IMG/VR virus record: IMGVR_UViG_3300022555_000010
Span: 1-64,000 of that record
DNA from: a virus
Strand: one strand, 5' to 3'
Length of the DNA: 64,000 nt
Made by a program: the position numbers and the translations under genes. Under the pieces are notes generated by a model. It searched no databases, was not told where the DNA came from, and saw only the letters and a program-made list of their open reading frames with translations. Below are positions 1 through 64,000 of this stretch, in pieces; within the stretch, counting starts at the first letter, position 1; each line of letters opens with the position of its first letter.

Positions 1-11
1 CAGGGGTCGCC

Positions 12-350
12 TTGAGAATGAAGGACGATCTTCATCGGATTGTGGCTGTGCTTCACGATGTTGTTGAAGATACCATGGTTACAATGCATGATCTAGAGGT
101 GATGGGAGTTCCGACTGAGGCGATGTTGGCCTTGACCGCACTCACCAAGACACCTGGGCAGGAGTATGATGATTATGTGGCCAAGGTTTCTGCGAATCCG
201 ATAGCCCGGAAGGTAAAGATTGCTGATCTTTCGGACAATATGTATTCTAACGAATTGGCGAAGGATGAAGAAAACACTCCCAAGACGAGGTTGAGAATGG
301 CAGCGTATCAGGCGTTTTACACATTATTGATGGGGTTGGAACAGGGATGA
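12..350 (+). CDS. HD-domain phosphohydrolase, RelA/SpoT hydrolase-like (probably 5'-truncated)
   Basis: AVLHDVVEDT, LTK..Y..Y and VKIADLSDN motifs; frame is open to the window edge. Confidence 0.8.
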   Translation: MRMKDDLHRIVAVLHDVVEDTMVTMHDLEVMGVPTEAMLALTALTKTPGQEYDDYVAKVSANPIARKVKIADLSDNMYSNELAKDEENTPKTRLRMAAYQAFYTLLMGLEQG

Positions 351-556
351 AGAAAGTAAAAGTGGATGTCTTTAGGAAACCATTAAATATCAGGGACTCG
401 GGTGAAAGCACCTATGGGTGTCGTAATACACATCCGAAATGTTGTGGGAGTAATCTGATGCCAAAAGTGTGTGCATTTGTGAGAAAGGACGGGATGTGCC
501 TGAAGCCTCCGGCGTCCTGGGCAAAACAATATAAGGTTCTGAAGGAGAAGAAATGA
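347..556 (+). CDS. small Cys-rich hypothetical protein
   Basis: ATGA overlaps at both ends. Confidence 0.6.
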   Translation: MKKVKVDVFRKPLNIRDSGESTYGCRNTHPKCCGSNLMPKVCAFVRKDGMCLKPPASWAKQYKVLKEKK

Positions 557-726
557 AAGACAATCAATGGGTTTCACAGTTTTTCGAGTTGATTTCAAAG
601 AACTACGCTCGGAGGGAATACCGTTGTTTGACTTGTGGTTATGTGTTTGGTTCAAGTAATGGTGATGAACTTTCTGAGAAGGCGACGGAACATTTGAAAG
701 GGAATTGCAAGATTGAGGCGGAATAA
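553..726 (+). CDS. 57-aa zinc-finger-like protein (CxxC...H...C); paralog of 20953-21111
   Basis: Hand translation MKDNQWVSQFFELISKNYARREYRCLTCGYVFGSS...ATEHLKGNCK; not in the ORF track. Confidence 0.75.
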   Translation: MKDNQWVSQFFELISKNYARREYRCLTCGYVFGSSNGDELSEKATEHLKGNCKIEAE

Positions 727-727
727 G

Positions 728-757
728 TTCCGTATTCCGACCAACTTTCAGCAATGT
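728..757 (+). promoter_or_regulatory. phage promoter motif TTCCGTAT-N15-GCAATGT (copy 1)
   Basis: Exact boxes, 15-nt spacer, ATG at 764 six nt downstream. Confidence 0.8.
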
Positions 758-763
758 AGTGAT

Positions 764-928
764 ATGAAAACAAAGAAAAAGGGACGTATCGTCCATCACG
801 AGCCTGCTGAATTCAAAAGAGATGTGGCGGAGAACTGTTCAGAATGTGGGACTCCTACAAGGTTCTGGCTTGATCCTCACACCCCTCTTTGTAAGGAATG
901 TGCGAAGTCTGAGGGCAAAGGGATATGA
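764..928 (+). CDS. small zinc-ribbon protein, likely leaderless
   Basis: CSEC...CKEC; start reassigned from the promoter geometry. Confidence 0.65.
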   Translation: MKTKKKGRIVHHEPAEFKRDVAENCSECGTPTRFWLDPHTPLCKECAKSEGKGI

Positions 929-1110
929 AGAACTATTATTGTGAGAGTAACAATGGTTGGTTCGTTGTGAAGACGAACAACAAGCGTACTGCCAGGAGTG
1001 TAGCTGTTCAGGAGTTCGGTCGTGGTCGAGTCAGTGAAGTTCGGGAAGCAACCAAGGACGAGACTCAGTATTTTGTGAGTGCGAAGGGTGAAAGGGCGTT
1101 GATTTCATGA
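925..1110 (+). CDS. hypothetical protein
   Basis: Translationally coupled ORF. Confidence 0.55.
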   Translation: MKNYYCESNNGWFVVKTNNKRTARSVAVQEFGRGRVSEVREATKDETQYFVSAKGERALIS

Positions 1111-2522
1111 TTACAGGCAAAGATTTATCTGAGTGGGGTATGGCAGAAGGGCCGATCTATAAGACGGCTCTTAAGGTGCTTGGAGTGTCAAGAAAGGGAT
1201 TCGGGAAGCCTCAAGTCGAGGTCGCGTTCAAGGCTATGTTACTGAACCCGGACCTGTTCATTAACCACGATCTACTGGCTCCGATTGCTCAGGAGATAAT
1301 CAAACATCGGAAGACTTATATTGAGAAGCGTGAGATTGAGATTAAGATTATCAATGACTCAGATGTGCCGGTATGGGGAAATCCAATCGATTTAGGAGCA
1401 CTCAAACAGATAAAGGTATGTGCTCAGACGGCAGAGAGAGTCGCATTAATGGCAGATCATCACAAGGGATATTCTTGTCCGATAGGTGGGGTGGTTGCAT
1501 ATAAAGACCAAATTAGTCCATCTTGTGTCGGATACGATGTGGCTTGTGGTAACAAGGCTGTTTTGACGAATGCGAATGCTGAAGATGTTCGGAAGAACAT
1601 CTCGAAGATTATGGACGACATTTGTCGAAGGATTTCATTTGGAATCGGTCGCAAATCAGTAACCGAGGTTGAACATGAACTTTTCGATGATTCGGCATGG
1701 TCTTTGAAGGCGGTTGCACCGTTGAAGAGTATGGCTCGGCAACAATTGGGAACAGTTGGTTCGGGGAATCATTATGTGGACATCTTTACCGATGAAAAAG
1801 ACCGAGTGTGGATAGGATGTCATTTCGGATCAAGGGGTTTAGGGCATAAGATGGCTACTTGGTTTCTGGAAGCCGGTGGTGCGAAAGATGGAATGGATGT
1901 CGAACCTCTTGTTTTAGATGTTAATTCAGATCTTGGGGCCAAATATATTGCTTGTATGAATTTGGCGGGAAGATTTGCCTATGCTGGAAGAGATTTCGTC
2001 TGTCGGGAAGTTTCAGACATACTCGGGGCAGGAATTGAAGAAGAAGTTCATAATAATCATAACTATGCTTGGCTCGAAGAACACGGTGGAGAAAAACTGT
2101 GGGTGGTTCGGAAAGGTGCCACTCCTGCTTTCCCAGGTCAGAAGTCATTCATTGGGGGATCTCTTGGAGATATTTCGGTAATTGTTGAAGGAATGGAGAA
2201 TCCTGATGGATTAAAGTCTTTGTATTCAACTGTTCACGGAGCCGGACGTGTAATGGGTCGTGCAGACGCGACGGGTAAATATGATAAGAAAACCGGTGTC
2301 TGTATTCGGCCAGGGCGTGTCTCCAAGGAAATGATGGACGAATGGGTTAAGACGGTGGGGGTAGAACTTCGAGGAGCAGGGGTTGATGAGTCTCCGCATT
2401 GTTATAAAAGGCTACCGGATGTGTTGAAGGCTCACGAAGGAATGATTAGGGTCCTTCACACTTTAAAACCGATTGGCGTTGCAATGGCTGGAAAAGACGA
2501 TAAAGATCCCTACAAGGACTGA
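1107..2522 (+). CDS. rtcB: RtcB-family RNA ligase
   Basis: MADHHKGY, VGYDVACG, QLGTVGSGNHY, HFGSRGLG, HNNHN, RKGATP, HGAGR and DESPHCYK motifs. Confidence 0.95.
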   Translation: MITGKDLSEWGMAEGPIYKTALKVLGVSRKGFGKPQVEVAFKAMLLNPDLFINHDLLAPIAQEIIKHRKTYIEKREIEIKIINDSDVPVWGNPIDLGALKQIKVCAQTAERVALMADHHKGYSCPIGGVVAYKDQISPSCVGYDVACGNKAVLTNANAEDVRKNISKIMDDICRRISFGIGRKSVTEVEHELFDDSAWSLKAVAPLKSMARQQLGTVGSGNHYVDIFTDEKDRVWIGCHFGSRGLGHKMATWFLEAGGAKDGMDVEPLVLDVNSDLGAKYIACMNLAGRFAYAGRDFVCREVSDILGAGIEEEVHNNHNYAWLEEHGGEKLWVVRKGATPAFPGQKSFIGGSLGDISVIVEGMENPDGLKSLYSTVHGAGRVMGRADATGKYDKKTGVCIRPGRVSKEMMDEWVKTVGVELRGAGVDESPHCYKRLPDVLKAHEGMIRVLHTLKPIGVAMAGKDDKDPYKD

Positions 2523-2535
2523 TGAATACCAAACG

Positions 2536-2564
2536 TTGACAAGGGATATGGACTGCGACATAAT
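2536..2564 (+). promoter_or_regulatory. sigma70-type promoter TTGACA-N17-CATAAT
   Basis: Consensus -35 and 17-nt spacer just upstream of the 2585 endonuclease. Confidence 0.6.
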
Positions 2565-2584
2565 TCTCTAAAAGTGGGAGATTT

Positions 2585-3250
2585 ATGAAGAAAAGCCAGA
2601 AACTTTGTGAGGGGTGCGGCAAGGGACTGTCGAGACATACTAAGGGAGATCGATGTGTTAAATGTCGAAGCCTTAGACCGGGTTATGTGAATCCGTTTAA
2701 AGGAAGAAAACATTCGGATGCAACCAAAAGTAAAATGTCTTCCAATCACGCAGATGTCTCTGGGGAAAAGAATAGTTTTTGGGGAAACAGGCATTCAGAA
2801 AATAGTAAAAATGAGATAAGAAAATATAGGATTAATTGGTGGAAGACAGCCAGTGAGGAACAGAAAAAGATAGCCAAAGACGCTCTGATGCGAGGAGTCA
2901 AGACAATGAGGAGCGGGGCTTATACAAAACCCGAACAGATCGTGGCAGATGTTTTATATCTGGAAGATGTGGAGTTTGAGCATAATGCACCACTATATGG
3001 GAAATTCTATGTTGATTTCTTATTATCAGACGGAACCATAATCGAGGTTTTCGGGGATTACTGGCACGGAAATCCTAAAGTGTTTCCCAAATTGACTGAG
3101 ACGCAGAAAAAACAGCAGGCCAAGGATCGTTCGAGAGTTGCATATCTGCGTAAGTGCGGACACAAAGTTGTAGTCTTTTGGGAAAAAGAGTTGAAGGAAA
3201 ATTCTTTGATAGTGATTAACAGGTTATATGAGAATGCAAGAGAAGATTGA
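2585..3250 (+). CDS. NUMOD3 + Vsr/DUF559-like endonuclease (free-standing homing-endonuclease-like)
   Basis: Two NUMOD3-like repeats (NPFKGRKHSDATKSKMS, NSFWGNRHSENSK); TKPEQ, EVFGDYWHG and FWEKEL motifs. Confidence 0.8.
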   Translation: MKKSQKLCEGCGKGLSRHTKGDRCVKCRSLRPGYVNPFKGRKHSDATKSKMSSNHADVSGEKNSFWGNRHSENSKNEIRKYRINWWKTASEEQKKIAKDALMRGVKTMRSGAYTKPEQIVADVLYLEDVEFEHNAPLYGKFYVDFLLSDGTIIEVFGDYWHGNPKVFPKLTETQKKQQAKDRSRVAYLRKCGHKVVVFWEKELKENSLIVINRLYENARED

Positions 3251-3929
3251 CAAGTCATTTGTCGGGAAGTATGTCTGTTACGCGAAGAGTGACGGTTCAT
3301 TCACTTTCGGTAGGATTAAGGATCAGGGATTTCAGAACTCGATAAAGGGTGAGAAGGAAGTATTCATTCTGACTGACCAGATCACCTGTAGGGTGGCAAA
3401 CAACTACTTGGAACTGGCTACGATTCAGAGTCTGGGGCGTAGGATTGCGGCCGGCACAGCCGGTCCTACCATGCTTCCTGGGCCTACTGACCCAATGATG
3501 TTGCCAGACTATCAGAGATTCGGGGATAGAAAGATGCTCCCAGTAAAAACTGAAGAAAAATCCTTAGAGATTGTTGGAAGTATGTTGCCGGCGAAGGTAA
3601 GCACCCCGGAAGGGAGAGGGCTTGTCCCGGCTTTGGAGCAGACGATGGGGATGGTGAGGTCCCAGGGATTGCCAATGATGCAGAAGGTCGGGCAGGTTAG
3701 AAGTAGCATTGATGGGCATGAGATCAATTTCTTGTTAAGGAGATATGGATATGATACGAGTGTTCGTCGTGATAGTTTGAATATGAAGACGGACATTGTT
3801 GATCCGGAGAATGAGGAATTCAGGGGGATGACGGATGGAGAGGTATTTCTGATGTCTATGAGGGCCAAGATGAATGGCTCAGCGACTCAGGGAATCTTTG
3901 GAAAGAAGACTTTAGCGTTGAATGAGTAA
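3228..3929 (+). CDS. hypothetical protein with Pro/Met-rich centre
   Basis: 233-aa ORF, repeated MLP. Confidence 0.65.
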   Translation: MRMQEKIDKSFVGKYVCYAKSDGSFTFGRIKDQGFQNSIKGEKEVFILTDQITCRVANNYLELATIQSLGRRIAAGTAGPTMLPGPTDPMMLPDYQRFGDRKMLPVKTEEKSLEIVGSMLPAKVSTPEGRGLVPALEQTMGMVRSQGLPMMQKVGQVRSSIDGHEINFLLRRYGYDTSVRRDSLNMKTDIVDPENEEFRGMTDGEVFLMSMRAKMNGSATQGIFGKKTLALNE

Positions 3930-3940
3930 AAAGGAATAAA

Positions 3941-4345
3941 ATGAAACCGTATGGAATAAATGATAGTCGTCTCGTTTTCCTCAAGCATCTTATTGAAGTG
4001 TTGGGATGGAAGGAAAGCAATTGGAATCCGATGGCAGTCGGTGATAATGGAAAGGCCATTGGAGTCTGGCAGATCTGGGACATTGTGATTGCAGATGTGA
4101 ATCGGTTGTATGACACTCAATATGTCTGGCCACGAGATGCTGCGAATGTGGCGACGGCACGGAGGATCTGCTGGTTGTATCTGTCATTCTATTTTATTCA
4201 CACCAAGAAGACTCATCCAGAACTGACGATGTCGAATGAGGAGATGTGTTCAAGGATCTGGAATGGTGGGCCTACTGGGTATGCGAAGACGGCTACCAAT
4301 GTTTATTGGGCAGGAGTGAAAGAACTTCTAAATAAGAAGGTATAA
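3941..4345 (+). CDS. lysozyme-like protein (destabilase/SLT-like)
   Basis: ES...AVGDNGKAIGVWQI...DVNR and RIWNGGP...T..YW. Confidence 0.75.
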   Translation: MKPYGINDSRLVFLKHLIEVLGWKESNWNPMAVGDNGKAIGVWQIWDIVIADVNRLYDTQYVWPRDAANVATARRICWLYLSFYFIHTKKTHPELTMSNEEMCSRIWNGGPTGYAKTATNVYWAGVKELLNKKV

Positions 4346-4558
4346 TGAAGACAGATACGGCAGGCAGAGTATGGACGGCTGCTCCGTTTCACTCTTCTCC
4401 GATGACGACCGGCTCTATTCAGGGGTTATGGTTGTTACCGGGTGAGAAGGTCAACTGGCACTGGAGTCATAACACGGATGGAACATCGTATGTCTCGGGA
4501 TATACGATTGAGAATAAAATTACTTTTCCTCACGAGTTTAAGAAGGATGGAGGATAAT

Positions 4559-4777
4559 ATGTTTGAGAAATCAACAATTGAGACATTTATGGGCGGAGAA
4601 TTCAATCTCAGGGGAATCGACCGGAAATGCAAGGTGCAGACACTGGCTGCGGAGATTCAGAAGTGGGCTGATGAGATTCGTTCCTGGGACAATGCAAAAC
4701 ACGATGTCATGATCGGAGAGGTTGCGATCGTGAAGGACCGAATGATTGTGACCCTGGCAGAAGGAATCTCTCAATGA
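4559..4777 (+). CDS. hypothetical protein
   Basis: GGAGG RBS before ATG 4559. Confidence 0.55.
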   Translation: MFEKSTIETFMGGEFNLRGIDRKCKVQTLAAEIQKWADEIRSWDNAKHDVMIGEVAIVKDRMIVTLAEGISQ

Positions 4778-5421
4778 GCTTAAAGGCATATGAGGCGTAC
4801 CGGTTCCCCCGGAACAAGTTGGATGAGTTTCTTCCCCTCTTTGATGAGACGTGTGCGAAGGCGGTCAGCAAGGACATTCTTGCCATCGGTCATCTCAATC
4901 CGAAGGGCTTGAAGAAGACTCGGAGATCTTTGTTCGGACTTAAACGGAATGTGAACAAGGAGTTCTCGGATCAGGACATTGGAATCATTTGGGTATTGGC
5001 TCAATGGATGTTGGCGTCAAAGCGTCCAGAGCACGATCCCCTGAATTTTGATTGTGCCTGCAACCTCTGGATGAAGGGTAAATGGTGTTACATGATGCCA
5101 TATACCTCCAGAATGGTAAAATTTGACAAGGGTATGCCTGATTGGATCAAGTTCTATGGATATTGGGACAACACAGATGCCGAGGAAGGTGTTAGCCCGA
5201 GGGAATGGAAAAGACGTGGAGTCATCTGGAATGAGATAACCGACAACTGGGACAAGAATCGGCTAACCCATATAACCTTTGAGATGAAGATGCCTCATCT
5301 TGTTGGCCTGTTGACCTTGTTGAAGGCGATGAATCAGGACAAGGACTGGGTTTCCAGGATCTACAGTTCTGCGAGTCTTCTCTATTGGAAGGAAGAACGT
5401 CGGGAAAAAGACTTGGCATGA
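4774..5421 (+). CDS. hypothetical phage protein
   Basis: 215-aa coupled ORF. Confidence 0.7.
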   Translation: MSLKAYEAYRFPRNKLDEFLPLFDETCAKAVSKDILAIGHLNPKGLKKTRRSLFGLKRNVNKEFSDQDIGIIWVLAQWMLASKRPEHDPLNFDCACNLWMKGKWCYMMPYTSRMVKFDKGMPDWIKFYGYWDNTDAEEGVSPREWKRRGVIWNEITDNWDKNRLTHITFEMKMPHLVGLLTLLKAMNQDKDWVSRIYSSASLLYWKEERREKDLA

Positions 5422-6146
5422 CACCGAATGGTTCTAAAGTCACGGTGTTGACTTGGTTGAAGAATGAGGAGCATATCATCCCGTTCTTTCTCCGGCATTA
5501 TGCTTTCGCCGACGAGATTATTGTCTGGGACAATGGAAGCACAGATTCCAGTCGGGAGATCTTAGAGCGTCATCCTAAAGTCACAGTTCATAACTGGGAC
5601 ACGGGCGGGGAGTTGAGAGACGACCAGTTGATTGAGATGAAGAACTTTGAGTATCGGAAGACTGGGCCTGGATGGAAGATCATCGTGGATATTGATGAGT
5701 TCATTTGGCACCCGGATATTCTAAACTTGTTCGATTTGAGTGATCAGAAGGGTATCACACTTCTTCAGACAGAAGGGTTTGATATGGTTTCCAGGAATGT
5801 TCCGACGGATGATGGACACACCTTGCTAACTGATATTATTCAAGAGGGCCGACCGAATCCAATGTATAGCAAGTGTTGTGTGCTTCGGGAGGATTGTCTG
5901 CTTGAGTTAAATTGCGGAGGCCACTCACCGAAGTCTGTTGCTGGAAGAGTTGTCGTGTCTGACAATAAGTATCTCAAGTTGTTGCATTACAGATACTTGT
6001 CGCTGGAACTGGTAATGGAGAAGGCTCGAAGAATCAATATGTCCGATTTTAATCGAAAGTATCAAGTGGCCTTATCGCAATCATCTCCGGAAGAGATGAG
6101 GAAAAGATGGGAGGAAGCATGGAAGGGAAAGATCCAAGTCTTGTAA
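5418..6146 (+). CDS. GT-A fold glycosyltransferase (family 2-like)
   Basis: KNEEHIIPFFLRHY, DNGSTDSS, VDIDEF and LLHYRY. Confidence 0.85.
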   Translation: MTPNGSKVTVLTWLKNEEHIIPFFLRHYAFADEIIVWDNGSTDSSREILERHPKVTVHNWDTGGELRDDQLIEMKNFEYRKTGPGWKIIVDIDEFIWHPDILNLFDLSDQKGITLLQTEGFDMVSRNVPTDDGHTLLTDIIQEGRPNPMYSKCCVLREDCLLELNCGGHSPKSVAGRVVVSDNKYLKLLHYRYLSLELVMEKARRINMSDFNRKYQVALSQSSPEEMRKRWEEAWKGKIQVL

Positions 6147-6322
6147 AGGAGTGTGAGCATCCTTCTTCCAAGGTGAAGTATTCCATATGTCATAGTCACT
6201 TGGGATGGTGTGGTATTTGCAATCTTTGTAAAAAGAAGGTCCACGCGGCGTATAATGAGTTTGTGATGGCAGGTAAGAAGGTGTTCCGAGAATCAAAATG
6301 GCATTAAGAATGGGAGATAAGT

Positions 6323-6694
6323 ATGGCTGAGAAGCAAGGGCATGATATTCGTCAGGTTAATCGTTATGTGGATTCCAATGGCCGTGAGGTCCTGGAGTTC
6401 GTGCAGGTATTCGGCAAGTCGAAAGAGGAACCGCTGGTCAAGGGGTCGATGACTCTCAAGATTATGGTGAACACTCCGATGGGACCGCAAGCACAGATGC
6501 AGCGGCATGAGTGGCCGTTCCCTGATGGGACTGGGGTCAAGAAGGCGTTTGAGATTTGGGATGAAGCCGCCAATGCCGAACTTGAGTTGATCAAGAAGAA
6601 CAATGAGGAGAAGACCAAGGAACAGAACAGGAAGATTGTGCCAGCACGGACATTACCCGGTGGGATTATTGGTCTGGACGGCAAGAAACTGTAA
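6323..6694 (+). CDS. hypothetical protein
   Basis: GGGAG RBS, 123 aa. Confidence 0.65.
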   Translation: MAEKQGHDIRQVNRYVDSNGREVLEFVQVFGKSKEEPLVKGSMTLKIMVNTPMGPQAQMQRHEWPFPDGTGVKKAFEIWDEAANAELELIKKNNEEKTKEQNRKIVPARTLPGGIIGLDGKKL

Positions 6695-7025
6695 GTATGG
6701 CTCGCAGGAAGAAAACAATTCTGATCCCGGAGAAGGAATGGTGTTCCTGCCGGGATTGGATTGATCACGAATGGAGATTGAGTAACCACTCGTTGATGAA
6801 TTTTTGTATTTTTTGTGGTAAGAAACTGGTGAAGGAGAAAGTATCATGAGTAAGACGATTGCAAGTAAGAAGGTTGATCATTTCAATATATTCGATGGAG
6901 AATTTGACAGGATTGATGAGGCATTGAAAAGCAGGGGATTGACGGCTGACGATGTCATCTCTATCACCTACAACAGTAAGAAGGATTTGTATCTGGTGTG
7001 GTTTAAAGCATAAGGAGAAAGTGTT

Positions 7026-8186
7026 ATGAGACGATTTTTAATGACAGCGGGAATGCACATGGGGCCGATGAAACGGTGTGTCAACAAGGGTGATGTCCTC
7101 GGATGGGATGCTCCAACAAAGATCTTCACACTCAACGGGATCAAACTCTTCGAGGAGAAGGGAATGAGTTTTGCGGAGACAATTGCCATTCTTGAACGTC
7201 AGATGGCCAAGGACCCGGAGAAGGCTTGGTCAAAGGAACTTGCTCCTGTCATTACACCGGTCGGTCTGGACACTGAGATTAAATCAGACAGTCAGGTCAT
7301 TCTGACTATTCTGGGATGTCTTCAGGCTATTGAAGACTTTCTCGGGACTCATCAGGAATGGGAGAAACTCGGGAAGATGGTGAACTGGACTCCGGCGAAT
7401 GAGGACCAGTATCAGTTTCTCCGGCGTTTCATTGGTGCCAAGAGCCTTGTGGATACACTGGGAGACAATTTAAAGCGTAAGGCTGACTTGGATGTCAATG
7501 TGATTAACGCCTGGCTCAAGGAGAACGGATTCGACATTCAACTGGATGCTATGCCGGGGACGGCATTCGCGGTCGCGAGTATCCTGGATGTGCTGGTCGA
7601 ATGGGTCAAGGAAGGTGATGTGACAACGGTATATAATGAGAAGGGGACATTCCCGGCCGTATCACTCAAGAGTGAACACTCGAAGAATGTGAAGATGTTT
7701 ATCAATCGAGGGATTTACCCGTTCCCGGTGGCTCAGGTGGAAACTAAGAATGGGGACAAGGTCTTTATGTCGGTGTTGGACCATATGCCGAATGAGGCGT
7801 TCGCATTGTCCGACAAGGTGACAATGTTACAGACACTCACCAATGAAACGAACAATATTGAGGGTTGTTCCGGGGTGATCTTCCCGATGATTAATTACGA
7901 TAAAATGGTGAATATCGGATGGATCGTGGGAATGCAGACGGGGAATGATGAGTATTACATTTCGGAGGCATTGCAACAGACGAAGTTTCGGATGAATGAG
8001 ATGGGAGCAAGGGCTCAGAGTGCTGTGGCGATGTCGATGAGGTGTGGTGCGATGGCAGAAGCAGCACCTTGGGTTCGGATTGACAAGCCTTTCGTCCTAT
8101 GGATTGAGCGTCCTGGGGTAGCACTTCCGTTGTTCATCGGAGTGTTTGCGGAAGATGTCTGGAAGAAGCCGGCGGATCTGAAATGA
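7026..8186 (+). CDS. divergent serpin-fold protein
   Basis: INAWLKEN, FAVASILDVLVEW, VIFP, ISEALQQTKFRMNEMGARAQSAVA hinge, IDKPFVLWIE...PLFIG in serpin order. Confidence 0.7.
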   Translation: MRRFLMTAGMHMGPMKRCVNKGDVLGWDAPTKIFTLNGIKLFEEKGMSFAETIAILERQMAKDPEKAWSKELAPVITPVGLDTEIKSDSQVILTILGCLQAIEDFLGTHQEWEKLGKMVNWTPANEDQYQFLRRFIGAKSLVDTLGDNLKRKADLDVNVINAWLKENGFDIQLDAMPGTAFAVASILDVLVEWVKEGDVTTVYNEKGTFPAVSLKSEHSKNVKMFINRGIYPFPVAQVETKNGDKVFMSVLDHMPNEAFALSDKVTMLQTLTNETNNIEGCSGVIFPMINYDKMVNIGWIVGMQTGNDEYYISEALQQTKFRMNEMGARAQSAVAMSMRCGAMAEAAPWVRIDKPFVLWIERPGVALPLFIGVFAEDVWKKPADLK

Positions 8187-8298
8187 TTGCCGTTTTTGTT
8201 TGGACATTCAAAGGGGTTATCGACGCAATCGCCGTGGGATTCGTATTGTTGGTGTTACTCATAATGGGGATCATCTATGGATGTATGAGTTTAAGTGA

Positions 8299-8601
8299 AT
8301 GGTGGGTAGGAAAGAAGAAGGCATGGCGGGCAAGACGGAAATGAAAGAATCTCGGCCGGCTGACGATCTTGACGGAATGAAGATTGAGGCTAATGTTCCC
8401 AAGGTCATCACAGACCAACACCGGGGCATGAAAGTTCTTTTCAGACTTCCGAACAACGCGATCGCGAAAGAGGGCATAATAGATGAACTCTCACCCGGTA
8501 ACGGCTATATCCATATCGGGAGAACCTGGGTCGAGAATAATGGTAAGGGAATCCTGGCAGTTTTGTCGGGGACTCAGAGAAGAAGAGATGCATTGAAATG
8601 A
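8299..8601 (+). CDS. hypothetical protein
   Basis: Overlaps the next start; exact start uncertain. Confidence 0.55.
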   Translation: MVGRKEEGMAGKTEMKESRPADDLDGMKIEANVPKVITDQHRGMKVLFRLPNNAIAKEGIIDELSPGNGYIHIGRTWVENNGKGILAVLSGTQRRRDALK

Positions 8602-9218
8602 CACCTAAAGAATACATAAAGGATGGACCACAGAAGCCTGACGACTTGATTGGCAAGGGAAAGACGATAGCCAAGGTCTTTTGTGCCAAGGTAAAGAGTG
8701 GAGTCACAGATCCAATCGTTTTGTATTGTTACGGTCCCCCAGGGATCGGGAAGTCGGCAACTTGCAAGATCATTGCTAAATTCGTGGCAGGTCATTCTTC
8801 GGGTATCAGGCATCTCTCAGCGGCACAAGTAACGGCTGAACATATCCGGGACTGGATGAATGAAATGAATTACATCTCGGACCAATGGAAAGTCTTTTGG
8901 ATTGAAGAGGTTGATGCTGTTAATCCGACAGTACAGATTTTGCTGCTTCAATTGTTGGATATTCTACCGAAGAAGGTTGCATTCCTATTCACCAGTAATG
9001 AACAGATGTCCGGGATATCCACAAGATTTCAGAGCCGAGCACAGGTGATGAGGTTTGAGGCACCAAAGGTGGCAGAGGTGTCCAAATTCTTGTTAAAGCA
9101 TTGGCCTGAACTGGGGAAGGTTGCACACGAGATCGCTGAAACGAATAACGGGGATGTAAGAGCCTCATTAAATGATGCTCAAACTGAGATTGATATCCAA
9201 AAATATTCTAAAAATTAG
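8598..9218 (+). CDS. clamp-loader-clade AAA+ ATPase (RFC/DnaX-like, no collar domain)
   Basis: GPPGIGKS, VFWIEEVD, FLFTSN, SR arginine finger, GDVRASLN. Confidence 0.8.
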   Translation: MTPKEYIKDGPQKPDDLIGKGKTIAKVFCAKVKSGVTDPIVLYCYGPPGIGKSATCKIIAKFVAGHSSGIRHLSAAQVTAEHIRDWMNEMNYISDQWKVFWIEEVDAVNPTVQILLLQLLDILPKKVAFLFTSNEQMSGISTRFQSRAQVMRFEAPKVAEVSKFLLKHWPELGKVAHEIAETNNGDVRASLNDAQTEIDIQKYSKN

Positions 9219-9278
9219 TAATTCTCAAATGCACATGGATGTGCTTAAATGCTTGGATAACAAAAGGAGAGATAATCA

Positions 9279-10070
9279 ATGAGTCACATACACATTCCAA
9301 AGTTGGGTTTGAAGCCGCCGAATCAGAGAAAGTTGATGAAGGCGATTCCGTTCTCTAAAATTATGACTGGTGTTCCACAACATCCTCTGGTCGAAGATCA
9401 TTATTCTTCAGTGAACCAGGCATTCCAATTGTATGAGAATGACAAGTATGGTGATTGCGGGCCTACTGGTGTCGGCAATCAACGTGGTTTGATTACGACT
9501 TATCTGTCAGGAGCAGCCAAGTTCCCGACACAAGCAGATGTCCTCGATCTTTACAGCCGGGCAACCACTCCGTCTTTTAACCCGGTAACAGGGGAGAATG
9601 ACAATGGTGTCGTGCTTCAGGAACTTTGTGAGGAACTCGTTCGGGGTGGAATCGGGGGAGTCAAGGCATTGGCCTTTGCCAGAGTCAATCTCTTCAACCT
9701 GGAGGAAGCTGCGGCGGCTGTGTCGATCTTCGGATCTCTATTGCTTGGTGTGAATCTGGAAGAGGCACAACAGGACCAGACGGCTTCGGGAGTCTGGGAC
9801 TACAAGTGGAACAGTGGTGAATGGGGTGGTCACTGTGTGCTGGGCTGTGGCTATGATGAGACGAACATCAAGAATGCGACCGGGAATATTGTCACCTGGG
9901 CACAAGTGGTCAAGATGACACTGGCGTTCATGAAGCATCAGATGTCGGAAGCGTGGGTTGTGATCTGGCCTGAAAACTTAGGCACGAAACAATTCCAGGA
10001 TGGTATTAATGTGGATGCTTTGAAGAGTGCATTCAAGGCGATCACGGGAAATAATTTGGTTATCCCGTAA
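9279..10070 (+). CDS. papain-like (C1-related) cysteine peptidase
   Basis: NDKYGDC catalytic Cys context, GGHCVLGCGYD, VTW; AAGGAG RBS. Confidence 0.7.
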   Translation: MSHIHIPKLGLKPPNQRKLMKAIPFSKIMTGVPQHPLVEDHYSSVNQAFQLYENDKYGDCGPTGVGNQRGLITTYLSGAAKFPTQADVLDLYSRATTPSFNPVTGENDNGVVLQELCEELVRGGIGGVKALAFARVNLFNLEEAAAAVSIFGSLLLGVNLEEAQQDQTASGVWDYKWNSGEWGGHCVLGCGYDETNIKNATGNIVTWAQVVKMTLAFMKHQMSEAWVVIWPENLGTKQFQDGINVDALKSAFKAITGNNLVIP

Positions 10071-10103
10071 TGGGATGACTGTTGAACACCAAAGGGTGAA
10101 AAT

Positions 10104-10532
10104 ATGAATGATAAAAGAACAAAGAAGTCGGCGAACTATGCTGTGGAAAAACTGATATGTTGCTCGGGGGAAACTCTGGGCAATATGGAATGGACCATGA
10201 ATCTCTGGGGGCAAATCAAGGACGGATTTATCAGTCCGTCCGAGGCTCTGGACTTTGTAAAGGGTGAGAAGATACAGGGAGCTTTTCGGGTTGTTCGGAT
10301 TGCTTCTGAACTCTTTAATGGTGGCCTGATAACTCCGGAGCCGATTTACAGTTTCGTCAAAGCCTCTAATGCGAAGGTTGTCCGTAAACCTCGTAAAACG
10401 AGAGAGCCGAAAACTTTGAAGGTCAATGTTGACCCGGAGTTGACAAATGCCCCGGACGAGACTGAACCTTTCCCGATTGATGAGAATCTGACTCCAGTCC
10501 CGGATGCACTAGGTAAGAGTGATGCCAAGTAA
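10104..10532 (+). CDS. hypothetical protein
   Basis: 142-aa ORF. Confidence 0.6.
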   Translation: MNDKRTKKSANYAVEKLICCSGETLGNMEWTMNLWGQIKDGFISPSEALDFVKGEKIQGAFRVVRIASELFNGGLITPEPIYSFVKASNAKVVRKPRKTREPKTLKVNVDPELTNAPDETEPFPIDENLTPVPDALGKSDAK

Positions 10533-11037
10533 TCTCAAACTTGTGCCGGATCTGGTCCCGAGGACATCGTTCTTTCGGAATCTGAGGTCGTTATTGAAGA
10601 CTGGTGAGTGGGATACCATTCGCCGGTCTGTTTATGCTGACGCCGGTCACAAATGCTCCTGTTGTGGTGAACCCGGTGGTAAGTCATTGCTTCATTGTCA
10701 CGAGGTCTGGGAATATAATGAGAAGGCTTGTATTCAAAAGCTCGTGGGGTTAATCTGTTTATGTGCAAAATGTCACGAAGTGAAGCACATCGGGTTAGCT
10801 CAGATCAAGGGCCGGTATGACCAGGCTCTTTATCACATGATGGCGGTCAACAATGAGAGTAGTGGGGTTTGCGAGAAAGCAATTCAGGAGGCATTTAGGA
10901 CATGGAAGCGAAGAAGCAGTCTGTTATGGAAGCTGGATGTGGCGGAGTTGGAAAGGCTATTACCTTTAGCGAAAGCAAAGGAGCCTCCGTCATTACCGGA
11001 CATAACTGGGCTGGATGGCCAGGAGCCTATTGTCTAA
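10522..11037 (+). CDS. HNH-family nuclease
   Basis: CSCCG...LHCHEVWEY...LCAKCHEVKH. Confidence 0.8.
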   Translation: MPSNLKLVPDLVPRTSFFRNLRSLLKTGEWDTIRRSVYADAGHKCSCCGEPGGKSLLHCHEVWEYNEKACIQKLVGLICLCAKCHEVKHIGLAQIKGRYDQALYHMMAVNNESSGVCEKAIQEAFRTWKRRSSLLWKLDVAELERLLPLAKAKEPPSLPDITGLDGQEPIV

Positions 11038-11271
11038 GATGTTTCTCTGATCAAGTTCTGGAAGTGGCTTTGGCAGAAGGATGGGTGACTCCTGTCGAGA
11101 CTGGGGACCCAATCTGGAAGTCAGAGGATTACAAGGCACTTGTGGATCTCTGCGATGGCTTCTGTTATTCCGATATGACTCCGGAACAGGCGAAGGAACA
11201 CAGGATCAAGATCCGGAAACTCTGCGATAAAGTCAAATTCGTCTAATCTTCTTCTGGACCAGAGTATAATG

Positions 11272-11295
11272 AGCCGTCTATCAAGGCGGCTTTTT
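11272..11295 (+). terminator. possible intrinsic terminator
   Basis: AGCCGTC-TATCAA-GGCGGCT stem (one G-U pair) followed by a T run. Confidence 0.5.
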
Positions 11296-11312
11296 GTGTT
11301 TTAGGAGACAGA

Positions 11313-11627
11313 ATGAGTAAACATATTGGATTTCCGGCAGAACGAAGGGTTTTCACATTAACGGTCAAAAAGGTAACGACTCGGGAGACCGAATTCGGGC
11401 CTATTTATGATCACGACTTCATTACCACGGATGGGGACATCCTCTTCTGGGCGGCGAGTAACGGTGCCATAAGGCTCGTAGAGGGGCAAACCTATACGGT
11501 CAAGGCAACGATCAAGACACATGATACAGACGATTCTGGGGCCAAGAGGACTATCTTATTGAGGGTTGTGGAGCATTATGAGCCGGCCAGGATACCCAGG
11601 GTGTCGGTAGGGCTTCGGAGACACTGA
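11313..11627 (+). CDS. OB-fold-like hypothetical protein
   Basis: Beta-rich pattern ETEFG...DGDILFW...VKATIKTH. Confidence 0.5.
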   Translation: MSKHIGFPAERRVFTLTVKKVTTRETEFGPIYDHDFITTDGDILFWAASNGAIRLVEGQTYTVKATIKTHDTDDSGAKRTILLRVVEHYEPARIPRVSVGLRRH

Positions 11628-11631
11628 TTTC

Positions 11632-11661
11632 TTCCGTATTTTAGCCTGTTTTCGGCAATGT
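11632..11661 (+). promoter_or_regulatory. phage promoter motif (copy 2)
   Basis: TTCCGTAT-N15-GCAATGT; ATG 11668 six nt downstream. Confidence 0.8.
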
Positions 11662-11667
11662 ATAGGT

Positions 11668-12021
11668 ATGAATATGACACCCGAACAGGAAAAACAGTCT
11701 AAAAAACTTCATTATCTTCTCGAAGAGGCCGTCAAGATTAACAAGTGGCGTGAGAAGATGCTCAAATTGTTAATGACTGATGTCTCTCCCAGGATTGCTA
11801 AACTTGATGGGACCGGATATACGGGAAGTGGGTTTCACTACGGTATGGTACAAGAGGTTGGTGGACTGATTCGTGATATGGCAATCAGATTTCAACCGAC
11901 TATGAATCATCTGGATAAGTCCTGGGAGGAAAGATTCACTTGGATGATTCTACAGGTAAAGGCGGAAGGGTTGATTAAGGATGTCAAAAAGGCCGAGAGA
12001 AGTTTGAAACGAAAGGGCTGA
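11668..12021 (+). CDS. hypothetical protein, likely leaderless
   Basis: Starts 6 nt after the motif. Confidence 0.7.
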   Translation: MNMTPEQEKQSKKLHYLLEEAVKINKWREKMLKLLMTDVSPRIAKLDGTGYTGSGFHYGMVQEVGGLIRDMAIRFQPTMNHLDKSWEERFTWMILQVKAEGLIKDVKKAERSLKRKG

Positions 12022-12025
12022 TTTC

Positions 12026-12055
12026 TTCCGTATCCGGGAGTGAATCTGGCAATGT
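12026..12055 (+). promoter_or_regulatory. phage promoter motif (copy 3)
   Basis: TTCCGTAT-N15-GCAATGT; ATG 12062 six nt downstream. Confidence 0.8.
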
Positions 12056-12061
12056 ATAGGT

Positions 12062-12220
12062 ATGCTCATGCGAGAAGCAATTGAAAAAGAACTTGAAGCC
12101 GAATTGGGATGGAGATGGACACCGCAGATGAGACACGGGTTCAAGATGCAGAAATTGTGGGATAAATTGGTCGAAGCAAGAATGGACTTAAGACGCAATG
12201 AACAAGACGAAAGCAAATAA
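12062..12220 (+). CDS. 52-aa hypothetical protein, likely leaderless
   Basis: Hand translation MLMREAIEKELEAELGWRW... Confidence 0.6.
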   Translation: MLMREAIEKELEAELGWRWTPQMRHGFKMQKLWDKLVEARMDLRRNEQDESK

Positions 12221-12455
12221 TATTTACGACATTCTGGTGACGGAGGGTGGAGCCAACCCGTCCAATCGGGATTCATTCGTTCATTACGTGACTGAAGATC
12301 ATGATGCCGAATGGAGATTCTGCGGGAGTTTGGGGTTCGGCGGGAAGTTTTACCACAACTGCGGGAGGATATGGGTGTCCTGTTATTCGGAAGATATGAA
12401 CCCGGAGAGACAGGCAACCATTCACCTGATAACCAGCAAATTGGAGGCTTTATGA
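12198..12455 (+). CDS. hypothetical phage protein
   Basis: EWRFCGSLGFGGKF; coupled ORF. Confidence 0.65.
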   Translation: MNKTKANNIYDILVTEGGANPSNRDSFVHYVTEDHDAEWRFCGSLGFGGKFYHNCGRIWVSCYSEDMNPERQATIHLITSKLEAL

Positions 12456-12874
12456 GCAAGCAATATATTGGTGATGGGGTTTATGTTGACGTTGAGAATG
12501 GGATGATCAAGTTGACGACCGAGAATGGGATAGAGGAGAACAACACGATCTATCTGGAACCAGAGGTATTGGCGAGTTTTCTCAACTATGTTGAGACACT
12601 GAGGGTCGGAGTTGTGACCGTGAATGTAAAGCCTCAGAATGTGATCACAACTCATGATGGGTTGTTGTTCCGGGACGGGGATCAATTGGATACAATGGAG
12701 GCGGACAAGGCGGCTCGTGAGAATGGGTTTGTCTACGCCGAGCAACTGGTGGCATTTCTGGCAAGCAAGCATGAGCCTGTGGTAACTCCACAGCATGACA
12801 CGTTTCAGCGTCCACCGGAGTCAGCCTGTGTGCCTTTCGAGACATTGATCAAGAAGGATAAAGATGGATTATGA
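12452..12874 (+). CDS. hypothetical phage protein
   Basis: GGAGG RBS; YIGDGVYV. Confidence 0.65.
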   Translation: MSKQYIGDGVYVDVENGMIKLTTENGIEENNTIYLEPEVLASFLNYVETLRVGVVTVNVKPQNVITTHDGLLFRDGDQLDTMEADKAARENGFVYAEQLVAFLASKHEPVVTPQHDTFQRPPESACVPFETLIKKDKDGL

Positions 12875-13172
12875 AAATCTATGTGGTAATAATTGAAGAG
12901 TGTTGTTCTTACGAGAGCAAGCCGAAGCCGATTGGTGTCTTTCTGGATAAGACGAAGGCAGACGAATTGGTTGCGAAGAAGAATACTGGGGATGATTGGG
13001 GGAAAGACTCTTGTTGGATCGAAGAGATGGACGAGGGAGTTGAGGTTGCTGAAATCCCGATGATGCAATCTGCGATTACTTATGTTCCCCAAAAGCGGAA
13101 GCGTGTAAACATTTCGGTGATGAAGAAGTCCGAAGTGACAGACTTTATGCGTGGAGAGAACCACGGACAGGA

Positions 13173-13649
13173 GTGATTATGAAGACAGGTGATCGTTGTG
13201 TTTTTACGAAGAGTGGCAGTGAGGTCGAATTGATGGGCGTGTCGATTTGCCAGAAAGTCTGGATTGTGAAGCGGATTGACAACGGGAAAGAAACGATTGC
13301 GAGTGAAGAGGCCTTGGTCCCGATCATTAAGGTTAAGGCCAAAGTCGAAACAGTGAAAAGGCTAAAAGCTGGAGAACTATGCCTTTTTGGTAGTCGGGAA
13401 GTTCGGCTGCTTTATGTGGGGACTCCGGATCACGGCGAACCAACCTGGGCAGCATGTCTTGTAGAGAGTGGGGATGTGATTCTGGTTCATGAGGTTTCCC
13501 TTAGACCGATAAGTCCAGGGACGAAGGTCACGCTGGAAGGGCCTCAGTCAGCCATTCAGAAGTTGATTGAAGGTTGGGAACGGAAAGACCCGAAACTGTT
13601 GGAGATGCTGAAGGAATTCGGGGTAACAGATATAAGGTTGCATCAATGA
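13173..13649 (+). CDS. hypothetical protein with two SH3/KOW-like repeats
   Basis: KTGDRCVF...EEALVPI and KAGELCLF...EVSLRPI. Confidence 0.55.
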   Translation: MIMKTGDRCVFTKSGSEVELMGVSICQKVWIVKRIDNGKETIASEEALVPIIKVKAKVETVKRLKAGELCLFGSREVRLLYVGTPDHGEPTWAACLVESGDVILVHEVSLRPISPGTKVTLEGPQSAIQKLIEGWERKDPKLLEMLKEFGVTDIRLHQ

Positions 13650-13827
13650 AGATGAGGAAGAGAGTGGAGATCCTGCTTGAGTCGGCTCAGGTGGCTTATG
13701 ATAGGAACAAGAATTTGCCAAACGGAGAATTTGTGAATGGTAAAAGTGGTAAGAAATTGTTTCTGGCACAATGGGTTGCAAGGATTTCGACGCTTCAGCA
13801 TTTGTTGAACGATGAAAGTTGGGAAAA

Positions 13828-14058
13828 ATGAACGCGATTTTGATGAAGGCTATTAAGAACGAGGTCGTGACAGACGGAGATATCGCCTTGGAACTACAGG
13901 ACCTGTGTGAGATTGAACGGACTGAGTGTACGGAATGTCCAGTCTACAAGGTGCAGGGGTCTCCTACGATCTGGAATAGTGGGGAATGTCCATTGAGGGA
14001 GAATGGTTCGGCGATGTTGGGATTTCTAAGGGACAAACACGAAGAGGGAATGTTATGA
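13828..14058 (+). CDS. Cys-rich protein, tandem paralog A
   Basis: DIALELQDLC..C.ECPVY..ENGSAMLGFLR. Confidence 0.65.
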   Translation: MNAILMKAIKNEVVTDGDIALELQDLCEIERTECTECPVYKVQGSPTIWNSGECPLRENGSAMLGFLRDKHEEGML

Positions 14059-14327
14059 ATGATATTGTGATGAAGATAATCAAGGGTGAGAAGGTACCAG
14101 ACCAGGACCTTGCAGATGAACTGTATGAGGTCTGTTGTAGTGTGCATTCGTCTTGTGGCAATGACTGTCCTGTGTTCAAGTCTAACTGTGGTTCTATTCC
14201 GTATGAGTATCACATTGTAAAGCATGGTCGTCGGAAGGGGCAGATGGACGGGGAGTGTTCTTGTTTCAAGAACGGAAGTGAAATGTTGAAATTCCTCAGA
14301 CAGAGGAAGGAAGTGGGGATGTTATGA
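14055..14327 (+). CDS. Cys-rich protein, tandem paralog B
   Basis: DLADELYEVC..C..DCPVF..KNGSEMLKFLR. Confidence 0.65.
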   Translation: MNDIVMKIIKGEKVPDQDLADELYEVCCSVHSSCGNDCPVFKSNCGSIPYEYHIVKHGRRKGQMDGECSCFKNGSEMLKFLRQRKEVGML

Positions 14328-15215
14328 AAAACTTGCGTGAGCAGTTGATTAAGGCGGGGGTGAAGAACCTCCAGGAGTTCGGGTATCCGTATTGTAATGA
14401 GGCAAACATCTTGACGGATATGATTTTCAAGAAGTTCTTCCTGTCGATGTTGAAGGAAAACAAGGGGATTCGCCCTGACATTGATAAGGAGATCGCGATC
14501 CTGGAGAAGGAGATCGGATGAGATCCCCGACACTGAAGGAGCAATACGAGGCTCAGATTGAGACACATTACAAGCGTGAGAGGGCGATGAAGGCCAAGAT
14601 GGGAAAGCTCGAAGCCAGGGTTCAGATTCTTGAAACCCAGATCGGGATACTTGTGAAGAAGATGGCAACACACTCACATATGACGGGGAACGAATGAAAA
14701 AGTTGGCAAAGAAGACATTTATTGGCCGGGTGGTGATCAGGTCGAAGTCGGAGAAGGTGCCAGACTTTGGACTGGGTAAGGGAGTTCTCTTGGAACAGGA
14801 GATTACCTTCAAGGATGGTCAAAGCTATGGGTTCAAGTCTCCTTTATTCGCGTGTTCATTGATTGGACAGGAGAGACGGCTGATCAATGAGGTTGTCGAA
14901 GTCAAATGGGAAGAAAAGAAGGTCAAGAAGGTCCGGAAGAAATGAAACTTGATGGAAAGACGACAGAGGAGTTGATGGCGATGGCCAAGGTTATCTGGGA
15001 TGCCCCGGAGAACCGGAATCCTCACGGAAGCCTCGCTATTTACACGAAGAAGGCTGAAAAGAAGTTGGATGAGATCGCCAGGGCGGTCACAAGGAATATG
15101 GCTGCGAAACGGGCGAAAGAGGGTAATCCCGTGCCTACAGATGGATACTCGGGGATGAAAAAGAATCGAAGATGACAATCAAAAATCTTGATTTGGGCTG
15201 TCATGTAACTATTTC

Positions 15216-15245
15216 TTCCGTATTGTAACTGTTTTTCCGCAATGT
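15216..15245 (+). promoter_or_regulatory. phage promoter motif (copy 4)
   Basis: TTCCGTAT-N15-GCAATGT; ATG 15252 six nt downstream. Confidence 0.8.
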
Positions 15246-15251
15246 CTGGGT

Positions 15252-15545
15252 ATGACAAGGAATGAATGGGCTAAATTAAGTCTGGTTGAACAAGAAACCA
15301 TCATCGAAAAGTATGTCGATGAACATAAAGGTGATCTTGAGGACCGCTATGAGGTTTTTCATCAGGAATATGGGGATGCGGCCGCTTTTTGCTATGACTG
15401 GATTCGTTATCGGGCGAGGGACATTATTGAAGAGGCTCTCGAATGGGATGACACTTCAATCAAGTTCACTGAAGAGGAATATGAAAAGATTGCCGACATG
15501 AATGCGGAAGAATTAGATAAATTTATGAAGGGTAAAGGATTATGA
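15252..15545 (+). CDS. acidic hypothetical protein, likely leaderless
   Basis: Very D/E-rich, 97 aa. Confidence 0.65.
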   Translation: MTRNEWAKLSLVEQETIIEKYVDEHKGDLEDRYEVFHQEYGDAAAFCYDWIRYRARDIIEEALEWDDTSIKFTEEEYEKIADMNAEELDKFMKGKGL

Positions 15546-15911
15546 GTCAGTCTAAGGGAGCAATTGCCGATATGATCTCCAAGGAGATTCAGAAAGGTGT
15601 CGAGCCTGAACTGAAGAGTCTTAAGGAAAAGGTTAAGAAGTTGGAACATCGGATTCGTGAGATGGAGAATAATCCGGCACGGGTCGTTGTGTATTCTGGA
15701 GAAGGTAGAAATCAATGAAGTATCAGATGCGAATTTACGACCACATTTGGGAAATCAATCGAGTTTCGACTGAGCCGAATCGTGTGGTCTGTGAGGGTAA
15801 AATGCCGAATGATCCCAAGTCTTGTTTTGCAATGTTCTCTGATATGCATGTTGCGTTAGAAAAGACGGATGATAAAGAGGTTCGGGAAGTGATGAAAGCC
15901 TGGATAACACA

Positions 15912-16397
15912 ATGAAGCCACATATTCGGGTTGGAATTATCGGAGACGGGAGCCACAATCTTACAAGATCGGCTTTGACTGCTGCTCTTGCTCAAAGGGG
16001 ACTGGTTGATACGGAAGGCATCAATATTGTGGATCTTCCAGAAGTCACAACAAAAGAGGCAGAGAGGATGTTGACGGCGATGGATGATGCCAAGGACTTT
16101 GACAAGCATGTGATCATTGTGGATTCATTGTCGTGTGCTGAAGCGGAGATGGAGAAGCGTCGTCGTGACCGCGAGAGAGGGCTTCTGGATACGAAGGTGG
16201 CTATAGCCGGGCTGATGGCGATGAATTCTATGATGTTTTATCCACCGGGACATCATCTGGGAATATCTTCATTGTTTCCCAGGAGAGCTGAGCCAAAGAT
16301 GGTCAAATGTGATTTGCCTCGGTGTGATGTGTTACACTCGCACAATGGAGGATACTGTTGTCCGGAACACTGTAAAGAACATCGGGGGAAGAAATGA
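15912..16397 (+). CDS. hypothetical protein with C-terminal Cys/His cluster
   Basis: CDLPRC...YCCPEHC. Confidence 0.6.
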   Translation: MKPHIRVGIIGDGSHNLTRSALTAALAQRGLVDTEGINIVDLPEVTTKEAERMLTAMDDAKDFDKHVIIVDSLSCAEAEMEKRRRDRERGLLDTKVAIAGLMAMNSMMFYPPGHHLGISSLFPRRAEPKMVKCDLPRCDVLHSHNGGYCCPEHCKEHRGKK

Positions 16398-17508
16398 TCA
16401 ACAAGTCAAAGGTTTGGGTGGATATGGAAGCGATGAGTCCGGGCCAGATGAAGAGGATGGCTGATGCCTTGAAGACAGTCAAGGTGGATGATAAGTTTCA
16501 GACCGAGGATGGGAAGAAACATACGCTTGGGGGACTGGTTTCAAAGGCAAGGAAAGCCGGTCAGGACCTGATTGTGATTGATACGATTCACGAATATGCA
16601 CCGGTGAAGAGGAAGATGACAGGGAAATGAGTTGGTATCCGACAGACCTAGTGTTATGCCCCAAGTGTCGATCAAGATTTTCGACACCGATAGATATGTT
16701 GGAACATAAGAAGTGTTGCAAGATCCCTGGGGATGGACAGGGAGGCATTGTCGCCAAATTGGGAGCACTTGGGAGTGAATCTGTCAGGGTGACTCGTGGC
16801 AGAGTAGAATTGGAGAAGACGATTTCTTTTACGATGATGACTGGGGAGAAGTGTCGAGGACGGATTTGGATGATAAATGAGGCGGCAGTATTTATTGAAA
16901 TTGATGTGAGATATTTATGATTTTCAAAATTGAACATACGAAGTCGAATATTAATGGGAAAACATGGACAACAGGACCGGATGAGTTTGTCGAAGCGAAG
17001 TCTATCCAGGAGGTCTGGGAGAAGACGGGAAGTCTCACGGTTCATGCCTATTCGATTAAGGGAGCATTCATTCCCCAAACTAGAACCTTTTCAGGAGGGG
17101 CTAATGAGAAATTTGAAGGGAATTCGGATTTTGACTGGAACAGGGACAAAGCCAAGGCTACGGCTTTCCAGGCAGGGGGATTTGAAGGGATAACGGTTGA
17201 TTTTATAGATGTGAGAAAACTATGAGCAAGTTAATCTTTGCCTTCGAAGATATAGTAGACGGGAGAATTGCGGTCTGCATTATGTCATTAGAGGCATGGA
17301 AAGAAACAGGCATGCTCACAGACGGATTTAATGAGAGTGAGCAGGTAATTGCAAATAGGGCAATAACCGGGTTAAATCTTCAGGAGATAACAGAATCGTC
17401 TTTTGATGTTGCTACAAGCAAGTCGAAAGATGAAATAAGTCGTGAGTTGTTATCATTTGGAATTGAGTTTAATCAGGGATTACAAGATTGGATCAATAAG
17501 GGGAAATT

Positions 17509-18144
17509 ATGAAACTAGAAGATCGCAAGTTGTTGACGGCCGTGGATATGGCTGACTTGATAATGATGAACGTTGTGAAGATTCTACAGGACAGGGGAGA
17601 TGATCGATGGCGTTCGATGTCCCGACTTCATTCGGAGTTCTGTGCTCCACTTCAGGCAGAGTTGGCATCTGAAGGTGAGACTTTATCTGTGGTGCCGAAG
17701 GTTGAAGACCCGCAGATCGATGAACTAAGGAGGAAGTTGGAAGATACTCGGGGAGAACTGAATGATTTGAGGAGTGATCATTCCCGGTTCCTGAAACGGA
17801 TCAAGAAACTACTGGGATATGAGAATTGGCCAGAGATCAAGGGAGACTTCTTGACCGGGGTTTATTTCTTACTTGTGAAGGCCGTCATTCCTGCCGAGAA
17901 AGAGCCTGAGAAGGTTGAGGAACCCATTCCGGATGTGGATTTCTCGAAGCTCCCGTATGGGGATCAGCATACTCCTGGGACAGTTCTCTGGTATATGGTT
18001 CATAAGACGCATTGTTGTCTGGAACATGGATGCAAATATGGGGATAAGGATTGTCCTGTGGCTAATCGCAAGATTAAACAGTCCGGGGCTTGTGAGACGT
18101 GTGGATTGATATCTGAAGGCTATTTCGATCAGGTTCAGCCATAA
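17509..18144 (+). CDS. hypothetical protein with coiled coil and Cys-rich C-terminus
   Basis: HCCLEHGCKYGDKDCPV. Confidence 0.65.
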   Translation: MKLEDRKLLTAVDMADLIMMNVVKILQDRGDDRWRSMSRLHSEFCAPLQAELASEGETLSVVPKVEDPQIDELRRKLEDTRGELNDLRSDHSRFLKRIKKLLGYENWPEIKGDFLTGVYFLLVKAVIPAEKEPEKVEEPIPDVDFSKLPYGDQHTPGTVLWYMVHKTHCCLEHGCKYGDKDCPVANRKIKQSGACETCGLISEGYFDQVQP

Positions 18145-18145
18145 T

Positions 18146-18802
18146 ATGGTTACAAGAACCTGTATCTGTTGTGGTTGTGATATGGAGATATACCGTTCTG
18201 GATTTCACTGGAACGCGTGGTGCCGTAAGTGTGAGTCTCGTTATATATACAGTTGCAGTCCATCTGACGCTGATGGTCGTGGGGGCGTGTTGGCGGCTTA
18301 TTCGAAGAATGTTGGTTCTTACATTGATGTGCCACTTGGAACCATATTGATCTTGAATGATAGACCAGAGAATAAGGAGGTTTTTATGAATATGAACCCT
18401 ATTTGCCCATATTGTCAGAAAGAATCTGAGTTGGTGACGGGGAAAGAGATATACCTGCATCGTACAGATCTTCACTCAAAGGCTTTCTACAGGTGTAAAG
18501 ACTGTGATGCCTATGTGGGATGTCATCCGGGGACGACAAAGCCCCTGGGCCGGCTGGCAGATGCTGAATTGAGGAAGGCGAAACTTAATGCACACGCGGC
18601 TTTTGACCCTATGTGGCAGGGTGGGAAGATGGCTCGTAAGTTGGCATATGCCTGGTTAGCCAGAGCCTTAAAGATCCCGGTGGACAAGTGTCATATCGGG
18701 GAGTTCGACGTGGAGATGTGCGAGAGGGTGAAATTTGTGTGTGTGATGAAGCAAACGACTGAGCAGTATTGCGAATCGAATACTGGTTGGCATACTTGGT
18801 AG
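18146..18802 (+). CDS. array-tag-bearing Cys-rich unit in frame with a DUF3268-like zinc finger
   Basis: VPLGTILILND tag, then CPYC...YVGCHPGT.KPLGRLAD...AHAAFDP...CHIGEFD; internal AAGGAGG before ATG 18386. Confidence 0.7.
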   Translation: MVTRTCICCGCDMEIYRSGFHWNAWCRKCESRYIYSCSPSDADGRGGVLAAYSKNVGSYIDVPLGTILILNDRPENKEVFMNMNPICPYCQKESELVTGKEIYLHRTDLHSKAFYRCKDCDAYVGCHPGTTKPLGRLADAELRKAKLNAHAAFDPMWQGGKMARKLAYAWLARALKIPVDKCHIGEFDVEMCERVKFVCVMKQTTEQYCESNTGWHTW

Positions 18803-18812
18803 GAGAAAGAAT

Positions 18813-19289
18813 ATGGTTCAGATTATTAATAACAAAGATGGAACAACGACACATCGGAATGACTTTCCGGTGGAGAAGCAGAAGATTGTGAACACGCCTT
18901 TCCCGAATAAGGCCGGGGATCACGCAGATACTGATGATATCTTGAAGCAGGAATTGACGGATGCCGGCATCAAGTTTGAGTTCCTGGACATACTTCGGAA
19001 ACATAGCGGAGAGGTCAAGACTGGGGTAATCGGGGGAATCTTCGGGTGGACATTCAAACGGGCCTGGACTTATTGGTCATGTGAAGGGCCTGGAATCCCC
19101 GTAGAGGCGGCTGAGAAGTTGCATAAGGTCTACGGGAAGGTAGTCCGGGTTGATGGCGACTGTGGGTGTCCCAGCCCTCGGGAACGGTTTCATGGCCTGG
19201 GGTGTGGAAGCTATCATGTTGACACGAAGGAAGGCTTGAAGGCTTTGGTGGAAACACTAAGGAATATCGTGACTTTGGATGGGATTTGA
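18813..19289 (+). CDS. hypothetical phage protein
   Basis: WTFKRAWTYW...VRVDGDCGCPSP...YHVDT. Confidence 0.65.
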   Translation: MVQIINNKDGTTTHRNDFPVEKQKIVNTPFPNKAGDHADTDDILKQELTDAGIKFEFLDILRKHSGEVKTGVIGGIFGWTFKRAWTYWSCEGPGIPVEAAEKLHKVYGKVVRVDGDCGCPSPRERFHGLGCGSYHVDTKEGLKALVETLRNIVTLDGI

Positions 19290-19295
19290 AGAATC

Positions 19296-19325
19296 TTCCG
19301 TATTCAGACACGAATCAGGCAATGT
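19296..19325 (+). promoter_or_regulatory. phage promoter motif (copy 5)
   Basis: TTCCGTAT-N15-GCAATGT, then AAGGAG RBS and ATG 19346. Confidence 0.8.
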
Positions 19326-19345
19326 GAGGATAAGGAGAGCAAACA

Positions 19346-19831
19346 ATGATTGAATATATGTTGGCGAATGTGATTTGTGATGAGTTTAACAGGTCTGTGG
19401 ATAAGACTCAGCATCTGACGGGAAAGACCATGCACATCGGATTTGGGATTCGGCCGAGTAAATCGACGGATCAGTATCATGTGATTCATATGTATATCTA
19501 TGCCCCAATGAACTATGTCTATGTGGCGACTCAATCGGAACGGATTACGGCAGGTGGTAAGCGGGTAGTAGAGCCGATGAAGATCCTCTGTTATCACGAC
19601 TCCTGTTGGAGAGACGCTATTCAACGGTTCATCTTTAACAACCGGGCAGACTTGTGTGTGTTCAACTCGATGAAGTTGGGACATTGGTGTGACGTGGTGA
19701 CACTCACTGAGGACGAGAAGACATATCTGAACAATGCGGAGGAATGGCGTAGTGACAATTACAAGGATGAGGGGCCTTGTCCTCTACCGAATCCGTTCGA
19801 CAATCGTGGAATATGGGCGGGGAAGTGTTAA
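19346..19831 (+). CDS. hypothetical protein
   Basis: RBS and promoter upstream. Confidence 0.7.
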   Translation: MIEYMLANVICDEFNRSVDKTQHLTGKTMHIGFGIRPSKSTDQYHVIHMYIYAPMNYVYVATQSERITAGGKRVVEPMKILCYHDSCWRDAIQRFIFNNRADLCVFNSMKLGHWCDVVTLTEDEKTYLNNAEEWRSDNYKDEGPCPLPNPFDNRGIWAGKC

Positions 19832-20952
19832 TATGATGGAAAAATTAAAAGTGTTGTGTGACCAGGTCAATGCAGCGGGAAAGAACTATGGTGAGCAATT
19901 GAACCCTGTGAGTGAAAAGAAGGAATTGATGACTATTCGTTTCACGGGTCGGAAGTATGTATTCAAGTTCCTGGGGGCGGCTTTGGCGGCTCTATTTCTT
20001 GGTCGGGCAACATTTCATATCTACAAGAGGGTATAATGAATGACAGGGCTAAAGATGCTATCAAGATCCTGGAGGAAGCGGAAGAGACTGAAGGCAAGGG
20101 TGCTGATTTGTATATCAGCAGTTTCTTTTGGGCTGTAATGCGTTGGGACTTGTTGAATAAAGACACCGATGTTACTCAAGTGACTGATGCAGAAGAATTG
20201 AAGACGGGACATATTGGGAACTGGCGTGGTCACAAGTTGTTCATAAAGAGGGATAAGTGAACGACATACTGAGAATTCCAAAGGTTCAAGAGCACATCCG
20301 GAAGGCGAAGGATGATGGGAAGTGTGTTCAGTGTCAGCATCCGTGGTATGACGGGATCTGTTCGTGCGGGAAGTATGGAGACGAGGAGAAGGCTATTTTA
20401 GAGATGGTTGAACCACTTCTCTCCGCGAACAACAGGGAGTTCGAGGCTAATCTCGTTTTGGTATTGAATAAGGAGATTGAGAAGATTGATGCAGGGTTGA
20501 AAACAGAGAAGGAACTGGAAGGACTGTGGAAGTAATATGAAAAACGTGAAATATAAAGATCAGGTTTTTAAACAGGTCGTGGCAGAAGATCAGAAGTCTT
20601 GTGAGGGTTGTTATTTCCTCACTCACCCGGAAGATCCTTCGGAACGTCCATGTGGCAAGGCTCCATTGGACCCGGATTTCCCGGAATGTCTGGCGTCTTT
20701 TCGTAAAGATGGCAAGCATGTGGTCTTTGTTCTGAAAGAGGGTTGATATGGCATTAACAGGTTGGAAGAATCCGGATGGATCGAATCAGTTGGAATGTCA
20801 GGTAAAGAAGGCATTCCTTTGTCGTTTTGGGATACATACACCCAGGATGTCTGCGAAATCCGCTGGGAAACGGTGTATCCATTGCAATCATATCAAGCCG
20901 GTTAAGGTGCCGATGATGGGCGGAGGTTGGGCATGAAAGAGGAGGACAAGAA

Positions 20953-21111
20953 ATGAATCAATGGATTTTAAAGTTTTTTGATTTGATTTCAAGGAACTAC
21001 GGACGTAGGGAGTATCGGTGTTCAACTTGCGGTTATGTGTTTGGATCAAGTGATGGTGACGAAATGTCTAAAAAGGCAACAGAACATTTGAAGGGGAATT
21101 GTAAGAAATGA
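20953..21111 (+). CDS. 52-aa zinc-finger-like protein; paralog of 553-726
   Basis: MNQWILKFFDLISRNYGRREYRCSTCGYVFGSSDGDEMSKKATEHLKGNCKK. Confidence 0.75.
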   Translation: MNQWILKFFDLISRNYGRREYRCSTCGYVFGSSDGDEMSKKATEHLKGNCKK

Positions 21112-21692
21112 GAGAAATATCTTCAAGAGTTAAAGGGGACGAGAGCACCATTGAGATCTCAGGGACGGAAGAGGAGATCAATGGCATCAGGGCGATGTTA
21201 CTCGGGAAGCATTGGATTATCGGGGGTAGTAAAGGCAAGTTGCTGACGGTGGATTACTACCATCAGTTGCCCCCGCCTGAAGATGATCCCTTGATCCCTC
21301 CGAAGTGGCAGACAGAGTTCGGTTCATTGCCGGATAGGTTCGCCCCGGATCTTCAAGAGCAGATGCCGGATGATTGTAAGGGTGGTTGGTGTTCACCATC
21401 ATTTTACATGAGTCATATCATTAACGCGAAGACTGATATGCCGAAGATCCAGGATTGGGGATTTGAGTGTCTGAGGAGTCGTCGTGGAGATGATGGGAAG
21501 TATTGGGAAGTTTGGTATCTTCCTGGGTCTTGGTCGGCGAAGGGTGAATTGAAGAGGCACATTGAGACATTGTCGAAGGATATGGCATGGGAGAAGAAGA
21601 CGGAGAGTATCTGTCATTGGATGGCTCAGCGTGTTATCTTTGGAAGTTTGAATGTGGTGGTGCAGAGGATGGCTTTGGCTAATTCGGATTGA
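21108..21692 (+). CDS. hypothetical phage protein
   Basis: 194-aa coupled ORF. Confidence 0.65.
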   Translation: MREISSRVKGDESTIEISGTEEEINGIRAMLLGKHWIIGGSKGKLLTVDYYHQLPPPEDDPLIPPKWQTEFGSLPDRFAPDLQEQMPDDCKGGWCSPSFYMSHIINAKTDMPKIQDWGFECLRSRRGDDGKYWEVWYLPGSWSAKGELKRHIETLSKDMAWEKKTESICHWMAQRVIFGSLNVVVQRMALANSD

Positions 21693-21992
21693 GGAGTGAT
21701 ATGAATATTGAAACGATTGAATATAAGACATTGAAGAGTTTTATTGCTGCTTGTCAGAAGAATGATATTCGGCTTGTGAAGATTATTACTCAACCGAGGC
21801 AGACTCTTAGTCCTAAAAAATTGCAATACAAGATTGAGGTAACGGTGACGGCATGTTCTAGGAAATCTCCAGTGTTGAGGGTTTTCAAGACAACGAAGAT
21901 GAACTGTAACGATGTTGTGCTTTGGTTTGAGATTGAGGGAATTAATGTCTCTCTAGGTGAGTGGACTAAGGAGTTACTGGAGTATCTGATTT

Positions 21993-22286
21993 GTGAGTGA
22001 GACTTGTGCATTTTGTAAGCGGACAGGCTGTCCAAAGACACATGGGCATCATGTTGTACCCCGGTGCAAGGGTGGGAAGGTCATTGAGCCGACCTGTGGG
22101 GCCTGTGGGAGTTTCATTCACGCGACCTGGAGTCATAACGAGTTGAGGGATACGTTCAACACGGTGGAGAAGATCCAGGCAGATGAGAGATATCAAAAGT
22201 TCTTGAAATGGTTGATGAAACAGCCTATTACGGCACATTACAGGACGGAGAGGCGAAATGGACGAGAAACAGGTAAATACCGATAA
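21993..22286 (+). CDS. small HNH endonuclease
   Basis: CAFC...HHVVPRCKGG...CGAC...IH. Confidence 0.75.
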   Translation: MSETCAFCKRTGCPKTHGHHVVPRCKGGKVIEPTCGACGSFIHATWSHNELRDTFNTVEKIQADERYQKFLKWLMKQPITAHYRTERRNGRETGKYR

Positions 22287-22923
22287 GGTTGAAGACATCT
22301 GTCTTGATTGTGGCCGGCCAAAGGCTCATTCATTTGAAGACATCAGTGTTGGATTATGTCCCAAGTGGTTTGCGATAAGGGACCAGGGAGCCGAGGATGA
22401 TTGTGTTCAACATACGGCCGGCAGACAATGGTGGGAGAACTTCAAGGGACGCTGTGTTGCCTGTCATAATGCTGTACCATCTACCCGGAAGAATGAGATG
22501 CTTTGTCAGTGTTCGAAGGCATGGAATAGGGGATTACCTTCACGGCCGGGTGGAACCAAGTTTGATGAGCCGGTTCACAAATTATATGGATGTGTGTATT
22601 ATGCAAGATGAAGAATTCAAGACTCTGGTGAGGGAAGCGGTGAAAGAGGAATTTGCTCACCAGGCAGAGCGGGAACTTGAAAAAGTGAACGAGGAGTTCA
22701 GAGCAAAGGTTGAATCCAGGTATCGACATCAAAAGGCTTTGTGCCGGGAGAAAGGGTTGCCTCCTCCCATTCCTCCTCCGTGGATGATGAACGAACAGAA
22801 GCCTGAGACAGATAAAGAAGATGTTAAGAGAAAAGAGATTGAGAAGAAGACGATACGGATGGGGTGTGTGGCGTTTGTTTTCATATGTCTTGGTGTGCTC
22901 CTGGCAATTGCGATATGTTCAAA

Positions 22924-23463
22924 ATGAAGACGAAGCAGAAAGATTGGACAAAGTTGGCCAGTTACACTGGGTTGACGTTAGATCAGGCAATGGAGACTTT
23001 GAAGTCCAAAGGTTTGATGTTGGCATTTGGGAAGGATGCCTGGGCCATAGAAGTTCTCAGGACTTTTCAGGATCACAATGATGAGGCTGGAGTGGCAGCA
23101 TTGACGGCGGCTTTGTTTGTAAACAAACACGGGGCGGCTAAGACAGCGACGACTGCGACCGGGATCTATATGGAACTATCCAAGGAAGCCAATGATGAGG
23201 ATATGATTCACCGGGTAAGGAACTTGGAATTTATGGTTTACTTTGCGGATCATGGTGGAACGACGCAAAAATTGGAGTGGCCGATAGTCTGGACCTTAAA
23301 TGATTCTGACAAAAGAGGTGGTCTGGCGAATATAATGCTTCATATGGCTATGATAGACCTCGGCAAGTTGGGGAGTTCTACGTCTGATACTGTGGCGGCA
23401 TTCGGGATACAGAGGTTTTTCGAGGAAAGCAAGAAGTTGAGGAAGATTCGTAAAGCGGCATGA
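22924..23463 (+). CDS. hypothetical protein
   Basis: ATGA-coupled start. Confidence 0.6.
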   Translation: MKTKQKDWTKLASYTGLTLDQAMETLKSKGLMLAFGKDAWAIEVLRTFQDHNDEAGVAALTAALFVNKHGAAKTATTATGIYMELSKEANDEDMIHRVRNLEFMVYFADHGGTTQKLEWPIVWTLNDSDKRGGLANIMLHMAMIDLGKLGSSTSDTVAAFGIQRFFEESKKLRKIRKAA

Positions 23464-24260
23464 AAAAGAAGGTTGTGGTCGTAATCCCGGTGCATTGTGT
23501 TCCGAAAGTGGCAATGATGACACTGGGAACCTGGTTAGAGGCCTGTGATGGCTCATACGAGGCTGAAATCATTCTGGGGGTACACGGGAACTACCATCAC
23601 TATCATGACGGCTTGTGGCAACTGAGAGGCCTTCCTGTTCGTATTTCAGAAGTCCAGGAGATGAATTGGAATTGTGATTCAAAGGAAGATTCTCTTCTTC
23701 GGTATTCAAAGATGCATTCAATCAGCCTAAAGGGGATGTTTGAGATGGCCGGGGACATCGGATTTGACCATTTGGCTGTGCTGGATCACGATTTGGTATT
23801 CAAGAGTGATTTTGTGGGCTGGTCAATGAGTCAACCGGAGGATCTGACCGGATGTTATTTAAGTGACAGGACAGAGTATATTCCGGTTCAAACATCCCTG
23901 GGGATGATGATGTTTGCTCCGAAGTTCAGTATATGGCATATGGTTATGACATCTCGTTTCTATCAGAAGATGATGGAAGATGTTGGATTGGTCTTTCCGC
24001 AGATTAGTGGGGGGTCATTCTATGACACATTCTCTCGGGTGATTGAGAAGAACAATTTGAGTTGGAAACTTCCGATGAAAGAGATGAAATCGGGGGATGT
24101 GGACGGGATGGTAAAGCATCTGTGGAGTATGTCATTTAACTTCGGGCCATATACGGTTGGAAATAACGAGTATTGCAATCGTTTGATTAAATGTGAGAAT
24201 GATTTTGATGAGAGATATCCCAATGGGATTGGTCATTTGTTTGAGAGGGTAGGGTTATGA
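23460..24260 (+). CDS. putative GT-A glycosyltransferase
   Basis: N-terminal VVVIPV, LAVLDHD (DxD), YDT. Confidence 0.6.
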   Translation: MKKKVVVVIPVHCVPKVAMMTLGTWLEACDGSYEAEIILGVHGNYHHYHDGLWQLRGLPVRISEVQEMNWNCDSKEDSLLRYSKMHSISLKGMFEMAGDIGFDHLAVLDHDLVFKSDFVGWSMSQPEDLTGCYLSDRTEYIPVQTSLGMMMFAPKFSIWHMVMTSRFYQKMMEDVGLVFPQISGGSFYDTFSRVIEKNNLSWKLPMKEMKSGDVDGMVKHLWSMSFNFGPYTVGNNEYCNRLIKCENDFDERYPNGIGHLFERVGL

Positions 24261-25000
24261 GTGACGGAATAAGAGAACCATTTCACAAGAATCCTCCGAG
24301 TGAGTTGTTTGAAACTTTGCTTACGGACACCAGTAGTATCTGGGCTGAGTGCGAATTCTGTGGCCGGACATTCTTTGAGGACGATCCAGGGGCGGGGGAC
24401 TGGGAAGCCGGGGAACTTGAAGGATTGCAAGAACGAGCGGCCAGGTCGCCACACCTTGTCATTGCAATGGATCATGTGGCTCAAGGGAGACTGAATGGTA
24501 AGACAGGGGTATTTGGTTGTCCCTGTAACTGGGCAACGCAGTATGAGGAATTCATCTGGGGACATCGTCGGTTCATTATGGATTACATTTCGGCGAAGGT
24601 GAAGGGGATTGTGGAGAGAGCTTTAGAGGATGAGGGCAAGGCAGAGCAGGCAAGTGGGGATGTTGTCCAGGTTGAATTGGCGGAACAGACGGTAAGATGT
24701 CCGGTATGTTTGAAGTTTGTGAGTCAATTGGCTATGCCTACACCGGATATTTGTATCCATTGTGTTCGCAGGCAGGAAGAGGCGAAGGAAGCGGCTAAAA
24801 TCGCGGCTGATCTTGAGAGACAGAAGCTGCGTGATGCCGAAAACGCCAAACGGGAGGCTCAAAGGATGAAAGCACAATGGGATAAAGAACAGCAGAGGAA
24901 TGAGGAATTTGAGGCAGAAGTGAGGAATAATATGGCTCGGGGTATGACTGAAGAGGATGCTCGGAGAGAAGCTGAAGGCTTCGATAATCTACCATTTTGA
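24257..25000 (+). CDS. hypothetical protein with Zn-binding motifs and coiled coil
   Basis: CEFC, CPC, CPVC..CIHC. Confidence 0.65.
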   Translation: MSDGIREPFHKNPPSELFETLLTDTSSIWAECEFCGRTFFEDDPGAGDWEAGELEGLQERAARSPHLVIAMDHVAQGRLNGKTGVFGCPCNWATQYEEFIWGHRRFIMDYISAKVKGIVERALEDEGKAEQASGDVVQVELAEQTVRCPVCLKFVSQLAMPTPDICIHCVRRQEEAKEAAKIAADLERQKLRDAENAKREAQRMKAQWDKEQQRNEEFEAEVRNNMARGMTEEDARREAEGFDNLPF

Positions 25001-25009
25001 GGAGAATTT

Positions 25010-25420
25010 ATGGCATTAACATGGCAACCAGAGAAGAGTGAGCAGTTGAAGGAACGATTCAATAAAGTAATCTCAAGAGTCTTTGACATTGAGAAGATGA
25101 TGAACGGGGAGGGGCAGAGGCCTGGAGAACTTCGGGATCACGTCTTTGACTTCGAGGATGGGATTCGTTTGATTGCCTCGATGGATAAGGTGGATGGTCA
25201 TATCTTTCTGCATGTGAGTGGAAGTTTACATCACAAGCAGATGACATCGGAAGAATTGACGAAGGCGATCGGTGAGAAGGTTGTCGAATTTTACAAGGGA
25301 CACATCTCTGGTGTAGCACAGGCGATCAAGACTGCCGGTGGAATTGTGCATATGTTGATAAAGATTGGTCCTGAATGGCAATCTAAGGTTGTGATGCCTC
25401 CTTTCTACAATGCTAACTAA
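25010..25420 (+). CDS. hypothetical phage protein
   Basis: HVFDFEDGIRLIAS...LHVSGS; GAGGAG RBS. Confidence 0.65.
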   Translation: MALTWQPEKSEQLKERFNKVISRVFDIEKMMNGEGQRPGELRDHVFDFEDGIRLIASMDKVDGHIFLHVSGSLHHKQMTSEELTKAIGEKVVEFYKGHISGVAQAIKTAGGIVHMLIKIGPEWQSKVVMPPFYNAN

Positions 25421-25679
25421 GTCCAAAATCTCCCTGGATACTCATCCCGTCTTTCAGCCGGCAGTTCATCTTGCAATAATTGAAGATAAAACTGTAGATT
25501 TTAAGCCTCAACAGATTTTGACACCTTGTCCGAAGTGTAAGGATTATGTGCCACATCGGTATGAGGACGGGAAGATGTTTTGTGATATTTGCAATGCGGA
25601 CATGGGGGATCTTTATATGACCCGGTCTTTCCATCGAGCACCGTTCGGGATCATTGTGGTTCGGCAGGAGAGGGATGAG

Positions 25680-25802
25680 GAATAATCCCGCTCGGTAACA
25701 TTTTGATGAGTTTATAAGAATAAGGCAGAATAATCCCGTTCGGGAACATTATGAAGAGTTTGGGGAAGGAATAGCCTTAAAAAGGAATATTGTGATGAGT
25801 TG
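25680..25802 (+). repeat. three degenerate 34-bp intergenic direct repeats
   Basis: GAATAATCCCGyTCGGkAACATTwTGAwGAGTTT at 25680 and 25728; weaker copy at 25769. Confidence 0.7.
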
Positions 25803-26142
25803 TGACAAAGAGTGGGTCCGGAAGGGTATAATCTTTTATGTGTAAATGGGGAGAAACAAAATCTTGCAGAGTGTGGGTGAATGCAGTGGATTCACACACC
25901 GGGCAAGGACATTGGGCCATAAAGGCTGTAGACGCTTGTATGGCTGATATGGTAGACAGACTGAATGCTGAAGGACGTTTGACAAGGTCGTGTTGTTGTG
26001 GGCATGGATTTGTAGATGGAAGTATCATAATGCAGGATGGGTCGGTAATTCCGGTCAAGGAGAAGATATGAATTGGATTTTTGCTCATTTTTGCTGACAA
26101 TATTATGTTCATACTGTATGGTGTTGATTTAGGAGATTGAGT

Positions 26143-26766
26143 ATGAACAAAATAGATCGAAAAGTCAGGGCGAAGAAATTAGGACTATGTAATCAATGTT
26201 ATTGTAATCCACGGCAGAAGGATAAGACAAGGTGTTCGAAGTGCTTAAGTCGATTACCGACTCGTGATCAAATAGAAGAAAAGAAGCAAAAAGCAAAAGA
26301 GTTGGGATTGTGTTCCAGTTGTTATACGAGGAAACCGGTAGAAGGAAAGACAAGGTGTCCCGAATGTCTTGCGAATGCAAAGAGAAATTGGGAAAAGTAT
26401 TGGAAAGATCCGACATTCCGAGAGACACAAAAGAAGAGGTCTGTTGAGTGGAATAAAAACAATAAACCACACAGAAACGAAAGGACGAGGAATCGTCGGC
26501 GTAAGATAAAAGAATTAGTTCTCAAACATTATGGTGATAAGTGTAATTGCCCAGGATGTGACGTTACAGAGCCGAAGTTTTTGACCATAGATCATATTAG
26601 TGGTGGAGGTAAGAAACATCGGAAGGAAATCGGGAGATTTGGTGGGGATTTCTATGAATGGTTGGTGAAAAACAATTTTCCGGATGGTTTTCAAGTTTTG
26701 TGTTTTAATTGTAATTGTGCAAAGGGATTTTTTGGTAAATGTCCACATGAGGAGAAAAACAAGTGA
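26143..26766 (+). CDS. HNH homing-endonuclease-like protein with repeated Cys motifs
   Basis: GLCxxC...RCxxCL twice; LTIDHISGGG, QVLCFNCNCAK; AT-rich. Confidence 0.8.
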   Translation: MNKIDRKVRAKKLGLCNQCYCNPRQKDKTRCSKCLSRLPTRDQIEEKKQKAKELGLCSSCYTRKPVEGKTRCPECLANAKRNWEKYWKDPTFRETQKKRSVEWNKNNKPHRNERTRNRRRKIKELVLKHYGDKCNCPGCDVTEPKFLTIDHISGGGKKHRKEIGRFGGDFYEWLVKNNFPDGFQVLCFNCNCAKGFFGKCPHEEKNK

Positions 26767-27152
26767 CGTATCTAATGGCTCATTTTTTAGGGGACTACTT
26801 CGCTCAGACAGATTTTATGGCACTAGGGAAGAAGAAGTCTTCCTGGGTTTGTCTGGGTCATGTGTTGACTTACTTGGTTCCGTTTTTCTTTGTGATTAAC
26901 TACCCAGATCCATATCTCCTGAATTCTAAGCCTCCATTCTGGATTGGGCTGATGGCCTGGCATCTTCAATGGTGGCAGATTGGACTGATTGGGATTCAAC
27001 ATTTCATTCAGGATAGAACCAATTTCGTTGTCTGGTTTATGAAGGCCAAGGGGAGTGGGAAGTTTACTGAGCCTCCAATGGGTCCATGGTCTGTCGTGGT
27101 GACTGACAATCTCATTCATATTATGTGGATAGCATTAGTGTTGTCGTTTTAA
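26763..27152 (+). CDS. DUF3307-like membrane protein
   Basis: AHFLGDYFAQT, HVLTY, HFIQD, DNLIH. Confidence 0.75.
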   Translation: MTYLMAHFLGDYFAQTDFMALGKKKSSWVCLGHVLTYLVPFFFVINYPDPYLLNSKPPFWIGLMAWHLQWWQIGLIGIQHFIQDRTNFVVWFMKAKGSGKFTEPPMGPWSVVVTDNLIHIMWIALVLSF

Positions 27153-29195
27153 GTGGGGTAATTATGCATACAATTCTGGTTTTGTTTAAGGTGGTTTGTA
27201 TCCTTGTTTCATTTGCGGCGGCTATTATTGGAGCAATGGCCGTTATGGCATTTTCGATGTCTGATAATGAATCGGAAGACTCCTACACTGGTTGGCTCAT
27301 TCTTGCGATTATTGGAATGATCTGTACATTCGTTTCCTTTGCATGGTTGTTTGTCAAATAGGGGACAGTATGATTGTGTTTTCAATAGTTGGTTGGGCTG
27401 TTCAGATCAAGAGGAAGGATGGGACAACCTTTCTCGCGTCGTCGGGGACTGGGGATACTCCGGCGATCTGGTGCAAACAGAATCGGAAGTGGGCTGTGAA
27501 GCATAAGAAGGAACTGCGAAAACACAACTTGAAATGTCGTGTTGTTCAGGTTCAATATTTCGAACCTTGGGTAGTGGAGGATAAGGAATGAAAAAGGAAT
27601 TTGTAAGTAACTGTTGTGGATCGTCAGTAATGATTGCCGGGGGAGGCATGACACATTGGAATGCCTGCTCAAAATGCGGGGAACAAACCATTCCCGTTGC
27701 GAAGAAAGAAGCGATTGTCGGTATTCGGGAAGATGGGCAGGTGAGGGCGGTCTGGTGTATTGATACTCCAGCAGATGAGAAGAAGATCCCAAAGGTTAAA
27801 AAGGAATGGAAAGCTCTGGGTCGAACAATCAAGAGACGTTCTCAGAGACACGCCTTCGCTCTGGGTGGACTACAATGGATGGAAGAGGTTGTGATATGAA
27901 TTTGAAAAAATGTGATTGCAAGGAATGGAAGAGGAGCATCGAGATATTGAATGGATATCTGACGATGGGGATGATACACGGGATGGGAGATTATCAAGGC
28001 AAGCCATTTGTGTATTGCCCCTGGTGTGGTAAGAAACGAAAACCCGAGTCTAAGAAGAAAAATGGATAAGTTGACTCCATATCAGGAAGACACACTGGAA
28101 GAGATTGAACGGCTCAAGGCCATTCTAAGGAAGCCAGGGCCTTATTATTTCGAGAGTGGCCGGGAAGCTACACGCAAGCAGATGGAAGCCAAGATACTGA
28201 ATCTGGCTCGAAGTGTGGCGATGGTGAATGACCGGGAGAGGGACTTGAAAAACGGTCATAAAAATGATCCCGGTGGTAGAAGTCGAAGCCCAAGTTGGGG
28301 ACGATTCAAATTTGAATGACGAAAGGTATAAATAATGAATAGCGAACTTGTTGGTGATAACACATCGAAGATTATTGCGGCTTTTGACGGTTGTACATCC
28401 TGTGGAGCGGGGAATCTTTACATCTCTGAGGATGCGGTTGGGTATATCATTGCTCGGGCGATGGATTTAAGGGCAGAGATAGTGACTCTTGCGTCACAAG
28501 TCGATAGGCAGAATCAACATATAGCCGAATTGAGCATACCAAGATGAGGAAGATTCAAGGATGGCGTTGTTTAAGATGTGATTGGACTCAAGACAGGGCA
28601 AAGCCAGAACCTCCTTTTACTCCAAAGGGATGTGAATGTGGTTGTTGGGACTTTGAATGCCCGAAGTGTAAGGGTGCTGTGGAGATGACGGAATTGACAC
28701 TGGTGGACTTGGAGGCAGTATCACGGGCGATTCTGAAACATCCTAATTTGGAGATTCCTGGTTTGTCAAAATTAGTAAGAGATTGGGGAAAGAATAAATG
28801 AATAGTGAGGCTTGTGATTTGAAAATATCAGAGGAAGACCTAAAGAAACACGAGGAGTTTATCAGGAGCTTGAGTGATTATGAGATCAAGGAACTTCTGG
28901 CTCTTTACCGGAGAGTTTATTACCCGGTCAAGCCTGTGGATAATAACTGTCGTGATGGATTTTGCGGGTCATGTGGTCGGGCAAGTGCGATCTTCTACAA
29001 TCAGAAAGGTGCCTGTGTCTGGTGTGGCCGACACAAGATGGATAAGGAGATCTGTTTGACTTGTGACCATTGGACCAAGGTCGTTGAACATAAAGTGTTT
29101 CGGCCGATCTTGCAATTGGATGGGGATTTGACCGTCAGGACGCTGGCGAATAAGGTAGCCGAGATTGTGACACGAGTAAACGATGGCAGGAGTCT

Positions 29196-29636
29196 ATGAT
29201 CAAGAATTACACAAGTAGTGTTCCGGTAGACAGGACTATCTCGAAGATTGAAGCGATCTTGGTTATTTGTGGGGCAACGAATATCGTGAAGGATTACCGG
29301 GATGGCAAATTGCATGCCATTTGTTTCGCGGTATTCCTACCTAACGAAAGAAAGATTGTGATTCGGCTGCCAGTGTATACCGAGGGCGTTTACAATATTC
29401 TTGCGAAGAAGGTGAAGAAGCCTCGGAAGGGAACCCAGGACAAGATCAAGGTTCAAGCCGAGAGAACAGCCTGGAAGTTGATGCAGGACTGGGTTGAGGT
29501 TCAACTATCGCTTATTTCAATGAATCAAGCAGATCTGTTACAGGTTTTTCTTCCGTATATATGGGACGGCCGGCAGACTTATTATGCCAGGATAGCAGAT
29601 GGTGGGTTCAAGCAGTTATCGATGTCTAATGAATAA
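29196..29636 (+). CDS. conserved phage hypothetical protein
   Basis: NYTSSVPVDRTI...QAERTAWKLMQDWV...VFLPY. Confidence 0.7.
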   Translation: MIKNYTSSVPVDRTISKIEAILVICGATNIVKDYRDGKLHAICFAVFLPNERKIVIRLPVYTEGVYNILAKKVKKPRKGTQDKIKVQAERTAWKLMQDWVEVQLSLISMNQADLLQVFLPYIWDGRQTYYARIADGGFKQLSMSNE

Positions 29637-29639
29637 TTC

Positions 29640-29669
29640 TTCCGTATTGCACCCTGATTTCTGCAATGT
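29640..29669 (+). promoter_or_regulatory. phage promoter motif (copy 6)
   Basis: TTCCGTAT-N15-GCAATGT, then GGGAG RBS and ATG 29690. Confidence 0.8.
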
Positions 29670-30334
29670 AGGGTCAAAGGGAGATATTTATGGACGACCT
29701 AATTGAAAAATATGAGAAAGAAATCAAGGATCTGACTGAGAAGAACATTCGCATGAAAGAAGCCTTGGAGTTCTATGCTGATGCAAAGAACTGGCGATCA
29801 CCGTCCTCGGGGTTCGCATCTCAATATGATCCCGAACCGGCACCGATGTCTCGGGACTGCGGCCGACAAGCGAGGAACGCACTATTATGAAAATTGTCAA
29901 AAACATAACGGTAAAGAAGGCGGAAGGTCGGAATCCTCTTCCTCCTCCGGCGACTCGATTATGGTGGAATGAGATACAGGCCATTTTACGGTCGTGGGCG
30001 TATGACGCAGCTCCTGAAGGAGGAAGTTATCTGAAATGTGATGCCAAGGTCGTGTTTGAAGATGATTCGGAATATCTCTGTCGGTTTGACTTGACTTGGA
30101 TTGGCCGAAATACCAATGGGGAAACACTTCAATATCAAGTGGAAAGGCAGTTAGGATGTTAACCATTGATTCAGAGTTGACTGACATAGAGCAGAAGAGG
30201 CTTGTGGAGATTCGGGGTGGATGCACTTGTTTTCTATGTCCACCTTGTTCGGCGTGTTCAGATCCGTTGACCCAGGATGAAGTGGATGAATTGAATGAGT
30301 GGGAGCAGAACGCATCAGGGAATGAGGTGGGACG

Positions 30335-30877
30335 ATGAAAGAGCATTCAAAGAGATATATTGTCTTGGCTCGAAAGGATAGGAAAACCGGGATCTATGAC
30401 TGTCTGGAGCACGTTTGGCTAAGGGAAGGTCAAGACCAGAATCTGCTTCGTTTATATGTCAAGATTGTGAACAGGATGCACGAAATCAGTAAGATTCGAG
30501 CCAAGATTAGTGAGTATGAGTTAAGGAAGAAACAAGAGGATCGATCTCTCAAAGATAGTCGGATGGTAATCTTCCGATCAAGGGTTTCTGACTTGGACTA
30601 TCGACCGATAAATCCGATTTTGAAACCCTTGATCGGATTTCGGAACGTGCCGTTTTTGAGTACATTGGAGAAGGAATTGAATGGTGGATTATTGGCTTGT
30701 GATGCCGAATCGGAGATGGCCAAGTCTGGAAGATTTGATGGTTATGTGTTCAAGGTAAAGGTCATACCTTCGAGTTCTCTTCGAGGATTTACAAGGCATC
30801 ATAATCTTGCTGAAACAAAGGCGACGACATATGATCAGTATATGAAGATTATCAAGCGGATTAGGGCCATGAAATGA
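30335..30877 (+). CDS. basic hypothetical protein
   Basis: 180-aa coupled ORF. Confidence 0.6.
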   Translation: MKEHSKRYIVLARKDRKTGIYDCLEHVWLREGQDQNLLRLYVKIVNRMHEISKIRAKISEYELRKKQEDRSLKDSRMVIFRSRVSDLDYRPINPILKPLIGFRNVPFLSTLEKELNGGLLACDAESEMAKSGRFDGYVFKVKVIPSSSLRGFTRHHNLAETKATTYDQYMKIIKRIRAMK

Positions 30878-31321
30878 ACTTAACTAAGGATGAAGAGAAA
30901 GCAGTCAAGGCGTTAAAGAGACTGGCAACGAAATGGCCAAAGTCTCTATGGTTGTTTTCTGCATCGGGGACACTGACAGTGATGAAGAAGAACAATGACG
31001 GGGAAAAAGCAATTGTACCAGGGAGAGCAGGCCGGAATGGAGAAGGTGCTTTTGACCCGGATTATATCGTGGATTCGATTAAGATTGAGAATGATGGAGG
31101 TGACTGGTGAGTAAATCGGAATTAGATGGTGAAAACAAGAAAGTTGATGATTACATCGCTAAGGTTGCTCATTGTTCGGCAGATATTCTCATCAATGAAA
31201 ACAAGGCAATGAGGCAAGCCCTTATCCTTGTCAAGGATATCAATATCAATATGACCAAATTAGGAATTGCTTCAACTCTGGAGAGAGTATTCACTATTTT
31301 GGAAGGGAAAGGTATAAGACT

Positions 31322-31795
31322 GTGAATGAACGGGGGATAGTTTGTTGTTTTTGTGGAGAGGCCTGGGGATATGCCGGGGAAGAACCCACTCAGGAATTGA
31401 TTAAGACGGCGGTTGATCACGAAAAGACCTGTGAGAAGAATCCTTACACGGCAAGAATTAAGGAACTTGAGAGTCTACTTAAAGAACAGAATCTTATTGA
31501 ACAAGCCACCCAAAGGCTTAAGTTTGATATGAACGATTCGAAGGCCTGGTATCAGTTGATCAACAGGATCAGCAAGACGGTCAAATGTCTCCCGGACTGT
31601 ACTCCTGATGGGAATGGACACATTGAGGCCGCCATCGTCAAACTGGCAGAGGAGAATGCGATTCTGACAATCTCATTGGGATTGGCGAGAGGTGCATTGA
31701 CGGATATTGTGATGAGTGCTCCGTTCAGCATGTCTCAAAAAGAGGGAATCCTGATTGATAATGCGAAGAAGGTTCTGGCCGGAACACGGAACTGA
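31322..31795 (+). CDS. hypothetical protein with N-terminal zinc finger
   Basis: CCFCG...HEKTCEKNP. Confidence 0.6.
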   Translation: MNERGIVCCFCGEAWGYAGEEPTQELIKTAVDHEKTCEKNPYTARIKELESLLKEQNLIEQATQRLKFDMNDSKAWYQLINRISKTVKCLPDCTPDGNGHIEAAIVKLAEENAILTISLGLARGALTDIVMSAPFSMSQKEGILIDNAKKVLAGTRN

Positions 31796-32998
31796 AGAAG
31801 TATGGTTCGATCACTCATTCGGATGAGTGGTATGAATGCCCCAAGTGCGGTGGGGGAAGTGAGATGTGGACAGTCACAATGGATGGGGAAAAGAAATGAT
31901 ATCAATCTGGTTCGCAATTATGTGGTGTGCAGTGGCAGTCTTGGTGGGGATACTCATTGGGTCGAGAATACCTGGTTGGCTGGTGAACTGGAATCGCCGG
32001 AGGATAATGGATAAATGTGACGAGAGGTTTTCCCTGTGTCTGGATTGTGATTTACATAATCATTGTAAGCGATATTGTAATCACCGGGACGAGGCAGAGA
32101 AGAAGGGTGAAGGGAATGGAATATTATGAAACCTTGTGAAAACTGTAAGGACAAAGAGACTTGTGCTATTCCTTGCCGGGAATTGCTGATTTATAAGGAT
32201 GAAAGTCCGGAGATCAACCTGTTGAGGAAACAACTCACGGAGGCCGAGGAACGGGTCCTGGAGGCTGATAAGCGGCAAAACAGACTCAACGGGGAGTATA
32301 TTGAGGCTGTTCACGATCTGGTCGCCAAACACGAAGCAGAGGTGCTTCTATTGAATCGGAAGATGGAGATTGTCAAACAATCTCTGTGGAAGATCATCCG
32401 GGGTAGTAATGAATTGCCGTATCAAACCGCTGAGACAGCATTGAAAGATGTTGAGGCATGCAAATGAGTGATGAACGTTTAACTGAAGGCATGATAAAAA
32501 AGGGTGGAGTAAACGAAAAGCCGATAAGTCCAAAAAAGGACATTAGACCACCAGCACAATGTCCCCCAGCAATACCGACGATGGCTGAATCATTGGACAA
32601 AATGGAAGAACTGATGGCTATGTTGACGTTGAAGGTCAACAGTTTGCAGTCAAATATCCGACTAATTATTACGCAACGAGATATACTGAGGGAACGGGTA
32701 AGTAAACTTGAAGAAGAATGCCAGGGATTAAGGGATTTGACTTGTCCTCATTGTGCGTCATTGGCGAGTCGAGATGGTGAGATCCTGGCATTGAAGATCA
32801 AATTGGGAGACATAAAATGATTGAATATCTTAAAAGGATGTTTTGCCGGCATGGTGCGATGGAAGTCATAACAGACATGGAATGGGTTAATCAAGGTGCC
32901 TGCTGTGGATCAGTATGTCAGGAGCAACGGAAATATATGATTTGTAAGAAATGTGGATATAAGCGGAAGATATCCAATCGGTGACAAGTGAAGGAGGA

Positions 32999-33214
32999 AT
33001 GACAATGGAAGCGTATCAGGAACGAGTAATTGAAGAGAAGAACCAGTTGGATGAGAAGATCGGGAAACTGATGGACTTCATCGAGGGTCGGGATTTCTCC
33101 AGGAAAATCACTCTGGCAGAACAGAAGCGTATGCGTCGTCAGGAAATGATCATGGAACTCTATTCCGAAGTCCTGGCAGACCGGATCAAACACTTTACAA
33201 TGATTTCACACTGA
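32999..33214 (+). CDS. crAss001_48-like helical protein
   Basis: YQERVIEEKNQLDEKIGKLMDFI...Q...M..YSEVLADRI. Confidence 0.65.
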   Translation: MTMEAYQERVIEEKNQLDEKIGKLMDFIEGRDFSRKITLAEQKRMRRQEMIMELYSEVLADRIKHFTMISH

Positions 33215-33770
33215 TTTGATAATTCACAAGGCGAAACAATGAGCACACATCCAAGAACTGATGCTATCACTTACGGCTGTTCGTTTTCGCCATGGAATCA
33301 AAAGGTTGTCAATCATGCCAATACTCTCGAAGAAGAATTGGCTGCTATGACTCTTAGGGCAGAGAAGGCGGAGCAGAAGGCTACAGCAGCCAGGAAAGCA
33401 CTTGTGGAAGCCTCTATGGCAATGCCAGGAGATAATATGGAGGAGTTCCTTGACGATGTCCTGACAGGCATTGCTGAAATGGACTCTATACAATAATCCA
33501 TATTAATGATAACCTCTTCTTCCAATTAGTCATTGGGAGAAGGGTATGTCAGACTTTGATAGCACACAAGGATGCGTAACCAACGAAGGTTATGCGATGA
33601 TCATGTTTCTATTGGTCGTGGCATGTTTCGCCGTGCCCATCCTACTTGCCTTGGCAGTTGTCTCTGCCGTTCTCGCATTTTGTTCCATACCCATTTTAAT
33701 GATCATCGTCTCCCTGAGATGGCTAATAACCTGGTGGAAAGGTGAAATAGTCAAATAAGGGGGACTTCCA

Positions 33771-34088
33771 ATGTGTGATATGAGACAGACGGATAAGGAT
33801 GAGTATCGCAGGCTATTGGATGAAATCGGAGAGGATTACTGTAAAGCTGGAACCTATTGTATTTTCAAGGAATTCTTAATCGCTGCACATCCGTCCAGGC
33901 GTCTCCTTGTCCAACTCAAGGCGACCGATAAATTCAAATTTGAGAGAAGTGCCAAAGAAGGTAAGAACATTGGTTGGGAACTGGCGATGAAGCTCTGGGT
34001 ATCTGAGGGACACGCCGAACATTTCGCAGATGCTTATACAGATAAGAAACGATTCAGGGACATATACAGGGAGACAATGAGACAATGA
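33771..34088 (+). CDS. hypothetical protein
   Basis: KFKFERSAKEGKNIGWELA..LW. Confidence 0.6.
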   Translation: MCDMRQTDKDEYRRLLDEIGEDYCKAGTYCIFKEFLIAAHPSRRLLVQLKATDKFKFERSAKEGKNIGWELAMKLWVSEGHAEHFADAYTDKKRFRDIYRETMRQ

Positions 34089-34360
34089 AAACTATACAGA
34101 ATCTTTTAGGAGTCTTGGTTTGTTCTTTATTGATGGGTTGTGCTACGGGCATATCATTTATGATGGAACCTGACGGGGTCTACCCGGCAACAAAGATTGA
34201 TTGTTTATATATCACTGAGGAAGTCCCGGCAGAATGGTCTTATGACAAGAGACTGGTCGCATTGGATTTACCAATTATCATTCTTGACTTCCCCGTCTCA
34301 ATCGTGCTGGATACAGTAATGTTTCCATATGATCTATTTTTCAGAAGGGTAAAGGAATGA
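34085..34360 (+). CDS. YceK/YidQ-like lipoprotein
   Basis: Lipobox LMGC; GVYPAT; LDFPVSIVLDTVMFPYD. Confidence 0.75.
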   Translation: MKTIQNLLGVLVCSLLMGCATGISFMMEPDGVYPATKIDCLYITEEVPAEWSYDKRLVALDLPIIILDFPVSIVLDTVMFPYDLFFRRVKE

Positions 34361-35778
34361 CAAACGCACAACAGGCATTGGCAAAGAAACACGGCTCACC
34401 TCAAGAATTCGAAAGAGCCTGCTTCGCAGCAACCAATTCAGGGACAATAACCCTGGATGAGATGATTGACGGGGTAAACCGTTACAGGGATGAATGGGCC
34501 AAAGCAGGTAAACCAGAAGACTTTATCAAGACAGTCCTTAAACGTGCCGGCTTGGATAAGGAAGAAATAGATGTTGTGATGGCTCTAAGGAATAAGTCTG
34601 GGGATACCCTGGCGACAGCCGCTGACCGGGCAAGAAACTTGATGGATCTCCAGGCAGGATGTGGCTTGTCAGATACGGCTGTGGCGAACACTTATCGAGA
34701 CATCATCGGGAAACTCATAGGCTTCTATTGACAAACAAGCAACGAGGTTTGGTCGCTCAGTTTGGTAAGCCCGAGGAATTCAACAAGGCAATTCAAAAGG
34801 TCGCCAGAAAATCAATGACAATTCGTGATGCCAATCACGCAATACGATCCTATAAGGTGATGTGGAAGAAAGCAGGGGAAAAGGAATGAAGAAATATAGA
34901 GTCATTGAACCTTTATTCGGACCTGTGTGCTCTACTTGCCTGAGAAGAAGGCAATATCTGGCTACCGGCTGGCTCTGGTGGAAGAAAACAGGATGGTACT
35001 GCGATTGTAATTGGCCATTTAAAAAGTCAAAGAAGTCCTGATCCGGCGTATAATGGGGAATGAAGAAGTTCCTGAAATCAATTTTAATGTGGCTATGTAA
35101 GCGGGGAATACATCCCTATTACACCACTCAATATATTGAATGTGGCTGTTTTGCCATTCGATGCCCCGTATGTGGAGAATCCGACTATGACAACCCCAAC
35201 CCTCTCTAAAATTAAAGATCCTAATTCTTGTTCAAACTGTGTGTCTCTGAGATGGGGACCAGAAGAAGGCTGGGATAAATGTGAGAAGCATGGAATTGGT
35301 GTCTATTGGGCGGATAAAGCCAAACAGATCTGTAGTGATCATAAGAGATCCAACTTAAAAGACCCCAGGAACCCAGAACCCGTCATCGAATCATTTGATG
35401 ATTGGTTCAAGTCAACCAAACATTATGGTTGTCCGAGACATAATGATTTCTATGATGTTATGGAACAAGCCTGGAATGCGGCTCTAAAACACGGAGTAAA
35501 GAAATGAATATCACTCAATCAAAACTTAAAGAACTGGAACAAGCAATCCTGAAGGAAATCAATCGAGTCAGATTGGAACTGAGCGATTCTCTTTCCGAAT
35601 CAGATGACTTGGTCTTAGCCCAGGTCATAGACAAAATTTGGCAAAAACAACTCGGTATCATTACATCGAAAGAATAAATTATGGCTATCCCACATTTCAA
35701 ATTACCAGAACATAAACTCTTTCTCTATAGACTTGCTCGACATAAATACGAAGAGATGTGGAATAAGAGGAAGGACAC

Positions 35779-36453
35779 ATGGATAAACTGCAAATGGTCG
35801 ATCTCAATCTCGTTCTGAAGGCGATCGATGAGGAAAAGGAATTCCCCGGTGATATGCCTGACGTTATGAAACAAGCGATGGGCGGGAATACCACATTAAT
35901 CCAGAAAGCCTTGAGGTCTGCTGTATCCCTTACCAAAAGGAGTATCCAGAAGAGGATTGTAACCCAAATCGAGGCGTCATTACCCGGTTGTGGGGGCAAT
36001 TGCACCTGTGATAAGACTCCCAAACCCTTCAAGATTGAACTCTATCAACAGGATTGGACACCAGGGTTCGCTGCCTTCAACGACGATGGCTCCATCCAGG
36101 CAGGGGCTCCCGCTCATATCTCCCTGGATATCGGGGCCTTCATGAGCATCCTGGACACTGAGGAAATCAGTAAACAGGACTTACCTTATGTCATAGCCGA
36201 TTCAATCATGCACGAAATCATTCATGCCTTGGAATCCTGGGCCAGTGTCGAATTCAATGAGGAGAAGGTTGAGGGGCTTTTGGATAAATACCGGGAGAAA
36301 TACCGGAATACCCCACCACCGGTATCAGATGAGGCGATCACAAAAGACTGTTCTTCCTGTAAAAAGAAGTTCACGGGCGGAACAGATAGCTGTGTCCCGG
36401 CACCTGTGGGGATCTCAGGCTTCGAGGCTTGTGATAATTGGGAACAAAAATGA
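35779..36453 (+). CDS. putative zinc metallopeptidase-like protein
   Basis: HEIIH. Confidence 0.5.
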   Translation: MDKLQMVDLNLVLKAIDEEKEFPGDMPDVMKQAMGGNTTLIQKALRSAVSLTKRSIQKRIVTQIEASLPGCGGNCTCDKTPKPFKIELYQQDWTPGFAAFNDDGSIQAGAPAHISLDIGAFMSILDTEEISKQDLPYVIADSIMHEIIHALESWASVEFNEEKVEGLLDKYREKYRNTPPPVSDEAITKDCSSCKKKFTGGTDSCVPAPVGISGFEACDNWEQK

Positions 36454-36923
36454 GGAAGAAAGTGGATTGGACTATTCCAAGGATAAGACCTAATGATTAC
36501 TCATATCTGATTAGATTACGAGACCTCGATGTTTGGAAGAAATGGGCAATAAATATATCCGGATTGGAAAATCTCGAAATCGAGGCCAGAAAGTTTTCAA
36601 AAAAAGATGAAAATACCCATATGTGGGTTCGATGTGGTTCTAAGAAAATCTTTGTTAATGAGAACATCATTGGTAATCAGGCCTTCAGACTTCCAGACTT
36701 AAGGGCCTTCTTATTACATGAGTTGGGACATTTAATAGGTAAAAATCGATTGAATAGCGAATATGTTGCTCATAAATGGGCAATCAAGAAAGCCAAACAA
36801 TTGGGACTATTAATGGAATTGAGGAAATTACAAGTTCTGGCTCTTGGATGGAACGGAGGACCAGATATGGAAATAGAATATCGAGTAGCTGAAAAGAAAT
36901 TGTTGAAACAGGGACTATTATGA
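36450..36923 (+). CDS. putative zinc metallopeptidase-like protein
   Basis: LLHELGH...SEYVAH.WA. Confidence 0.55.
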   Translation: MRKKVDWTIPRIRPNDYSYLIRLRDLDVWKKWAINISGLENLEIEARKFSKKDENTHMWVRCGSKKIFVNENIIGNQAFRLPDLRAFLLHELGHLIGKNRLNSEYVAHKWAIKKAKQLGLLMELRKLQVLALGWNGGPDMEIEYRVAEKKLLKQGLL

Positions 36924-37205
36924 CTTTTTGCACCCATGGTTATAAATGCCCAAAATGCGGATCTTCGGCTATCCAGATGAAAAAAAGAATTGTGGTGCGA
37001 TATCTCTCAAATCTGGACTCGAAACCCTAATTTATCATCACACGTAAATATCACCGTTAAAGTCGGAAAGTCGAAAATCTTTCTGGAAGATACAGATAAT
37101 CTTTATTGCGGGGGATGTGGCTATTTAAGTGAATCAACAGCCTTTAAGTGGAACCCAGGACCCATAGGCTCTATCCCGGTAACAGCAGAAAAAGAGGTAG
37201 CATGA
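36920..37205 (+). pseudogene. array member split by a frameshift in A7 (36980-36986)
   Basis: MTFCTHGYKCPKC joins ELWC...GPIGSIPVTAEKEVA if one A is removed; aligns with the next gene. Confidence 0.7.
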
Positions 37206-37543
37206 GTGCCAGTTACAGTTATCAAGGATGGAAATGCCCCAAATGCGGTAGCGAGAACCTGGGAGTGACTGTCGAATTGGAATGTCGCCTCGAACAAACC
37301 GAATTTACAAATCCTGAAGGTTATGTCGGGAATGATTACCATGTGGAACCCCCATTCTCGGGGAACGGGGGTATGACCAAAACTTCACCAATGTCCTGTC
37401 ATAATTGCGGATATCAGGCCACGGTTGAAGCATTTGAGTGGATTAAAGGCCCAGAAGGATCTATCACGGCAACAGCAGAAGTCGCAATATGTGACGACTT
37501 AACCCCTCAATCAAGTCTTAATGTGTCATATATGACGCATTAA
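37202..37543 (+). CDS. array microprotein
   Basis: CPKC..CHNC..GPEGSITATAE. Confidence 0.8.
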   Translation: MSASYSYQGWKCPKCGSENLGVTVELECRLEQTEFTNPEGYVGNDYHVEPPFSGNGGMTKTSPMSCHNCGYQATVEAFEWIKGPEGSITATAEVAICDDLTPQSSLNVSYMTH

Positions 37544-37562
37544 AGACACCTGTGTCAATTAT

Positions 37563-37757
37563 ATGAGTCATTATCCATTGATCAGATGCCCAAAATGTTT
37601 CAGTCATGAATTGGATTTGAGAGGTGATCCGAAACATAGTAATTATACGGTATACCAATGCCTGAAATGCGGTAATGATGGTTCGAATATCGAATTCTCA
37701 GTTAATAACCCGGAAGGCTGTATCGCAGTAAATCAGGGCGAGGATGTTAAAGAATGA
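37563..37757 (+). CDS. array microprotein
   Basis: NPEGCIAVNQGEDV. Confidence 0.8.
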   Translation: MSHYPLIRCPKCFSHELDLRGDPKHSNYTVYQCLKCGNDGSNIEFSVNNPEGCIAVNQGEDVKE

Positions 37758-37954
37758 AATCCGGGAAACATAGATGCCATAACTGTATGGGAGATGTCTT
37801 CTGGGACGGAACTCGAAGACAGCCTGTTAAATATATCCTCAAATGCGTCAAATGCGGTCAAACAGGCAATTATCTAACCTTCCTTGATAATACCCCAAAA
37901 GGATGTTTCCTGGTCAGAGAGGAACAAGACGAATTATGCCTCACTTTACCTTAA
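37754..37954 (+). CDS. array microprotein
   Basis: TPKGCFLVREEQDE. Confidence 0.8.
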   Translation: MKSGKHRCHNCMGDVFWDGTRRQPVKYILKCVKCGQTGNYLTFLDNTPKGCFLVREEQDELCLTLP

Positions 37955-38136
37955 AATTAAGATGTCCATATTGTCTATTCAGAATCTTCCACCTCGCTAT
38001 CGTCCAGGATGCATTGGAGATCGAGCCGCAATACGAATGCCAGGGATGCGGTTATACAGATATCTCTGAAAATCTCTACGATAATACCCCAAAAGGATGT
38101 ATCGCAGTGACAATGGGGGAGGACGTAAAAGAATGA
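37936..38136 (+). CDS. array microprotein
   Basis: TPKGCIAVTMGEDV. Confidence 0.8.
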   Translation: MPHFTLKLRCPYCLFRIFHLAIVQDALEIEPQYECQGCGYTDISENLYDNTPKGCIAVTMGEDVKE

Positions 38137-38306
38137 ATTACCGATGCCCCAAATGTAATGAAACCGAATTTAAAGAGGCGAATATTATGTCCAACGGGAG
38201 ACGAGTAGTCGAATGCCGTAATTGTGGATTTGAAGATTTCGATTTCTGGATGATTGACCTCATCCCGGAAGGCACTATCCCAGTAAGACAGGAAAGGGAT
38301 ATTTAA
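38133..38306 (+). CDS. array microprotein
   Basis: IPEGTIPVRQERDI. Confidence 0.8.
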   Translation: MNYRCPKCNETEFKEANIMSNGRRVVECRNCGFEDFDFWMIDLIPEGTIPVRQERDI

Positions 38307-38501
38307 ATGGCTCACTTTATCTTAGGCGTCAAATGTCCCAAATGTCTCTCGCATTCTATTCAGGTGTCAGATATCCAATCCTGGGAAAGAGGAAGACTCT
38401 GGGAATGCACAAATTGCCATTATGACGACGTCGAACAAACCTTTATCCAAAATGAACCAAAAGGCTGTATCACCGTAACAGCAGGAAAAGACGTGGAATG
38501 A
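38307..38501 (+). CDS. array microprotein
   Basis: EPKGCITVTAGKDV. Confidence 0.8.
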   Translation: MAHFILGVKCPKCLSHSIQVSDIQSWERGRLWECTNCHYDDVEQTFIQNEPKGCITVTAGKDVE

Positions 38502-38740
38502 CTATCAGTACCGTCAAAATTACACAATTAAATGGAAAGATTAAAATCAGCCAATTAAGATGTCTTTCATGTGGGAACACGGGATTTGATAAAATGATCA
38601 AAAAAGTGCCTATGATTCAATTGTCCACATTGGACGTCCAATTGAAATGTAATCATTGTGGCCAATTAGGGGATATGTGGATCTTCAGGGATAAAACCCC
38701 TCCAGGTACTATCCCGGTCAACAGGGAAAGGGATATATGA
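38498..38740 (+). CDS. array microprotein
   Basis: TPPGTIPVNRERDI. Confidence 0.8.
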   Translation: MTISTVKITQLNGKIKISQLRCLSCGNTGFDKMIKKVPMIQLSTLDVQLKCNHCGQLGDMWIFRDKTPPGTIPVNRERDI

Positions 38741-38928
38741 TCCGAGTCATCAGATGCCCCATTTGTCTGAGCCACCGTCTCTCCCGAGATATCCCATTGA
38801 AATTCATGGATTATAAATCCAGGTGGAAATGTAAGGATTGCAATTATGAGGATACCGATGATAACTTCATCGTGAATTGTGCCCCAGGATGCATTACCGT
38901 ATCAAGAGGCGAGGACGTAATAAAATGA
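38737..38928 (+). CDS. array microprotein
   Basis: APGCITVSRGEDV. Confidence 0.8.
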   Translation: MIRVIRCPICLSHRLSRDIPLKFMDYKSRWKCKDCNYEDTDDNFIVNCAPGCITVSRGEDVIK

Positions 38929-39250
38929 AAAGATTAAAAGAAATCATGGTTGCCTATCTCAAATTAAATTGGTATCTATTAACCCAAGGCATGTGGAAAG
39001 GCGAATGCGGCTATACCGTCCAACACCAAAATAATCACATCGTTAAAATCGCCGCAGTTAAAGGCTCTATCCGCAATTTCACCTTCCAAGTAATGAAAAC
39101 CTTCTATGAGGAACAATAATGAATAAAAGAAATCACTATAACCAGCCGTCCCCTAAAGAATTCATCATCTTTATCATTATCCTCTTCCTCATTGTGAAAT
39201 TGGGCTGCATGGGATTGGATAAATTGTTGTTGAAATAAAAGGAGTCAATT

Positions 39251-39781
39251 ATGAATTGGTTCAAATGCCTGGAGAAGATTAACGACGTCTCAATATCACC
39301 CTTAGATCAGTTTATGGATAATCGAGGCTGGCTCGCAGAAATATATCGGGAAGATACTACCCCAACTTCCCTCCTCCCCAAAATGGCCTATGTCTCAATC
39401 ACTAAGCCAGGAGTCGTCAGAGGCCCTCACCAACATACTCAACAATCAGACTTATTCGCCTTTGTCTATGGAATATGGTGGGTTAAACTCTGGGACGTCC
39501 GACAAGACTCTCCAACCTATAAGACTATCATGAGATTCAAACTCACGATCCCAGCCGTCGTCATCGTACCCCCAGGCGTCGTCCACGCTTACGGTAACGC
39601 CCATTACAAAAAGAATGGCATCGTCTTCAACCTCCCGAACCAACTCTTCAAAGGCCAAGGCAAGAAAAACCCGGTAGACGAAATCAGACACGAAGAGAAT
39701 CCAGCCTTCAATACAGACGATATCTCAAACCAACATTGGATCTCCCAATTCTGGGCTCTACAAACCTATATCCAATCATAA
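39251..39781 (+). CDS. dTDP-4-dehydrorhamnose 3,5-epimerase-like cupin (RmlC-like)
   Basis: DNRGWLAEIYR, PGVVRGPHQH..Q.D, WDVRQDSPTY, VPPGVVHAY. Confidence 0.85.
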   Translation: MNWFKCLEKINDVSISPLDQFMDNRGWLAEIYREDTTPTSLLPKMAYVSITKPGVVRGPHQHTQQSDLFAFVYGIWWVKLWDVRQDSPTYKTIMRFKLTIPAVVIVPPGVVHAYGNAHYKKNGIVFNLPNQLFKGQGKKNPVDEIRHEENPAFNTDDISNQHWISQFWALQTYIQS

Positions 39782-40016
39782 ACAGCACACCCGTGTAATA
39801 CCTCTTTTCTTCCCCCTACATATAATACTAAAGAAATTTCTGCACTTTCCCCACCCGTGTAATATCGAGGAATAGCCATATTTTCCAGAAGGTAGGGAAA
39901 GAGGTGGAAATGGGTTGAGCAGTATAGGGACATACATGCACGATAACATAGATACTGTTACATAGACATATAGAGAGTTATATACAGGGATAGACATATG
40001 ACTGCTTACCAGGTAA

Positions 40017-40124
40017 CAAGATGAAAATGATATGAAACCAAGATGAAAATGATATGAAACCAAGATGAAAATGATAGCAACCAAGATGAAAATAATATGA
40101 AACCAAGATGAAAATGATAGCAAC
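40017..40124 (+). repeat. five tandem 21-22 bp iteron-like repeats CAAGATGAAAATrATA(TGA/GC)AAC
   Basis: Units start at 40017, 40039, 40061, 40082 and 40104. Confidence 0.9.
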
Positions 40125-40230
40125 CCGACAGAGAATTTTCCCATTCCTCTCCACAGAATTTTCACTCCAATTCTTGTTACGGGACAGAAACACTTCCAAC
40201 AGTTCCATATGGTCGGCGATGTAGGGGCCT

Positions 40231-40303
40231 TGAAATAGGACAGCTATGAAAATAACGGAAGGCAAGTGCCTTGTGGGGGCCTGTTCTATGAGCCAGGATT
40301 TTT
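40231..40303 (+). repeat. bipartite repeat, copy 1: TGAAATAGGACAGCTATG-N39-ATGAGCCAGGATTTTT
   Basis: Same boxes and spacing at 48479-48551. Confidence 0.85.
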
Positions 40304-40337
40304 TGAAAATTCGATTTTGCGATTTTGGGGTAAAAGG

Positions 40338-40552
40338 ATGAATAATGACATGGCGTTAATGATCTCATTGCAATTTTGTGATGGGTGTCGCAAAAAGGTG
40401 GATATAAGGGTGGGGTTATCAGCAGACAGATGGGGGAGGAAGTGGAATATCTGTCCGAGATGTGGTGGGACAGGGCATATTGGGAAAATGATTGGGTATC
40501 TGGGGTAGAGGGGTGCATATTTGTGGCTGATGAAATAAATGTGAGGAATTAA
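40338..40552 (+). pseudogene. array member with an apparent 1-nt deletion near 40467-40469
   Basis: CPRCGG continues in the -1 frame as DRAYWENDWVSGVEGCIFVADE. Confidence 0.65.
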
Positions 40553-40941
40553 TGGGGAGTGGGTTTCAATTCAGCAAAGTGGTGACGACGGCGGAATTAT
40601 ATTGTGCCAAGTGTCGGGAAGTGGTGGACATACGGGTGGACATATCGAAGGATCGGTGTGTGGAGTGGACAGAGTGTCCGAGATGTCATGGGAATTCGAC
40701 GACCTGGAAGAATTCGAATAAGCCTGGGGACACGGTTGGGAGTATTTATGTGGTAGACGAGGAGAATTACCATCAGGATTATCAGAGGATGGCACCACAA
40801 TTTCGGGGGAATCGTGTGGGAGGATCTTGTAGGGAGTGTGGGAACTGCGATAAATGTACGGTACATTCGACAGATGGGTGGGCAAGTTGTTGGTGGCCGA
40901 AGGGAAGTATTATTGTGATGGAGGAGCGTGAGGAGGGATAA
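40552..40941 (+). CDS. array protein, two fused units
   Basis: TVGSIYVVDEE and CWWPKGSIIVMEERE. Confidence 0.8.
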   Translation: MGSGFQFSKVVTTAELYCAKCREVVDIRVDISKDRCVEWTECPRCHGNSTTWKNSNKPGDTVGSIYVVDEENYHQDYQRMAPQFRGNRVGGSCRECGNCDKCTVHSTDGWASCWWPKGSIIVMEEREEG

Positions 40942-40944
40942 AAG

Positions 40945-41121
40945 ATGGTAGAATTCAAACCATGTAGGACTTGTGGGTATCGGCCATATGACAATTACAA
41001 GTTATCGGATGATGGGTGTAACCGGGAATTTATTACAAAGGGAGGGAAAGACTGTTGGGTTCCGGAAGGGAGCATTGGGATTTCGGATGAGCAGCCAGTA
41101 ATTGAGACAATTGGGGTATAA
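40945..41121 (+). CDS. array microprotein (not in track)
   Basis: MVEFKPCRTC...CWVPEGSIGISDEQPVIETIGV. Confidence 0.8.
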   Translation: MVEFKPCRTCGYRPYDNYKLSDDGCNREFITKGGKDCWVPEGSIGISDEQPVIETIGV

Positions 41122-41127
41122 TGGGGG

Positions 41128-41337
41128 ATGGACGATGAGATTAAATATTTCAAATTATGGTGTTATGACTGTAAGAGGTGGGCAGACATACGGATGTCAG
41201 TAGATTTGGAGGGGAAGGAATTAGCAGGGGTGACGAGCTGTTCGATATGTAAAGGGAAGGATACGAGATGGCTCTTTAGTTTTACGGGGGCGTCCAAGGA
41301 GGGGTGCATATTTGTGACGGGGAGTCGGGATGAGTAA
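41128..41337 (+). CDS. array microprotein
   Basis: KEGCIFVTGSRDE. Confidence 0.8.
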   Translation: MDDEIKYFKLWCYDCKRWADIRMSVDLEGKELAGVTSCSICKGKDTRWLFSFTGASKEGCIFVTGSRDE

Positions 41338-41537
41338 TAATGAATTAAAGAGATGTGGGACGTGTGAAGCGTATAAGGATTGGAATCGTGAAGGGGGATT
41401 TGGAGGAGCAGGGATGAAGAGGTGTTCCTTGCATTTAAGAGCGTTGGGGGGGGATATCTGAAGAATGTAGGCGGACGAGGATACATTGGCACCCGGTAGG
41501 GACGGTAAGGGTTGAGGGAGAGCGGGATGAGTTTTAA
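41330..41537 (+). pseudogene. array member frameshifted in G8 (41446-41453)
   Basis: G7 would restore ...HWHPVGTVRVEGERDEF. Confidence 0.7.
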
Positions 41538-41711
41538 ATTGGATGAATTAAAGAGGTGCGGGACTTGTGGGAGTTATCGTGGGGGATCACGTCAGAGAAT
41601 CAGTGTCAGAGGGGATTGATGGGGTTGGGGGTTTGTATGAATGATGGGAAGGGGAGGATTTATTGGCATCCGGTGGGAATGATAAGGGTGGAGGAAGAAA
41701 GGGATGAGTAA
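41527..41711 (+). pseudogene. array member frameshifted in G5 (41581-41585)
   Basis: G6 would restore ...YWHPVGMIRVEEERDE. Confidence 0.7.
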
Positions 41712-41943
41712 GGGCTTGGAGGGATGTAAGGCCTGTGAGACTTGTGGGGATTATTTGGAATGGGAGACGATATTGGTTGCAAGGAAATGGATCTGTACCA
41801 GTGGAATAATTTTTACGGGAGTGTGTATTCAGGATGGCAGGATTTATTGGCATCCGGTGGGGACGATAAGAGTTATGGGGGAGCAAGATGACATTTCAAA
41901 AGATGAGAACGATGGCATTAATTCAGAGGAGTGCCGGGGGTAA
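41704..41943 (+). CDS. array microprotein
   Basis: YWHPVGTIRVMGEQD. Confidence 0.8.
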   Translation: MSKGLEGCKACETCGDYLEWETILVARKWICTSGIIFTGVCIQDGRIYWHPVGTIRVMGEQDDISKDENDGINSEECRG

Positions 41944-42094
41944 GGTTCCGCCGATAGAGGGGGGAGGGTGTCAGGAGTGTCAGGTTTTTTATGATGGGTG
42001 TAACAGTCTTCAGAGTCGGGAGGAGATATTGACTTGTTTTGTAGCATTGGGGTGTATCAAGGTTATTAGAGAGCAGGATGCAGAGTCAGTTTAA
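41888..42094 (+). CDS. array microprotein
   Basis: CFVALGCIKVIREQD. Confidence 0.75.
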   Translation: MTFQKMRTMALIQRSAGGKVPPIEGGGCQECQVFYDGCNSLQSREEILTCFVALGCIKVIREQDAESV

Positions 42095-42251
42095 AGGGTG
42101 TTTCAATTGTGGTCAGAATATCTACGTTCCAAGTGCGATTGTTGGAGTATATTGTAATGATTGTATAGTGGAGGCTGGTAAGGTTCGGATGGAATTATCG
42201 AAATGGTATCCGAAGGGGGCGATACCGGTTCAGGGGGAGCGTGATGAGTAA
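42078..42251 (+). CDS. array microprotein (not in track)
   Basis: WYPKGAIPVQGERDE. Confidence 0.8.
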   Translation: MQSQFKGCFNCGQNIYVPSAIVGVYCNDCIVEAGKVRMELSKWYPKGAIPVQGERDE

Positions 42252-42396
42252 TATTGAATCATGTCGTGGTTGTCAGAGGAGGCAAGGGAGTTGTAATTGG
42301 TTAAGGGAGTCAATGGGAGATAAGTGGATGAGTAATCTTGATCAATGTTGGCATCCGATAGGGACGATATTAGTGATATGGGAGCAGGATGAATAA
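42244..42396 (+). CDS. array microprotein (not in track, 50 aa)
   Basis: CWHPIGTILVIWEQDE. Confidence 0.8.
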   Translation: MSNIESCRGCQRRQGSCNWLRESMGDKWMSNLDQCWHPIGTILVIWEQDE

Positions 42397-42556
42397 TAAG
42401 TGGGAAGGGTGTTCAGAATGTTGTCGAGGGAAGACGGGGTCTGGGTACGGGTATTGTGCCTGGATAAGGGAAGATTTAGGGTGTAGGGATTTAGATGTTC
42501 GGTTGTGTTGGCATCCGGTTGGGACGATTTTAGTGGTTAAGGAACGGGATGAGTGA
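42389..42556 (+). CDS. array microprotein (not in track)
   Basis: CWHPVGTILVVKERDE. Confidence 0.8.
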   Translation: MNNKWEGCSECCRGKTGSGYGYCAWIREDLGCRDLDVRLCWHPVGTILVVKERDE

Positions 42557-42743
42557 ATTCAAGTCATGCACGAAATGTGGTGGAAGGCCATATATTGATT
42601 TCAAGTTATCGATAGGGGATTGTCCTCGGAGGTATTGGATAGATCAGAGGAGGACGTTTAGTGGGGTAGACTGTTGGTATCCGGAGGGGAGTATACCGGC
42701 AGATGATGAGATGCCGGTGATACCGGTAATAGGTGAAGAATGA
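42549..42743 (+). CDS. array microprotein
   Basis: CWYPEGSIPADDEMPVIPVIGEE. Confidence 0.8.
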   Translation: MSEFKSCTKCGGRPYIDFKLSIGDCPRRYWIDQRRTFSGVDCWYPEGSIPADDEMPVIPVIGEE

Positions 42744-42934
42744 AGAATAAACTGGATGAGCGTGTAATCAAGATATTGGGATGTCGGGAATGCGGGAATG
42801 GGGATAGATGTAAGATGGTGGATAGGTGTGTGAGTCGTGCTAATCGGATAGATGAGGAACGGGAGGATGGTCAAGTGGGAGGGTATTGGTATCCTGTTGG
42901 GACGATCCGGGTCGTGGGTGAGAAGAATGGGTGA
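42740..42934 (+). CDS. array microprotein
   Basis: YWYPVGTIRVVGEKN. Confidence 0.8.
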   Translation: MKNKLDERVIKILGCRECGNGDRCKMVDRCVSRANRIDEEREDGQVGGYWYPVGTIRVVGEKNG

Positions 42935-43118
42935 ATTTAATTCATGCTTTACGTGTGAATTTTTACCGTTTGATGGATTTTCATTAGCGTTGCAGGAATG
43001 TCCACATCGGGAATGGGCATTGGTAGCGAACACTCAATTATTTGATTGTTGGGGTCCCAGGGGTTGTATACAGGTGGCAGGCGAGAGGTCTATGATTCCG
43101 GTAATAGGTGAGGAATGA
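42927..43118 (+). CDS. array microprotein
   Basis: CWGPRGCIQVAGERSMIPVIGEE. Confidence 0.8.
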   Translation: MGEFNSCFTCEFLPFDGFSLALQECPHREWALVANTQLFDCWGPRGCIQVAGERSMIPVIGEE

Positions 43119-43336
43119 AGAATGAGGCGTCAGAAGATTTGAAAGCCTTTGTGTTAATGAATCGGTTACAGGAGAAGAGGATGGCATTATGGGCAAGGGG
43201 GAAGGTAGAGGGAGGGGCATGTTCCGCGTGTAATGGGTGTTTTGGATGTAGGGCGTTATTTGGGACCTGGAATAAATGTTGGACACCTATTGGGGCGATC
43301 GGGATTCGAGAGGAGGTGGATGATGGTTCACTGTGA
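43115..43336 (+). CDS. array microprotein
   Basis: CWTPIGAIGIREEVD. Confidence 0.8.
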   Translation: MKNEASEDLKAFVLMNRLQEKRMALWARGKVEGGACSACNGCFGCRALFGTWNKCWTPIGAIGIREEVDDGSL

Positions 43337-43526
43337 AGATTGTGGATTGATGAGGAAGAAGTTCAACAATTGGAATTCGGATGGACCCACGTGTAAGGCG
43401 TTTCGGAAAGCAATGGGGATAGAGAGAGACTTTCGGGTGTCATGGTTGAAGTTTCTGGAACGATGTTGGCATCCTGTGGGGAGTATACCGGTGATCAAGG
43501 AACGAGATGAACAAGATGGAGCCTGA
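43320..43526 (+). CDS. array microprotein
   Basis: CWHPVGSIPVIKERDE. Confidence 0.8.
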   Translation: MMVHCEDCGLMRKKFNNWNSDGPTCKAFRKAMGIERDFRVSWLKFLERCWHPVGSIPVIKERDEQDGA

Positions 43527-43698
43527 CTGTCAGGAATGTGAAATATTGAGGGCTAGGAGTTCAAGAGGGAATCAATGTTCTGAATTTCGGGCGGCGGTTG
43601 GTATGAGGACAGATGTTTTGTATGGGAGTTTGAGTAAGTGTTTTCATCCGGTGGGGACGATACTTGTGGTAGAGGAGTTTGATGAAAAGGGTCATTAA
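43507..43698 (+). CDS. array microprotein
   Basis: CFHPVGTILVVEEFDE. Confidence 0.8.
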   Translation: MNKMEPDCQECEILRARSSRGNQCSEFRAAVGMRTDVLYGSLSKCFHPVGTILVVEEFDEKGH

Positions 43699-43885
43699 TT
43701 GGATTTGGTTATGGTGTACGACTCCGAGGTGGGACAGGGATGATGCGTCTATTTCGATGCAATTGAAGGGATGTAAGGGATGTGGGAGATACAATAAGAA
43801 GTGGGACTGCAAGTTATTGATGACCTATGAGGTCTGTTTTCATATGCCTGGGACGATTAGGGTAATAAGGGAGCAAGATGAGTAA
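43682..43885 (+). CDS. array microprotein
   Basis: CFHMPGTIRVIREQDE. Confidence 0.8.
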   Translation: MKRVINWIWLWCTTPRWDRDDASISMQLKGCKGCGRYNKKWDCKLLMTYEVCFHMPGTIRVIREQDE

Positions 43886-44156
43886 GGATTGTTTAGATTG
43901 TGGGAACAGTCGGTTAGATGTTTATGGACGGAGTATTCCGGTTATACACCACATATGTTTAAAGTGTCGTGGAGACAGGTTTGATCCAAAGCCGATGGTA
44001 TCGCAATGGTATCCGAGGGGGTTGATTCGGGTAGAGGATGAGTTTGAGATAGGGCCGGCGGAGTATGTGGGGCAGATGCCGATACGGGAGGAAGTCACGG
44101 TAATACCCAGGGGATGTATTGGGGTAATCAGGGAGATGGCCGAAAGTGGAGCGTGA
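43878..44156 (+). CDS. array protein with two tags
   Basis: WYPRGLIRVEDE and IPRGCIGVIRE. Confidence 0.8.
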   Translation: MSKDCLDCGNSRLDVYGRSIPVIHHICLKCRGDRFDPKPMVSQWYPRGLIRVEDEFEIGPAEYVGQMPIREEVTVIPRGCIGVIREMAESGA

Positions 44157-44475
44157 TCACAAGATTATCTGTAATGAGTGTGGGAAGATATATTACCCGG
44201 AGTCATTTGATGAGATTGATTCCCGGACGAGGTGTGTTTGTCGTGGTTCATTTTATGGGATAGCTGATTTTAGAGGATTAGATGTTTGGGGGATGTTGGG
44301 GGAGTTCAGGATTTTTGAGGGCAAGGAGATAAAAGTTGAGGCGATATTGGTAGACACGAAGACATTGGGGACGATGAACATAAAGAAGGAAGAAAGTGAT
44401 AATGGGTTATTTTGGAATAAGAGGCTGATTTTGGAAGGGTGTATTAATGCGTGGAAGGAAAGGGATGAGAAATGA
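44146..44475 (+). CDS. array protein
   Basis: LEGCINAWKERDE. Confidence 0.75.
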   Translation: MERDHKIICNECGKIYYPESFDEIDSRTRCVCRGSFYGIADFRGLDVWGMLGEFRIFEGKEIKVEAILVDTKTLGTMNIKKEESDNGLFWNKRLILEGCINAWKERDEK

Positions 44476-44612
44476 TAGGGGAACATGAAGCGGGAAAGGG
44501 GTCAGCGAGTCGGGTAAAGGACTTGAAGAAATACGGGGAAGGGTATTCCGGTATACAATGGAACAGCAAGAAGCCGGCGAAGGTAAAGCCGGCTAAGAAG
44601 ATCAAGAGATGA
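44472..44612 (+). CDS. 46-aa basic untagged peptide inside the array
   Basis: MIGEHEAGKGSASRVKDLKKYGEGYSGIQW...; ATGA overlaps at both ends. Confidence 0.6.
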   Translation: MIGEHEAGKGSASRVKDLKKYGEGYSGIQWNSKKPAKVKPAKKIKR

Positions 44613-44809
44613 ACATTCGGTCAATGAACGAGATTGGGGATGGTCCTGGGTGTCGGGAAGACTGTAATGTGGCAATGAATGGGTGTGCCATGTTTCGACC
44701 GAAGATGGATGTTTGGATAGTCGTGGACAAACCCGGAGCCACACATTGTTATCATCCCCGTGGCAGTATTTTAGTGGTTAAGGAGTTAGATGAGTTGGAG
44801 TTGCAATAA
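44609..44809 (+). CDS. array microprotein
   Basis: CYHPRGSILVVKELDE. Confidence 0.8.
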   Translation: MNIRSMNEIGDGPGCREDCNVAMNGCAMFRPKMDVWIVVDKPGATHCYHPRGSILVVKELDELELQ

Positions 44810-44975
44810 TTGTGGAGGACGATGGGAGGGGAAGGGTTGCACTTTAGACCAACTGTTATATTGGGAGATTCAGGATCAGAAGAGACAAAATTGGGATCAG
44901 GTATGGAAGAATGAGGAGGTGTGTTATTGGCCTCCTGGGACTATTTTGGTGATTAATGAAGAAGACGAATTGTGA
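44790..44975 (+). CDS. array microprotein
   Basis: CYWPPGTILVINEEDE. Confidence 0.8.
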   Translation: MSWSCNNCGGRWEGKGCTLDQLLYWEIQDQKRQNWDQVWKNEEVCYWPPGTILVINEEDEL

Positions 44976-45156
44976 AGATTGTGCCGGAGGGAATAGTAAA
45001 TTCAAGGGGTGTCAGGCGGATCTTTTAGAACTCATTGTGGATGCGGATATGCTTCAGAGTATGTTATCAGGGGATGGGACGGCATTATGTTGGCATCCGA
45101 AGGGATGTATTCTGGTGATTAAGGAGCAAGATGAAGAGGGACTGTGCGGATTGTGA
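44956..45156 (+). CDS. array microprotein
   Basis: CWHPKGCILVIKEQDE. Confidence 0.8.
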   Translation: MKKTNCEDCAGGNSKFKGCQADLLELIVDADMLQSMLSGDGTALCWHPKGCILVIKEQDEEGLCGL

Positions 45157-45313
45157 AGTCTTAAGGCGATACGAGAATCCTGGATATCATTGTGAAAATT
45201 TCAGGAAAGCGGTAGGGATAGAGGTTGATGGCAGATTACGAGATAAGCCATTGACCTCTTATTGTTTTCATCCTTACAGGACTATTTTAGTGGTCGGAGA
45301 ACGAGATGAGTAA
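45131..45313 (+). CDS. array microprotein
   Basis: CFHPYRTILVVGERDE. Confidence 0.8.
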   Translation: MKRDCADCEVLRRYENPGYHCENFRKAVGIEVDGRLRDKPLTSYCFHPYRTILVVGERDE

Positions 45314-45482
45314 TCCTTGTTTAGACTGCAATATACCTCTTCTTACAAGTTGCTGGGAATTTCGATTAGCTCTGGGGATCAGTTCTGTAGATCTTCCCCA
45401 TGACCAGGCATTAAATTCTCGTTGTTATCATCCCGTGGGAAGCATAAAAGTAGAAGGAGAGCGTGATGAGACAAGAGATTAA
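45306..45482 (+). CDS. array microprotein (not in track)
   Basis: CYHPVGSIKVEGERDE. Confidence 0.8.
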   Translation: MSNPCLDCNIPLLTSCWEFRLALGISSVDLPHDQALNSRCYHPVGSIKVEGERDETRD

Positions 45483-45783
45483 AGAGGACCGGTGGAAGGG
45501 GATCGGTCACATCCGACAGATTTCAAAAGAGGTTCTTACTGAGACAGAGTATTCGAATGCGTCTGTAAGGTCTGGGGAGTGTCCCTGGAGATTTGAGAGG
45601 AACAATAGGTGGCCGTATCGGTTAGGGATATGTCAGAAGAGTGCTGGGAAGAATGGGACAATGATCTGTATGCATTTCCGGGGTATAATAAAGAAGAAGG
45701 AAGAATATGTTCGGTGTTCGTATTGGATGAGGCCAAAGGGGACGATTAAAGTGGTACTGGAGAAGGATGAAGCGGAAGGATAA
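45466..45783 (+). CDS. array protein (long type)
   Basis: MRPKGTIKVVLEKDE; paralog of 45948. Confidence 0.8.
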   Translation: MRQEIKEDRWKGIGHIRQISKEVLTETEYSNASVRSGECPWRFERNNRWPYRLGICQKSAGKNGTMICMHFRGIIKKKEEYVRCSYWMRPKGTIKVVLEKDEAEG

Positions 45784-45970
45784 AAATAAGAACAAGGCTC
45801 CGGGGTGTTTGGGGTGTCATGTGGTATCAGCATCAGATGATTGTTTTGGGTTCAGGTGTCGGATGAATGTCTGGTATCAACCAGATAAAGCTGGTCGGCA
45901 AAAGTGTTATCATCCTTCTGGGACAATTTTAGCGATATCGGAGCAGGATGAACATATTGCAGAACATTGA
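45767..45970 (+). CDS. array microprotein
   Basis: CYHPSGTILAISEQDE. Confidence 0.8.
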   Translation: MKRKDKNKNKAPGCLGCHVVSASDDCFGFRCRMNVWYQPDKAGRQKCYHPSGTILAISEQDEHIAEH

Positions 45971-46292
45971 GACTGATGATTTCTCGAAGGGAGTGAGGCA
46001 CATACGGGAGTCTTCGAATTGGGGGCAATATCAGGTGTCGGCTGAAGTATTTCCGGATGATTGTCCGAAGAGGTTGGAATATAAGGAGAGTGATCTTGAT
46101 ATGGGGGCAGGGGAATTTATGATAGGAATCTGTAAGGCACATTATCCTTCATCGACAGGGGGGAATACTCATACGTGTAAGCATTATGTTGGGAAGATTC
46201 ACAAGGGGAATGTGGATTACATAAGGTGTTCTTGTTTATTTCATCCTGTTGGGGCGATCAAGGCAATTCAGGAAAGAGAGTCTGATGAGTGA
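45948..46292 (+). CDS. array protein (long type)
   Basis: FHPVGAIKAIQERE. Confidence 0.8.
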   Translation: MNILQNIETDDFSKGVRHIRESSNWGQYQVSAEVFPDDCPKRLEYKESDLDMGAGEFMIGICKAHYPSSTGGNTHTCKHYVGKIHKGNVDYIRCSCLFHPVGAIKAIQERESDE

Positions 46293-46477
46293 ACAAAGAT
46301 TGTGAGGAGTGTGGAGGAAACAGGTGGATTGAGAAGACTCCTGCTGGTAATTTTATACGGGATCATCGGGTGTGTGACTGGGTTTGGAAGAATCATATGC
46401 GAATGACGGATGACGCGTGTTGGCATCCAAAGGGGAGTTTGATCGTTGTAAGTGAAAGAGCCGAGGACAAATTGTAG
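46289..46477 (+). CDS. array microprotein
   Basis: CWHPKGSLIVVSERAE. Confidence 0.8.
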   Translation: MNKDCEECGGNRWIEKTPAGNFIRDHRVCDWVWKNHMRMTDDACWHPKGSLIVVSERAEDKL

Positions 46478-46652
46478 AGGGTGTGATGTTCAAAATTCGG
46501 TGTTTGATGGCCGAAAGAACTTATTAAAGACCTGTATCAATTTCAGGGATCGGATGGGTTGTTCGAGGCATATGGGAGTGAATTGGATGGATGACTGCTG
46601 GCATCCGATAGGGACTGTTTTAGTAGCCGAGGAACAAGATGAATACCTGTGA
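46452..46652 (+). CDS. array microprotein
   Basis: CWHPIGTVLVAEEQDE. Confidence 0.8.
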   Translation: MKEPRTNCRGCDVQNSVFDGRKNLLKTCINFRDRMGCSRHMGVNWMDDCWHPIGTVLVAEEQDEYL

Positions 46653-46821
46653 GGATTGCAACATTCGGAATTGGGCAAATGAGAGTCATCTGGACTTATT
46701 CAAGTCCTGTAATTATTTCAGGAATTTGATGGAGTGTGATAGGCATACGGGGTTGAATTGGTTGGATGATTGTTGGCATCCGATTGGGACGATTTTAGTG
46801 ACCAGGGAGAAAGATGAGTAG
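46639..46821 (+). CDS. array microprotein
   Basis: CWHPIGTILVTREKDE. Confidence 0.8.
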   Translation: MNTCEDCNIRNWANESHLDLFKSCNYFRNLMECDRHTGLNWLDDCWHPIGTILVTREKDE

Positions 46822-46990
46822 AATACTGTTGTGTCCAAATTGTCAGGTGTTTCAGAATGGGTCTGGGATTCTTTGTAATGAATTCATCACATTGATGAAT
46901 GTAAGTTTATTACCTGAGACTCGGGAATGGCAAGGCAAGTGTTTTCATCCGATAGGAACGATTTTAGTGATATGGGAACAAGATGAGTGA
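46814..46990 (+). CDS. array microprotein (not in track)
   Basis: CFHPIGTILVIWEQDE. Confidence 0.8.
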   Translation: MSRILLCPNCQVFQNGSGILCNEFITLMNVSLLPETREWQGKCFHPIGTILVIWEQDE

Positions 46991-47192
46991 TCAAGACATT
47001 AGTTGTTCAGAGTGTGAGATCTTCATATCGAAGAAGAAGTATAAGAGCAATGGGATTTCACGGTGTGTTGACTTCAGGTGGAAGATGGAGATCTTTGATG
47101 AAAGAGAAGGGCTGTCATTTCAAGATTATTCGATGAGGTGTTTTCATTTGCCTGGGACGATTTTGGTATCAGGAGAGCAAGATGAAGTGTGA
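46983..47192 (+). CDS. array microprotein
   Basis: CFHLPGTILVSGEQDE. Confidence 0.8.
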   Translation: MSDQDISCSECEIFISKKKYKSNGISRCVDFRWKMEIFDEREGLSFQDYSMRCFHLPGTILVSGEQDEV

Positions 47193-47370
47193 AGACTGCA
47201 ATCTGACTCACTGGGGAATATTCAAGATGAGAGGGGAGAAGTGTTTTTATTTTAAGGAGAAGATGGGACTTAACTGGTTCGTGTTACCGGAGAAGTCGTG
47301 GACAGAGCATGACTTACCGTGTTGGCATTCACCTGGGACGATATTGATCGTGGAGGAGAAAGATGAGTGA
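47182..47370 (+). CDS. array microprotein
   Basis: CWHSPGTILIVEEKDE. Confidence 0.8.
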   Translation: MKCEDCNLTHWGIFKMRGEKCFYFKEKMGLNWFVLPEKSWTEHDLPCWHSPGTILIVEEKDE

Positions 47371-47563
47371 GGATGATTGCCGGGATTGTGGTGCATATCG
47401 GTTTGAGAGGAAAGCTGGAGAAGGGACTATGCGGACATGGACGATGTGCAACAAGATTGGGAATTTACTCGGGAAGAACATTCTTCCAACTTTGCAACAG
47501 TGTTTTCACCCATCTGGGACGATACTGGTGATAGGAGAGAAAGATGAAAACAAAGTGTTGTGA
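47363..47563 (+). CDS. array microprotein
   Basis: CFHPSGTILVIGEKDE. Confidence 0.8.
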   Translation: MSEDDCRDCGAYRFERKAGEGTMRTWTMCNKIGNLLGKNILPTLQQCFHPSGTILVIGEKDENKVL

Positions 47564-47744
47564 TTGCCAATTGGTGATTAACGGAAAGGTTTTAGGGTAT
47601 CGTAACTGCAATGCATTTCGAGTGAAGATGGGACTGGGGCATATGACTCCATTACCGGTGACGAAGGATGAGTATGATTGGGGCAGTCGATGTTTTCATA
47701 AGAGCGGGACGATATTAGTAGCAGATGAACGAGAAGCAATATGA
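47544..47744 (+). CDS. array microprotein
   Basis: CFHKSGTILVADERE. Confidence 0.8.
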   Translation: MKTKCCDCQLVINGKVLGYRNCNAFRVKMGLGHMTPLPVTKDEYDWGSRCFHKSGTILVADEREAI

Positions 47745-47940
47745 TTGTCGGGAATGTGGTTCTTATTTGATGGACATTCCGAAAGGTAGTGTTGGGAATA
47801 AGCCGATGAGGAATTGGAGATTATGTCGGTTGGCTTGCAAGTTAAAGGGGGTTGTTCCGATTAATTCCCGTGATAAGTGTTGGTATCCTATTGGGACTAT
47901 CCCGGAATTTGGGGAGCAAGATGAAGCCGACAAAGGATGA
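47725..47940 (+). CDS. array microprotein
   Basis: CWYPIGTIPEFGEQDE. Confidence 0.8.
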   Translation: MNEKQYDCRECGSYLMDIPKGSVGNKPMRNWRLCRLACKLKGVVPINSRDKCWYPIGTIPEFGEQDEADKG

Positions 47941-48115
47941 GATTGATGGGTATCTGGACACAGAGACAAGTCTTCATTGTCCGGAACACGGGTCTACTAA
48001 AATATTTTTATCCGATATTTGGAGGACGACAATCGCTTGTGGCAAATGTGGATATTTTCGTGATTTATTCCCGGAAGGAACTATTCTCGTTGTTGCGGAG
48101 AAAGATGAAAGTTAA
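47921..48115 (+). CDS. array microprotein
   Basis: FPEGTILVVAEKDE. Confidence 0.8.
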   Translation: MKPTKDEIDGYLDTETSLHCPEHGSTKIFLSDIWRTTIACGKCGYFRDLFPEGTILVVAEKDES

Positions 48116-48281
48116 GTGTAAAACTTCGTTAGAGGAAGAGGATTTACACATCATTTATTGGGATGATGATATGAAGGAGATGGTCGGGGATATGACTCCG
48201 GCGGGAACTTTCTGGTTAGTGCCATCAGGGTGTATTCCGGTGATTAGGGAACGAGATGAAACTGAGGAGAGGAATGCTTAA
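48105..48281 (+). CDS. array microprotein lacking CxxC
   Basis: VPSGCIPVIRERDE. Confidence 0.75.
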   Translation: MKVKCKTSLEEEDLHIIYWDDDMKEMVGDMTPAGTFWLVPSGCIPVIRERDETEERNA

Positions 48282-48486
48282 GGAAACGAACAAGAGGATG
48301 CAGGAATGGATGATAATAGAGGAGGTTGCCTATAGGCGTGATTTAGAGAGGATCGCCAGGGAAGGGGTCAGGACTTGTCAGAACTGTGCGAAGTTTAATT
48401 GTTGTTTATTAGCCTGGGGAGACATTCCGACGTGTTGGTGTCCGGTGGGATGTATCTATGTCTTTGCAGAGAGGGATGTGAAATAG
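48256..48486 (+). CDS. array microprotein
   Basis: CWCPVGCIYVFAERDV. Confidence 0.8.
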   Translation: MKLRRGMLKETNKRMQEWMIIEEVAYRRDLERIAREGVRTCQNCAKFNCCLLAWGDIPTCWCPVGCIYVFAERDVK

Positions 48487-48551
48487 GACAGCTATGTTTT
48501 TGTTGGACGGTTACGGGGTATAATAGGTCAGTTTGATGAGCCAGGATTTTT
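48479..48551 (+). repeat. bipartite repeat, copy 2 (TATAAT in the spacer)
   Basis: TGAAATAGGACAGCTATG 48479-48496 and ATGAGCCAGGATTTTT 48536-48551. Confidence 0.85.
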
Positions 48552-49527
48552 GGCATTTTCCAATTTAGGAAAGAGGGGTGATATGGAATATTTCAGGTAT
48601 TCGGGGCACAAGAAGCCGGAGAAGACGATTGCAGAACAAAGGCAGGATATTGAGGATTTAAAGGAGAGGATTCGGAATGAGCCTCGGCAGTCATCCCGGA
48701 CAAGGATGGCAGCGGATTTACAGGATCGGGTTAGGAAATTGATATCCAAGTTGCCTTGTAAGACATCGAAGAGGAAAATCCACAATGTCGATGCCAGTTA
48801 AAGTCTGGAATATTAAGAAACTTCAGGCAGAGATTGAGGGTAGGAAGATGTTAACGCCGAATGATATTAGGCACATTCGATCACTTCTGGGAGAGGTTGA
48901 GGACAGGAAGCAGTTTTGGCACTGGTTGAAGTGCGAACTTTGTGGTGGATATTCGATTTTTGATGATCATCTTCATATGTTTGATTATCAGAAGCGGGGA
49001 GTTTGTGCTTGTGGTCATCGTCTTTTCAAGGTGGCAGATTCCGGTAATTTCTCAAAGGGGACGATATATGTCTGGGACGAATGTGACACGGAAGATGACG
49101 ATTCCTCAGAGATTGAGATTTTTTCAAGTCAAGACGATGGTGCCTTGGTTATCGTGTAGTGACTGCCAGGAGGGGCAGGATGGGGCAGATTGCGGTCCAA
49201 AGTATGAAGCCATGAGGTCAGATGGGTTAAAGGACTGTTGGCGACCACGGGGACACATACTGGTTTGGGATGAAAGGGATGTGGAATGACAACATCTTGG
49301 AGTGCCAGGAAGTTTATCACGACGATTTTCGGGACAGGTCCGAGTCTTTCCTTGAAAGAGGTCAAGCAGAGAAGATATCACATTGTGGATTGTGAGACTT
49401 GTGCCAGGGACGGGCATGGTCCGAATTATGAACAATGTAAGAATGATGTGGAGATTTGGAAGAAGGCAGGGGTTAATTGTTGGAGGCCTGTAGGGGTTCT
49501 CTTAATTTGGGATGAAAGGGATACAGA

Positions 49528-50289
49528 ATGATTGAATATCAAATGGTGTTGATTTGTTTGGCGGCGGTAATTGCAGAGACAATTGATTCCGGGCTGGGAA
49601 TGATGTATGGGACGATATTATCCCCGTTGCTGATAATGTGTGGATATTCCCCGTCTGATGTAATTCCGGCGATTTTATTCTCCCAGGCGATTGGGGGACT
49701 AATTGCGACATTGGGACATCACCGGCACGGTAATGCAGATTTTCGATTTATGTCTGATGATTTCAAGATAGGTGCGGCGATTTATTTATTAGGGGTCGTG
49801 GCAGTCTTTATGGGAGCGGGGCTGGCGATGAGGATACCGAAAGAATGGCTGCAATTATATATTGGGATTTTGGTATCGATTATGGGATTGATTGTGATTT
49901 GCAGGCACAACTTTCATTTTTCCTGGAAAAAGGTAATGGCAATAGGATTTTTAAGTGCGTTTAACAAATCATTGTCTGGGGGAGGATATGGCCCATTGGT
50001 ATCGAGTGGTTTAATTATTGCCGGGACGAAGGGAAAGAATTCGATTGCGACTTGTGATTTTGCGGAGGCACCGATATGTGTGACGGCATTCTTTGTTTGG
50101 GCCTGGATGAAGAATAAATACCCGGATTTGAATATGTTGTGGGCATTAACGATAGGATCAATGGTTGGGGGATGGATAGGACCCTGGGGATTATCCCGGA
50201 TTAAGACGGATGGGATTGTGACGACATTGGTGGGCTGGCTGGCATTAGGGGTTGGAATCACTTGTGCCTTTGGGATCGTAAAGCCTTGA
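49528..50289 (+). CDS. TauE/SafE (TSUP)-family membrane transporter
   Basis: IDSGLGMMYGTILSPLL, HHRHGN, LSGGGYGPLV; multiple TM helices. Confidence 0.85.
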   Translation: MIEYQMVLICLAAVIAETIDSGLGMMYGTILSPLLIMCGYSPSDVIPAILFSQAIGGLIATLGHHRHGNADFRFMSDDFKIGAAIYLLGVVAVFMGAGLAMRIPKEWLQLYIGILVSIMGLIVICRHNFHFSWKKVMAIGFLSAFNKSLSGGGYGPLVSSGLIIAGTKGKNSIATCDFAEAPICVTAFFVWAWMKNKYPDLNMLWALTIGSMVGGWIGPWGLSRIKTDGIVTTLVGWLALGVGITCAFGIVKP

Positions 50290-50940
50290 GAGTAAAGATT
50301 AAAGATCGGGAATCAATTATTGCGAAGGCACTTAATTCCCGGAGAGGGAGGATGAATTTGGCTCGGGCGATGGTCCAGCCGATATTAGGAGGCAGAGGAG
50401 TTTCTTCAGGATTAGTTTGTGATACTTGTGCCTTTGCAGAGATAGAGGATTGTGAGATTTACAGGATTACTCTTAATGAGGATCGGGGATGTTGGATGGA
50501 GAAGGGGAGATTGATTATTTGCCTGGAGGAGAGGGATGAAGCGTAATTGTGAAGATTGTCGGATCTGGACAGAGAATATCCCTTGTAGTGAATTTGCCAA
50601 GAGGCATCAATTATACTCCGAAGGTGGTCGAAATTTCACACAGGAATTTGATGCAGGGAAGTGTATTTGTTTCCATGAGTTCGGAACAATTCTGATATGG
50701 AATGAAATTGATGTATGAGTTTGTGGAGTAGATATAAAGTCTGGAGAGACAAACCTTGGACGGTTTATATCGAACAGGGGATACCGGTGGTCCTGGAGAC
50801 GGGGAGATTATTAATTCCGGGGAAGTCCCTTGGTTTCATGTCTGTCCAACTTGTAACAAACAATTGTCGGGGCAATTAAGTGGGATGTTCTGGGTTGATG
50901 AAAACATTGGGACAATTTTCACTTGGGATGAGATGGATGT

Positions 50941-50988
50941 ATGATCTCTTATGATACACAGTATATGATCTCTTATGATACACAGTAT
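50941..50988 (+). repeat. perfect 24-bp tandem duplication at a gene start
   Basis: ATGATCTCTTATGATACACAGTAT x2 (MISYDTQY x2). Confidence 0.9.
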
Positions 50989-52251
50989 TGGTCTTGCAAA
51001 TTATGTGGCAAGGAATACAGTCGGTCGAAGAAATCATTTGATCGATGGCCTGTTGGAAGTTTGACAAGTCAACCCTGGTTGTTTAACTGTAAGCATCTTC
51101 ATCATTTAATCTCGGAATCTGAAACCTATGTTTGTCCGGAAGGGTGTATATTTGTTCATGCAAAAGAAGAATTGGATGAAGAAATGGTTGAAGAGGTTGA
51201 AACCTGAAGACCAATATGCGGCACCATTGATTGAGTGGTGTGACCTTCACGGCAAGGTGAGTCATTTCCAACCGGACGATGATGGTGAACTTCGCTGTGC
51301 CGAATGTGGTAAGAGGACTCAGGAATTACCTGAATTCCCGAAAGGGTGCATTATAACCTGGGGAGAGAAAGACTTTGGATAATCGAGATCCAAACAGATA
51401 TTGTGACACGCATGGAACCAATGGGGCTGTTCAAACGGGTTGGACCGGATGGCCGAGGGATACTTGGCTTTGCCCTTATTGTGGTGAAAAATTGAAAATA
51501 GTCCCGGCTGGATGTTTTCTGGTTCGCGGTGAGAGGGATGTTATGGATTTTGATCAGGGAGAGGAATCAACGGATGAGTGATCCTAAAATACCGTGGCAG
51601 AGAATGTGGCGGGAAGCCTATTGTGAGCATTGTGAAGACATAGGGGGATATGAGCCATGCACGAGTCCTCCGAGTCAATTACCACCTTGTGAGAAGTGTC
51701 ATCGTAACACTATGATGTGGCAGGCGATTGTGATACCTGAAGGAACTATTTTTGCCTGGGAGGAACGAGATGAGTTATAGTTCAGAATATTGGGCAGTAT
51801 TGGACAAGAATTTGCGGGATTTAAATCCGAGGGTGCAAGTATATGGGGACGGGTGGTATTTATTCCGGTGTAGTAGATGCAAGGAGCATTTTGTGGGGAC
51901 ATCGATGGTGGAGTGGTGTGACTGCGGCAATACTAATTTCAATGATAGTCCGATGGGAAGTATTAGAGTGGTGTCGGAATTAACGGATCGGGATGCCGGG
52001 AGTATAATCACCTGGGATGAAAGAGATGAGCCATGCAATTCATTGTTCCAAAGAATGAAGAGATTAATCGGACGATAGAGAGGCCGGGTAAGGGTCGGGA
52101 GTGTAGGACTTGCAGGCATTTATGGAACTGGGAAAAAATTGGGCAAGGGCTAAAGTATTGTGGAGGTTGTGATAATTGGACTCGGAATAACTGGGTGCCT
52201 GATTGTCCTGATGGGACGCTTTTAGCGATTGATGAAAAAGATGAGGATTAA

Positions 52252-52413
52252 ATGACTCGGGATCAGATGACTACGGCAAGTGTGGAGGAGGCATTCAGAG
52301 CCTGGCAGAAAGATATGGATCATCAGTTGTTTAAGGCAATGGATTCGATTTTCATCACCAATCTCAAAAAGGCCGGGATTATTGTGACAGAGTGTGAAGA
52401 AGATGAAGGATGA
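52252..52413 (+). CDS. helical array member without CxxC (not in track)
   Basis: DHQLFKAMDSIFITNLKKAGIIVTECEEDE. Confidence 0.7.
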   Translation: MTRDQMTTASVEEAFRAWQKDMDHQLFKAMDSIFITNLKKAGIIVTECEEDEG

Positions 52414-52573
52414 GAATCAAACCTGGGAAGAGTTTGAGGTTTCCCAAAAGAAGGAGTGGAAAAGATGGCGTTATACCCGTGACCACCTATTTCAAGAGAT
52501 ATTTGATAAAATTTGGATTGCCCACTTAAAAACTTCCGGGACAATTGTGACCACTGATGAAAAAGACTGTTAA
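52403..52573 (+). CDS. helical array member without CxxC (not in track)
   Basis: DHLFQEIFDKIWIAHLKTSGTIVTTDEKD. Confidence 0.7.
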   Translation: MKDENQTWEEFEVSQKKEWKRWRYTRDHLFQEIFDKIWIAHLKTSGTIVTTDEKDC

Positions 52574-53365
52574 TTCGCCAAATGTTCTACGAGGAACATT
52601 CCCGGTTTTGAAGTCGATATGCCAGAGATGTATGGCAAAGACAAGGGTTCCTTTGGGAACAATAGGGGATGTGAATAAGAACGGGACTTTCAGGAAGCCG
52701 GTATCCTGGACAGATTTGGATGAGGACAGATGGAAAGCAGGATTGGTATTATGTCCACAAATGGGGCATGAAGCAAAGCCAAACAAGCATTGGTGTCTTC
52801 GGGCAATAGAGGTAATGGCAGTAAAAGAAGGGGCAATATCCGTCTGGGATGACTCCAATAAAATCTGAAGAAAAATTTGTAGTTTGCGTAATTTCATTAA
52901 AAAGTGTAAAAAAATCTTTAGTTTATGAAATCAACAGATAAAGAGATAACGGATTACATGAGGAAGAACAATCGCTGTCCGGATTGTGGTGGCGATGATT
53001 TCAGGGAAGGTCCGAGTGGAGGGATGTCTACGAACATCATGTGTGCCGGATGTGGAGCCAGGTTTAATATGAGTCCCTTTGGAGCGGAGAGGATTGGTGA
53101 TCCAGTTGTCCCGGTTGGATGTCTTCCGGCATTATTCGAGGAAGACGTTCAAACGCCTTTAGAGAAGGTTGTCGGATTCTTCAAGAGATGAAAATAACTC
53201 CAGATCGGATCGAAGTTCCTTGGTGTATCTTCTGTAATGAGGAAAAATACTTGGATGAGGTTCGGAAGTATAACCGGGACTTCAGATGTCCGAGATGTGG
53301 TGATAGACTCCTCTGGAGGGATTTTGCCAGTCCGGAAGGGATGATTCGGGTGACAGGTGAACAAG

Positions 53366-53710
53366 ATGTATGATGACCTTTCAAAGAAACAGGAGATGTG
53401 GGCAGAAGAGGACCGTAAGATCTTTCACTCGATGTCTTTAGCAATGTGTCCGGAAGGATGTATTTTGGTCGAGGATGACAAGATGCAGACTGAAGAAGCG
53501 AATCCGCCTGGAGTGTTGACTCTGGAAGCGTTGATGTTCGCGACAGCAGTCATTGAAACTCCTTCAGGGTGCATTACAGCATTTGATGAGAAAGAGGAGA
53601 CGGTGGATACGATTGCCAGGCAGGATATTCTGTTGATGATAAACCAGGTTGATCTGATGAATTACAAGGCTAAAGGGGTCATCGTGGGGACTGATGAGCA
53701 AGATGAATAG
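53366..53710 (+). CDS. array protein with three tags
   Basis: CPEGCILVEDD, TPSGCITAFDEKE, AKGVIVGTDEQDE. Confidence 0.75.
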   Translation: MYDDLSKKQEMWAEEDRKIFHSMSLAMCPEGCILVEDDKMQTEEANPPGVLTLEALMFATAVIETPSGCITAFDEKEETVDTIARQDILLMINQVDLMNYKAKGVIVGTDEQDE

Positions 53711-53804
53711 AAAGATTTTTGACAGAATATGTGGTGCCGGTAGTATAATCTGATATGTTTCCGGGAAGTTTTGGATAGATTTTGAATAAAATAAGTGTGG
53801 GATT

Positions 53805-54188
53805 ATGAATACAACAGACATTCCAAATGGGTATGTGGTTCGAGGGCCGAGTGGAAAGAATGCCTTTATCGAGATGGATCATAATGGCAAATCGGAGGAG
53901 AAGGCGATTGGGATTGAGTTGACTGGTTGGCCGGATCTGATGGACCGGCACGGAATCCTGAAGTCGGATACGCTCGTATTGGTTCACGCGGTCTGGGGAG
54001 AATCTGGAAGCCTTTTCAAGAGGTTGGATTCAACTCATCTGATTTACAACAATGAGCCAGTCACGGTGGAGTCGATAGCGAAGCGGGGACTGCTTCGGGA
54101 TACGGCTCAGAAGATTTGGCAAGACTATATGGACAAGATGGATATGAAAGCGGTGGAGGAGGTGTTGAATGAAAAAGTTCTCACGTAG
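53805..54188 (+). CDS. hypothetical protein
   Basis: 127-aa ORF, untagged. Confidence 0.6.
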   Translation: MNTTDIPNGYVVRGPSGKNAFIEMDHNGKSEEKAIGIELTGWPDLMDRHGILKSDTLVLVHAVWGESGSLFKRLDSTHLIYNNEPVTVESIAKRGLLRDTAQKIWQDYMDKMDMKAVEEVLNEKVLT

Positions 54189-54624
54189 ACACGGGTGGCT
54201 GTGGTTGAGTTCGTATGCTTCCGGGGATGGGTCAATTTCCTTTACCTGGTTGGATGGAGAAATTGGGAAGGGTGGGAAGCCAGTTTCAGAGCCGGTGACG
54301 GAAAGTGATGTCTCCGAATGTTTGAATACTCCGGAGATGGAGGTCAAATGGAAGGGTTGGGATATCCTGGATCTTGGGGGATGTGACCGGGTTCATCCGA
54401 TTCGATTGGTGAGGGATGTGGTGAGGCCGTATCACACATCGTGCCGGTTGGAGATGGGTGGAGAGGATTACCGGTATGCGATGACCAGAGGTGGAGGCAT
54501 CGAGTTCTTTACTGGGAAGAAAGATGAGCATGTCGAGAATCTGGATATCATTCAGAGTCTGAATTATTTTCTGAAGAATGAAGGGTTGTTCTTTAGTCGG
54601 GCAGAGCAGAGGAAGGCTGGATGA
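54169..54624 (+). CDS. hypothetical protein
   Basis: 151-aa ORF, GGAGG RBS. Confidence 0.6.
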   Translation: MKKFSRRHGWLWLSSYASGDGSISFTWLDGEIGKGGKPVSEPVTESDVSECLNTPEMEVKWKGWDILDLGGCDRVHPIRLVRDVVRPYHTSCRLEMGGEDYRYAMTRGGGIEFFTGKKDEHVENLDIIQSLNYFLKNEGLFFSRAEQRKAG

Positions 54625-55043
54625 GGGCGACTAAAGAGGACCAGTGGCCATCGTACAGGACATCGGTAAAGAGTCATGTGCCTCCGGGCGTAACAGGTGT
54701 CTCGGGACCTCCTGGGTCCCCACCTATCGTGGGGATTTTCAGATGGTGTAAGGTTTGCAACAAGGTGTCGTTGGCACATCATAATGGGCTGGTCAAGTGT
54801 TTGTTTTGTCGTGCTGAAACGATGCCGATCATTAATGCCTGGTGTCCTAAAGGGGCGATCTTGGTATGGTCAGAAGAATCGGCAACATAGCCAAGTCGTC
54901 AAATGACAGATTGTTGGCCTCGCAAGCCCTGAACAGGTTTCTTGACAATCATAGACGAGAGATGGACTATGACGCGGTTTGTGGAAAAGGATCATATCAG
55001 AAGATGTTGGAAGCGAAAGAAGCCGGAGTAATCATAACGACTT

Positions 55044-55340
55044 GTGAGAAAGATTTTGAGGATAATTCTAATTGTTCTGTTTATTTCCATGCCAGCATGG
55101 GGAGAATGGCTGGAAGATTACGGGATCTATGTTTACCCGGTCGCCGAACAAAGTGAAATTTCGAGGCTATATACTGGTCCGATAATAGACCCCGGAAAGT
55201 TTCAATATGGGTTAAAGGCAGAGTATCGAGACTATTCATTGTCTTTTTTACTTGGTCGGCGGATCGATGTCTATGAGGGCGAATCAGTTGGCGGGGTTAG
55301 ATTTGACACTGTTTGGTTGAAATACAGTAAACGATTTTAG
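55044..55340 (+). CDS. putative secreted or outer-membrane small protein
   Basis: Signal-peptide-like N-terminus; C-terminal ...YSKRF. Confidence 0.45.
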   Translation: MRKILRIILIVLFISMPAWGEWLEDYGIYVYPVAEQSEISRLYTGPIIDPGKFQYGLKAEYRDYSLSFLLGRRIDVYEGESVGGVRFDTVWLKYSKRF

Positions 55341-55641
55341 GAGAATGACATGAGAAAAGAACTTGGAGTTTTGTTGATGGAGGATGATAAGGGTGAGGTG
55401 GCTGTCCAATTGTTCGCCGAGTTGCCGAGTGTTGAAGGAGCATTTCATAATTTGACCGGGAAGGTTGGGGATAAGTCTTCTCGGGCGACACTGATTTCGT
55501 TGAAGTATAGGGAGAACGGGATTGTAAGTGAGGTCATCTCCAGGACGAAGTTACTTCCTGTGGTTGTCCCGGTTGAGGATAAGCCTGATGGTTTTGTGTT
55601 GGGGTCTGGGCCGGTTAATTTTGAAAAGCCGAAAGAGTAAA

Positions 55642-55671
55642 TTCCGTATTTGTGAAGTGATTCAGCAATGT
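55642..55671 (+). promoter_or_regulatory. phage promoter motif (copy 7)
   Basis: TTCCGTAT-N15-GCAATGT; ATG 55682. Confidence 0.8.
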
Positions 55672-56483
55672 AGGGGTAATTATGAATGATTATGAAAAGT
55701 TTGTGGAGTTCTTCAATAGTATGGGAGTGGAGTATGGGACTCCGGATCATTTGAATTCAGAAGATCATCGTTATGGGGATGAGCCGATTGAGTCTATTTA
55801 CAATCTGACCCCATCCCAGGCAATATTCTGTTTTGACAAGGACAAGAGGTTTATTGGTACGGTGGGAGATGAACTGGGATATTTTGACAAGAGGAAAAAT
55901 TAATGGCAACAAAGTTATTGAAACCTGTGGTTCGTGAAATTACGGAATGGTGTCGTAAGGGGCTATTCGGTCTGGGAGGCAGAGGCGGGGGAAGCAATCT
56001 TGTGCTAACGCTTGAGCCTGGGAACATAATCAGTTTCCGGGAGAAGGGTAAGAGGAAGCGTTACGACATTGACATCGAGAGTGTTTTCAATTCAGCAGTT
56101 CGGCGGACTCTTCAGAAGGAAGAAGAAGAGAAGAAGAAGTTGAAGAAGATGAAGAAGGAAGGCAGGCTCTAAAAAATGGAAATTGAAGGTTTTAATAAAA
56201 AAGAGTGGTTGGATGAGAACAAGGTCAAGGAGGGTAAAACCTGGACAGTGTTGAAGGCAAAACCGAAGTGTGAATTTTGTGACATTCTGTTAAATGACGG
56301 GAAAGAGGTCGGACCCTGTTGGCCATTAATATCCAGTTTAGTGTTTGTTGATATGTCGAGTGACACGGAGGAACGGATCAAATTATCTGATGTGTCGCAC
56401 GTTCGATATTATGAGGAAGATGAAGACAGCAAGGACTTTTCGGAGGATGCCGAAGAAGAGGCGACAGACATCGAAGATTAGGG

Positions 56484-56879
56484 GTGCTAATGTTGTTCCA
56501 TGAATTCGTGACAAAGGTAATTGATTCAGGCATCCGGGCGGCGAAGGAAGACTATACTCGTCCGGCCGATGCAGAACGTCTGGAAGGCTCCCTGGCGGGC
56601 TTTGAGGCGTGTAGGGGCAAGGATATGGGACAACTGACCGGGTTACTCCAGGAGGCATCCAGACAGGCTATTGAGGCTCACAGGGAAGAGGCGGACAACT
56701 ATTGGGTGATTCGGAGTCGGCAGGCGGAGATTGAATGGGTCTGTAATGTTGTGAGTTCGGCTCTGGCAAGTTCGGGGTTGGCGGTGATTGTGCCGCCTAC
56801 GATGGGTGGAATGATGACGGCGGCCAGGATACTGAATGGGGATGGTTGTGTGATTTTGGGAGAGGACGTTCCGTTATGA
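56484..56879 (+). CDS. hypothetical phage protein
   Basis: GSLAGFEACR...EIEWVCNVVS. Confidence 0.6.
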   Translation: MLMLFHEFVTKVIDSGIRAAKEDYTRPADAERLEGSLAGFEACRGKDMGQLTGLLQEASRQAIEAHREEADNYWVIRSRQAEIEWVCNVVSSALASSGLAVIVPPTMGGMMTAARILNGDGCVILGEDVPL

Positions 56880-57761
56880 GTATCTATCGATGTTTTAAGT
56901 GCGGATGTGTGGATAACACGGCCTGTTCTGATTACTGGTTTCGGGAAGGCAAAGAGCCTTTGTGTACCAAATGTGATACAAACAAGTGGCACGGAATATT
57001 TCCCAGGATGTCTGCAAAGGGTCTGATATTGTGTTCAGATGGATTCCTTTATTCCCCGGAGGATGTCGCAAGTGATTCGTTTAAGTTCAGGGAGAAGAAC
57101 CAGGGATTGAAGGTGGTCAGGGAGATTACGGAAGAAGGAATTTTATGAAGGTTATCTGGCGGCAGGGATATGACAAATGGGTTGAATTCCGGCAATCGGT
57201 TATCGGGGCCGCAGGGAATGGGACGATATCACAGGCGGAGATGTTTAAGATTCTCGGAAATCGTGCGAATATGGGCCGGGGAGATTTCTTTATTGAGGTC
57301 GGGAAAGAAGAGAATTCGGATGAATGTAAAATCATATAAGACTTTGTGGGTTCTTGTGGATAAGCGAGGGACGATTCTTGAGCATTCAAAGTTGAGGGAA
57401 TGTTCATTAAAGAATGGGGTTCAGGTTCCCCAGTTTACTTTTTGGAGAAACAGGAGTTCGGCGAGATGGCAGGTTGAGCAGATTCGGAAGGATATGACTC
57501 AGGAGGTCTGGGACACTTGGGAATTCAGAGTGGTGCAATATGGGAGGATTGACCAATGAGAATTCACCTGGGAAGATATGCCATGCGTGGTGGTAAACAG
57601 GATGATCGGCATCCTACGAAGAGTGGGGTTCTGTTGGCAAAGAAGAATGGTGAATTGAACCTGGCACAACTTGTCCGTGAGATTCAAGAAGCCTGTGATC
57701 TTGTTGCCGATGACACAGGGACACCTTCAATGGTACAACGAATTGAGATTCAGATTCAGCG

Positions 57762-58196
57762 GTGAAGTATGCAGGATACCCATCGTGTGCGTTGAGTAAT
57801 TTCGCACCACATCCGTTTGAATTGGACGGGGTTCAGATTGCATCGATGGAGGGATTTTTGCAAGCAACCAAGTTCTCAAACCCGGAGATGCAGAAACATA
57901 TCTGTACTCTGGTCGGATTCAAGGCAAAGAAGGCTGGGAGTGAAAAGAAGTGGTTCCGGACTCAAACGCTTCATTGGCAAGGGGTTGAATATAAGAGGGA
58001 CTCCCAGGATTATCAGGATCTTCTGGATGAGGCGTATGCGGCGATGTTCGTGTGTAGTGACAGTTTCAGGAGGGCTTTAAAGGCTTCCGGGGATTCAGTA
58101 TTGACTCATAGCATCGGGAAGACGGATGAGAGCGTAACGGTGTTGACTCGGAGAGAGTTTTGCAGCAGGCTTACATTACTCAGAACCAAGGTTTGA
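57762..58196 (+). CDS. NADAR-like protein (T4 gp30.3-like)
   Basis: LSNFAPHPFELDG..IASMEGFLQ..KF, QTLHWQG, LTHSIG. Confidence 0.75.
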   Translation: MKYAGYPSCALSNFAPHPFELDGVQIASMEGFLQATKFSNPEMQKHICTLVGFKAKKAGSEKKWFRTQTLHWQGVEYKRDSQDYQDLLDEAYAAMFVCSDSFRRALKASGDSVLTHSIGKTDESVTVLTRREFCSRLTLLRTKV

Positions 58197-58202
58197 GATT
58201 CT

Positions 58203-58232
58203 TTCCGTATTGTCACAAAGTTTCGGCAATGT
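58203..58232 (+). promoter_or_regulatory. phage promoter motif (copy 8)
   Basis: TTCCGTAT-N15-GCAATGT; ATG 58239 six nt downstream. Confidence 0.8.
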
Positions 58233-58456
58233 CTGATTATGAAAAGTAATTATGAAAAGGGAGATGTGGTCGAAACGCCATTTGGGCCTGGGAAGATTAC
58301 CTACTTGCACGAACCTACTGGAAATTGCAATGTGCGTTTGAATACGCCGATCAGTAGTGCCAGTGGAACACAATATGACATCACGGCAACGACCTTCCAA
58401 TTAGGAGTGATTTTGAAGCCGGCAAAAAAGAAAATTTTGAAAGTGACAGCAGTGGT

Positions 58457-60094
58457 ATGAAAATAATTGTTCAAGAAGAATGGTATGAAGCGATCGTGAA
58501 GTTATTGAGTCCCAAAGAAAAGGAAGATCTTGGGGGTAAGTATCGCTATACGACCGGAAAGGGTAAGATAAAGATTTCCATTGAGAAATGGTCAGAAGAA
58601 TCTTGCCTTAATCTGTTTCAGTTCCTTGGAGAAAAGGCGTCTACTGGTGATCGTTCTGCCAAGTTGTCTCAGTCCATTGTTAAAACATGGATGGAAATCA
58701 AATCAAACCCGGATGGACAGACTGTTAATAAGCTGGAGCATGTGGCTTCGGCAATGACGGAATTCATCGGGGTATCGGATCATCGTTATATCTTTGGCCA
58801 GGAGAAGGATGGGAATTTCGTTCCTTGGTTTGTCAAGAACATCCGATTCCATGATGCTACAGAACATGGGCCGGCATATGTTGAAGTGGAATTGAATGGG
58901 ATCAATACAGGGCATGAAGGTCGTCGGAATCGCGGTGAGAATGGAACTGAAGGCACGACTTTTAGAATCAGCCACGAGGATTACCGTCGTCGGACGATGA
59001 GTCAGATCCTGGAACATAAGGGGTATTACATTGAGACGCCTGCCCGAATGGCCTCGTATGAGAAGGAAGTTCAGACATATTTGGCTCACTGTGATGAAGA
59101 TGGTTTTCAGATGGCAGTTATCGGAAAGTGCAAGTTGATCAAGGGTTGGTCTGATACTGCTTATCGCCCGGTTGGAGCTGAAGGTCGTCCGGCAAGAATG
59201 GTCATGGACCCTCCCGGTGGTGATCGCGGTTCGGATGCTGTTCACGCACCTTTCTGGGACGCGAATGAGGAGAAGGTGTGGCCTCTCCCGATTCATCCCG
59301 TGTATGAGATGTTCGACTTGGATGAACACTCGGACTATCGGGTTCATGTCAACAATGCGGAACCGTATGTCTACAATGACACGGTTGATGAGAAACTGAT
59401 TCTCCCGGAAGATGTTAAGGACTTCCTGACGATTCTGATTGAGCACTCGAAGAACAAGTTCCAGGACATCATTGGAGGCAAGGAAGGTGGAACAATCGTT
59501 CTGATTGAGGGTGTTCCCGGTGTCGGCAAGACTTTGTCCGCAGAAGTGTATTCGGAGAAGATGCACCGTCCCTTGTATAAGGTTCAGTCAAGTCAATTGG
59601 GGATTGATGTCGGGACGGTCGAGAAGAATCTCAAGGAAGTATTGCAGAGGTCGGAACGATGGGGAGCGATCCTGTTGATCGATGAGGCCGATGTGTATAT
59701 CCGGGAGCGTGGCAGCAATATTCAACAGAACGCCATTGTCGGGGTATTCCTGCGGGTGTTGGAGTATTACCGGGGTGTGTTGTTCTTGACGACGAACCTG
59801 GGGAACACGGTGGATGATGCGATCGTATCCCGGACAACGGCACGATTTCTCTATGAAATGCCGAGCAAGGAAGATCAGTTCAAGTTGTGGCAGATGATGT
59901 CTGACTATAACAAGGTCGGTCTTACTCTTACGGAGATCAGTGAGATCATAAGTTCGATGCCGAATCTGTCGGGTCGGGACATTAAGAATCTGATTAAGTT
60001 GTCGATGGTGATGGCGGTGAATAAGGGGACTCGGGTGACACCGCAGATGGTGAAGTTCGTATCTCGGTTCAAACAGTCTGGAAAGGTGAAATGA
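58457..60094 (+). CDS. AAA+ ATPase
   Basis: GVPGVGKT, LLIDEADVY, FLRVLEYYRGVLFLTTN, SGRDIKN. Confidence 0.9.
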   Translation: MKIIVQEEWYEAIVKLLSPKEKEDLGGKYRYTTGKGKIKISIEKWSEESCLNLFQFLGEKASTGDRSAKLSQSIVKTWMEIKSNPDGQTVNKLEHVASAMTEFIGVSDHRYIFGQEKDGNFVPWFVKNIRFHDATEHGPAYVEVELNGINTGHEGRRNRGENGTEGTTFRISHEDYRRRTMSQILEHKGYYIETPARMASYEKEVQTYLAHCDEDGFQMAVIGKCKLIKGWSDTAYRPVGAEGRPARMVMDPPGGDRGSDAVHAPFWDANEEKVWPLPIHPVYEMFDLDEHSDYRVHVNNAEPYVYNDTVDEKLILPEDVKDFLTILIEHSKNKFQDIIGGKEGGTIVLIEGVPGVGKTLSAEVYSEKMHRPLYKVQSSQLGIDVGTVEKNLKEVLQRSERWGAILLIDEADVYIRERGSNIQQNAIVGVFLRVLEYYRGVLFLTTNLGNTVDDAIVSRTTARFLYEMPSKEDQFKLWQMMSDYNKVGLTLTEISEIISSMPNLSGRDIKNLIKLSMVMAVNKGTRVTPQMVKFVSRFKQSGKVK

Positions 60095-60582
60095 GGATTA
60101 CAAAGGACAATATTCAACCGTTGGTGGATGCTCTTGAGAAATGGAAACAGGAGAATCCCCGGTTGAGTTTCCTGGCGGGTGATGCTCTGATGATGGGGTC
60201 GGGAGACGAGACGGCAGTGTTGATGACCCCGGACGAGTTGTTGGGCAATCAATCAATTTGTGGCTCGGCGAAGGAATCCTGTTTTGATGAGAAGGTTGTC
60301 GAGTTCTTGAAGGATCGCGGAGTGAAGTTCGTGATCGTCGGACTAATGCTGGACGACTTTGAGGACACAGGATTTTATATGGTTGTGGGTGGTGCCGTCC
60401 CGCTACCATATGACGATAAATGTCCGAATCCTGAAAAATGGTTGAACCAATCAAGTCATGATTGTCTGGAAGATATTTGTTCGAGTTCAGATGTTCTCTC
60501 CTGGATGATTATGGAGAGGAACGGGTCGTGGCGAAATGATTGTTGTAAGGAACCTGGGTGGTCAACTTTCGAAAGTGAATAG
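60091..60582 (+). CDS. hypothetical protein
   Basis: Coupled to the AAA gene. Confidence 0.6.
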   Translation: MRITKDNIQPLVDALEKWKQENPRLSFLAGDALMMGSGDETAVLMTPDELLGNQSICGSAKESCFDEKVVEFLKDRGVKFVIVGLMLDDFEDTGFYMVVGGAVPLPYDDKCPNPEKWLNQSSHDCLEDICSSSDVLSWMIMERNGSWRNDCCKEPGWSTFESE

Positions 60583-60653
60583 TTTTTATCCTGTTGGCTG
60601 CAAGGACATTATTTGCAACGACTTATGATGAGTCGCATTCTGGTAAATTTTGA

Positions 60654-60683
60654 TTCCGTATTTTGGGCATTTTTCTGCAATGT
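60654..60683 (+). promoter_or_regulatory. phage promoter motif (copy 9)
   Basis: TTCCGTAT-N15-GCAATGT; ATG 60690 six nt downstream. Confidence 0.8.
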
Positions 60684-60689
60684 ATTGGT

Positions 60690-62933
60690 ATGAATGAGAG
60701 TGCAACATATTACGGAGAGCATCAGGCGGAAGACGCTATGGCCGTTATGGCTAAATGGATTGGCAAGAACAATCAGGTTCAGGTCATCTATCATAGTGGG
60801 ACAGCGGTTGATGCAGACATTTTCAAGGGGATCATTCGTATCCCCCGTTTGGCTTGTGCTTCTGGAATGACTCAGGAAGCATTGATGTTGCTTCGTTCTC
60901 GTGTCTATCATGAGGCGGGGCACATTGATGAAACCAAATTAGCCAAGACGGCTTATCCTCAAGGTGCCTTACACGAAATCTGGAATGCTCTGGAAGATCG
61001 TCGGATGGAAGCGGTTGAGGCCAATAATCATAAAGGATGTGAAGTTGTTTTCCGTTGGAGTAATCAGTATTACAATCGCAAGATTGCTGAGAAGATGTCT
61101 GATGGGAAGACGGATGCTCCTCTTTGGGAAGCATTGTGTGCGATGTCTTTTCTTGTAGAGGGTGTGCAGCCGGCATGGATTCTCGGGCCGAAGGCTCAGG
61201 ACTATGTTGATGTTGCTTACCCTGAATTCTGCAAGGTAAAGACCTGTGATGATGCCAGTGGTGCGTTGGATTTGGCCAAGGTCATTTACAAATTGCTCAA
61301 GGATGTCAATGATGAGTGGAAGAAGTCTGAGCCTCCGAAAGAACCTAAACAGGGCAAGAAATCTGAGAAGGGTGAAAAGGGTGAGAAGTCTCAGAAGGGC
61401 GAACCTGGAGACGGTGATGAACCTGGGGATTCTCAAGGTAGTGACGGGGAAAAAGACGGGGAACCATCACAGGGTGGCAGCAAAGATTTTGATGATTACG
61501 AGAATGATGAACCCGGAAAAGGTGGATCGGGAGAAGAGTCTGATGATTCCGATGATGAAAAAGAAGGTAAAGGCGGCAAGAAAAAAGGCAAACCTTCAAA
61601 AGAAAAGGGTGACGACAATGAACCAGGAAAAGACGGGAAAGCTGGGGACGATGATTCTGGAAAAGACGGTAAAGACGGTAAAGATGGGAAAGATGGGAAA
61701 GATGGGAAAGACGGGAAAGATGGGAAAGATGATTCAGGAAAGGACGGAAAAGGTTCGAAAGGATCTGATGGAGACGGCGAAGAATCAAAGGGAAAAGGTT
61801 CTGAATCAGGTGATGGAGACGCTGGCGGGGATGAAGACGACGATTCTACTGAAGCCTCAGATGAAGAAGCCGATGGAAAACCGAATGGCGATGTGAAACC
61901 CGGTGACTCTCCGTATAAACCGAAAGACGAAAAACCCACTGGTGGTAAGGGTGACGGTAAAGACAAACGGGATCTTGAAGACGAGTTCGATGGACTCACT
62001 CGGGAACAGGCCGTGAATGAAGACCTTGCTGACTTCTTCAAGAATATGTCTGATGAAGACAAGTCATATCTCTCTCGCCGGGACTTGGATATCCACACTT
62101 CTCCTGTGACTACGGATGAAGACAAGACTTCGTATCGGGATCGGTTGGCACAAGTCTCTGTGACGGTGTCTTCAATGACTCGGGCTTTGGAACAGGCATT
62201 ACGGTCACTGAGCAAGTGTCGGAAGAATCCGTATCTCCGGAACGGGAAGATTGACCACGGCCGGTTAGTGGCAATTGCCAAGGGTTTGAGTCGGGAAGTA
62301 TTTTTCCGGATAAAGGATGGGACGAAGTTGGATGTGGCTGTTGAGATTATCCTGGATGAATCAGGGTCAATGGGGAACTTCTATGAGGTTCAACTATTGG
62401 CGATGGCGATTGGGGAAGCTCTGAACTCCATCGGTGTTCCTTTTGAGATTATCGGGACGACAACAGCTTACGGTGGTGGGGATCGTCGGATGGTTCCGAT
62501 GAACGGGTTTACTCGGGTGAATCCTATCTATTACAAGCACTATAAGAACTTCAATGAGCAGTGGGTTAGTGTTCGTCAACGGATGGTCCATACCAAGGCC
62601 CTTCATCACAATGTTGACGGCGAAGTGGTGGAGTATGCCGCGTTCCGTCTGAAACAACGGATTGAACGTCGGAAGGTGATCTTCTCATTGTCTGATGGAG
62701 AGCCTTGTGCGGGTCACGGGAATGATGTTGCGATGTGTGTCAATTTGAAGACGGTTTGCAAACGGATTCGGAAACAGGGAGTCGAAGTTTACGGGTTTGG
62801 AGTTCAGACTGATGCTCCCAAAAATTTTTACGGGGCGAACTGGTTCGTGAGATTGGAGAAGGCCGGGGAGATGGGTTCTCAATTCACTCGTGAGTTTGTA
62901 AAGATTGTAACCGAAGGAAAAGTGAAGGTTTAA
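60690..62933 (+). CDS. CobT-like protein: HExxH N-domain, G/D/K/E-rich linker, C-terminal VWA
   Basis: HEAGH..NALEDRRME; GKIDHGRL; MIDAS DESGSM; LSDGEP. Confidence 0.85.
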   Translation: MNESATYYGEHQAEDAMAVMAKWIGKNNQVQVIYHSGTAVDADIFKGIIRIPRLACASGMTQEALMLLRSRVYHEAGHIDETKLAKTAYPQGALHEIWNALEDRRMEAVEANNHKGCEVVFRWSNQYYNRKIAEKMSDGKTDAPLWEALCAMSFLVEGVQPAWILGPKAQDYVDVAYPEFCKVKTCDDASGALDLAKVIYKLLKDVNDEWKKSEPPKEPKQGKKSEKGEKGEKSQKGEPGDGDEPGDSQGSDGEKDGEPSQGGSKDFDDYENDEPGKGGSGEESDDSDDEKEGKGGKKKGKPSKEKGDDNEPGKDGKAGDDDSGKDGKDGKDGKDGKDGKDGKDGKDDSGKDGKGSKGSDGDGEESKGKGSESGDGDAGGDEDDDSTEASDEEADGKPNGDVKPGDSPYKPKDEKPTGGKGDGKDKRDLEDEFDGLTREQAVNEDLADFFKNMSDEDKSYLSRRDLDIHTSPVTTDEDKTSYRDRLAQVSVTVSSMTRALEQALRSLSKCRKNPYLRNGKIDHGRLVAIAKGLSREVFFRIKDGTKLDVAVEIILDESGSMGNFYEVQLLAMAIGEALNSIGVPFEIIGTTTAYGGGDRRMVPMNGFTRVNPIYYKHYKNFNEQWVSVRQRMVHTKALHHNVDGEVVEYAAFRLKQRIERRKVIFSLSDGEPCAGHGNDVAMCVNLKTVCKRIRKQGVEVYGFGVQTDAPKNFYGANWFVRLEKAGEMGSQFTREFVKIVTEGKVKV
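61659..61730 (+). repeat. 9-bp coding repeat (GKD)x8
   Basis: GGnAAAGAy x8. Confidence 0.9.
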
Positions 62934-62934
62934 G

Positions 62935-63873
62935 ATGGCGAATTTAAACATAGTGGGACACTGTTTCAAGCCTGGGACAAACAGTAACAAGATTTATATG
63001 TGCTGTATTCGACAGACGGGTCAGACGTGGACCGTGTTGGCGAAGTGGGGTCGTCGTGGTAAAAACTTGAGCAATCAGTCTAAGGGAGATTTCACGACTT
63101 TGACGGCAGCGGAACAAGTTCAGCAGGGACTATGGAATCAGAAAGCCAAAGAAGGATATCTGAACATTGAGACGGCGGAGTATGTTGCTCATATGAAAGC
63201 CGAAGTTGTTCAGCCTTTGATGATGGCAAGTCCTGGAATTTTCGAGAACTTGGAGGGTAATAAAACTGCTACTGGAACTGCTCCTCAACCACAGACTGCC
63301 CCGTTTATCCCGGTGATTGAATGGGAGTGCGATGCTTGTGGGAAGAAATTCAAGCCTCGGATGAATGGACAATTCCCGGAAGTCGGACAGGGGACGATTT
63401 GTCCGTCATGTATTCAAAAGGCAAAGACCTTGGCTGCGAGGCGTAAAGCCCAGGGAGAAGATGAAGTCCTGGTATGTGCGGACAATGCCGGTCTGGAAGA
63501 TCGGTTTGATCTCGGGATTGAATACATCGTGGAGGAACACAAGGACAAGGCGATGATTTATGTCTACGACAAGATGGGTCGGAAGGATGAGTATTTCCGG
63601 ATTCGGTTCACGACGCTGGAACAGTGGAACCGGAAAAACGGTATCCTGAACATCACAGCCGTCAAGAATCGTGAGCCAGTTGTGAAGAAGGAAGTTGATA
63701 TAACATTGTTTGACCCTGGGATGCCTGACTCTGAAGACATTAAGATGAAGGATTCAGACGGGAAAGAGATCAGTGTTATGGAGGCCATCACTGGGAAGAA
63801 ACCAAGTCGGACGGTAAAGACGGGATTCGTGCCGGCCAAAATCTCGTCAATGCCTGTGAAGGGGAAAGTATAA
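62935..63873 (+). CDS. WGR-domain protein with zinc ribbon
   Basis: SNKIY...WTVLAKWGRRG...KAKEGY; CDAC..CPSC. Confidence 0.75.
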   Translation: MANLNIVGHCFKPGTNSNKIYMCCIRQTGQTWTVLAKWGRRGKNLSNQSKGDFTTLTAAEQVQQGLWNQKAKEGYLNIETAEYVAHMKAEVVQPLMMASPGIFENLEGNKTATGTAPQPQTAPFIPVIEWECDACGKKFKPRMNGQFPEVGQGTICPSCIQKAKTLAARRKAQGEDEVLVCADNAGLEDRFDLGIEYIVEEHKDKAMIYVYDKMGRKDEYFRIRFTTLEQWNRKNGILNITAVKNREPVVKKEVDITLFDPGMPDSEDIKMKDSDGKEISVMEAITGKKPSRTVKTGFVPAKISSMPVKGKV

Positions 63874-64000
63874 TGAGCAAGATACCTGAAATGATTGAAG
63901 TGGTGAGGTTCGTTTGTTCGGCTTGTGGCAAGAAGTCTAATTCGGTAGCCAAGAACAATAAAATGAAGTGCGGAAATTGTCAGGAGCCGTATGAACGGAA
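63873..64000 (+). CDS. zinc-ribbon protein, 3'-truncated
   Basis: MSKIPEMIEVVRFVCSACG...CGNC. Confidence 0.55.
   Translation, partial: MSKIPEMIEVVRFVCSACGKKSNSVAKNNKMKCGNCQEPYER

Follow-up and report, generated by a model that had tools for sequence, protein, structure and literature searches.

A position-dependent reversal of strand bias around a repeat-bearing junction in a large freshwater phage

Bidirectional replication origins are marked by a switch from C-rich to G-rich sequence, and in the GC-skew 'chirochores' of Lobry and Grigoriev the polarity extends over the whole replichore. The strand-displacement gradients of vertebrate mitochondria span the whole genome. T5- and SPO1-type phages have left ends that carry a terminal repeat full of small early genes. 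The origins of phage T4 consist of a promoter and an unwinding element, with one leading strand made first, from an R-loop (Kreuzer and Brister 2010, PMC3016281), and early T4 forks often stall or fail to finish (PMC3016281). In the available excerpts of a survey of huge phages, uniform skew with co-oriented genes is read as unidirectional replication in ~30% of them (Al-Shayeb et al. 2020, PMC7162821), and skew 'patterns of unknown significance' are mentioned in those of a second study (Borges et al. 2021, bioRxiv 10.1101/2021.08.26.457843).

We have analyzed a 151,773-bp contig (152 kb), part of the genome of a large freshwater phage; the window is the stretch of 64,000 nucleotides at its start. 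The + strand is G-rich across the contig, with an overall GC skew of +0.27. In sliding windows the skew is +0.2 to +0.35 at 1-33 kb and about +0.1 at 33.2-38.8 kb. It is lowest at 39,400-39,799 (-0.270), rises to between +0.51 and +0.65 at 40.2-42 kb, and reaches about +0.33 by 52 kb. The local reversal that the initial annotation placed at the repeat locus is therefore real, passing from -0.27 to +0.65 within ~2 kb, and its base counts for 39,361-39,420 (23 C, 9 G) and 41,581-41,640 (27 G, 5 C) are exact on recount. Measured with 2-kb arms, the skew steps up by +0.63 at 40.3 kb, which over all positions of the 151,773-bp contig corresponds to z = 7.8 and is three times any other step; the largest unrelated one is 0.18-0.21. 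The most negative 1-kb window of the contig (39-40 kb) and the most positive (41-42 kb) are about 1 kb apart. A skew minimum had been expected near 39.9 kb, and over the contig the cumulative minimum lies at 39.86-40.21 kb: the raw curve has a local minimum at 39,856, dipping by only ~90 G-minus-C units where the contig-wide rise is ~18,800, and the detrended curve has its whole-contig minimum at 40,210. Non-coding DNA changes composition at 39,856-39,870. Outside the flip the skew is uniformly positive and the genes co-oriented over ~171 kb, comprising the contig and two 10-kb extensions that both keep positive skew; within this part of the genome there is no second skew switch.

The site is not a chimeric join, because seven independent assemblies bridge it. 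These contigs come from at least three projects, and have 100% identity outside the iteron count and one 1-base gap; one population contig has four iteron copies. Only k-mer contigs break at the site, inside the 22-bp repeats. The ratio of depth right to left is 1.4, 1.1, 1.05 and 1.18 in four runs, values that are low-depth, per-contig averages confounded by a co-occurring strain. In one run the depth is ~1.4x over 39.1-49.4 kb, with a step that starts at 39.12 kb and not at the junction. Contig break points fall at this step, which would be expected were the segment shared by a second strain.

The locus resembles a bidirectional origin in its leading-strand polarity, its visibility at synonymous sites and the cumulative-skew minimum at the site. 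Yet the reversed polarity extends for only ~0.5-8 kb and not over a whole replichore, and its amplitude is extreme (about -0.8 to +0.8 at four-fold sites) on a uniformly positive skew. A classical bidirectional origin with two replichores is rejected: from 33.2 kb leftwards the skew is again positive, at the genome average, for at least 43 kb. The monotone cumulative skew and co-oriented genes of the 152-kb contig, with its positive 10-kb extensions, are like the pattern read as unidirectional in huge phages, but the published curves are for whole genomes (PMC7162821; Borges et al. 2021, bioRxiv 10.1101/2021.08.26.457843). The available excerpts of PMC7162821 and bioRxiv 10.1101/2021.08.26.457843 contain no mention of a short-range antisymmetric spike at the reset point. 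The features of the locus are as follows.

33,239-39,781, + strand: left zone, + strand genes with reversed synonymous G/C bias
36,990-38,928, + strand: nine left-hand members of the tag family (small zinc-ribbon, motif P-x-G-[TSC]-I-x-V), with C- or A-ending codons
39,251-39,781, + strand: RmlC-like cupin gene (PF00908, E = 7.9e-13), the last before the junction
39,782-40,265, no strand: gene-free junction, with homologous architecture in related phages and the composition switch at ~39,856-39,870
39,788-39,864, + strand: pair of 13-bp direct repeats CACCCGTGTAATA, at 39,788 and 39,852, closing the C-rich side
39,870-40,010, + strand: G/purine-rich block, common to the related phages L049, L009 and L135, then ATAGGGACATA / ATAGACATAT motifs
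40,014-40,125, + strand: five tandem 21-22-bp iterons, unit CAAGATGAAAATGATATGAAAC, core RTGAAAA, a motif found nowhere else in the contig
40,129-40,163, + strand: CAGAGAATTTTC-like repeat pair, 23 bp apart, in a short C-rich patch
40,231-40,303, + strand: cassette copy 1, Box A (TGAAATAGGACAGCTATG), 39 nt, Box B (ATGAGCCAGGATTTTT), where G-richness starts
40,266-48,486, + strand: right zone, first block of ~40 overlapping small tag-family genes, four-fold skew plateau of about +0.8
48,479-48,551, + strand: cassette copy 2, containing a perfect TATAAT; no third copy exists in 152 kb
48,550-58,000, + strand: second small-gene block, four-fold skew of about +0.46, mildly above the genome average

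The left zone begins sharply at a gene boundary (33,214/33,239). From 33.2 to 38.3 kb its four-fold GC skew stays at about -0.2 to -0.3, and over 38.3-39.8 kb it deepens to between -0.5 and -1.0; 19 of its 20 genes have a negative value, against 13 of 235 elsewhere (Mann-Whitney p = 5e-13). The four-fold sites of the cupin gene have 37 C and 5 G (skew -0.76). In the right zone the four-fold sites of the + strand have G 0.45-0.57 and C 0.055-0.084, and the median skew at 40.27-48.49 kb is +0.78 against +0.35 (p = 3.5e-12). The non-template strand downstream of the junction is G-rich, as an R-loop origin calls for, with a skew of +0.5 to +0.65 for 8 kb and 5.5% C at four-fold sites. The right plateau is flat, and starts and ends exactly at the two promoter-like cassette copies; at the second the skew falls to +0.3 to +0.6. 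This cassette-bounded plateau resembles a transcription unit and not a decay with distance, which counts against reading the junction as an origin. A exceeds T on either side of the junction. On the right T drops together with C, so the composition is not explained by simple cytosine deamination of an exposed + strand.

The bias is not a consequence of the coding strand. A codon-model gene call gives 283 + genes and three - ORFs, all three within the C-rich zone and one of them within the Pfam-confirmed cupin gene. In public gene calls for independent contigs every gene is + except for one 129-aa - ORF over the iterons that is absent from relatives, in agreement with the initial annotation that the genes lie on one strand. 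That the same tag uses C-ending codons on the left and G-ending ones on the right is also borne out. The flip persists at four-fold synonymous sites and at the conserved residues of the tag, where Gly is GGC 4, GGA 4, GGT 1 and GGG 0 on the left and GGG 29, GGA 11, GGC 1 and GGT 1 on the right. Ile is ATC in 7/8 cases on the left and 5/36 on the right, pooled four-fold G:C is 7:10 against 97:10 (Fisher p = 1.2e-5), and Ser is TCT on the left and AGT or AGC on the right. The tag genes of the two sides are diverged paralogs. Second-position skew is +0.38 in the right zone and ~0.03 elsewhere. G-runs are no commoner than the composition predicts. A preference for C-ending codons is also seen in probable structural genes at 141.5-143.0 kb (skew -0.22 and -0.25).

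Related phages have the same flip, and in five lineages the reversed bias adjoins the junction whatever the genes. Cupin orthologs that abut the junction in four lineages have skews of -0.76, -0.58/-0.56, -0.80 and -0.59. In L009 the cupin is 4.9 kb from the junction and has a skew of +0.66, while the two unrelated genes that abut the junction there have -0.71 and -0.65. The four-fold sites, the tag codons and this flip of an ortholog all show that the bias acts at the nucleic-acid level and follows position, whatever the coding strand or the gene. The left bias fades with distance in three lineages, spanning 6.6 kb in the window and ~7.6 kb in L134; for L135 the span is 4 kb or more. The group rearranges: L009 has the cupin elsewhere, L008 carries an HNH insertion, and L008 and L134 are a strain pair differing mainly by a replaced segment.

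The architecture of the junction is conserved as well. The CACCCGTGTAATA pair occurs once in 152 kb, and a C-rich...TGTAAT pair resembling it occupies the corresponding position in all relatives. The iterons are helically phased, with 5 x 22 bp in the window, 3 x 21-22 bp in L049 and 2.7 x 11 bp in L008; the window thus has five phased, site-unique copies, where an iteron-type origin calls for at least three direct repeats of 17-22 bp. A+T is 66-70% over 39,951-40,150, which is the iteron array itself, compared with a contig value of 54%, and A far exceeds T there. A GAGAA(A)TTT motif is conserved in L049 and L008/L134, and Box A and/or Box B are also found in L049, L134 and L009. The related junctions have strong -10 elements pointing rightward. 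Scanning with the sigma-70 consensus gave only a weak match for cassette copy 1, at 40,317-40,346, and no leftward promoter. There is no conserved - strand gene in the junction among the relatives. No initiator, polymerase or primase gene was found near the junction or in the whole 152 kb, the neighbors being cupin and zinc-ribbon tag proteins with no match to a Rep, O or primase family, and no DnaA-box cluster is present, with no TTATCCACA match (up to 1 mismatch) between 39,322 and 46,210. These absences count against an origin.

In having 3-5 phased direct repeats of ~22 (or 11) bp within A+T-rich DNA, unique within the contig (a part of the genome), the junction is like the iteron origins of lambda and of plasmids P1, F, RK2 and pSC101. 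Unlike these, it has no cognate initiator gene beside the iterons and no DnaA boxes, and the iteron sequence varies among relatives outside the RTGAAAA core. It shares with T4 oriF and oriG, and with ColE1 and mitochondrial origins, a G-rich non-template strand downstream, and like them it would combine a promoter region with an easily unwound A+T-rich element. However, T4 origins have no iteron array, and no R-loop, MotA-type promoter or T4-like replication genes are apparent in the present phage. We know of no comparable skew flip for T4. Vertebrate mitochondria have a similar four-fold amplitude and a bias that changes with distance from the origin, and the presumed exposed strand on the left is, as there, G+T-rich and very C-poor; but here the gradient covers a few kilobases each side, and T is not enriched on the right.

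Since related phages share the flip, it likely marks the start of DNA copying and of early gene reading. We tentatively favor a junction that combines a fixed replication origin with an early-promoter region, firing both ways for ~7-8 kb on a one-directional background. The segment at 39.78-40.27 kb would be the start of the infection program, an iteron-bearing origin combined with the promoter region that serves the first early operon, and the G/C flip would be the accumulated mutational footprint of a process running outwards in both directions. On each side the strand running 5' to 3' away from the junction would be treated differently from its partner. At four-fold sites this strand reaches near-equal extremes (G 0.565 and C 0.055 for the + strand on the right, G 0.51 and C 0.065 for the - strand at 38.9-39.8 kb). 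This sign and symmetry are those of leading-strand polarity at an origin. We infer that replication is the process involved and that it starts at the junction in both directions. The rightward fork, co-directional with transcription, would copy the bulk of the genome and generate the uniform positive skew. A leftward fork or displacement loop would run head-on into transcription and usually die within ~1-8 kb, leaving a reversed bias that fades with distance; the T4 origins and their often incomplete early forks offer a precedent (PMC3016281). On the right, the first operon would be transcribed heavily and early on the single infecting genome, adding bias as far as the next cassette, and R-loops on the very G-rich non-template strand may contribute. 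The initial annotation had proposed an origin or joined genome ends; the C-to-G sign, the skew minimum and the conserved phased iterons uphold the first in part, while the two-replichore form of origin is not supported and joined ends are improbable.

Divergent early transcription might account for the flip if the junction were just a two-way early promoter region and no origin. A rightward early operon at 40.27-48.49 kb would be read intensely from the single infecting genome, and so would a leftward, non-coding transcript antisense to the last genes, each exposing its non-template strand and making the transcript-matching strand G-rich on its side. We consider this doubtful, while noting that the right plateau is bounded exactly by promoter-like cassettes, the second with its perfect TATAAT, that related junctions have the strong rightward -10 elements, and that the left fading could reflect gradual antisense termination; transcription per molecule would also probably be highest on a lone infecting genome. 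Beletskii and Grigoriev reportedly described, for T7, that phage strand bias often follows transcription, which counts for this explanation, and in T7-type phages the bias tracks transcription and not an internal origin, which counts against ours. But the required leftward promoter was not found in the sigma-70 scan, the junction lacks a conserved - strand gene, five lineages would all have to have kept a 1-8-kb antisense RNA across real + genes, and the phased iterons are left without explanation. Joined physical ends are improbable. Here the junction would be the left end of linear packaged DNA and the right zone an early-gene block that enters first or is terminally repeated, as in T5 or SPO1; the repeats would be packaging or cutting signals, and the bias would come from strand displacement starting at the ends. 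Phages with terminal repeats usually have at the left end a large repeat-bearing gap and many small early genes, which favors this idea, and our phage likewise has a repeat-bearing gap followed by a ~8-kb block of small early genes, bracketed by the 72-bp cassette as a direct repeat 8,248 bp apart and with the ~1.4x depth of one run. Unlike T5 and SPO1 ends, however, the site is crossed by all seven independent contigs, and contig depths show no consistent two-fold step: the ratio is only 1.05-1.2 in three other runs, and the step of the remaining run begins at the 39.12-kb break points. Moreover, were the ends resected 5' to 3' or left with 3' tails, the strands exposed would be the other ones and the sign would be reversed. 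The observed sign is compatible only with protein-primed end replication, which is not known for phages of this size. Joined ends thus gain no positive support.

Selection in place of mutation, with blocks tuned by time of expression to different codon or tRNA pools, or kept free of mRNA structure by being poor in C on the right and in G on the left, seems to us decidedly improbable. RNA pairing would be lowered by depletion of either G or C, A exceeds T on both sides, and the probable structural genes at 141.5-143.0 kb share the C-ending preference; yet the same cupin gene flips sign with position, unrelated genes in L009 turn negative when they abut the junction, amino-acid usage shifts too (in second-position skew and Ser codons), the non-coding DNA at 39,856-39,870 also switches, and G-runs do not exceed the frequency predicted by composition. 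A mosaic history, in which the left zone is a recently imported module retaining donor composition, is very improbable indeed. The sharp onset at 33,214/33,239 and the rearrangements within the group would suit it, but all five lineages are reversed beside the junction whatever the genes, the tag genes to its left and right are diverged paralogs, and a possible donor with general negative skew is absent among the sampled phages of the group.

The junction, read as an origin with an early-promoter region, lies within a zone of ~15 kb that exactly contains a hypervariable family of some 50-65 small tag proteins. It is conceivable, though unlikely, that this zone is a built-in strand-asymmetric mutagenic zone, in which kilobase-long single-stranded intermediates (displacement loops or R-loops) at the start site would give a mitochondria-like bias on both sides. 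If so, the start of replication or transcription would double as a generator of diversity for early, presumably anti-host, proteins.

The 151,773-bp contig whose first 64 kb form the window comes from freshwater and lake metagenomes, and carries genes of a large phage encoding the large terminase, portal, collagen-like tail fibres, NAD-dependent ligase, helicase, RtcB and CCA-adding enzyme. It contains 44,512 G compared with 25,679 C, an overall skew of +0.27. Practically all its genes lie on the + strand; a codon-model gene call gave 283 + genes and three − ORFs, which are artefacts of the skew zone. A 'unidirectional' skew pattern has been described in ∼30% of huge phages (PMC7162821), and the contig background agrees with it. 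The contig is only a fragment; five independent contigs agree with it through base 151,764 and then run on into other genes, and a separate contig reaches 9.7 kb past base 1, the left and right extensions having no mutual overlap. Those at the right end exist in two alternative versions, which indicates co-occurring strains. This may be a jumbo phage, or else the 342-kb record on which identical proteins from the contig stretch are present may be a concatemer. The left part of the window has accessory genes for an RtcB RNA ligase (1107–2522), a NUMOD3 homing-endonuclease-like product (2585–3250) and a protein whose C-terminus resembles a serpin (7026–8186). A tRNA search of the window found none, and megablast of 36–44 kb against phage records gave no match. 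Judged by its terminase, the closest phage in the databases is LR745208 (485 kb; 30% identity), which was rejected as compositionally unrelated, having 55% G+C and a weak mixed skew.

The initial annotation had described a reversal of GC skew near 39.9 kb. This is confirmed, and its hand counts were exact on recounting. In sliding windows the skew is +0.2 to +0.35 over 1–33 kb, drops to about +0.1 beyond 33.2 kb, bottoms out at −0.27 at 39.4–39.8 kb, and is then +0.5 to +0.65 from 40.2 kb. The step of +0.63 (z = 7.8) is three times any other in the contig. The extreme 1-kb windows of the contig flank it ∼1 kb apart, with the most negative at 39–40 kb and the most positive at 41–42 kb. As expected from the annotation, cumulative skew has a minimum here; it is local in the raw curve (39,856) and contig-wide in the detrended curve (40,210). 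Non-coding DNA changes its bias at 39,856–39,870. A chimeric assembly join at 39.9 kb is excluded, as the junction is spanned at 100% identity by seven contigs, which come from ENA and JGI assemblies made on different samples. These population contigs are identical to the window except for a missing iteron and a 1-base gap, each in a single contig. K-mer contigs end within the iterons, since this repeat exceeds the word size. In one sequencing run (X1) the contig depth was ∼12–13 over 39,121–49,449 and 8–9 outside (∼1.4-fold), which was not repeated in three other runs, and the k-mer contigs of X1 break at both borders of this stretch. The depth is most simply explained by a second strain sharing 39.1–49.4 kb. 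A Nextera adapter is fused to an X1 contig end at 49,203. A search for RNA runs containing the phage found none.

The reversal falls in a gene-free junction (39,782–40,265), which has the following elements in order from left to right.

Pair of 13-bp direct repeats
Composition switch point
G/purine block with ATAGGGACATA-type motifs
40,014–40,125: five iterons of 21–22 bp, core RTGAAAA, in a stretch of 66–70% A+T
GAGAATTTT pair
40,231–40,303: cassette of Box A (TGAAATAGGACAGCTATG), 39 nt and Box B (ATGAGCCAGGATTTTT)

Within the 152 kb the iterons and the 13-bp repeat pair are confined to the junction, and the cassette has just two copies, of which that at 48,479–48,551 holds a perfect TATAAT. 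Iteron number is polymorphic in the population, with four copies in one assembly and five in the window. Each iteron unit can be read as a mini-ORF (ATG AAA ATG ATA TGA), and resembles the RBS/start junction between the genes for small zinc-ribbon proteins that lie on both sides of the junction and share the motif P-x-G-[TSC]-I-x-V (the tag). Box B in the window opens with an ATG from which short frames (MSQDF...) run in both cassette copies, at 40,288–40,341 and 48,536–48,568. The ATG is missing from Box B in the related phage locus L049, and it is therefore probably the DNA or RNA that is conserved. A 129-aa − ORF overlies the iterons and has no counterpart in the relatives. No DnaA boxes and no Rfam family were found at the junction, and its DNA fold is not unusual (z = +0.97).

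Homologous motifs are present in the same order in loci of related phages, namely L049, L008/L134, L009 and the end of L135. This order was established by manual comparison and regular expressions; a MAFFT alignment of four junctions was too gappy. There are three iterons of 21–22 bp in L049 and 2.7 copies at 11 bp in L008/L134, and Box A is also found in L134. L008 and L134 are two strains of one related phage (94–99.8% identical), the only diverged strain pair; their main difference is a segment, 1 kb to the left of the junction, that has been replaced. In L008 an inserted gene for a 716-aa HNH/HTH endonuclease separates the junction from the first early gene, and L134 lacks it (L008:2479–4629 compared with L134:18512–19011). 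Pattern scans of viral contigs gave no hit to either the iterons or the cassette. Searches of IMG/VR and JGI with the cupin gene that ends the left zone led nearly always to unrelated phages or bacteria, whose skew is weak, and only L049/L050 among the hits belong to the group. The candidate relative P0130/L133 was rejected as an unrelated mixed-strand element.

At four-fold sites the genes of the contig have a baseline skew of about +0.35. In the left zone (33,239–39,781) the skew is negative in 19 of 20 genes compared with 13 of 235 elsewhere (p = 5e-13), and in the right zone (40,266–48,486) its median is +0.78 (p = 3.5e-12). The left bias weakens with distance from the junction (−0.78, −0.32 and −0.22) and ends abruptly at the boundary between genes at 33,214/33,239, where the skew jumps back to +0.35; in the relatives it fades gradually over ∼7.6 kb (L134) or at least 4 kb (L135). 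The right zone is a flat plateau near +0.8 bounded by the two cassette copies. The strand running 5′ to 3′ away from the junction has a near-identical four-fold composition on both sides, with G = 0.51–0.57 and C ∼0.06. On both sides A is more frequent than T, and the right side shows no rise in T. G-tracts show no excess over the expectation from composition, and neither the border at 33.2 kb nor that at 48.5 kb has inverted repeats or special features except the cassette. The only other short run of negative-skew genes in the contig comprises two adjoining genes at 141,452–142,987, with four-fold skews of −0.22 and −0.25, beside a collagen-like gene. These are probably highly expressed structural genes favoring C-ending codons.

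The bias was said in the initial annotation to arise independently of the coding strand, and this proved correct; the C-rich genes are truly on the + strand. The last gene of the left zone encodes an RmlC-like cupin on the + strand (PF00908, E = 7.9e-13), and those upstream of it carry zinc-ribbon and tag motifs. The claim of the initial annotation of a change in codon use also holds, since synonymous choice at conserved tag residues flips between 9 left and 42 right genes. For tag Gly the left genes use GGC or GGA and the right genes GGG, Ile is ATC in 7/8 left and 5/36 right cases, and the pooled four-fold G:C ratio is 7:10 on the left compared with 97:10 on the right (p = 1.2e-5). Where the cupin gene abuts the junction its four-fold skew is −0.76 (window), −0.58 and −0.56 (L008 and L134), −0.80 (L049) and −0.59 (L135). 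In L009, where it lies 4.9 kb from the junction, its skew is +0.66, and two unrelated genes that abut that junction have −0.71 and −0.65. One gene with opposite synonymous bias according to distance is a natural experiment separating positional pressure from codon selection. Amino acid usage also shifts: the right zone has a second-position skew of +0.38, and tag Ser changes from TCT in the left genes to AGT or AGC in the right genes. The data show that the bias is caused neither by coding strand, nor by protein composition, nor by gene identity. The evidence from four-fold sites, tag codons, orthologs, amino acids and non-coding DNA therefore indicates a position-dependent pressure acting on the nucleic acid. 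Gene calling was affected in the left zone, where the codon model and one public call skipped 37.7–39.25 kb or took − ORFs that sit inside real + strand genes, because models trained on composition favor the wrong strand there. Annotation pipelines are likely to miss genes in this zone.

It is textbook knowledge that skew flips at origins. Of the bidirectional origin proposed in the initial annotation, the C-to-G sign switch and the local minimum stand, but a genome-scale form is ruled out, as polarity is reversed for no more than 6.6 kb and the skew is ordinary 43 kb further left. A local feature that is antisymmetric in G and C, positional, conserved and centered on unique repeats calls for a two-way process from the junction. 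The best fit, which we favor tentatively, is a fixed origin coupled to an early promoter region, with a short-lived leftward fork. The rightward fork would travel with transcription and continue, while a leftward fork or displacement loop would meet transcription head-on and end after a few kb. The right plateau would be an added effect of early transcription across the first operon, perhaps involving R-loops. Phage T4 provides a precedent, as its origins combine a promoter with an unwinding element, initiation is at first one-sided, and early forks often stop short of completion (PMC3016281).

The main rival is divergent early transcription without an origin. The bounding of the plateau by cassettes fits this, but no leftward promoter or gene was found and the iterons are present, and we consider it unlikely. 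Joined genome ends, the other proposal of the initial annotation, are quite improbable; they are without positive evidence, and end resection predicts a skew of the opposite sign. The ortholog and paralog tests contradict selection on codons or mRNA as the source of the bias, leaving it a slight probability, and equally contradict a foreign module, which we regard as the least probable of these explanations.

Strand bias is routinely used to call origins in uncultivated phage genomes, on the usual assumption of a genome-wide V or a monotone 'unidirectional' line. The flip described here is a third pattern, being antisymmetric, very strong and confined to a short range on a one-directional background. 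It is shared by a family of freshwater phages and is tied to a repeat architecture that is likewise conserved. A short-range flip of such amplitude, with this background and co-oriented genes, is not described in the parts of the literature covered by our search. Either reading, origin or transcription, gives a precise place and strand for testing. If the junction is an origin, it would point to a mode of initiation with one short-lived fork; if the effect is purely transcriptional, early transcription of a single infecting genome can strongly shape phage DNA.

Follow-up and report, generated by a model that had tools for sequence, protein, structure and literature searches.

An undescribed family of small tagged proteins encoded by a tandem array in an uncultured freshwater giant phage

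Why should dozens of neighboring phage genes with seemingly dissimilar bodies share one short peptide? The window (the whole stretch of DNA that was analysed, 64,000 nt) comes from an uncultured freshwater giant phage (megaphage). The sequence-only reading had counted about 69 ORFs with a common tag over ~18 kb, and interpreted them as a library of variable "payloads" joined to a constant docking or sorting element.

Extent, reality and age of the array

Curation confirmed that total: 69 mini-genes lie on the + strand at 36,920-55,156, 65 of them intact and four split by frameshifts. Their distribution over three blocks of 9 (36,920-38,928), 43 (40,338-49,531) and 17 (50,286-55,156) differs from the 9+40+20 obtained by hand, and the proteins measure 50-129 aa (median 66). 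All members have in common the consensus [C][WFY][H]P-x-G-[TCS]-I-x-V-x-x-E-x-D-E of ~16 residues, which occurs about 72 times because four proteins possess two or three tags each. A strict regular expression, P.G[TCSA..][ILF].[V..]..[EK].[DNE], applied to six frames of the 64-kb window, gave 39 matches, exclusively on the + strand and all within 37,161-53,596, against a chance expectation of 0.03 (mean of nucleotide shuffles of the region) or 0.016 (residue shuffles inside the same proteins). An HMM of the tag, a check that had been proposed earlier, was run against all ORFs of the 151.8-kb genome, and its matches are confined to 36,990-54,890 and five dispersed copies. Such numbers are far above what chance would give, and the array is confirmed as real. 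The four frameshifted members, with body and tag in different frames and two of them at homopolymer runs, could speak for non-coding DNA or an assembly artefact; this explanation has practically no probability left and is refuted for practical purposes, as independent assemblies from several samples and studies carry the array with 100% identity, Cys patterns are kept, orthologs in diverged phages are conserved at the amino-acid level, and the ORFs tile one strand with -4 and -8 nt overlaps.

Related lineages of freshwater phages, at least five to seven in number (at least five from DNA, and two further contigs from gene tables alone), carry syntenic arrays, in which members have orthologs with 32-70% identity; 18 reciprocal-best ortholog pairs link the array with that of the relative L118. 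Judged from these comparisons the array is old, and the locus can be described as a series of cassettes in tandem, coupled in translation, that grew by duplication, with copies gained and lost, and that has been kept across a clade of freshwater giant phages.

Table 1. Features of the locus, with positions in the window
Feature	Coordinates	Strand	Remarks
Tagged Zn-ribbon gene standing alone, outside the array	25410..25685	+	ends ...FGIIVVRQERDEE
Two HExxH-motif proteins (HEIIH, HELGH), directly upstream of the array	35779..36923	+	no family assigned; given as context only
Block 1, nine cassettes, classic Zn-ribbon class	36920..38928	+	ORFs; CxxC...CxxCG, 13 residues, then P-x-G-[CT]-I-x-V-x-x-E/GED; PDB profile matches cover CxxC...CxxC only
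First block 1 cassette	36920-37205	+	frameshift at A7 run
Untagged genes interrupting the array	38925..39781	+	64-aa ORF, 39-aa hydrophobic ORF, cupin/epimerase-like gene
Cupin / dTDP-sugar-epimerase-like protein	39251-39781	+	untagged
Sole sizeable non-coding gap	39782..40330	.	22-bp tandem repeat, 4.7 copies, at 40017-40125, with local GC-skew dip; likely regulatory or origin-like region and start of block 2 operon
Block 2, 43 cassettes	40338..49531	+	mostly novel C-x2-C...C...C[WF]HPxGTILV class
Frameshifted members of block 2 (n=3)	40338-40552; 41330-41537; 41512-41711	+	second at G8 run
Two-unit fusion	40552..40941	+	tagged Zn-ribbon unit, then tagged main-class unit
Further two-tag protein	43878-44156	+	
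Two small untagged genes inside block 2	44472-44612; 48550-48801	+	
Main-class representative, 60 aa	46639..46821	+	tag CWHPIGTILVTREKDE at 46771-46818; ATG of next gene at 46814, inside the D-E codons of the tag
TauE/SafE-family membrane permease, between blocks 2 and 3	49528..50289	+	untagged; PF01925, E = 8e-27
Block 3, proximal part, 15 cassettes	50286..53710	+	tag variant ...I-x-[VT]-W-[DG]-E-x-D
Cys-free helix+strand members of block 3	52252-52413; 52403-52573	+	
Triple-tag fusion protein, block 3	53366-53710	+	
Two untagged genes within the distal array	53805..54624	+	
Untagged 127-aa protein	53805-54188	+	no Pfam match; same place kept in two other lineages, L118 and L136
Final two tagged genes	54621..55156	+	
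Zn-ribbon-like tagged gene	54621-54890	+	
Helical tagged gene	54866/54911-55156	+	33-aa tail after tag
Classic-clade AAA ATPase	58457-60094	+	
163-aa ORF, then CobT-like VWA protein (60663-62933)	region 58457..62933	+	~3 kb downstream of array

Heads of the tagged proteins

After removal of the tag, the 66 bodies form 53 clusters in BLAST, and at this level they are indeed dissimilar; profile comparison shows that the claim was overstated, since 22 members belong to one HMM family with four invariant Cys. The heads are small, mostly acidic Cys4 mini-domains of 35-100 aa, and at least four Cys are found in 59 of the 66 members. The several classes reported before, including Cys-free helical ones, were borne out: there is a classic Zn ribbon, a new C-x2-C...C...C type and, occasionally, an amphipathic helix alone. 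In the main C-x2-C...C...C class the fourth Cys, presumably a metal ligand, sits within the tag. The Zn-ribbon members have 7-21 residues (mostly 10-13) between the second knuckle and the tag, a rather fixed spacing, and the Cys-free helix+strand units retain only G-x-I-x-[VT]-x-x-E. The idea of a freely variable "payload" did not hold, because almost all heads are small Cys4 metal-binding modules and not arbitrary ones, the fourth Cys of the main class belongs to the tag, and orthologs keep heads about as well as tags (47% vs 53-56% identity). Modelled as isolated proteins, members showed no stable fold in two AF2 runs (pLDDT 56 and, with 65 sequences, 53) or in two ESMFold Atlas models (pLDDT 0.37), a result that would fit, though weakly, proteins that need metal or a partner to fold.

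That no named family has such a layout agrees with our searches: profiles from Pfam, PHROGs, NCBIfam and PADLOC, compared with all 66 members, and PDB profiles yielded no covering family. The main C4 class has no match, including PDB at E <= 10, PDB ribbon matches of the Zn-ribbon class exclude the tag region, and weak matches to Zn-ribbon families remain below curated cut-offs (e.g. 16-21 bits vs 37) and comprise the ribbon only, never the tag. This family of small, mostly metal-binding, tagged proteins is undescribed. Small phage and prophage Zn-ribbon proteins (Lar, TIGR03655/PF14354; ECs_2282, NF047912; Zn_ribbon families of Pfam) have the same size and CxxC...CxxC pattern as heads of class A, but the array matches them below threshold, with the tag uncovered and the main C4 class unmatched.

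Peptide and junction layers of the tag

The proximal half of the tag, [C][WFY][H]P-x-G-[TCS]-I-x-V, is selected as a peptide, and it has the look of a strand - tight turn - strand unit akin to one WD40 strand pair. The variety of synonymous codons noted earlier is genuine: at P(-2), I(+2), V(+4) and E(+7), numbered from G(0), they follow genome-wide usage. G(0) is GGG in 42 of 62 tags (30% genome-wide) and D(+9) is GAT in 41 of 47 (63% genome-wide). The distal half x-x-E-x-D-E is dual-coded: it is an acidic peptide and also provides the next cassette with its Shine-Dalgarno site and ATG. Codons +5..+8 form this site, and the start lies inside the D(+9)-E(+10) codons, in a register that stays fixed over overlaps of -8 to -26 nt, even where the upstream ORF continues for up to six to eight further codons. 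Part of the tag conservation is therefore at the nucleotide level, and the proposal that selection acts at least partly on the peptide is upheld for the proximal half but needs qualification for the distal one. With the next RBS and start held in the distal half, one long mRNA can be read cassette by cassette. No mRNA structure signal was detected at the junctions (mean z = 0.02), and the phage's other genes have canonical Shine-Dalgarno sites. In textbook translational coupling, genes are joined by ATGA or stop-start overlaps with the Shine-Dalgarno site within the upstream ORF; the array has the same -4 and -8 nt overlaps and internal sites, but its signal sits in constant register within a conserved peptide motif and recurs ~60 times in series.

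The distal half also bears marks of peptide-level selection. Glu occupies position +7 in 59 of 62 tags, Asp in a single one, and the mixture of GAG (32) and GAA (27) argues for selection on the residue, as a pure Shine-Dalgarno constraint would favour G. ExDE is likewise maintained as peptide, because solitary copies, such as the gene at 25410..25685, keep it without an overlapping downstream start. The tag is common to all members, but it does not always stand at the very C-terminus: tails of 1-37 aa extend beyond it, and the four multi-tag proteins carry it internally. It was never found on a recognisable enzyme or domain, unlike classical sorting signals, which speaks against a sorting-type label.

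A common docking element and its rivals

Our best reading, held tentatively as a reasonable possibility, is that the strand-turn-strand and acidic module shared by the cassettes docks on one common partner. The conserved face of G0, I+2 and V+4, together with the invariant Glu(+7), would plug all heads into one reader, a phage or host protein (candidates include an unfoldase or protease, a VWA/MIDAS site, or the capsid interior), and the diversified heads would give every member its own target. The AAA ATPase/VWA region downstream of the array offers speculative reader candidates, and the 127-aa protein is a candidate for a conserved partner. The near-constant Glu, presumably exposed, is easier to reconcile with a shared contact than with 69 independent functions, and the peptide-level selection on the tag, its dual coding and the age of the array also count in favour of docking. 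The motif is portable, occurring in Zn ribbons, the C4 class, Cys-free helix+strand units and fusions with two or three tags, and L118 swaps its junction type (WDE[RK]P[AE]*, -4 overlap) yet keeps the proximal core unchanged. Against docking, true address labels are usually found on diverse cargo, which this tag is not; the presumed metal ligand within the tag and the short, rather fixed spacing from the knuckle suggest an integral structural hairpin and not a free docking peptide; tag identity between orthologs is hardly above that of the body; and the RBS/start-codon role accounts for part of the motif conservation. Moreover, descent of all members from one ancestor is plausible, and a motif in common would then not require a common partner.

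The main rival, somewhat doubtful in our estimate, takes up this last point. On this view one family of small metal-binding domains would have expanded in this lineage without a common reader, the tag would be its folding core (last beta-hairpin and fourth Cys) with an inherited RBS/start junction, and members would act independently, e.g. as small proteins that inhibit different host or defence targets. The array has its obvious source in tandem duplication; at least 22 members form one family with an invariant Cys in the tag; the predominance of members with four or more Cys, the knuckle-tag spacing, the equal conservation of bodies and tags, the junction as explanation of the distal half and the lack of unrelated tagged domains all agree with it. 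It does not account for the Cys-free helical members, which keep G-x-I-x-V-x-x-E although it is unusable for a Zn fold, nor for a Glu(+7) that is invariant under free GAA/GAG choice, solitary genes that retain ExDE, or the 53 BLAST clusters. Self-assembly, the co-polymerisation suggested in the sequence-only reading, with tags pairing strand to strand into mixed oligomers or a polymer, is improbable: helix+strand units of ~30 aa cannot satisfy a lone strand by themselves, natural fusions of two or three units exist in this phage and its relatives (a Rosetta-stone type of reasoning) and the monomers show no stable fold in the AF2 or ESMFold models, but fusions arise trivially among tightly packed same-strand genes, acidic tails would repel one another, and in Zn-ribbon members the strand can pair internally.

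Still less credit goes to the ending as a pure expression artefact, i.e. a coupling signal (RBS and start) with irrelevant peptide. The fixed register of Shine-Dalgarno site and ATG, the 87% of GAT at D, and tail residues that vary along with the type of junction among relatives are what it would predict; the codon data largely refute it, as P-x-G-x-I-x-V lies upstream of the Shine-Dalgarno site with freely varying synonymous sites and +7 is almost always Glu although Asp codons also begin with GA, and neither the uncoupled solitary genes that keep the motif nor the absent junction structure signal agrees with it. A RiPP-like precursor library, very improbable indeed, would make the ending a follower peptide that one tailoring enzyme or protease recognises, with the Cys-rich bodies as the cores to be modified, following with reversed polarity the logic of prochlorosins, in which many ProcA peptides are served by one ProcM enzyme. 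The dozens of genes with a constant recognition segment beside a variable Cys-rich one, the two HExxH proteins directly upstream, and the cupin and TauE permease inside the array are suggestive of it; however, the 151.8-kb fragment holds no radical-SAM, LanC-like or YcaO gene, signal or export features are absent, tags may be internal and repeated, and the bodies are folded Zn-ribbon-like modules kept between orthologs.

For the docking reading, parallels exist in other systems. Poxvirus ankyrin-repeat proteins with their C-terminal PRANC/F-box-like motif, and BTB-Kelch proteins as another constant-docking, variable-head family, likewise comprise many paralogs per large viral genome, with a short conserved C-terminal module and diversified heads that bind targets, and with copies gained and lost in their evolution; there is no homology, and the array differs in its Cys4 mini-domain heads, a module of only ~16 residues, strict tandem order with stop/start overlaps, and a bacterial host. 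The cargo-loading peptides of encapsulins and the capsid-targeting sequence of T4, the latter N-terminal and cleaved off, are short shared peptides that send unrelated proteins inside an HK97-fold shell. The Gly - small residue - aliphatic - x - aliphatic core resembles them by eye only, and the natural counterpart of the shell would be the capsid of a phage, although no capsid gene occurs in the available 151.8-kb fragment; unlike these peptides, the tag is often internal or followed by tails, has no flexible linker, and its cargo consists of tiny Zn proteins, not enzymes. If the docking reading is true, the array would be a library of adaptors or inhibitors and not 69 unrelated genes.

A tandem array of tagged mini-genes in a freshwater phage

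Between 36920 and 55156 the plus strand carries a conserved array of self-coupling cassettes arranged in tandem. They encode small metal-binding proteins of an undescribed family, each typically consisting of a head followed by a two-layer C-terminal module, here termed the tag, of the form [C][WFY][H]P-x-G-[TCS]-I-x-V-x-x-E-x-D-E. By our curated count the array has 69 members, distributed over its three blocks as 9 + 43 + 17, a total that agrees with the about 69 tagged ORFs counted by hand in the sequence-only reading. A strict regular expression for the tag yielded 39 six-frame matches, every one of them on the plus strand and inside 37,161-53,596, against a chance expectation of 0.03 in nucleotide shuffles and 0.016 in residue shuffles. 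When an HMM of the tag was run over all ORFs of the genome, the matches were limited to the array and five dispersed copies (at 25.4, 100.6, 102.4, 109.1 and 113.3 kb), among them one 148-aa Cys-rich protein and one helical member. The members are 50-129 aa long (median 66), mostly acidic (median pI 5.4) and contain at least four Cys residues in 59 of 66 cases; their genes tile the plus strand in tight packing, with overlaps of -4, -8 and longer.

Intact reading frames are found in 65/69 members, while in 4/69 (see the table) head and tag are out of frame with each other. Two of these frame changes fall at homopolymer runs (A7 near 36985 and G8 near 41450). The splits recur identically in independent assemblies, and other assemblies of the stretch are 100% identical. 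The four split cassettes may be pseudogenes, slippage-dependent genes or the product of a shared sequencing bias.

The window covers the initial 64 kb of a linear IMG/VR viral contig of 151,773 bp with an estimated CheckV completeness of 72%. Up to ~30 public contigs carry the same proteins, and the longest of these measures 342 kb; the 151.8-kb fragment is part of a ~342-kb genome and lacks the structural module. The stretch was found exclusively in freshwater or lake metagenome runs, which identifies its owner as an uncultured giant phage of fresh water; this phage devotes ~18 kb, i.e. ~12% of its known 152 kb, to the array. A cupin-like gene, a TauE/SafE permease, a few small untagged genes and a non-coding gap of 549 bp break up the three blocks; it is unusual for a phage to encode a membrane anion permease. 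The two HExxH proteins directly upstream of the array have no family match in Pfam or PHROG and are possible metallopeptidases.

Several compositional features were also observed. The GC skew, otherwise strongly positive, collapses locally at the non-coding gap (-0.04 at 38-40 kb vs +0.5 just downstream), and the coding strand of 40338-49531 is strongly C-depleted (C 12.0%, G 33.6%, compared with C 17.2%, G 29.2% in the rest of the genome). A 24-bp perfect tandem duplication at 50940-50988, as a result of which the protein of gene 50941-51207 opens with the same eight residues twice, looks very recent.

Features of the array and its surroundings
Feature	Position	Remarks
Protein with serpin C-terminal match; RtcB RNA ligase	7026-8186, 1107-2522	positions in the order of the genes
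Adjacent HExxH-motif proteins (HEIIH, HELGH)	35779-36453, 36450-36923	directly upstream of the array
Frame-split cassettes	36920-37205, 40338-40552, 41330-41537, 41512-41711	
Cupin / dTDP-sugar-epimerase-like gene	39251-39781	embedded in the array
Sole sizeable non-coding gap of the array	39782-40330	22-bp unit x4.7 at 40017-40125 (43-bp super-unit x2.5); could be an origin or regulatory region
TauE/SafE-family permease	49528-50289	embedded in the array
Untagged protein, 120-167 aa, ~41% identity	53805-54188; L118 (reverse strand) 9532-10035; L136 2229-2591	distal array end in three phage lineages; without family assignment
T4 gp30.3/NADAR-like protein	57762-58196	E = 1.5e-56
Classic AAA ATPase	58457-60094	
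CobT-like VWA protein	60663-62933	
WGR-domain protein with Zn-ribbon-like stretch	62935-63873	
Dispersed genes also ending in the tag	100626-101072, 102375-102560, 109061-109330, 113340-113600	on the 151.8-kb contig (G000:C1), outside the window

Tag anatomy and the coding of cassette junctions

Tag positions were numbered from the invariant Gly (0) and frequencies calculated over 62 tags. Upstream of the Gly we found C(-5) in 26/62, W/F/Y(-4) in 35/62, H(-3) in 22/62 and P(-2) in 44/62; from the Gly on, G(0) in 62/62, T/C/S(+1) in 49/62, I(+2) in 54/62 and V(+4) in 44/62; and in the distal half E(+7) in 59/62, D(+9) in 47/62 and E(+10) in 34/62. The tag is trailed by tails of 1-37 aa and can be internal and repeated: four proteins carry two or three tags, including a triple unit at 53366-53710, and comparable fusions occur in relatives.

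The sequence-only reading had proposed, from the many synonymous codons in the tag, that selection acts at least partly on the peptide. This is borne out at P, I, V and E, where codon usage matches the genome-wide pattern, so that these positions are selected as amino acids. At two others the choice is biased, with GAT in 41/47 cases at D(+9) and GGG in 42/62 at G(0), indicating an additional nucleotide-level component, which is explained by the cassette junctions. In most cassettes the ATG of the next gene is read from "G-ATG-A" within the D(+9)-E(+10) codons, and its register is unchanged whether the upstream ORF ends immediately or continues (overlaps of -8, -11, -14, -17, -20, -23 and -26); overlaps of -4, -8 and -11 to -29 were counted 15, 14 and 23 times, respectively. 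Shine-Dalgarno motifs of the AAGGAG-, GGGAG- or GGAGAG-type are written by tag codons +5 to +8. An SD-like motif is present at 33/48 array starts vs 18/28 starts of other genes, and the kind of motif is the same in both. The array is thus translationally coupled, with downstream starts overlapping the upstream ORF and the Shine-Dalgarno site lying within upstream coding sequence, and the tag provides the ribosome-binding site and the ATG of the next gene. We detected no mRNA structure signal at the junctions (mean z = 0.02), and sequence scans revealed no excess over chance of promoter-like or terminator-like sites within the array, which fits long polycistronic units. Translational coupling via overlapping genes is a textbook architecture; in the full-text literature searched we found nothing equivalent to a coupling signal fused with a conserved peptide motif and repeated ~60 times.

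The junction role is not the full explanation of the tag, since position +7 is Glu 59 times and Asp once, with GAA and GAG equally used, and since solitary tagged genes retain ExDE without an overlapping downstream start.

Heads, family searches and relatives

The sequence-only reading had described the bodies as dissimilar, which holds at the level of BLAST (53 clusters among 66 members after removal of the tags) and gives way to more order in profile comparisons. The main class consists of 22 members that can be aligned as a single family, in which four Cys residues are invariant (C-x2-C...C...C), the last of them directly preceding the W-H-P of the tag. With its fourth Cys within the tag this class departs from the classic zinc ribbon architecture (eL43 / eS31 / Rpb9-TFIIS type), and it has no relative among PDB sequences at E <= 10. 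Class A, with CxxC...CxxCG heads, comprises classic Zn ribbons, in which two CxxC knuckles 12-25 residues apart form a metal site, an arrangement confined to roughly 20-25 members. Its profile matches PDB ribbon proteins (eL43, eS31, Rpb9-type) over profile positions ~1-42 with E down to 2.5e-4 (C2H2 artefacts excluded), and the match stops at the second knuckle, so that the tag is not part of the known domain. The Cys-free helical class proposed earlier was recovered as a few members in which G-x-I-x-[VT]-x-x-E comes after an amphipathic helix. AlphaFold2 models of the main class reached pLDDT 56 (22 sequences) and 53 (65 sequences), and ESM Atlas models reached pLDDT 0.37, with no feature match at or above 0.9; these values are too low for any of the models to be usable.

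The possibility that all members belong to one known domain with the tag as an internal strand found no support, as the members are not covered as a set by any family in Pfam, PHROG, NCBIfam or PADLOC. Scans of 66 members returned generic Zn_ribbon matches in at most four (Pfam, all sub-threshold), no family matched by more than two (PHROGs), one weak match (PADLOC), and ECs_2282 in five (NCBIfam, 16-21 bits vs a cut-off of 37, ribbon part only). The tag bears what we take to be a resemblance to the GroES mobile loop; the Cpn10/GroES profile PF00166 has no match at E <= 1 across the genome including the array, and PF00118 is likewise unmatched. It may also resemble encapsulin cargo peptides, which lie at the extreme C-terminus behind a flexible linker on diverse enzymes; here the tags have tails, may be internal or repeated, and sit on tiny domainless carriers only. 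HK97-fold capsid or shell genes (PF05065, PF07068) were unmatched in the 151.8-kb fragment of the ~342-kb genome.

An exhaustive profile search over 1.84 billion representatives (E <= 1e-3) gave 73 matches: ~22 of the phage's own, ~48 foreign small proteins and three artefacts. Two of the artefacts are long low-complexity repeat translations (P0009 and P0022) and the third is a WD40 protein (P0051), which matched via the strand pair "vCFhPnG.iLAsgs.D". The array members are not WD40 proteins, since they have one strand-pair element and Cys4 heads instead of several tandem ~40-aa blades with the GH...WD pattern; the strand-turn-strand of P0051 resembles the tag and may serve as a structural hint. 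The ~48 foreign proteins keep the full architecture C-x2-C...C...CWHPxGTILVx[DE]E, and they too are encoded in arrays, e.g. 43 small genes in a row on an 11-kb Logan contig and 20 on a 4-kb ENA contig; shorter contigs show a like arrangement. A pattern scan of metagenomes returned mostly chance single matches, and only six contigs proved real (L043, L070, L103, L118, L119 and L136); an IMG/VR search with one member and degenerate DNA patterns revealed no further carrier. L118 (JGI contig Ga0247841_10010375, 12.7 kb) has at least 23 tagged genes; with the window it shares 18 reciprocal-best pairs (32-70% identity), which are collinear in the distal half. The distal boundary genes recur in a third lineage (L136). 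All lineages have the core P-x-G-[TCS]-I-x-[VI]-x-x-E in common, whereas the tag ending in L118 is WDE[RK]P[AE]* with an overlap of -4 (GC-ATG-A); the last tag residues therefore follow the junction design. Identity in ortholog pairs is 47% in the body, 53% in the proximal and 56% in the distal tag, and the value for the body indicates that each head is individually under purifying selection.

The role of the tag module

We tentatively favour, at somewhat less than even confidence, the view that the tag module is a common interaction element, because its minimal form (G, I, V/T, Glu) persists on heads of quite different architecture, a single chain can contain it more than once, the amino acid at its Glu position does not vary, and isolated members do not fold in AlphaFold2 or ESMFold. 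Candidates for a reader would be the AAA ATPase and VWA protein encoded 3 kb downstream, the protein of 127 aa that is untagged but conserved within the array, the interior of the capsid, or a hub of the host. A more elaborate version, which we regard as rather doubtful, is an address-label system of giant phages, in which ~70 diversified metal-binding heads would be plugged into a single reader by a strand-turn-strand and invariant-Glu module. An unfoldase or VWA machine of the phage might serve as that reader, as might the inside of the capsid or a hub in the host, and the heads would form a programmable repertoire of adaptors, inhibitors or cargo, made from self-coupling cassettes in which each tag would also start the next gene.

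The main rival, possible though on balance unlikely, is that the tag marks a single paralogous mini-domain: it would consist of a structural hairpin that includes the fourth Cys, together with an inherited junction, and the members would act independently. This view is supported by the integration of the main-class tag in the metal site, by the short and rather fixed distance from the second knuckle to the tag, by the tag never having been found on a recognisable domain, and by its being no more conserved than the heads between orthologs; the persistence of the minimal module on heads of other architecture, as noted, points instead to a common interaction element. Self-assembly via the tags, to which their repetition within one chain might also be related, seems improbable. 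A purely translational artefact is very improbable, being largely excluded by the codon data, and a RiPP-like library is scarcely credible: tailoring enzymes (radical SAM, LanM/LanC or YcaO) were not found in the available, incomplete fragment. That the array is non-coding sequence or an assembly artefact can practically be dismissed.

As regards known systems, the nearest functional analogues are the poxvirus ankyrin/PRANC multigene adaptor families with their constant docking motif, peptides for cargo loading or capsid targeting, and prochlorosin-type precursor libraries; membership in any of them is not supported. The mini-proteins form an undescribed family whose conservation spans a clade of giant freshwater phages. 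If one partner reads the module, phages would have a new way of organising factors for host takeover or anti-defence, with many heads and a single plug, and a portable tag of 16 residues would become available for engineering. On a conservative reading, too, the array is an unusually clean natural case of a peptide motif that, in ~60 repeats, also supplies the following gene with its ribosome-binding site and start codon, and it presents a new Cys4 mini-domain, C-x2-C...C...CWHPxG, which is folded by neither AlphaFold2 nor ESMFold.

Follow-up and report, generated by a model that had tools for sequence, protein, structure and literature searches.

Termination-reinitiation coupling is documented in bacteria for overlapping, co-directional gene pairs. 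The upstream gene of such a pair carries a Shine-Dalgarno (SD) sequence in its 3' coding region and contains the downstream start, internally or at its very end, an arrangement reported from most bacterial groups (PMC6728339). Integron arrays (the IntI recombinase, an attI site and attC sites) hold long one-directional runs of short, apparently promoterless genes; their cassettes are unrelated to one another, and the recurring element, attC, is an imperfect inverted repeat. In large DNA viruses, tandem multigene families expand by unequal recombination, as in the "gene accordions" of poxviruses, and prochlorosin-type precursor-peptide libraries combine one shared recognition peptide with variable cores.

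The window analysed here, 64,000 nucleotides from the start of a 152-kb record of a large tailed phage (IMGVR_UViG_3300022555_000010; 151,773 bp, completeness estimated at 72%), carries some 70 tandem genes for small cysteine-rich proteins with a C-terminal motif, the tag, in common. It resembles translationally coupled cistrons in that adjacent co-directional genes overlap by at least 4 nt at 37 of 40 core junctions and lie close together at the other three, an intragenic SD motif precedes 26 of 37 ATG starts, and the array flanks, like related phages, use the canonical ATGA form of overlap. It differs in that core starts lie 8-26 nt (once 56 nt) before the stop, inside a conserved Asp codon, and in that this dual-coding solution recurs about 30 times as part of a duplicated family motif; coupling is here a prediction. 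The likeness to integrons lies in a long one-directional run of short, apparently promoterless genes with a recurring element, and that to gene accordions in a tandem family that occupies a syntenic hot spot and varies in content from one related virus to another. As in prochlorosin-type libraries, a short conserved peptide is common to dozens of small Cys-rich ORFs whose remaining sequence varies.

Extent and gene models of the array

About 74 tags spread over 36990-55156 make up the whole tag-bearing array, which exceeds the stretch recognised in the sequence-only reading, 40338-48486 (Table 1). Core units follow the pattern M-x(2-5)-CxxC...C...C[WFY]HPxGTILVxxExDE. Upstream units carry the same type of tag, in the form P-[EK]-G-C-I-x-V...E-D-V, and are joined by ATGA at most junctions; downstream, embedded-ATG and ATGA junctions are mixed, and some ORFs contain two or three tags. 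The start of the TauE/SafE-family gene overlaps the stop codon of the preceding tag, again as ATGA. The neighbouring genes that were scanned, or have precomputed Pfam hits in relatives, include those for a cupin-type sugar epimerase, TauE, NAD-epimerase, SIS, LpxR and methyltransferase proteins.

Table 1. Features of the tag-bearing array, in window positions
Feature	Position	Strand	Description
Upstream segment	36990..38928	+	9 units with zinc-ribbon-like bodies (clear CPxC...CxxCG pattern)
Core array	40338..48486	+	about 40 tandem overlapping genes of 50-129 aa; all gaps 6 nt or less
First core unit	40338..40552	+	split over two frames: body frame ends at 40508, tag frame at 40552
Adjacent units 41330 and 41527	41330..41711	+	body and tag in different frames relative to the intact paralog at 41704
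Example tag and junction	42345..42396	+	GGGAG, then CAGG, then ATG (42389), the start of the next unit; 8-nt overlap
Variant junction	42899..42934	+	Asp replaced by Asn (AAT), then GGG; embedded ATG (42927) retained, amino acid altered
Example tag and junction	46770..46821	+	next start (46814) within the GAT of ..R-E-K-D-E-stop
Downstream segment	48785..55156	+	about 23 further tags, more diverged; broken by the TauE gene
TauE/SafE-family membrane protein gene	49528..50289	+	embedded in the array

From each unit to the next the reading frame shifts by +1. The embedded ATGs are the sole starts that retain the conserved N-terminal CxxC of the next unit, and public gene calls on identical contigs choose the same starts as the embedded-ATG model. 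Three core units are frameshifted, and given these some cistrons need not be functional; the sequence of the split first unit is identical in assemblies L001-L003, and unit 41330 contains a run of eight G. Promoter-like and terminator-like sites within the array show no excess over chance.

Start codons and constraint within the tag

We curated a census of 40 plus-strand junctions in the core array, numbering tag positions from the glycine (G) of PxG. At 27 of them the next ATG lies inside the GAT Asp codon at G+9 of the tag end E-x-D-E, in agreement with the original observation that most core units embed the next start in this codon; all seven starts listed there (41704, 42244, 42389, 45131, 46983, 47182 and 47921) fall at codon position 2, as G-ATG-A. 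One further ATG lies in an AAT at G+9 (42927) and two lie three codons earlier (44956 in AAT, 47725 in GAT), giving 30 of 40 tag-embedded starts in all; the remainder are ATGA overlaps (4), GTG or GTGA starts (3), and abutting genes or short gaps (3). Genes overlap by 4-56 nt at 37 junctions, and the other three show a 1-nt overlap or gaps of 3-6 nt. Embedded ATGs give overlaps of 8 nt (12 junctions) or 11-26 nt, with a single case of 56 nt. The residues that follow D-E (0-16 of them) are unconserved and are simply the N-terminus of the next gene read out of frame, much as had been proposed. An SD-like GGAG or AGGA lies 4-6 nt 5' of the embedded ATG, and an SD motif at -15 to -4 is strongly enriched at ATG starts (26/37) relative to other ATGs of the region (43/218; Fisher p = 2.6e-9). 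Together with the census, this enrichment upholds the central claim of the sequence-only reading, that the tag end also encodes the ribosome binding site and start of the next gene.

The array is probably a long gap-free operon of paralogous microprotein genes joined by translational coupling. At core junctions the codons read x-GAT-GAR; the Glu codon and the G before it would form a GGAG-like SD element, and the Asp codon with the next G would supply a +1-frame ATG at which the following gene begins. The upstream gene then continues for 0-16 codons past the junction Glu until its stop. Ribosomes ending one cistron would be released within the overlap distance of an SD-preceded ATG, in unstructured RNA, and the downstream cistron may be translated by re-initiation, by de novo initiation, or by both, with no spacer. 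The duplication unit would run from one embedded ATG to the next and carry at its 3' end the initiation region for the following gene, which could account for the roughly 30-fold repetition of a single junction solution, because each tandem duplicate brings the next gene's initiation region with it. We infer the coupling, the single transcript and the origin of the units by duplication alike from sequence. Non-array genes of the phage have SD motifs at 5-9 nt spacing, which indicates that the host reads SD sequences. The GGAG-to-ATG spacing of 4-6 nt at embedded junctions is at the short end for the phage's other genes. The region is G/A-rich and SD-like strings are common in it, 20% of non-start ATGs having one.

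One alternative is that only the protein is constrained: E-x-D-E would be kept for its amino acids, and the ATG within GAT-GAR would be incidental, used opportunistically, with its nucleotides unselected. The acidic residues at G+6 and G+7 are indeed conserved across all lineages and persist in the internal tags of fused ORFs, where no start follows; most Asp codons in the gene bodies of the array (74%) are GAT anyway; and the last core unit (48448-48486) retains E-R-D although its embedded ATG is followed immediately by a stop and no gene comes after, so that Asp may be conserved partly at the protein level or for historical reasons. Against the protein-only reading, the Asp codon at G+9 is GAT by 29:1, above its usage in the bodies (p = 0.005), and the codon after it starts with G throughout (E 26, D 2, A 1, V 1), the non-Glu residues all coming from GNN codons. 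The Asn substitution (AAT-G) retains the ATG, whereas at the two units where Asp is GAC (44937, 46433) the next start sits elsewhere, and the internal tags that keep the acidic pair do not keep the Asp at G+9. Relatives, moreover, have R-P-[AV]-stop in place of x-D-E in an otherwise conserved tag, so the fold does not require the tail. Constraint on protein alone is in our judgement quite unlikely. A far more drastic alternative denies that the ORFs are independent genes and makes the array a polyprotein read by serial +1 frameshifting, or a non-coding repeat with incidental ORFs. The regular +1 shift from unit to unit is what such a polyprotein would show, and three units need a frameshift for read-through. 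Each unit, however, has its own ATG, SD and stop codon; the Cys positions and tag are conserved as amino acids while synonymous sites vary freely; stand-alone homologues of 46-148 aa form 84 clusters in metagenomes; and the junctions have no slippery-site pattern in common. Both forms were rejected on the per-unit signals, the amino-acid conservation and the stand-alone homologues, and we consider them extremely improbable.

The coupled-cistron reading is consistent with where the nucleotides are constrained. Codons at G+6 end in G in 24 of 41 cases, as against 39% in bodies (p = 0.009), and within the tag the codons for Gly, Thr, Ile, Leu, Val, Pro, His and Glu show no departure from body codon usage. 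The sequence-only reading had asked for conservation at synonymous tag positions; it is present at the bases of the SD and of the embedded ATG, outside which codon usage in the tag is ordinary. No other bases of the tag show constraint beyond coding. Related phages keep PxGTILVx[DE]E but end it differently, mostly with R-P-A/V-stop and a classical ATGA overlap. L134 and L137 retain PxGTILVxDE with the R-P-[AV]-stop ending and start the next gene in an ATGA overlap at a constant distance of +32 nt (19 of 35 junctions in L134, 10 of 23 in L137); in a minority of their junctions the ATG is embedded in a GAT at G+6. The GATGA junction type is common to L011 and L013, and accounts for 7/7 junctions in L011. 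Because relatives finish the same motif in other ways and rely on the classical ATGA, what follows the invariant Glu is junction sequence. Conservation of the tag peptide itself, PxG-[TSC]-I-L-V-x-[x/D]-E, is at the protein level.

Duplication, turnover and distribution

Related bodies had been described as both adjacent and interleaved, and these relations hold, but they are old, with amino-acid identities of 51% (46452/46639), 52% (40945/42549), 44% (42549/42927), 32% (45466/45948) and 33% (40552/41128). Best paralogs often lie at an offset of one or two units, which suggests tandem duplication together with duplication of two-unit blocks. When the three members of the PVIPVIGEE subfamily were aligned with their flanks, the duplication boundaries were not resolved at such divergence. 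No paralog pair exceeds 52% amino-acid identity, and hence there has been no recent duplication. In this lack of recent copies, and of copy-number polymorphism among ten other assemblies of the phage, the array differs from gene accordions.

The sequence-only reading went further and likened the array to an integron without an integrase, in which tags of about 40-50 nt would serve as portable recombination sites, exchange between them duplicating, deleting and reordering units with coupling preserved. All exact repeats of 16 nt or more in the core do lie in or directly abut the tag; array content and order vary strongly between related phages despite syntenic flanks, part of the unit order of L011 being unlike that of the window; and the short paralog offsets and the ORFs with two or three tags would also fit. 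However, the ten other assemblies (L001-L010) are 99.95-100% identical to the window and collinear with it, without a unit-scale indel, and the duplicate contigs of each relative likewise have none. Tags compared in register are on average 55% identical in nucleotides (maximum 84%), the longest exact run between them is 18 nt (typically 5-8 nt), and their synonymous sites are not homogenised; the 52% ceiling on paralog identity also speaks against any recent event. Unlike attC, the recurring element of the array is coding and has no hairpin potential: single-stranded DNA folding of eight junction windows gave z of -1.1 to +1.1 versus shuffles, and no hairpin. No tyrosine (PF00589) or serine (PF00239) recombinase, and so no recombinase of the IntI type, was matched in the record at its estimated 72% completeness, and the units are paralogs of one family whereas integron cassettes are unrelated. 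Rare unequal crossing-over is in any case expected of tandem families without a special system. No evidence for an integron-like shuffling device was found in these sequences, and the proposal is unlikely to be correct.

Comparison of array order, suggested earlier as a check, gave a divided answer: near-identical assemblies are collinear (two SNP-level variants, P0027 and P0065, have identical architecture), and distant relatives have the locus in common but arrange its units in another order. In the latter the flanking genes are syntenic and 45-76% identical, while array content and order are strongly different. No relatives at 85-98% identity were found, and the 30-50% identity among distant relatives is too low for locating breakpoints with respect to the tag; the differences in unit order fit turnover by any mechanism. 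Megablast of 40-50 kb against phage GenBank gave no match, and scans of IMG/VR (with TauE, with an epimerase-like protein alone or as an alignment, with alignment A1, and with a tag DNA pattern) returned nothing. A DNA-pattern scan of metagenomes, with a pattern too degenerate for the purpose, gave at least 119 matches, mostly by chance, the real ones among the matches listed being L071 and L129; a scan of GTDB genomes for C-W-H-P-x-G-T-I gave 95 single chance matches and no array. The microprotein family is phage-restricted in the collections searched, and occupies a syntenic locus with non-collinear content.

The microprotein family and its meaning

The Cys pattern is CPxC...CxxCG in upstream units and CxxC...C...C(W)H in core units. 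A search for a Pfam family on 72 units found none; neither Pfam nor PHROG matched the family, and Pfam zinc-ribbon models gave sub-threshold scores only. An AlphaFold2 model of one core unit (pLDDT 68) had no fold match, with nothing usable from Foldseek against PDB and BFVD or from the ESM Atlas. The array differs from prochlorosin-type libraries in that its shared peptide is C-terminal and its bodies keep a Cys4 zinc-ribbon-like pattern; no RiPP leader family was matched in Pfam, and no RiPP-modifying enzyme was present among the few neighbouring genes scanned or with precomputed Pfam hits. A tentative and rather doubtful suggestion is that PxGTILVx[DE]E acts as a C-terminal address (for docking, processing or virion packaging) that hands at least 70 different zinc-ribbon-like microproteins to one partner, the locus being a fast-turning-over "effector library" with occasional tag-guided unequal exchange as the source of turnover between lineages. 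If this were true, the ATG-to-ATG unit with its built-in initiation region would make each duplicated or recombined copy immediately expressible.

As we read them, the core junctions are ordinary overlapping-gene coupling, repeated many times. They offer a clean natural case of dual coding, in which protein constraint and translation-initiation constraint can be separated base by base within one peptide motif, and in which two evolutionary solutions to the junction, GATGA inside the tag and ATGA at the tag end, can be compared across lineages. Gene models for about 70 unannotated microproteins are now fixed, with their starts, frames, fusions and frameshifts. The integron-like reading is removed for now, and the microprotein family, more than the junction, is the remaining point of interest; its array illustrates a way in which a single message could serve to express dozens of small proteins together.

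Array composition and setting

Aligned units of the core array share the consensus M-x(2-5)-CxxC-x(~12)-C-x(~20)-C[WFY]HPxGTILVxxExDE, which never varies at the Met, at three of the Cys and at one Glu, and hardly varies at the fourth Cys and the Gly. The C-terminal part, approximately PxGTILVxxExDE, is the tag; it occurs about 74 times across the whole array, some copies lying within fused ORFs that carry two or three tags each and are units joined after loss of an internal junction start. Array units match no family in Pfam or PHROG, the upstream units give only sub-threshold matches to zinc-ribbon models, the ESM Atlas returns no match for an array protein, and the confidence of an AlphaFold2 model is low (pLDDT 68), with no fold match. 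Speculatively, a C-terminal peptide shared by so many differing zinc-ribbon-like bodies hints at one partner or address for all of them.

Features of the array and of the phage genome around it
Feature	Coordinates	Strand	Description
Core array	40338-48486	+	about 40 tandem ORFs, 50-129 aa; largest gap between ORFs 6 nt
Upstream segment	36990-38928		9 units; same tag, more diverged bodies with clear CPxC...CxxCG zinc-ribbon
Downstream segment	tags on to ~55156		more diverged bodies; split by the TauE-family gene
TauE/SafE-family membrane protein gene	49528-50289		inside array; ATGA overlap with preceding tag
Fused units	40552-40941; 43878-44156; 51752-52078; 53357-53710		single ORFs with two or three tags
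Frame-split units	40338-40552; 41330-41537; 41527-41711		body and tag in different reading frames; run of eight G in one of the three
Tagless ORF	44472-44612		46 aa, basic, inside array
Tandem repeat	40014-40143		21-22 nt, five copies, between epimerase-like gene and first array unit; core CAAGATGA matches the commonest junction string
Direct repeat	40278-40331; 48526-48579		54 nt, 70% identity; at core array start and just past last core unit, the latter copy in and slightly beyond the core's sole sizeable non-coding gap (48487-48549)
Exact tandem duplication	50940-50987		24 nt; repeats MISYDTQY at N-terminus of one downstream unit
Serpin family (PF00079) match	ORF 7026-8186		C-terminal, residues 306-374, E = 5.5e-8

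The frame-split units have the same sequence in three independent assemblies of the phage (L001-L003), so they are not the error of one assembly; they may be pseudogenes or slippage sites. The TauE/SafE gene has a 72%-identical copy in the related-phage contig L139, but none was found in the examined parts of two others, L134 and L137. The tagless ORF is kept in the same neighbourhood of contig L011 (55% identity), and has a 52%-identical match in L137.

The linear virus record, whose first 64 kb form the window, belongs to a tailed phage encoding large terminase, portal, tail fibre and NAD-ligase, together with RtcB, a serpin-like protein, and AAA and CobT/VWA proteins. Nearly all genes lie on the + strand, with a strong G>C skew; this skew drops to -0.04 at 38-40 kb and then rises sharply across the core array, reaching +0.51 to +0.53, while most of the remaining window has values of about +0.2 to +0.34, despite all genes being on one strand.

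Gene junctions within the tag

The sequence-only reading held that the end of the tag doubles as the ribosome-binding site and start of the next gene, a claim well supported by a census of starts, by Shine-Dalgarno (SD) enrichment and by codon bias. In the curated census of 40 core junctions, with codons counted from the Gly of PxG (G), the next start lies in a GAT codon at G+9 in 27, in AAT at G+9 in one (42927), and three codons earlier in two (44956, 47725); the others are ATGA stop/start overlaps (four), GTG or GTGA starts (three), and abutting or short-gap arrangements (three). The observation itself is borne out, and the tag continues beyond the core described there; each example start cited in that reading is an ATG beginning at the second base of the Asp codon in the tag. 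At 12 core junctions the overlap is 8 nt, and the rest span 11-26 nt apart from a single overlap of 56 nt; from these start positions and lengths, the residues past D-E are the next gene's first codons in another frame, as had been claimed. Only the junction ATGs retain the conserved N-terminal CxxC of the next unit, and public gene calls made independently for identical contigs place the starts at the same positions. An SD-like GGAG, GAGG or AGGA stands at -15 to -4 of 26 of 37 ATG starts versus 43 of the region's 218 other ATGs (p = 2.6e-9). Non-array genes of the phage show an SD signal at -12 to -8, so its host can be expected to initiate in an SD-dependent way; their GGAG spacing is 4-9 nt (mostly 5-9), and the 4-6 nt of the tag falls at the short end of this range.

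In the synonymous-site test that the sequence-only reading called for, the codons of each tag column were set against those used in the gene bodies of the same array; constraint on synonymous positions is present at the SD and ATG bases but absent from other columns. The Gly, Thr, Ile, Leu, Val, Pro, His and both Glu columns show no departure from body usage, so conservation of the tag is at the peptide level and its DNA has not been homogenised. The tag Asp is GAT 29:1, whereas GAT makes up 74% of Asp codons in bodies (p = 0.005); the codon preceding the invariant Glu ends in G in 24 of 41 tags versus 39% in bodies (p = 0.009), completing GGAG or GGAA; and the codon after Asp always begins with G, even when it does not encode Glu (Asp, Ala, Val; Gly after the Asn variant). 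Where the tag Asp is GAC (44937, 46433), the following start is located elsewhere, and within fused ORFs the internal tags retain both acidic residues at G+6/G+7 but lack the Asp at G+9. Nucleotide-level selection is thus limited to the bases making up the SD and ATG.

Array proteins in related phages

A profile search over 1.8 billion representative proteins yields 84 matches, all small, unannotated and metagenomic, of which about 60 are not encoded by the window genome. Contigs define at least four other lineages with array proteins: L134 (L135 and L136 being identical to it), L137 with L071 and L138, L139 with L140, and L011/L012 and L013/L014. The locus is syntenic across relatives, with an epimerase-like gene upstream and orthologues of 52551, 52922, 53790 and 55341 downstream (42-76% identity). 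The tag of L134 and L137 is GTILVxDERP[AV]-stop, and the next ATG follows the Gly codon at a constant +32 nt, forming an ATGA overlap preceded at 5 nt by GAGAGG (19 of 35 junctions in L134, 10 of 23 in L137); a minority embed the ATG in GAT at G+6. Units of L011 and L013, 30-57% identical to window units, have GATGA-type junctions (7 of 7 in L011). Across these lineages the peptide through the invariant Glu is universal and the tail beyond it follows junction type, which is the strongest evidence that this tail is junction sequence.

Proposed recombination and probable translational coupling

The sequence-only reading further proposed that recombination between tags reorders units, like an integron without an integrase, and this is unsupported. 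Exact repeats of at least 16 nt in the core do all lie in the tag or directly abut it, and best paralogs are often 1-2 units apart, but tags in register average only 55% identity (maximum 84%), their longest common exact run is 18 nt (usually 5-8 nt), and no unit pair exceeds 52% amino-acid identity, so no unit is a recent duplicate. Folding the junction surroundings as single-stranded DNA gives no hairpin or other structure (z -1.1 to +1.1 versus shuffles), and no tyrosine or serine recombinase was found in the 151,773-bp record (estimated 72% complete). The proposed comparison of array order gives a divided answer: ten other assemblies (ENA, JGI, Logan), which match the window at 99.95-100% identity over stretches of 1-20 kb, are collinear without unit-scale indels, and SNP-level variants have an unchanged architecture, whereas between distant lineages the edges and flanks are collinear and the interiors are not. 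The latter pattern counts in favour of the proposal and shows turnover, but in a comparison at 30-50% identity, where orthology is uncertain and breakpoints cannot be placed; in a tandem family, rare unequal exchange requires no dedicated system.

The array has the same architecture as translationally coupled overlapping genes, where the upstream gene contains, in its 3' end, an SD that promotes re-initiation (PMC6728339). Each cistron ends 8-26 nt (once 56 nt) from an SD-preceded ATG, promoter- or terminator-like sites show no excess inside the array, and we infer translational coupling on a single transcript. Since a unit spans the interval between successive embedded ATGs, each duplicate's 3' end carries the following gene's initiation region, which accounts for the roughly 30-fold recurrence of the junction. 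The junction is well supported as a repeated, family-wide form of a known mechanism.
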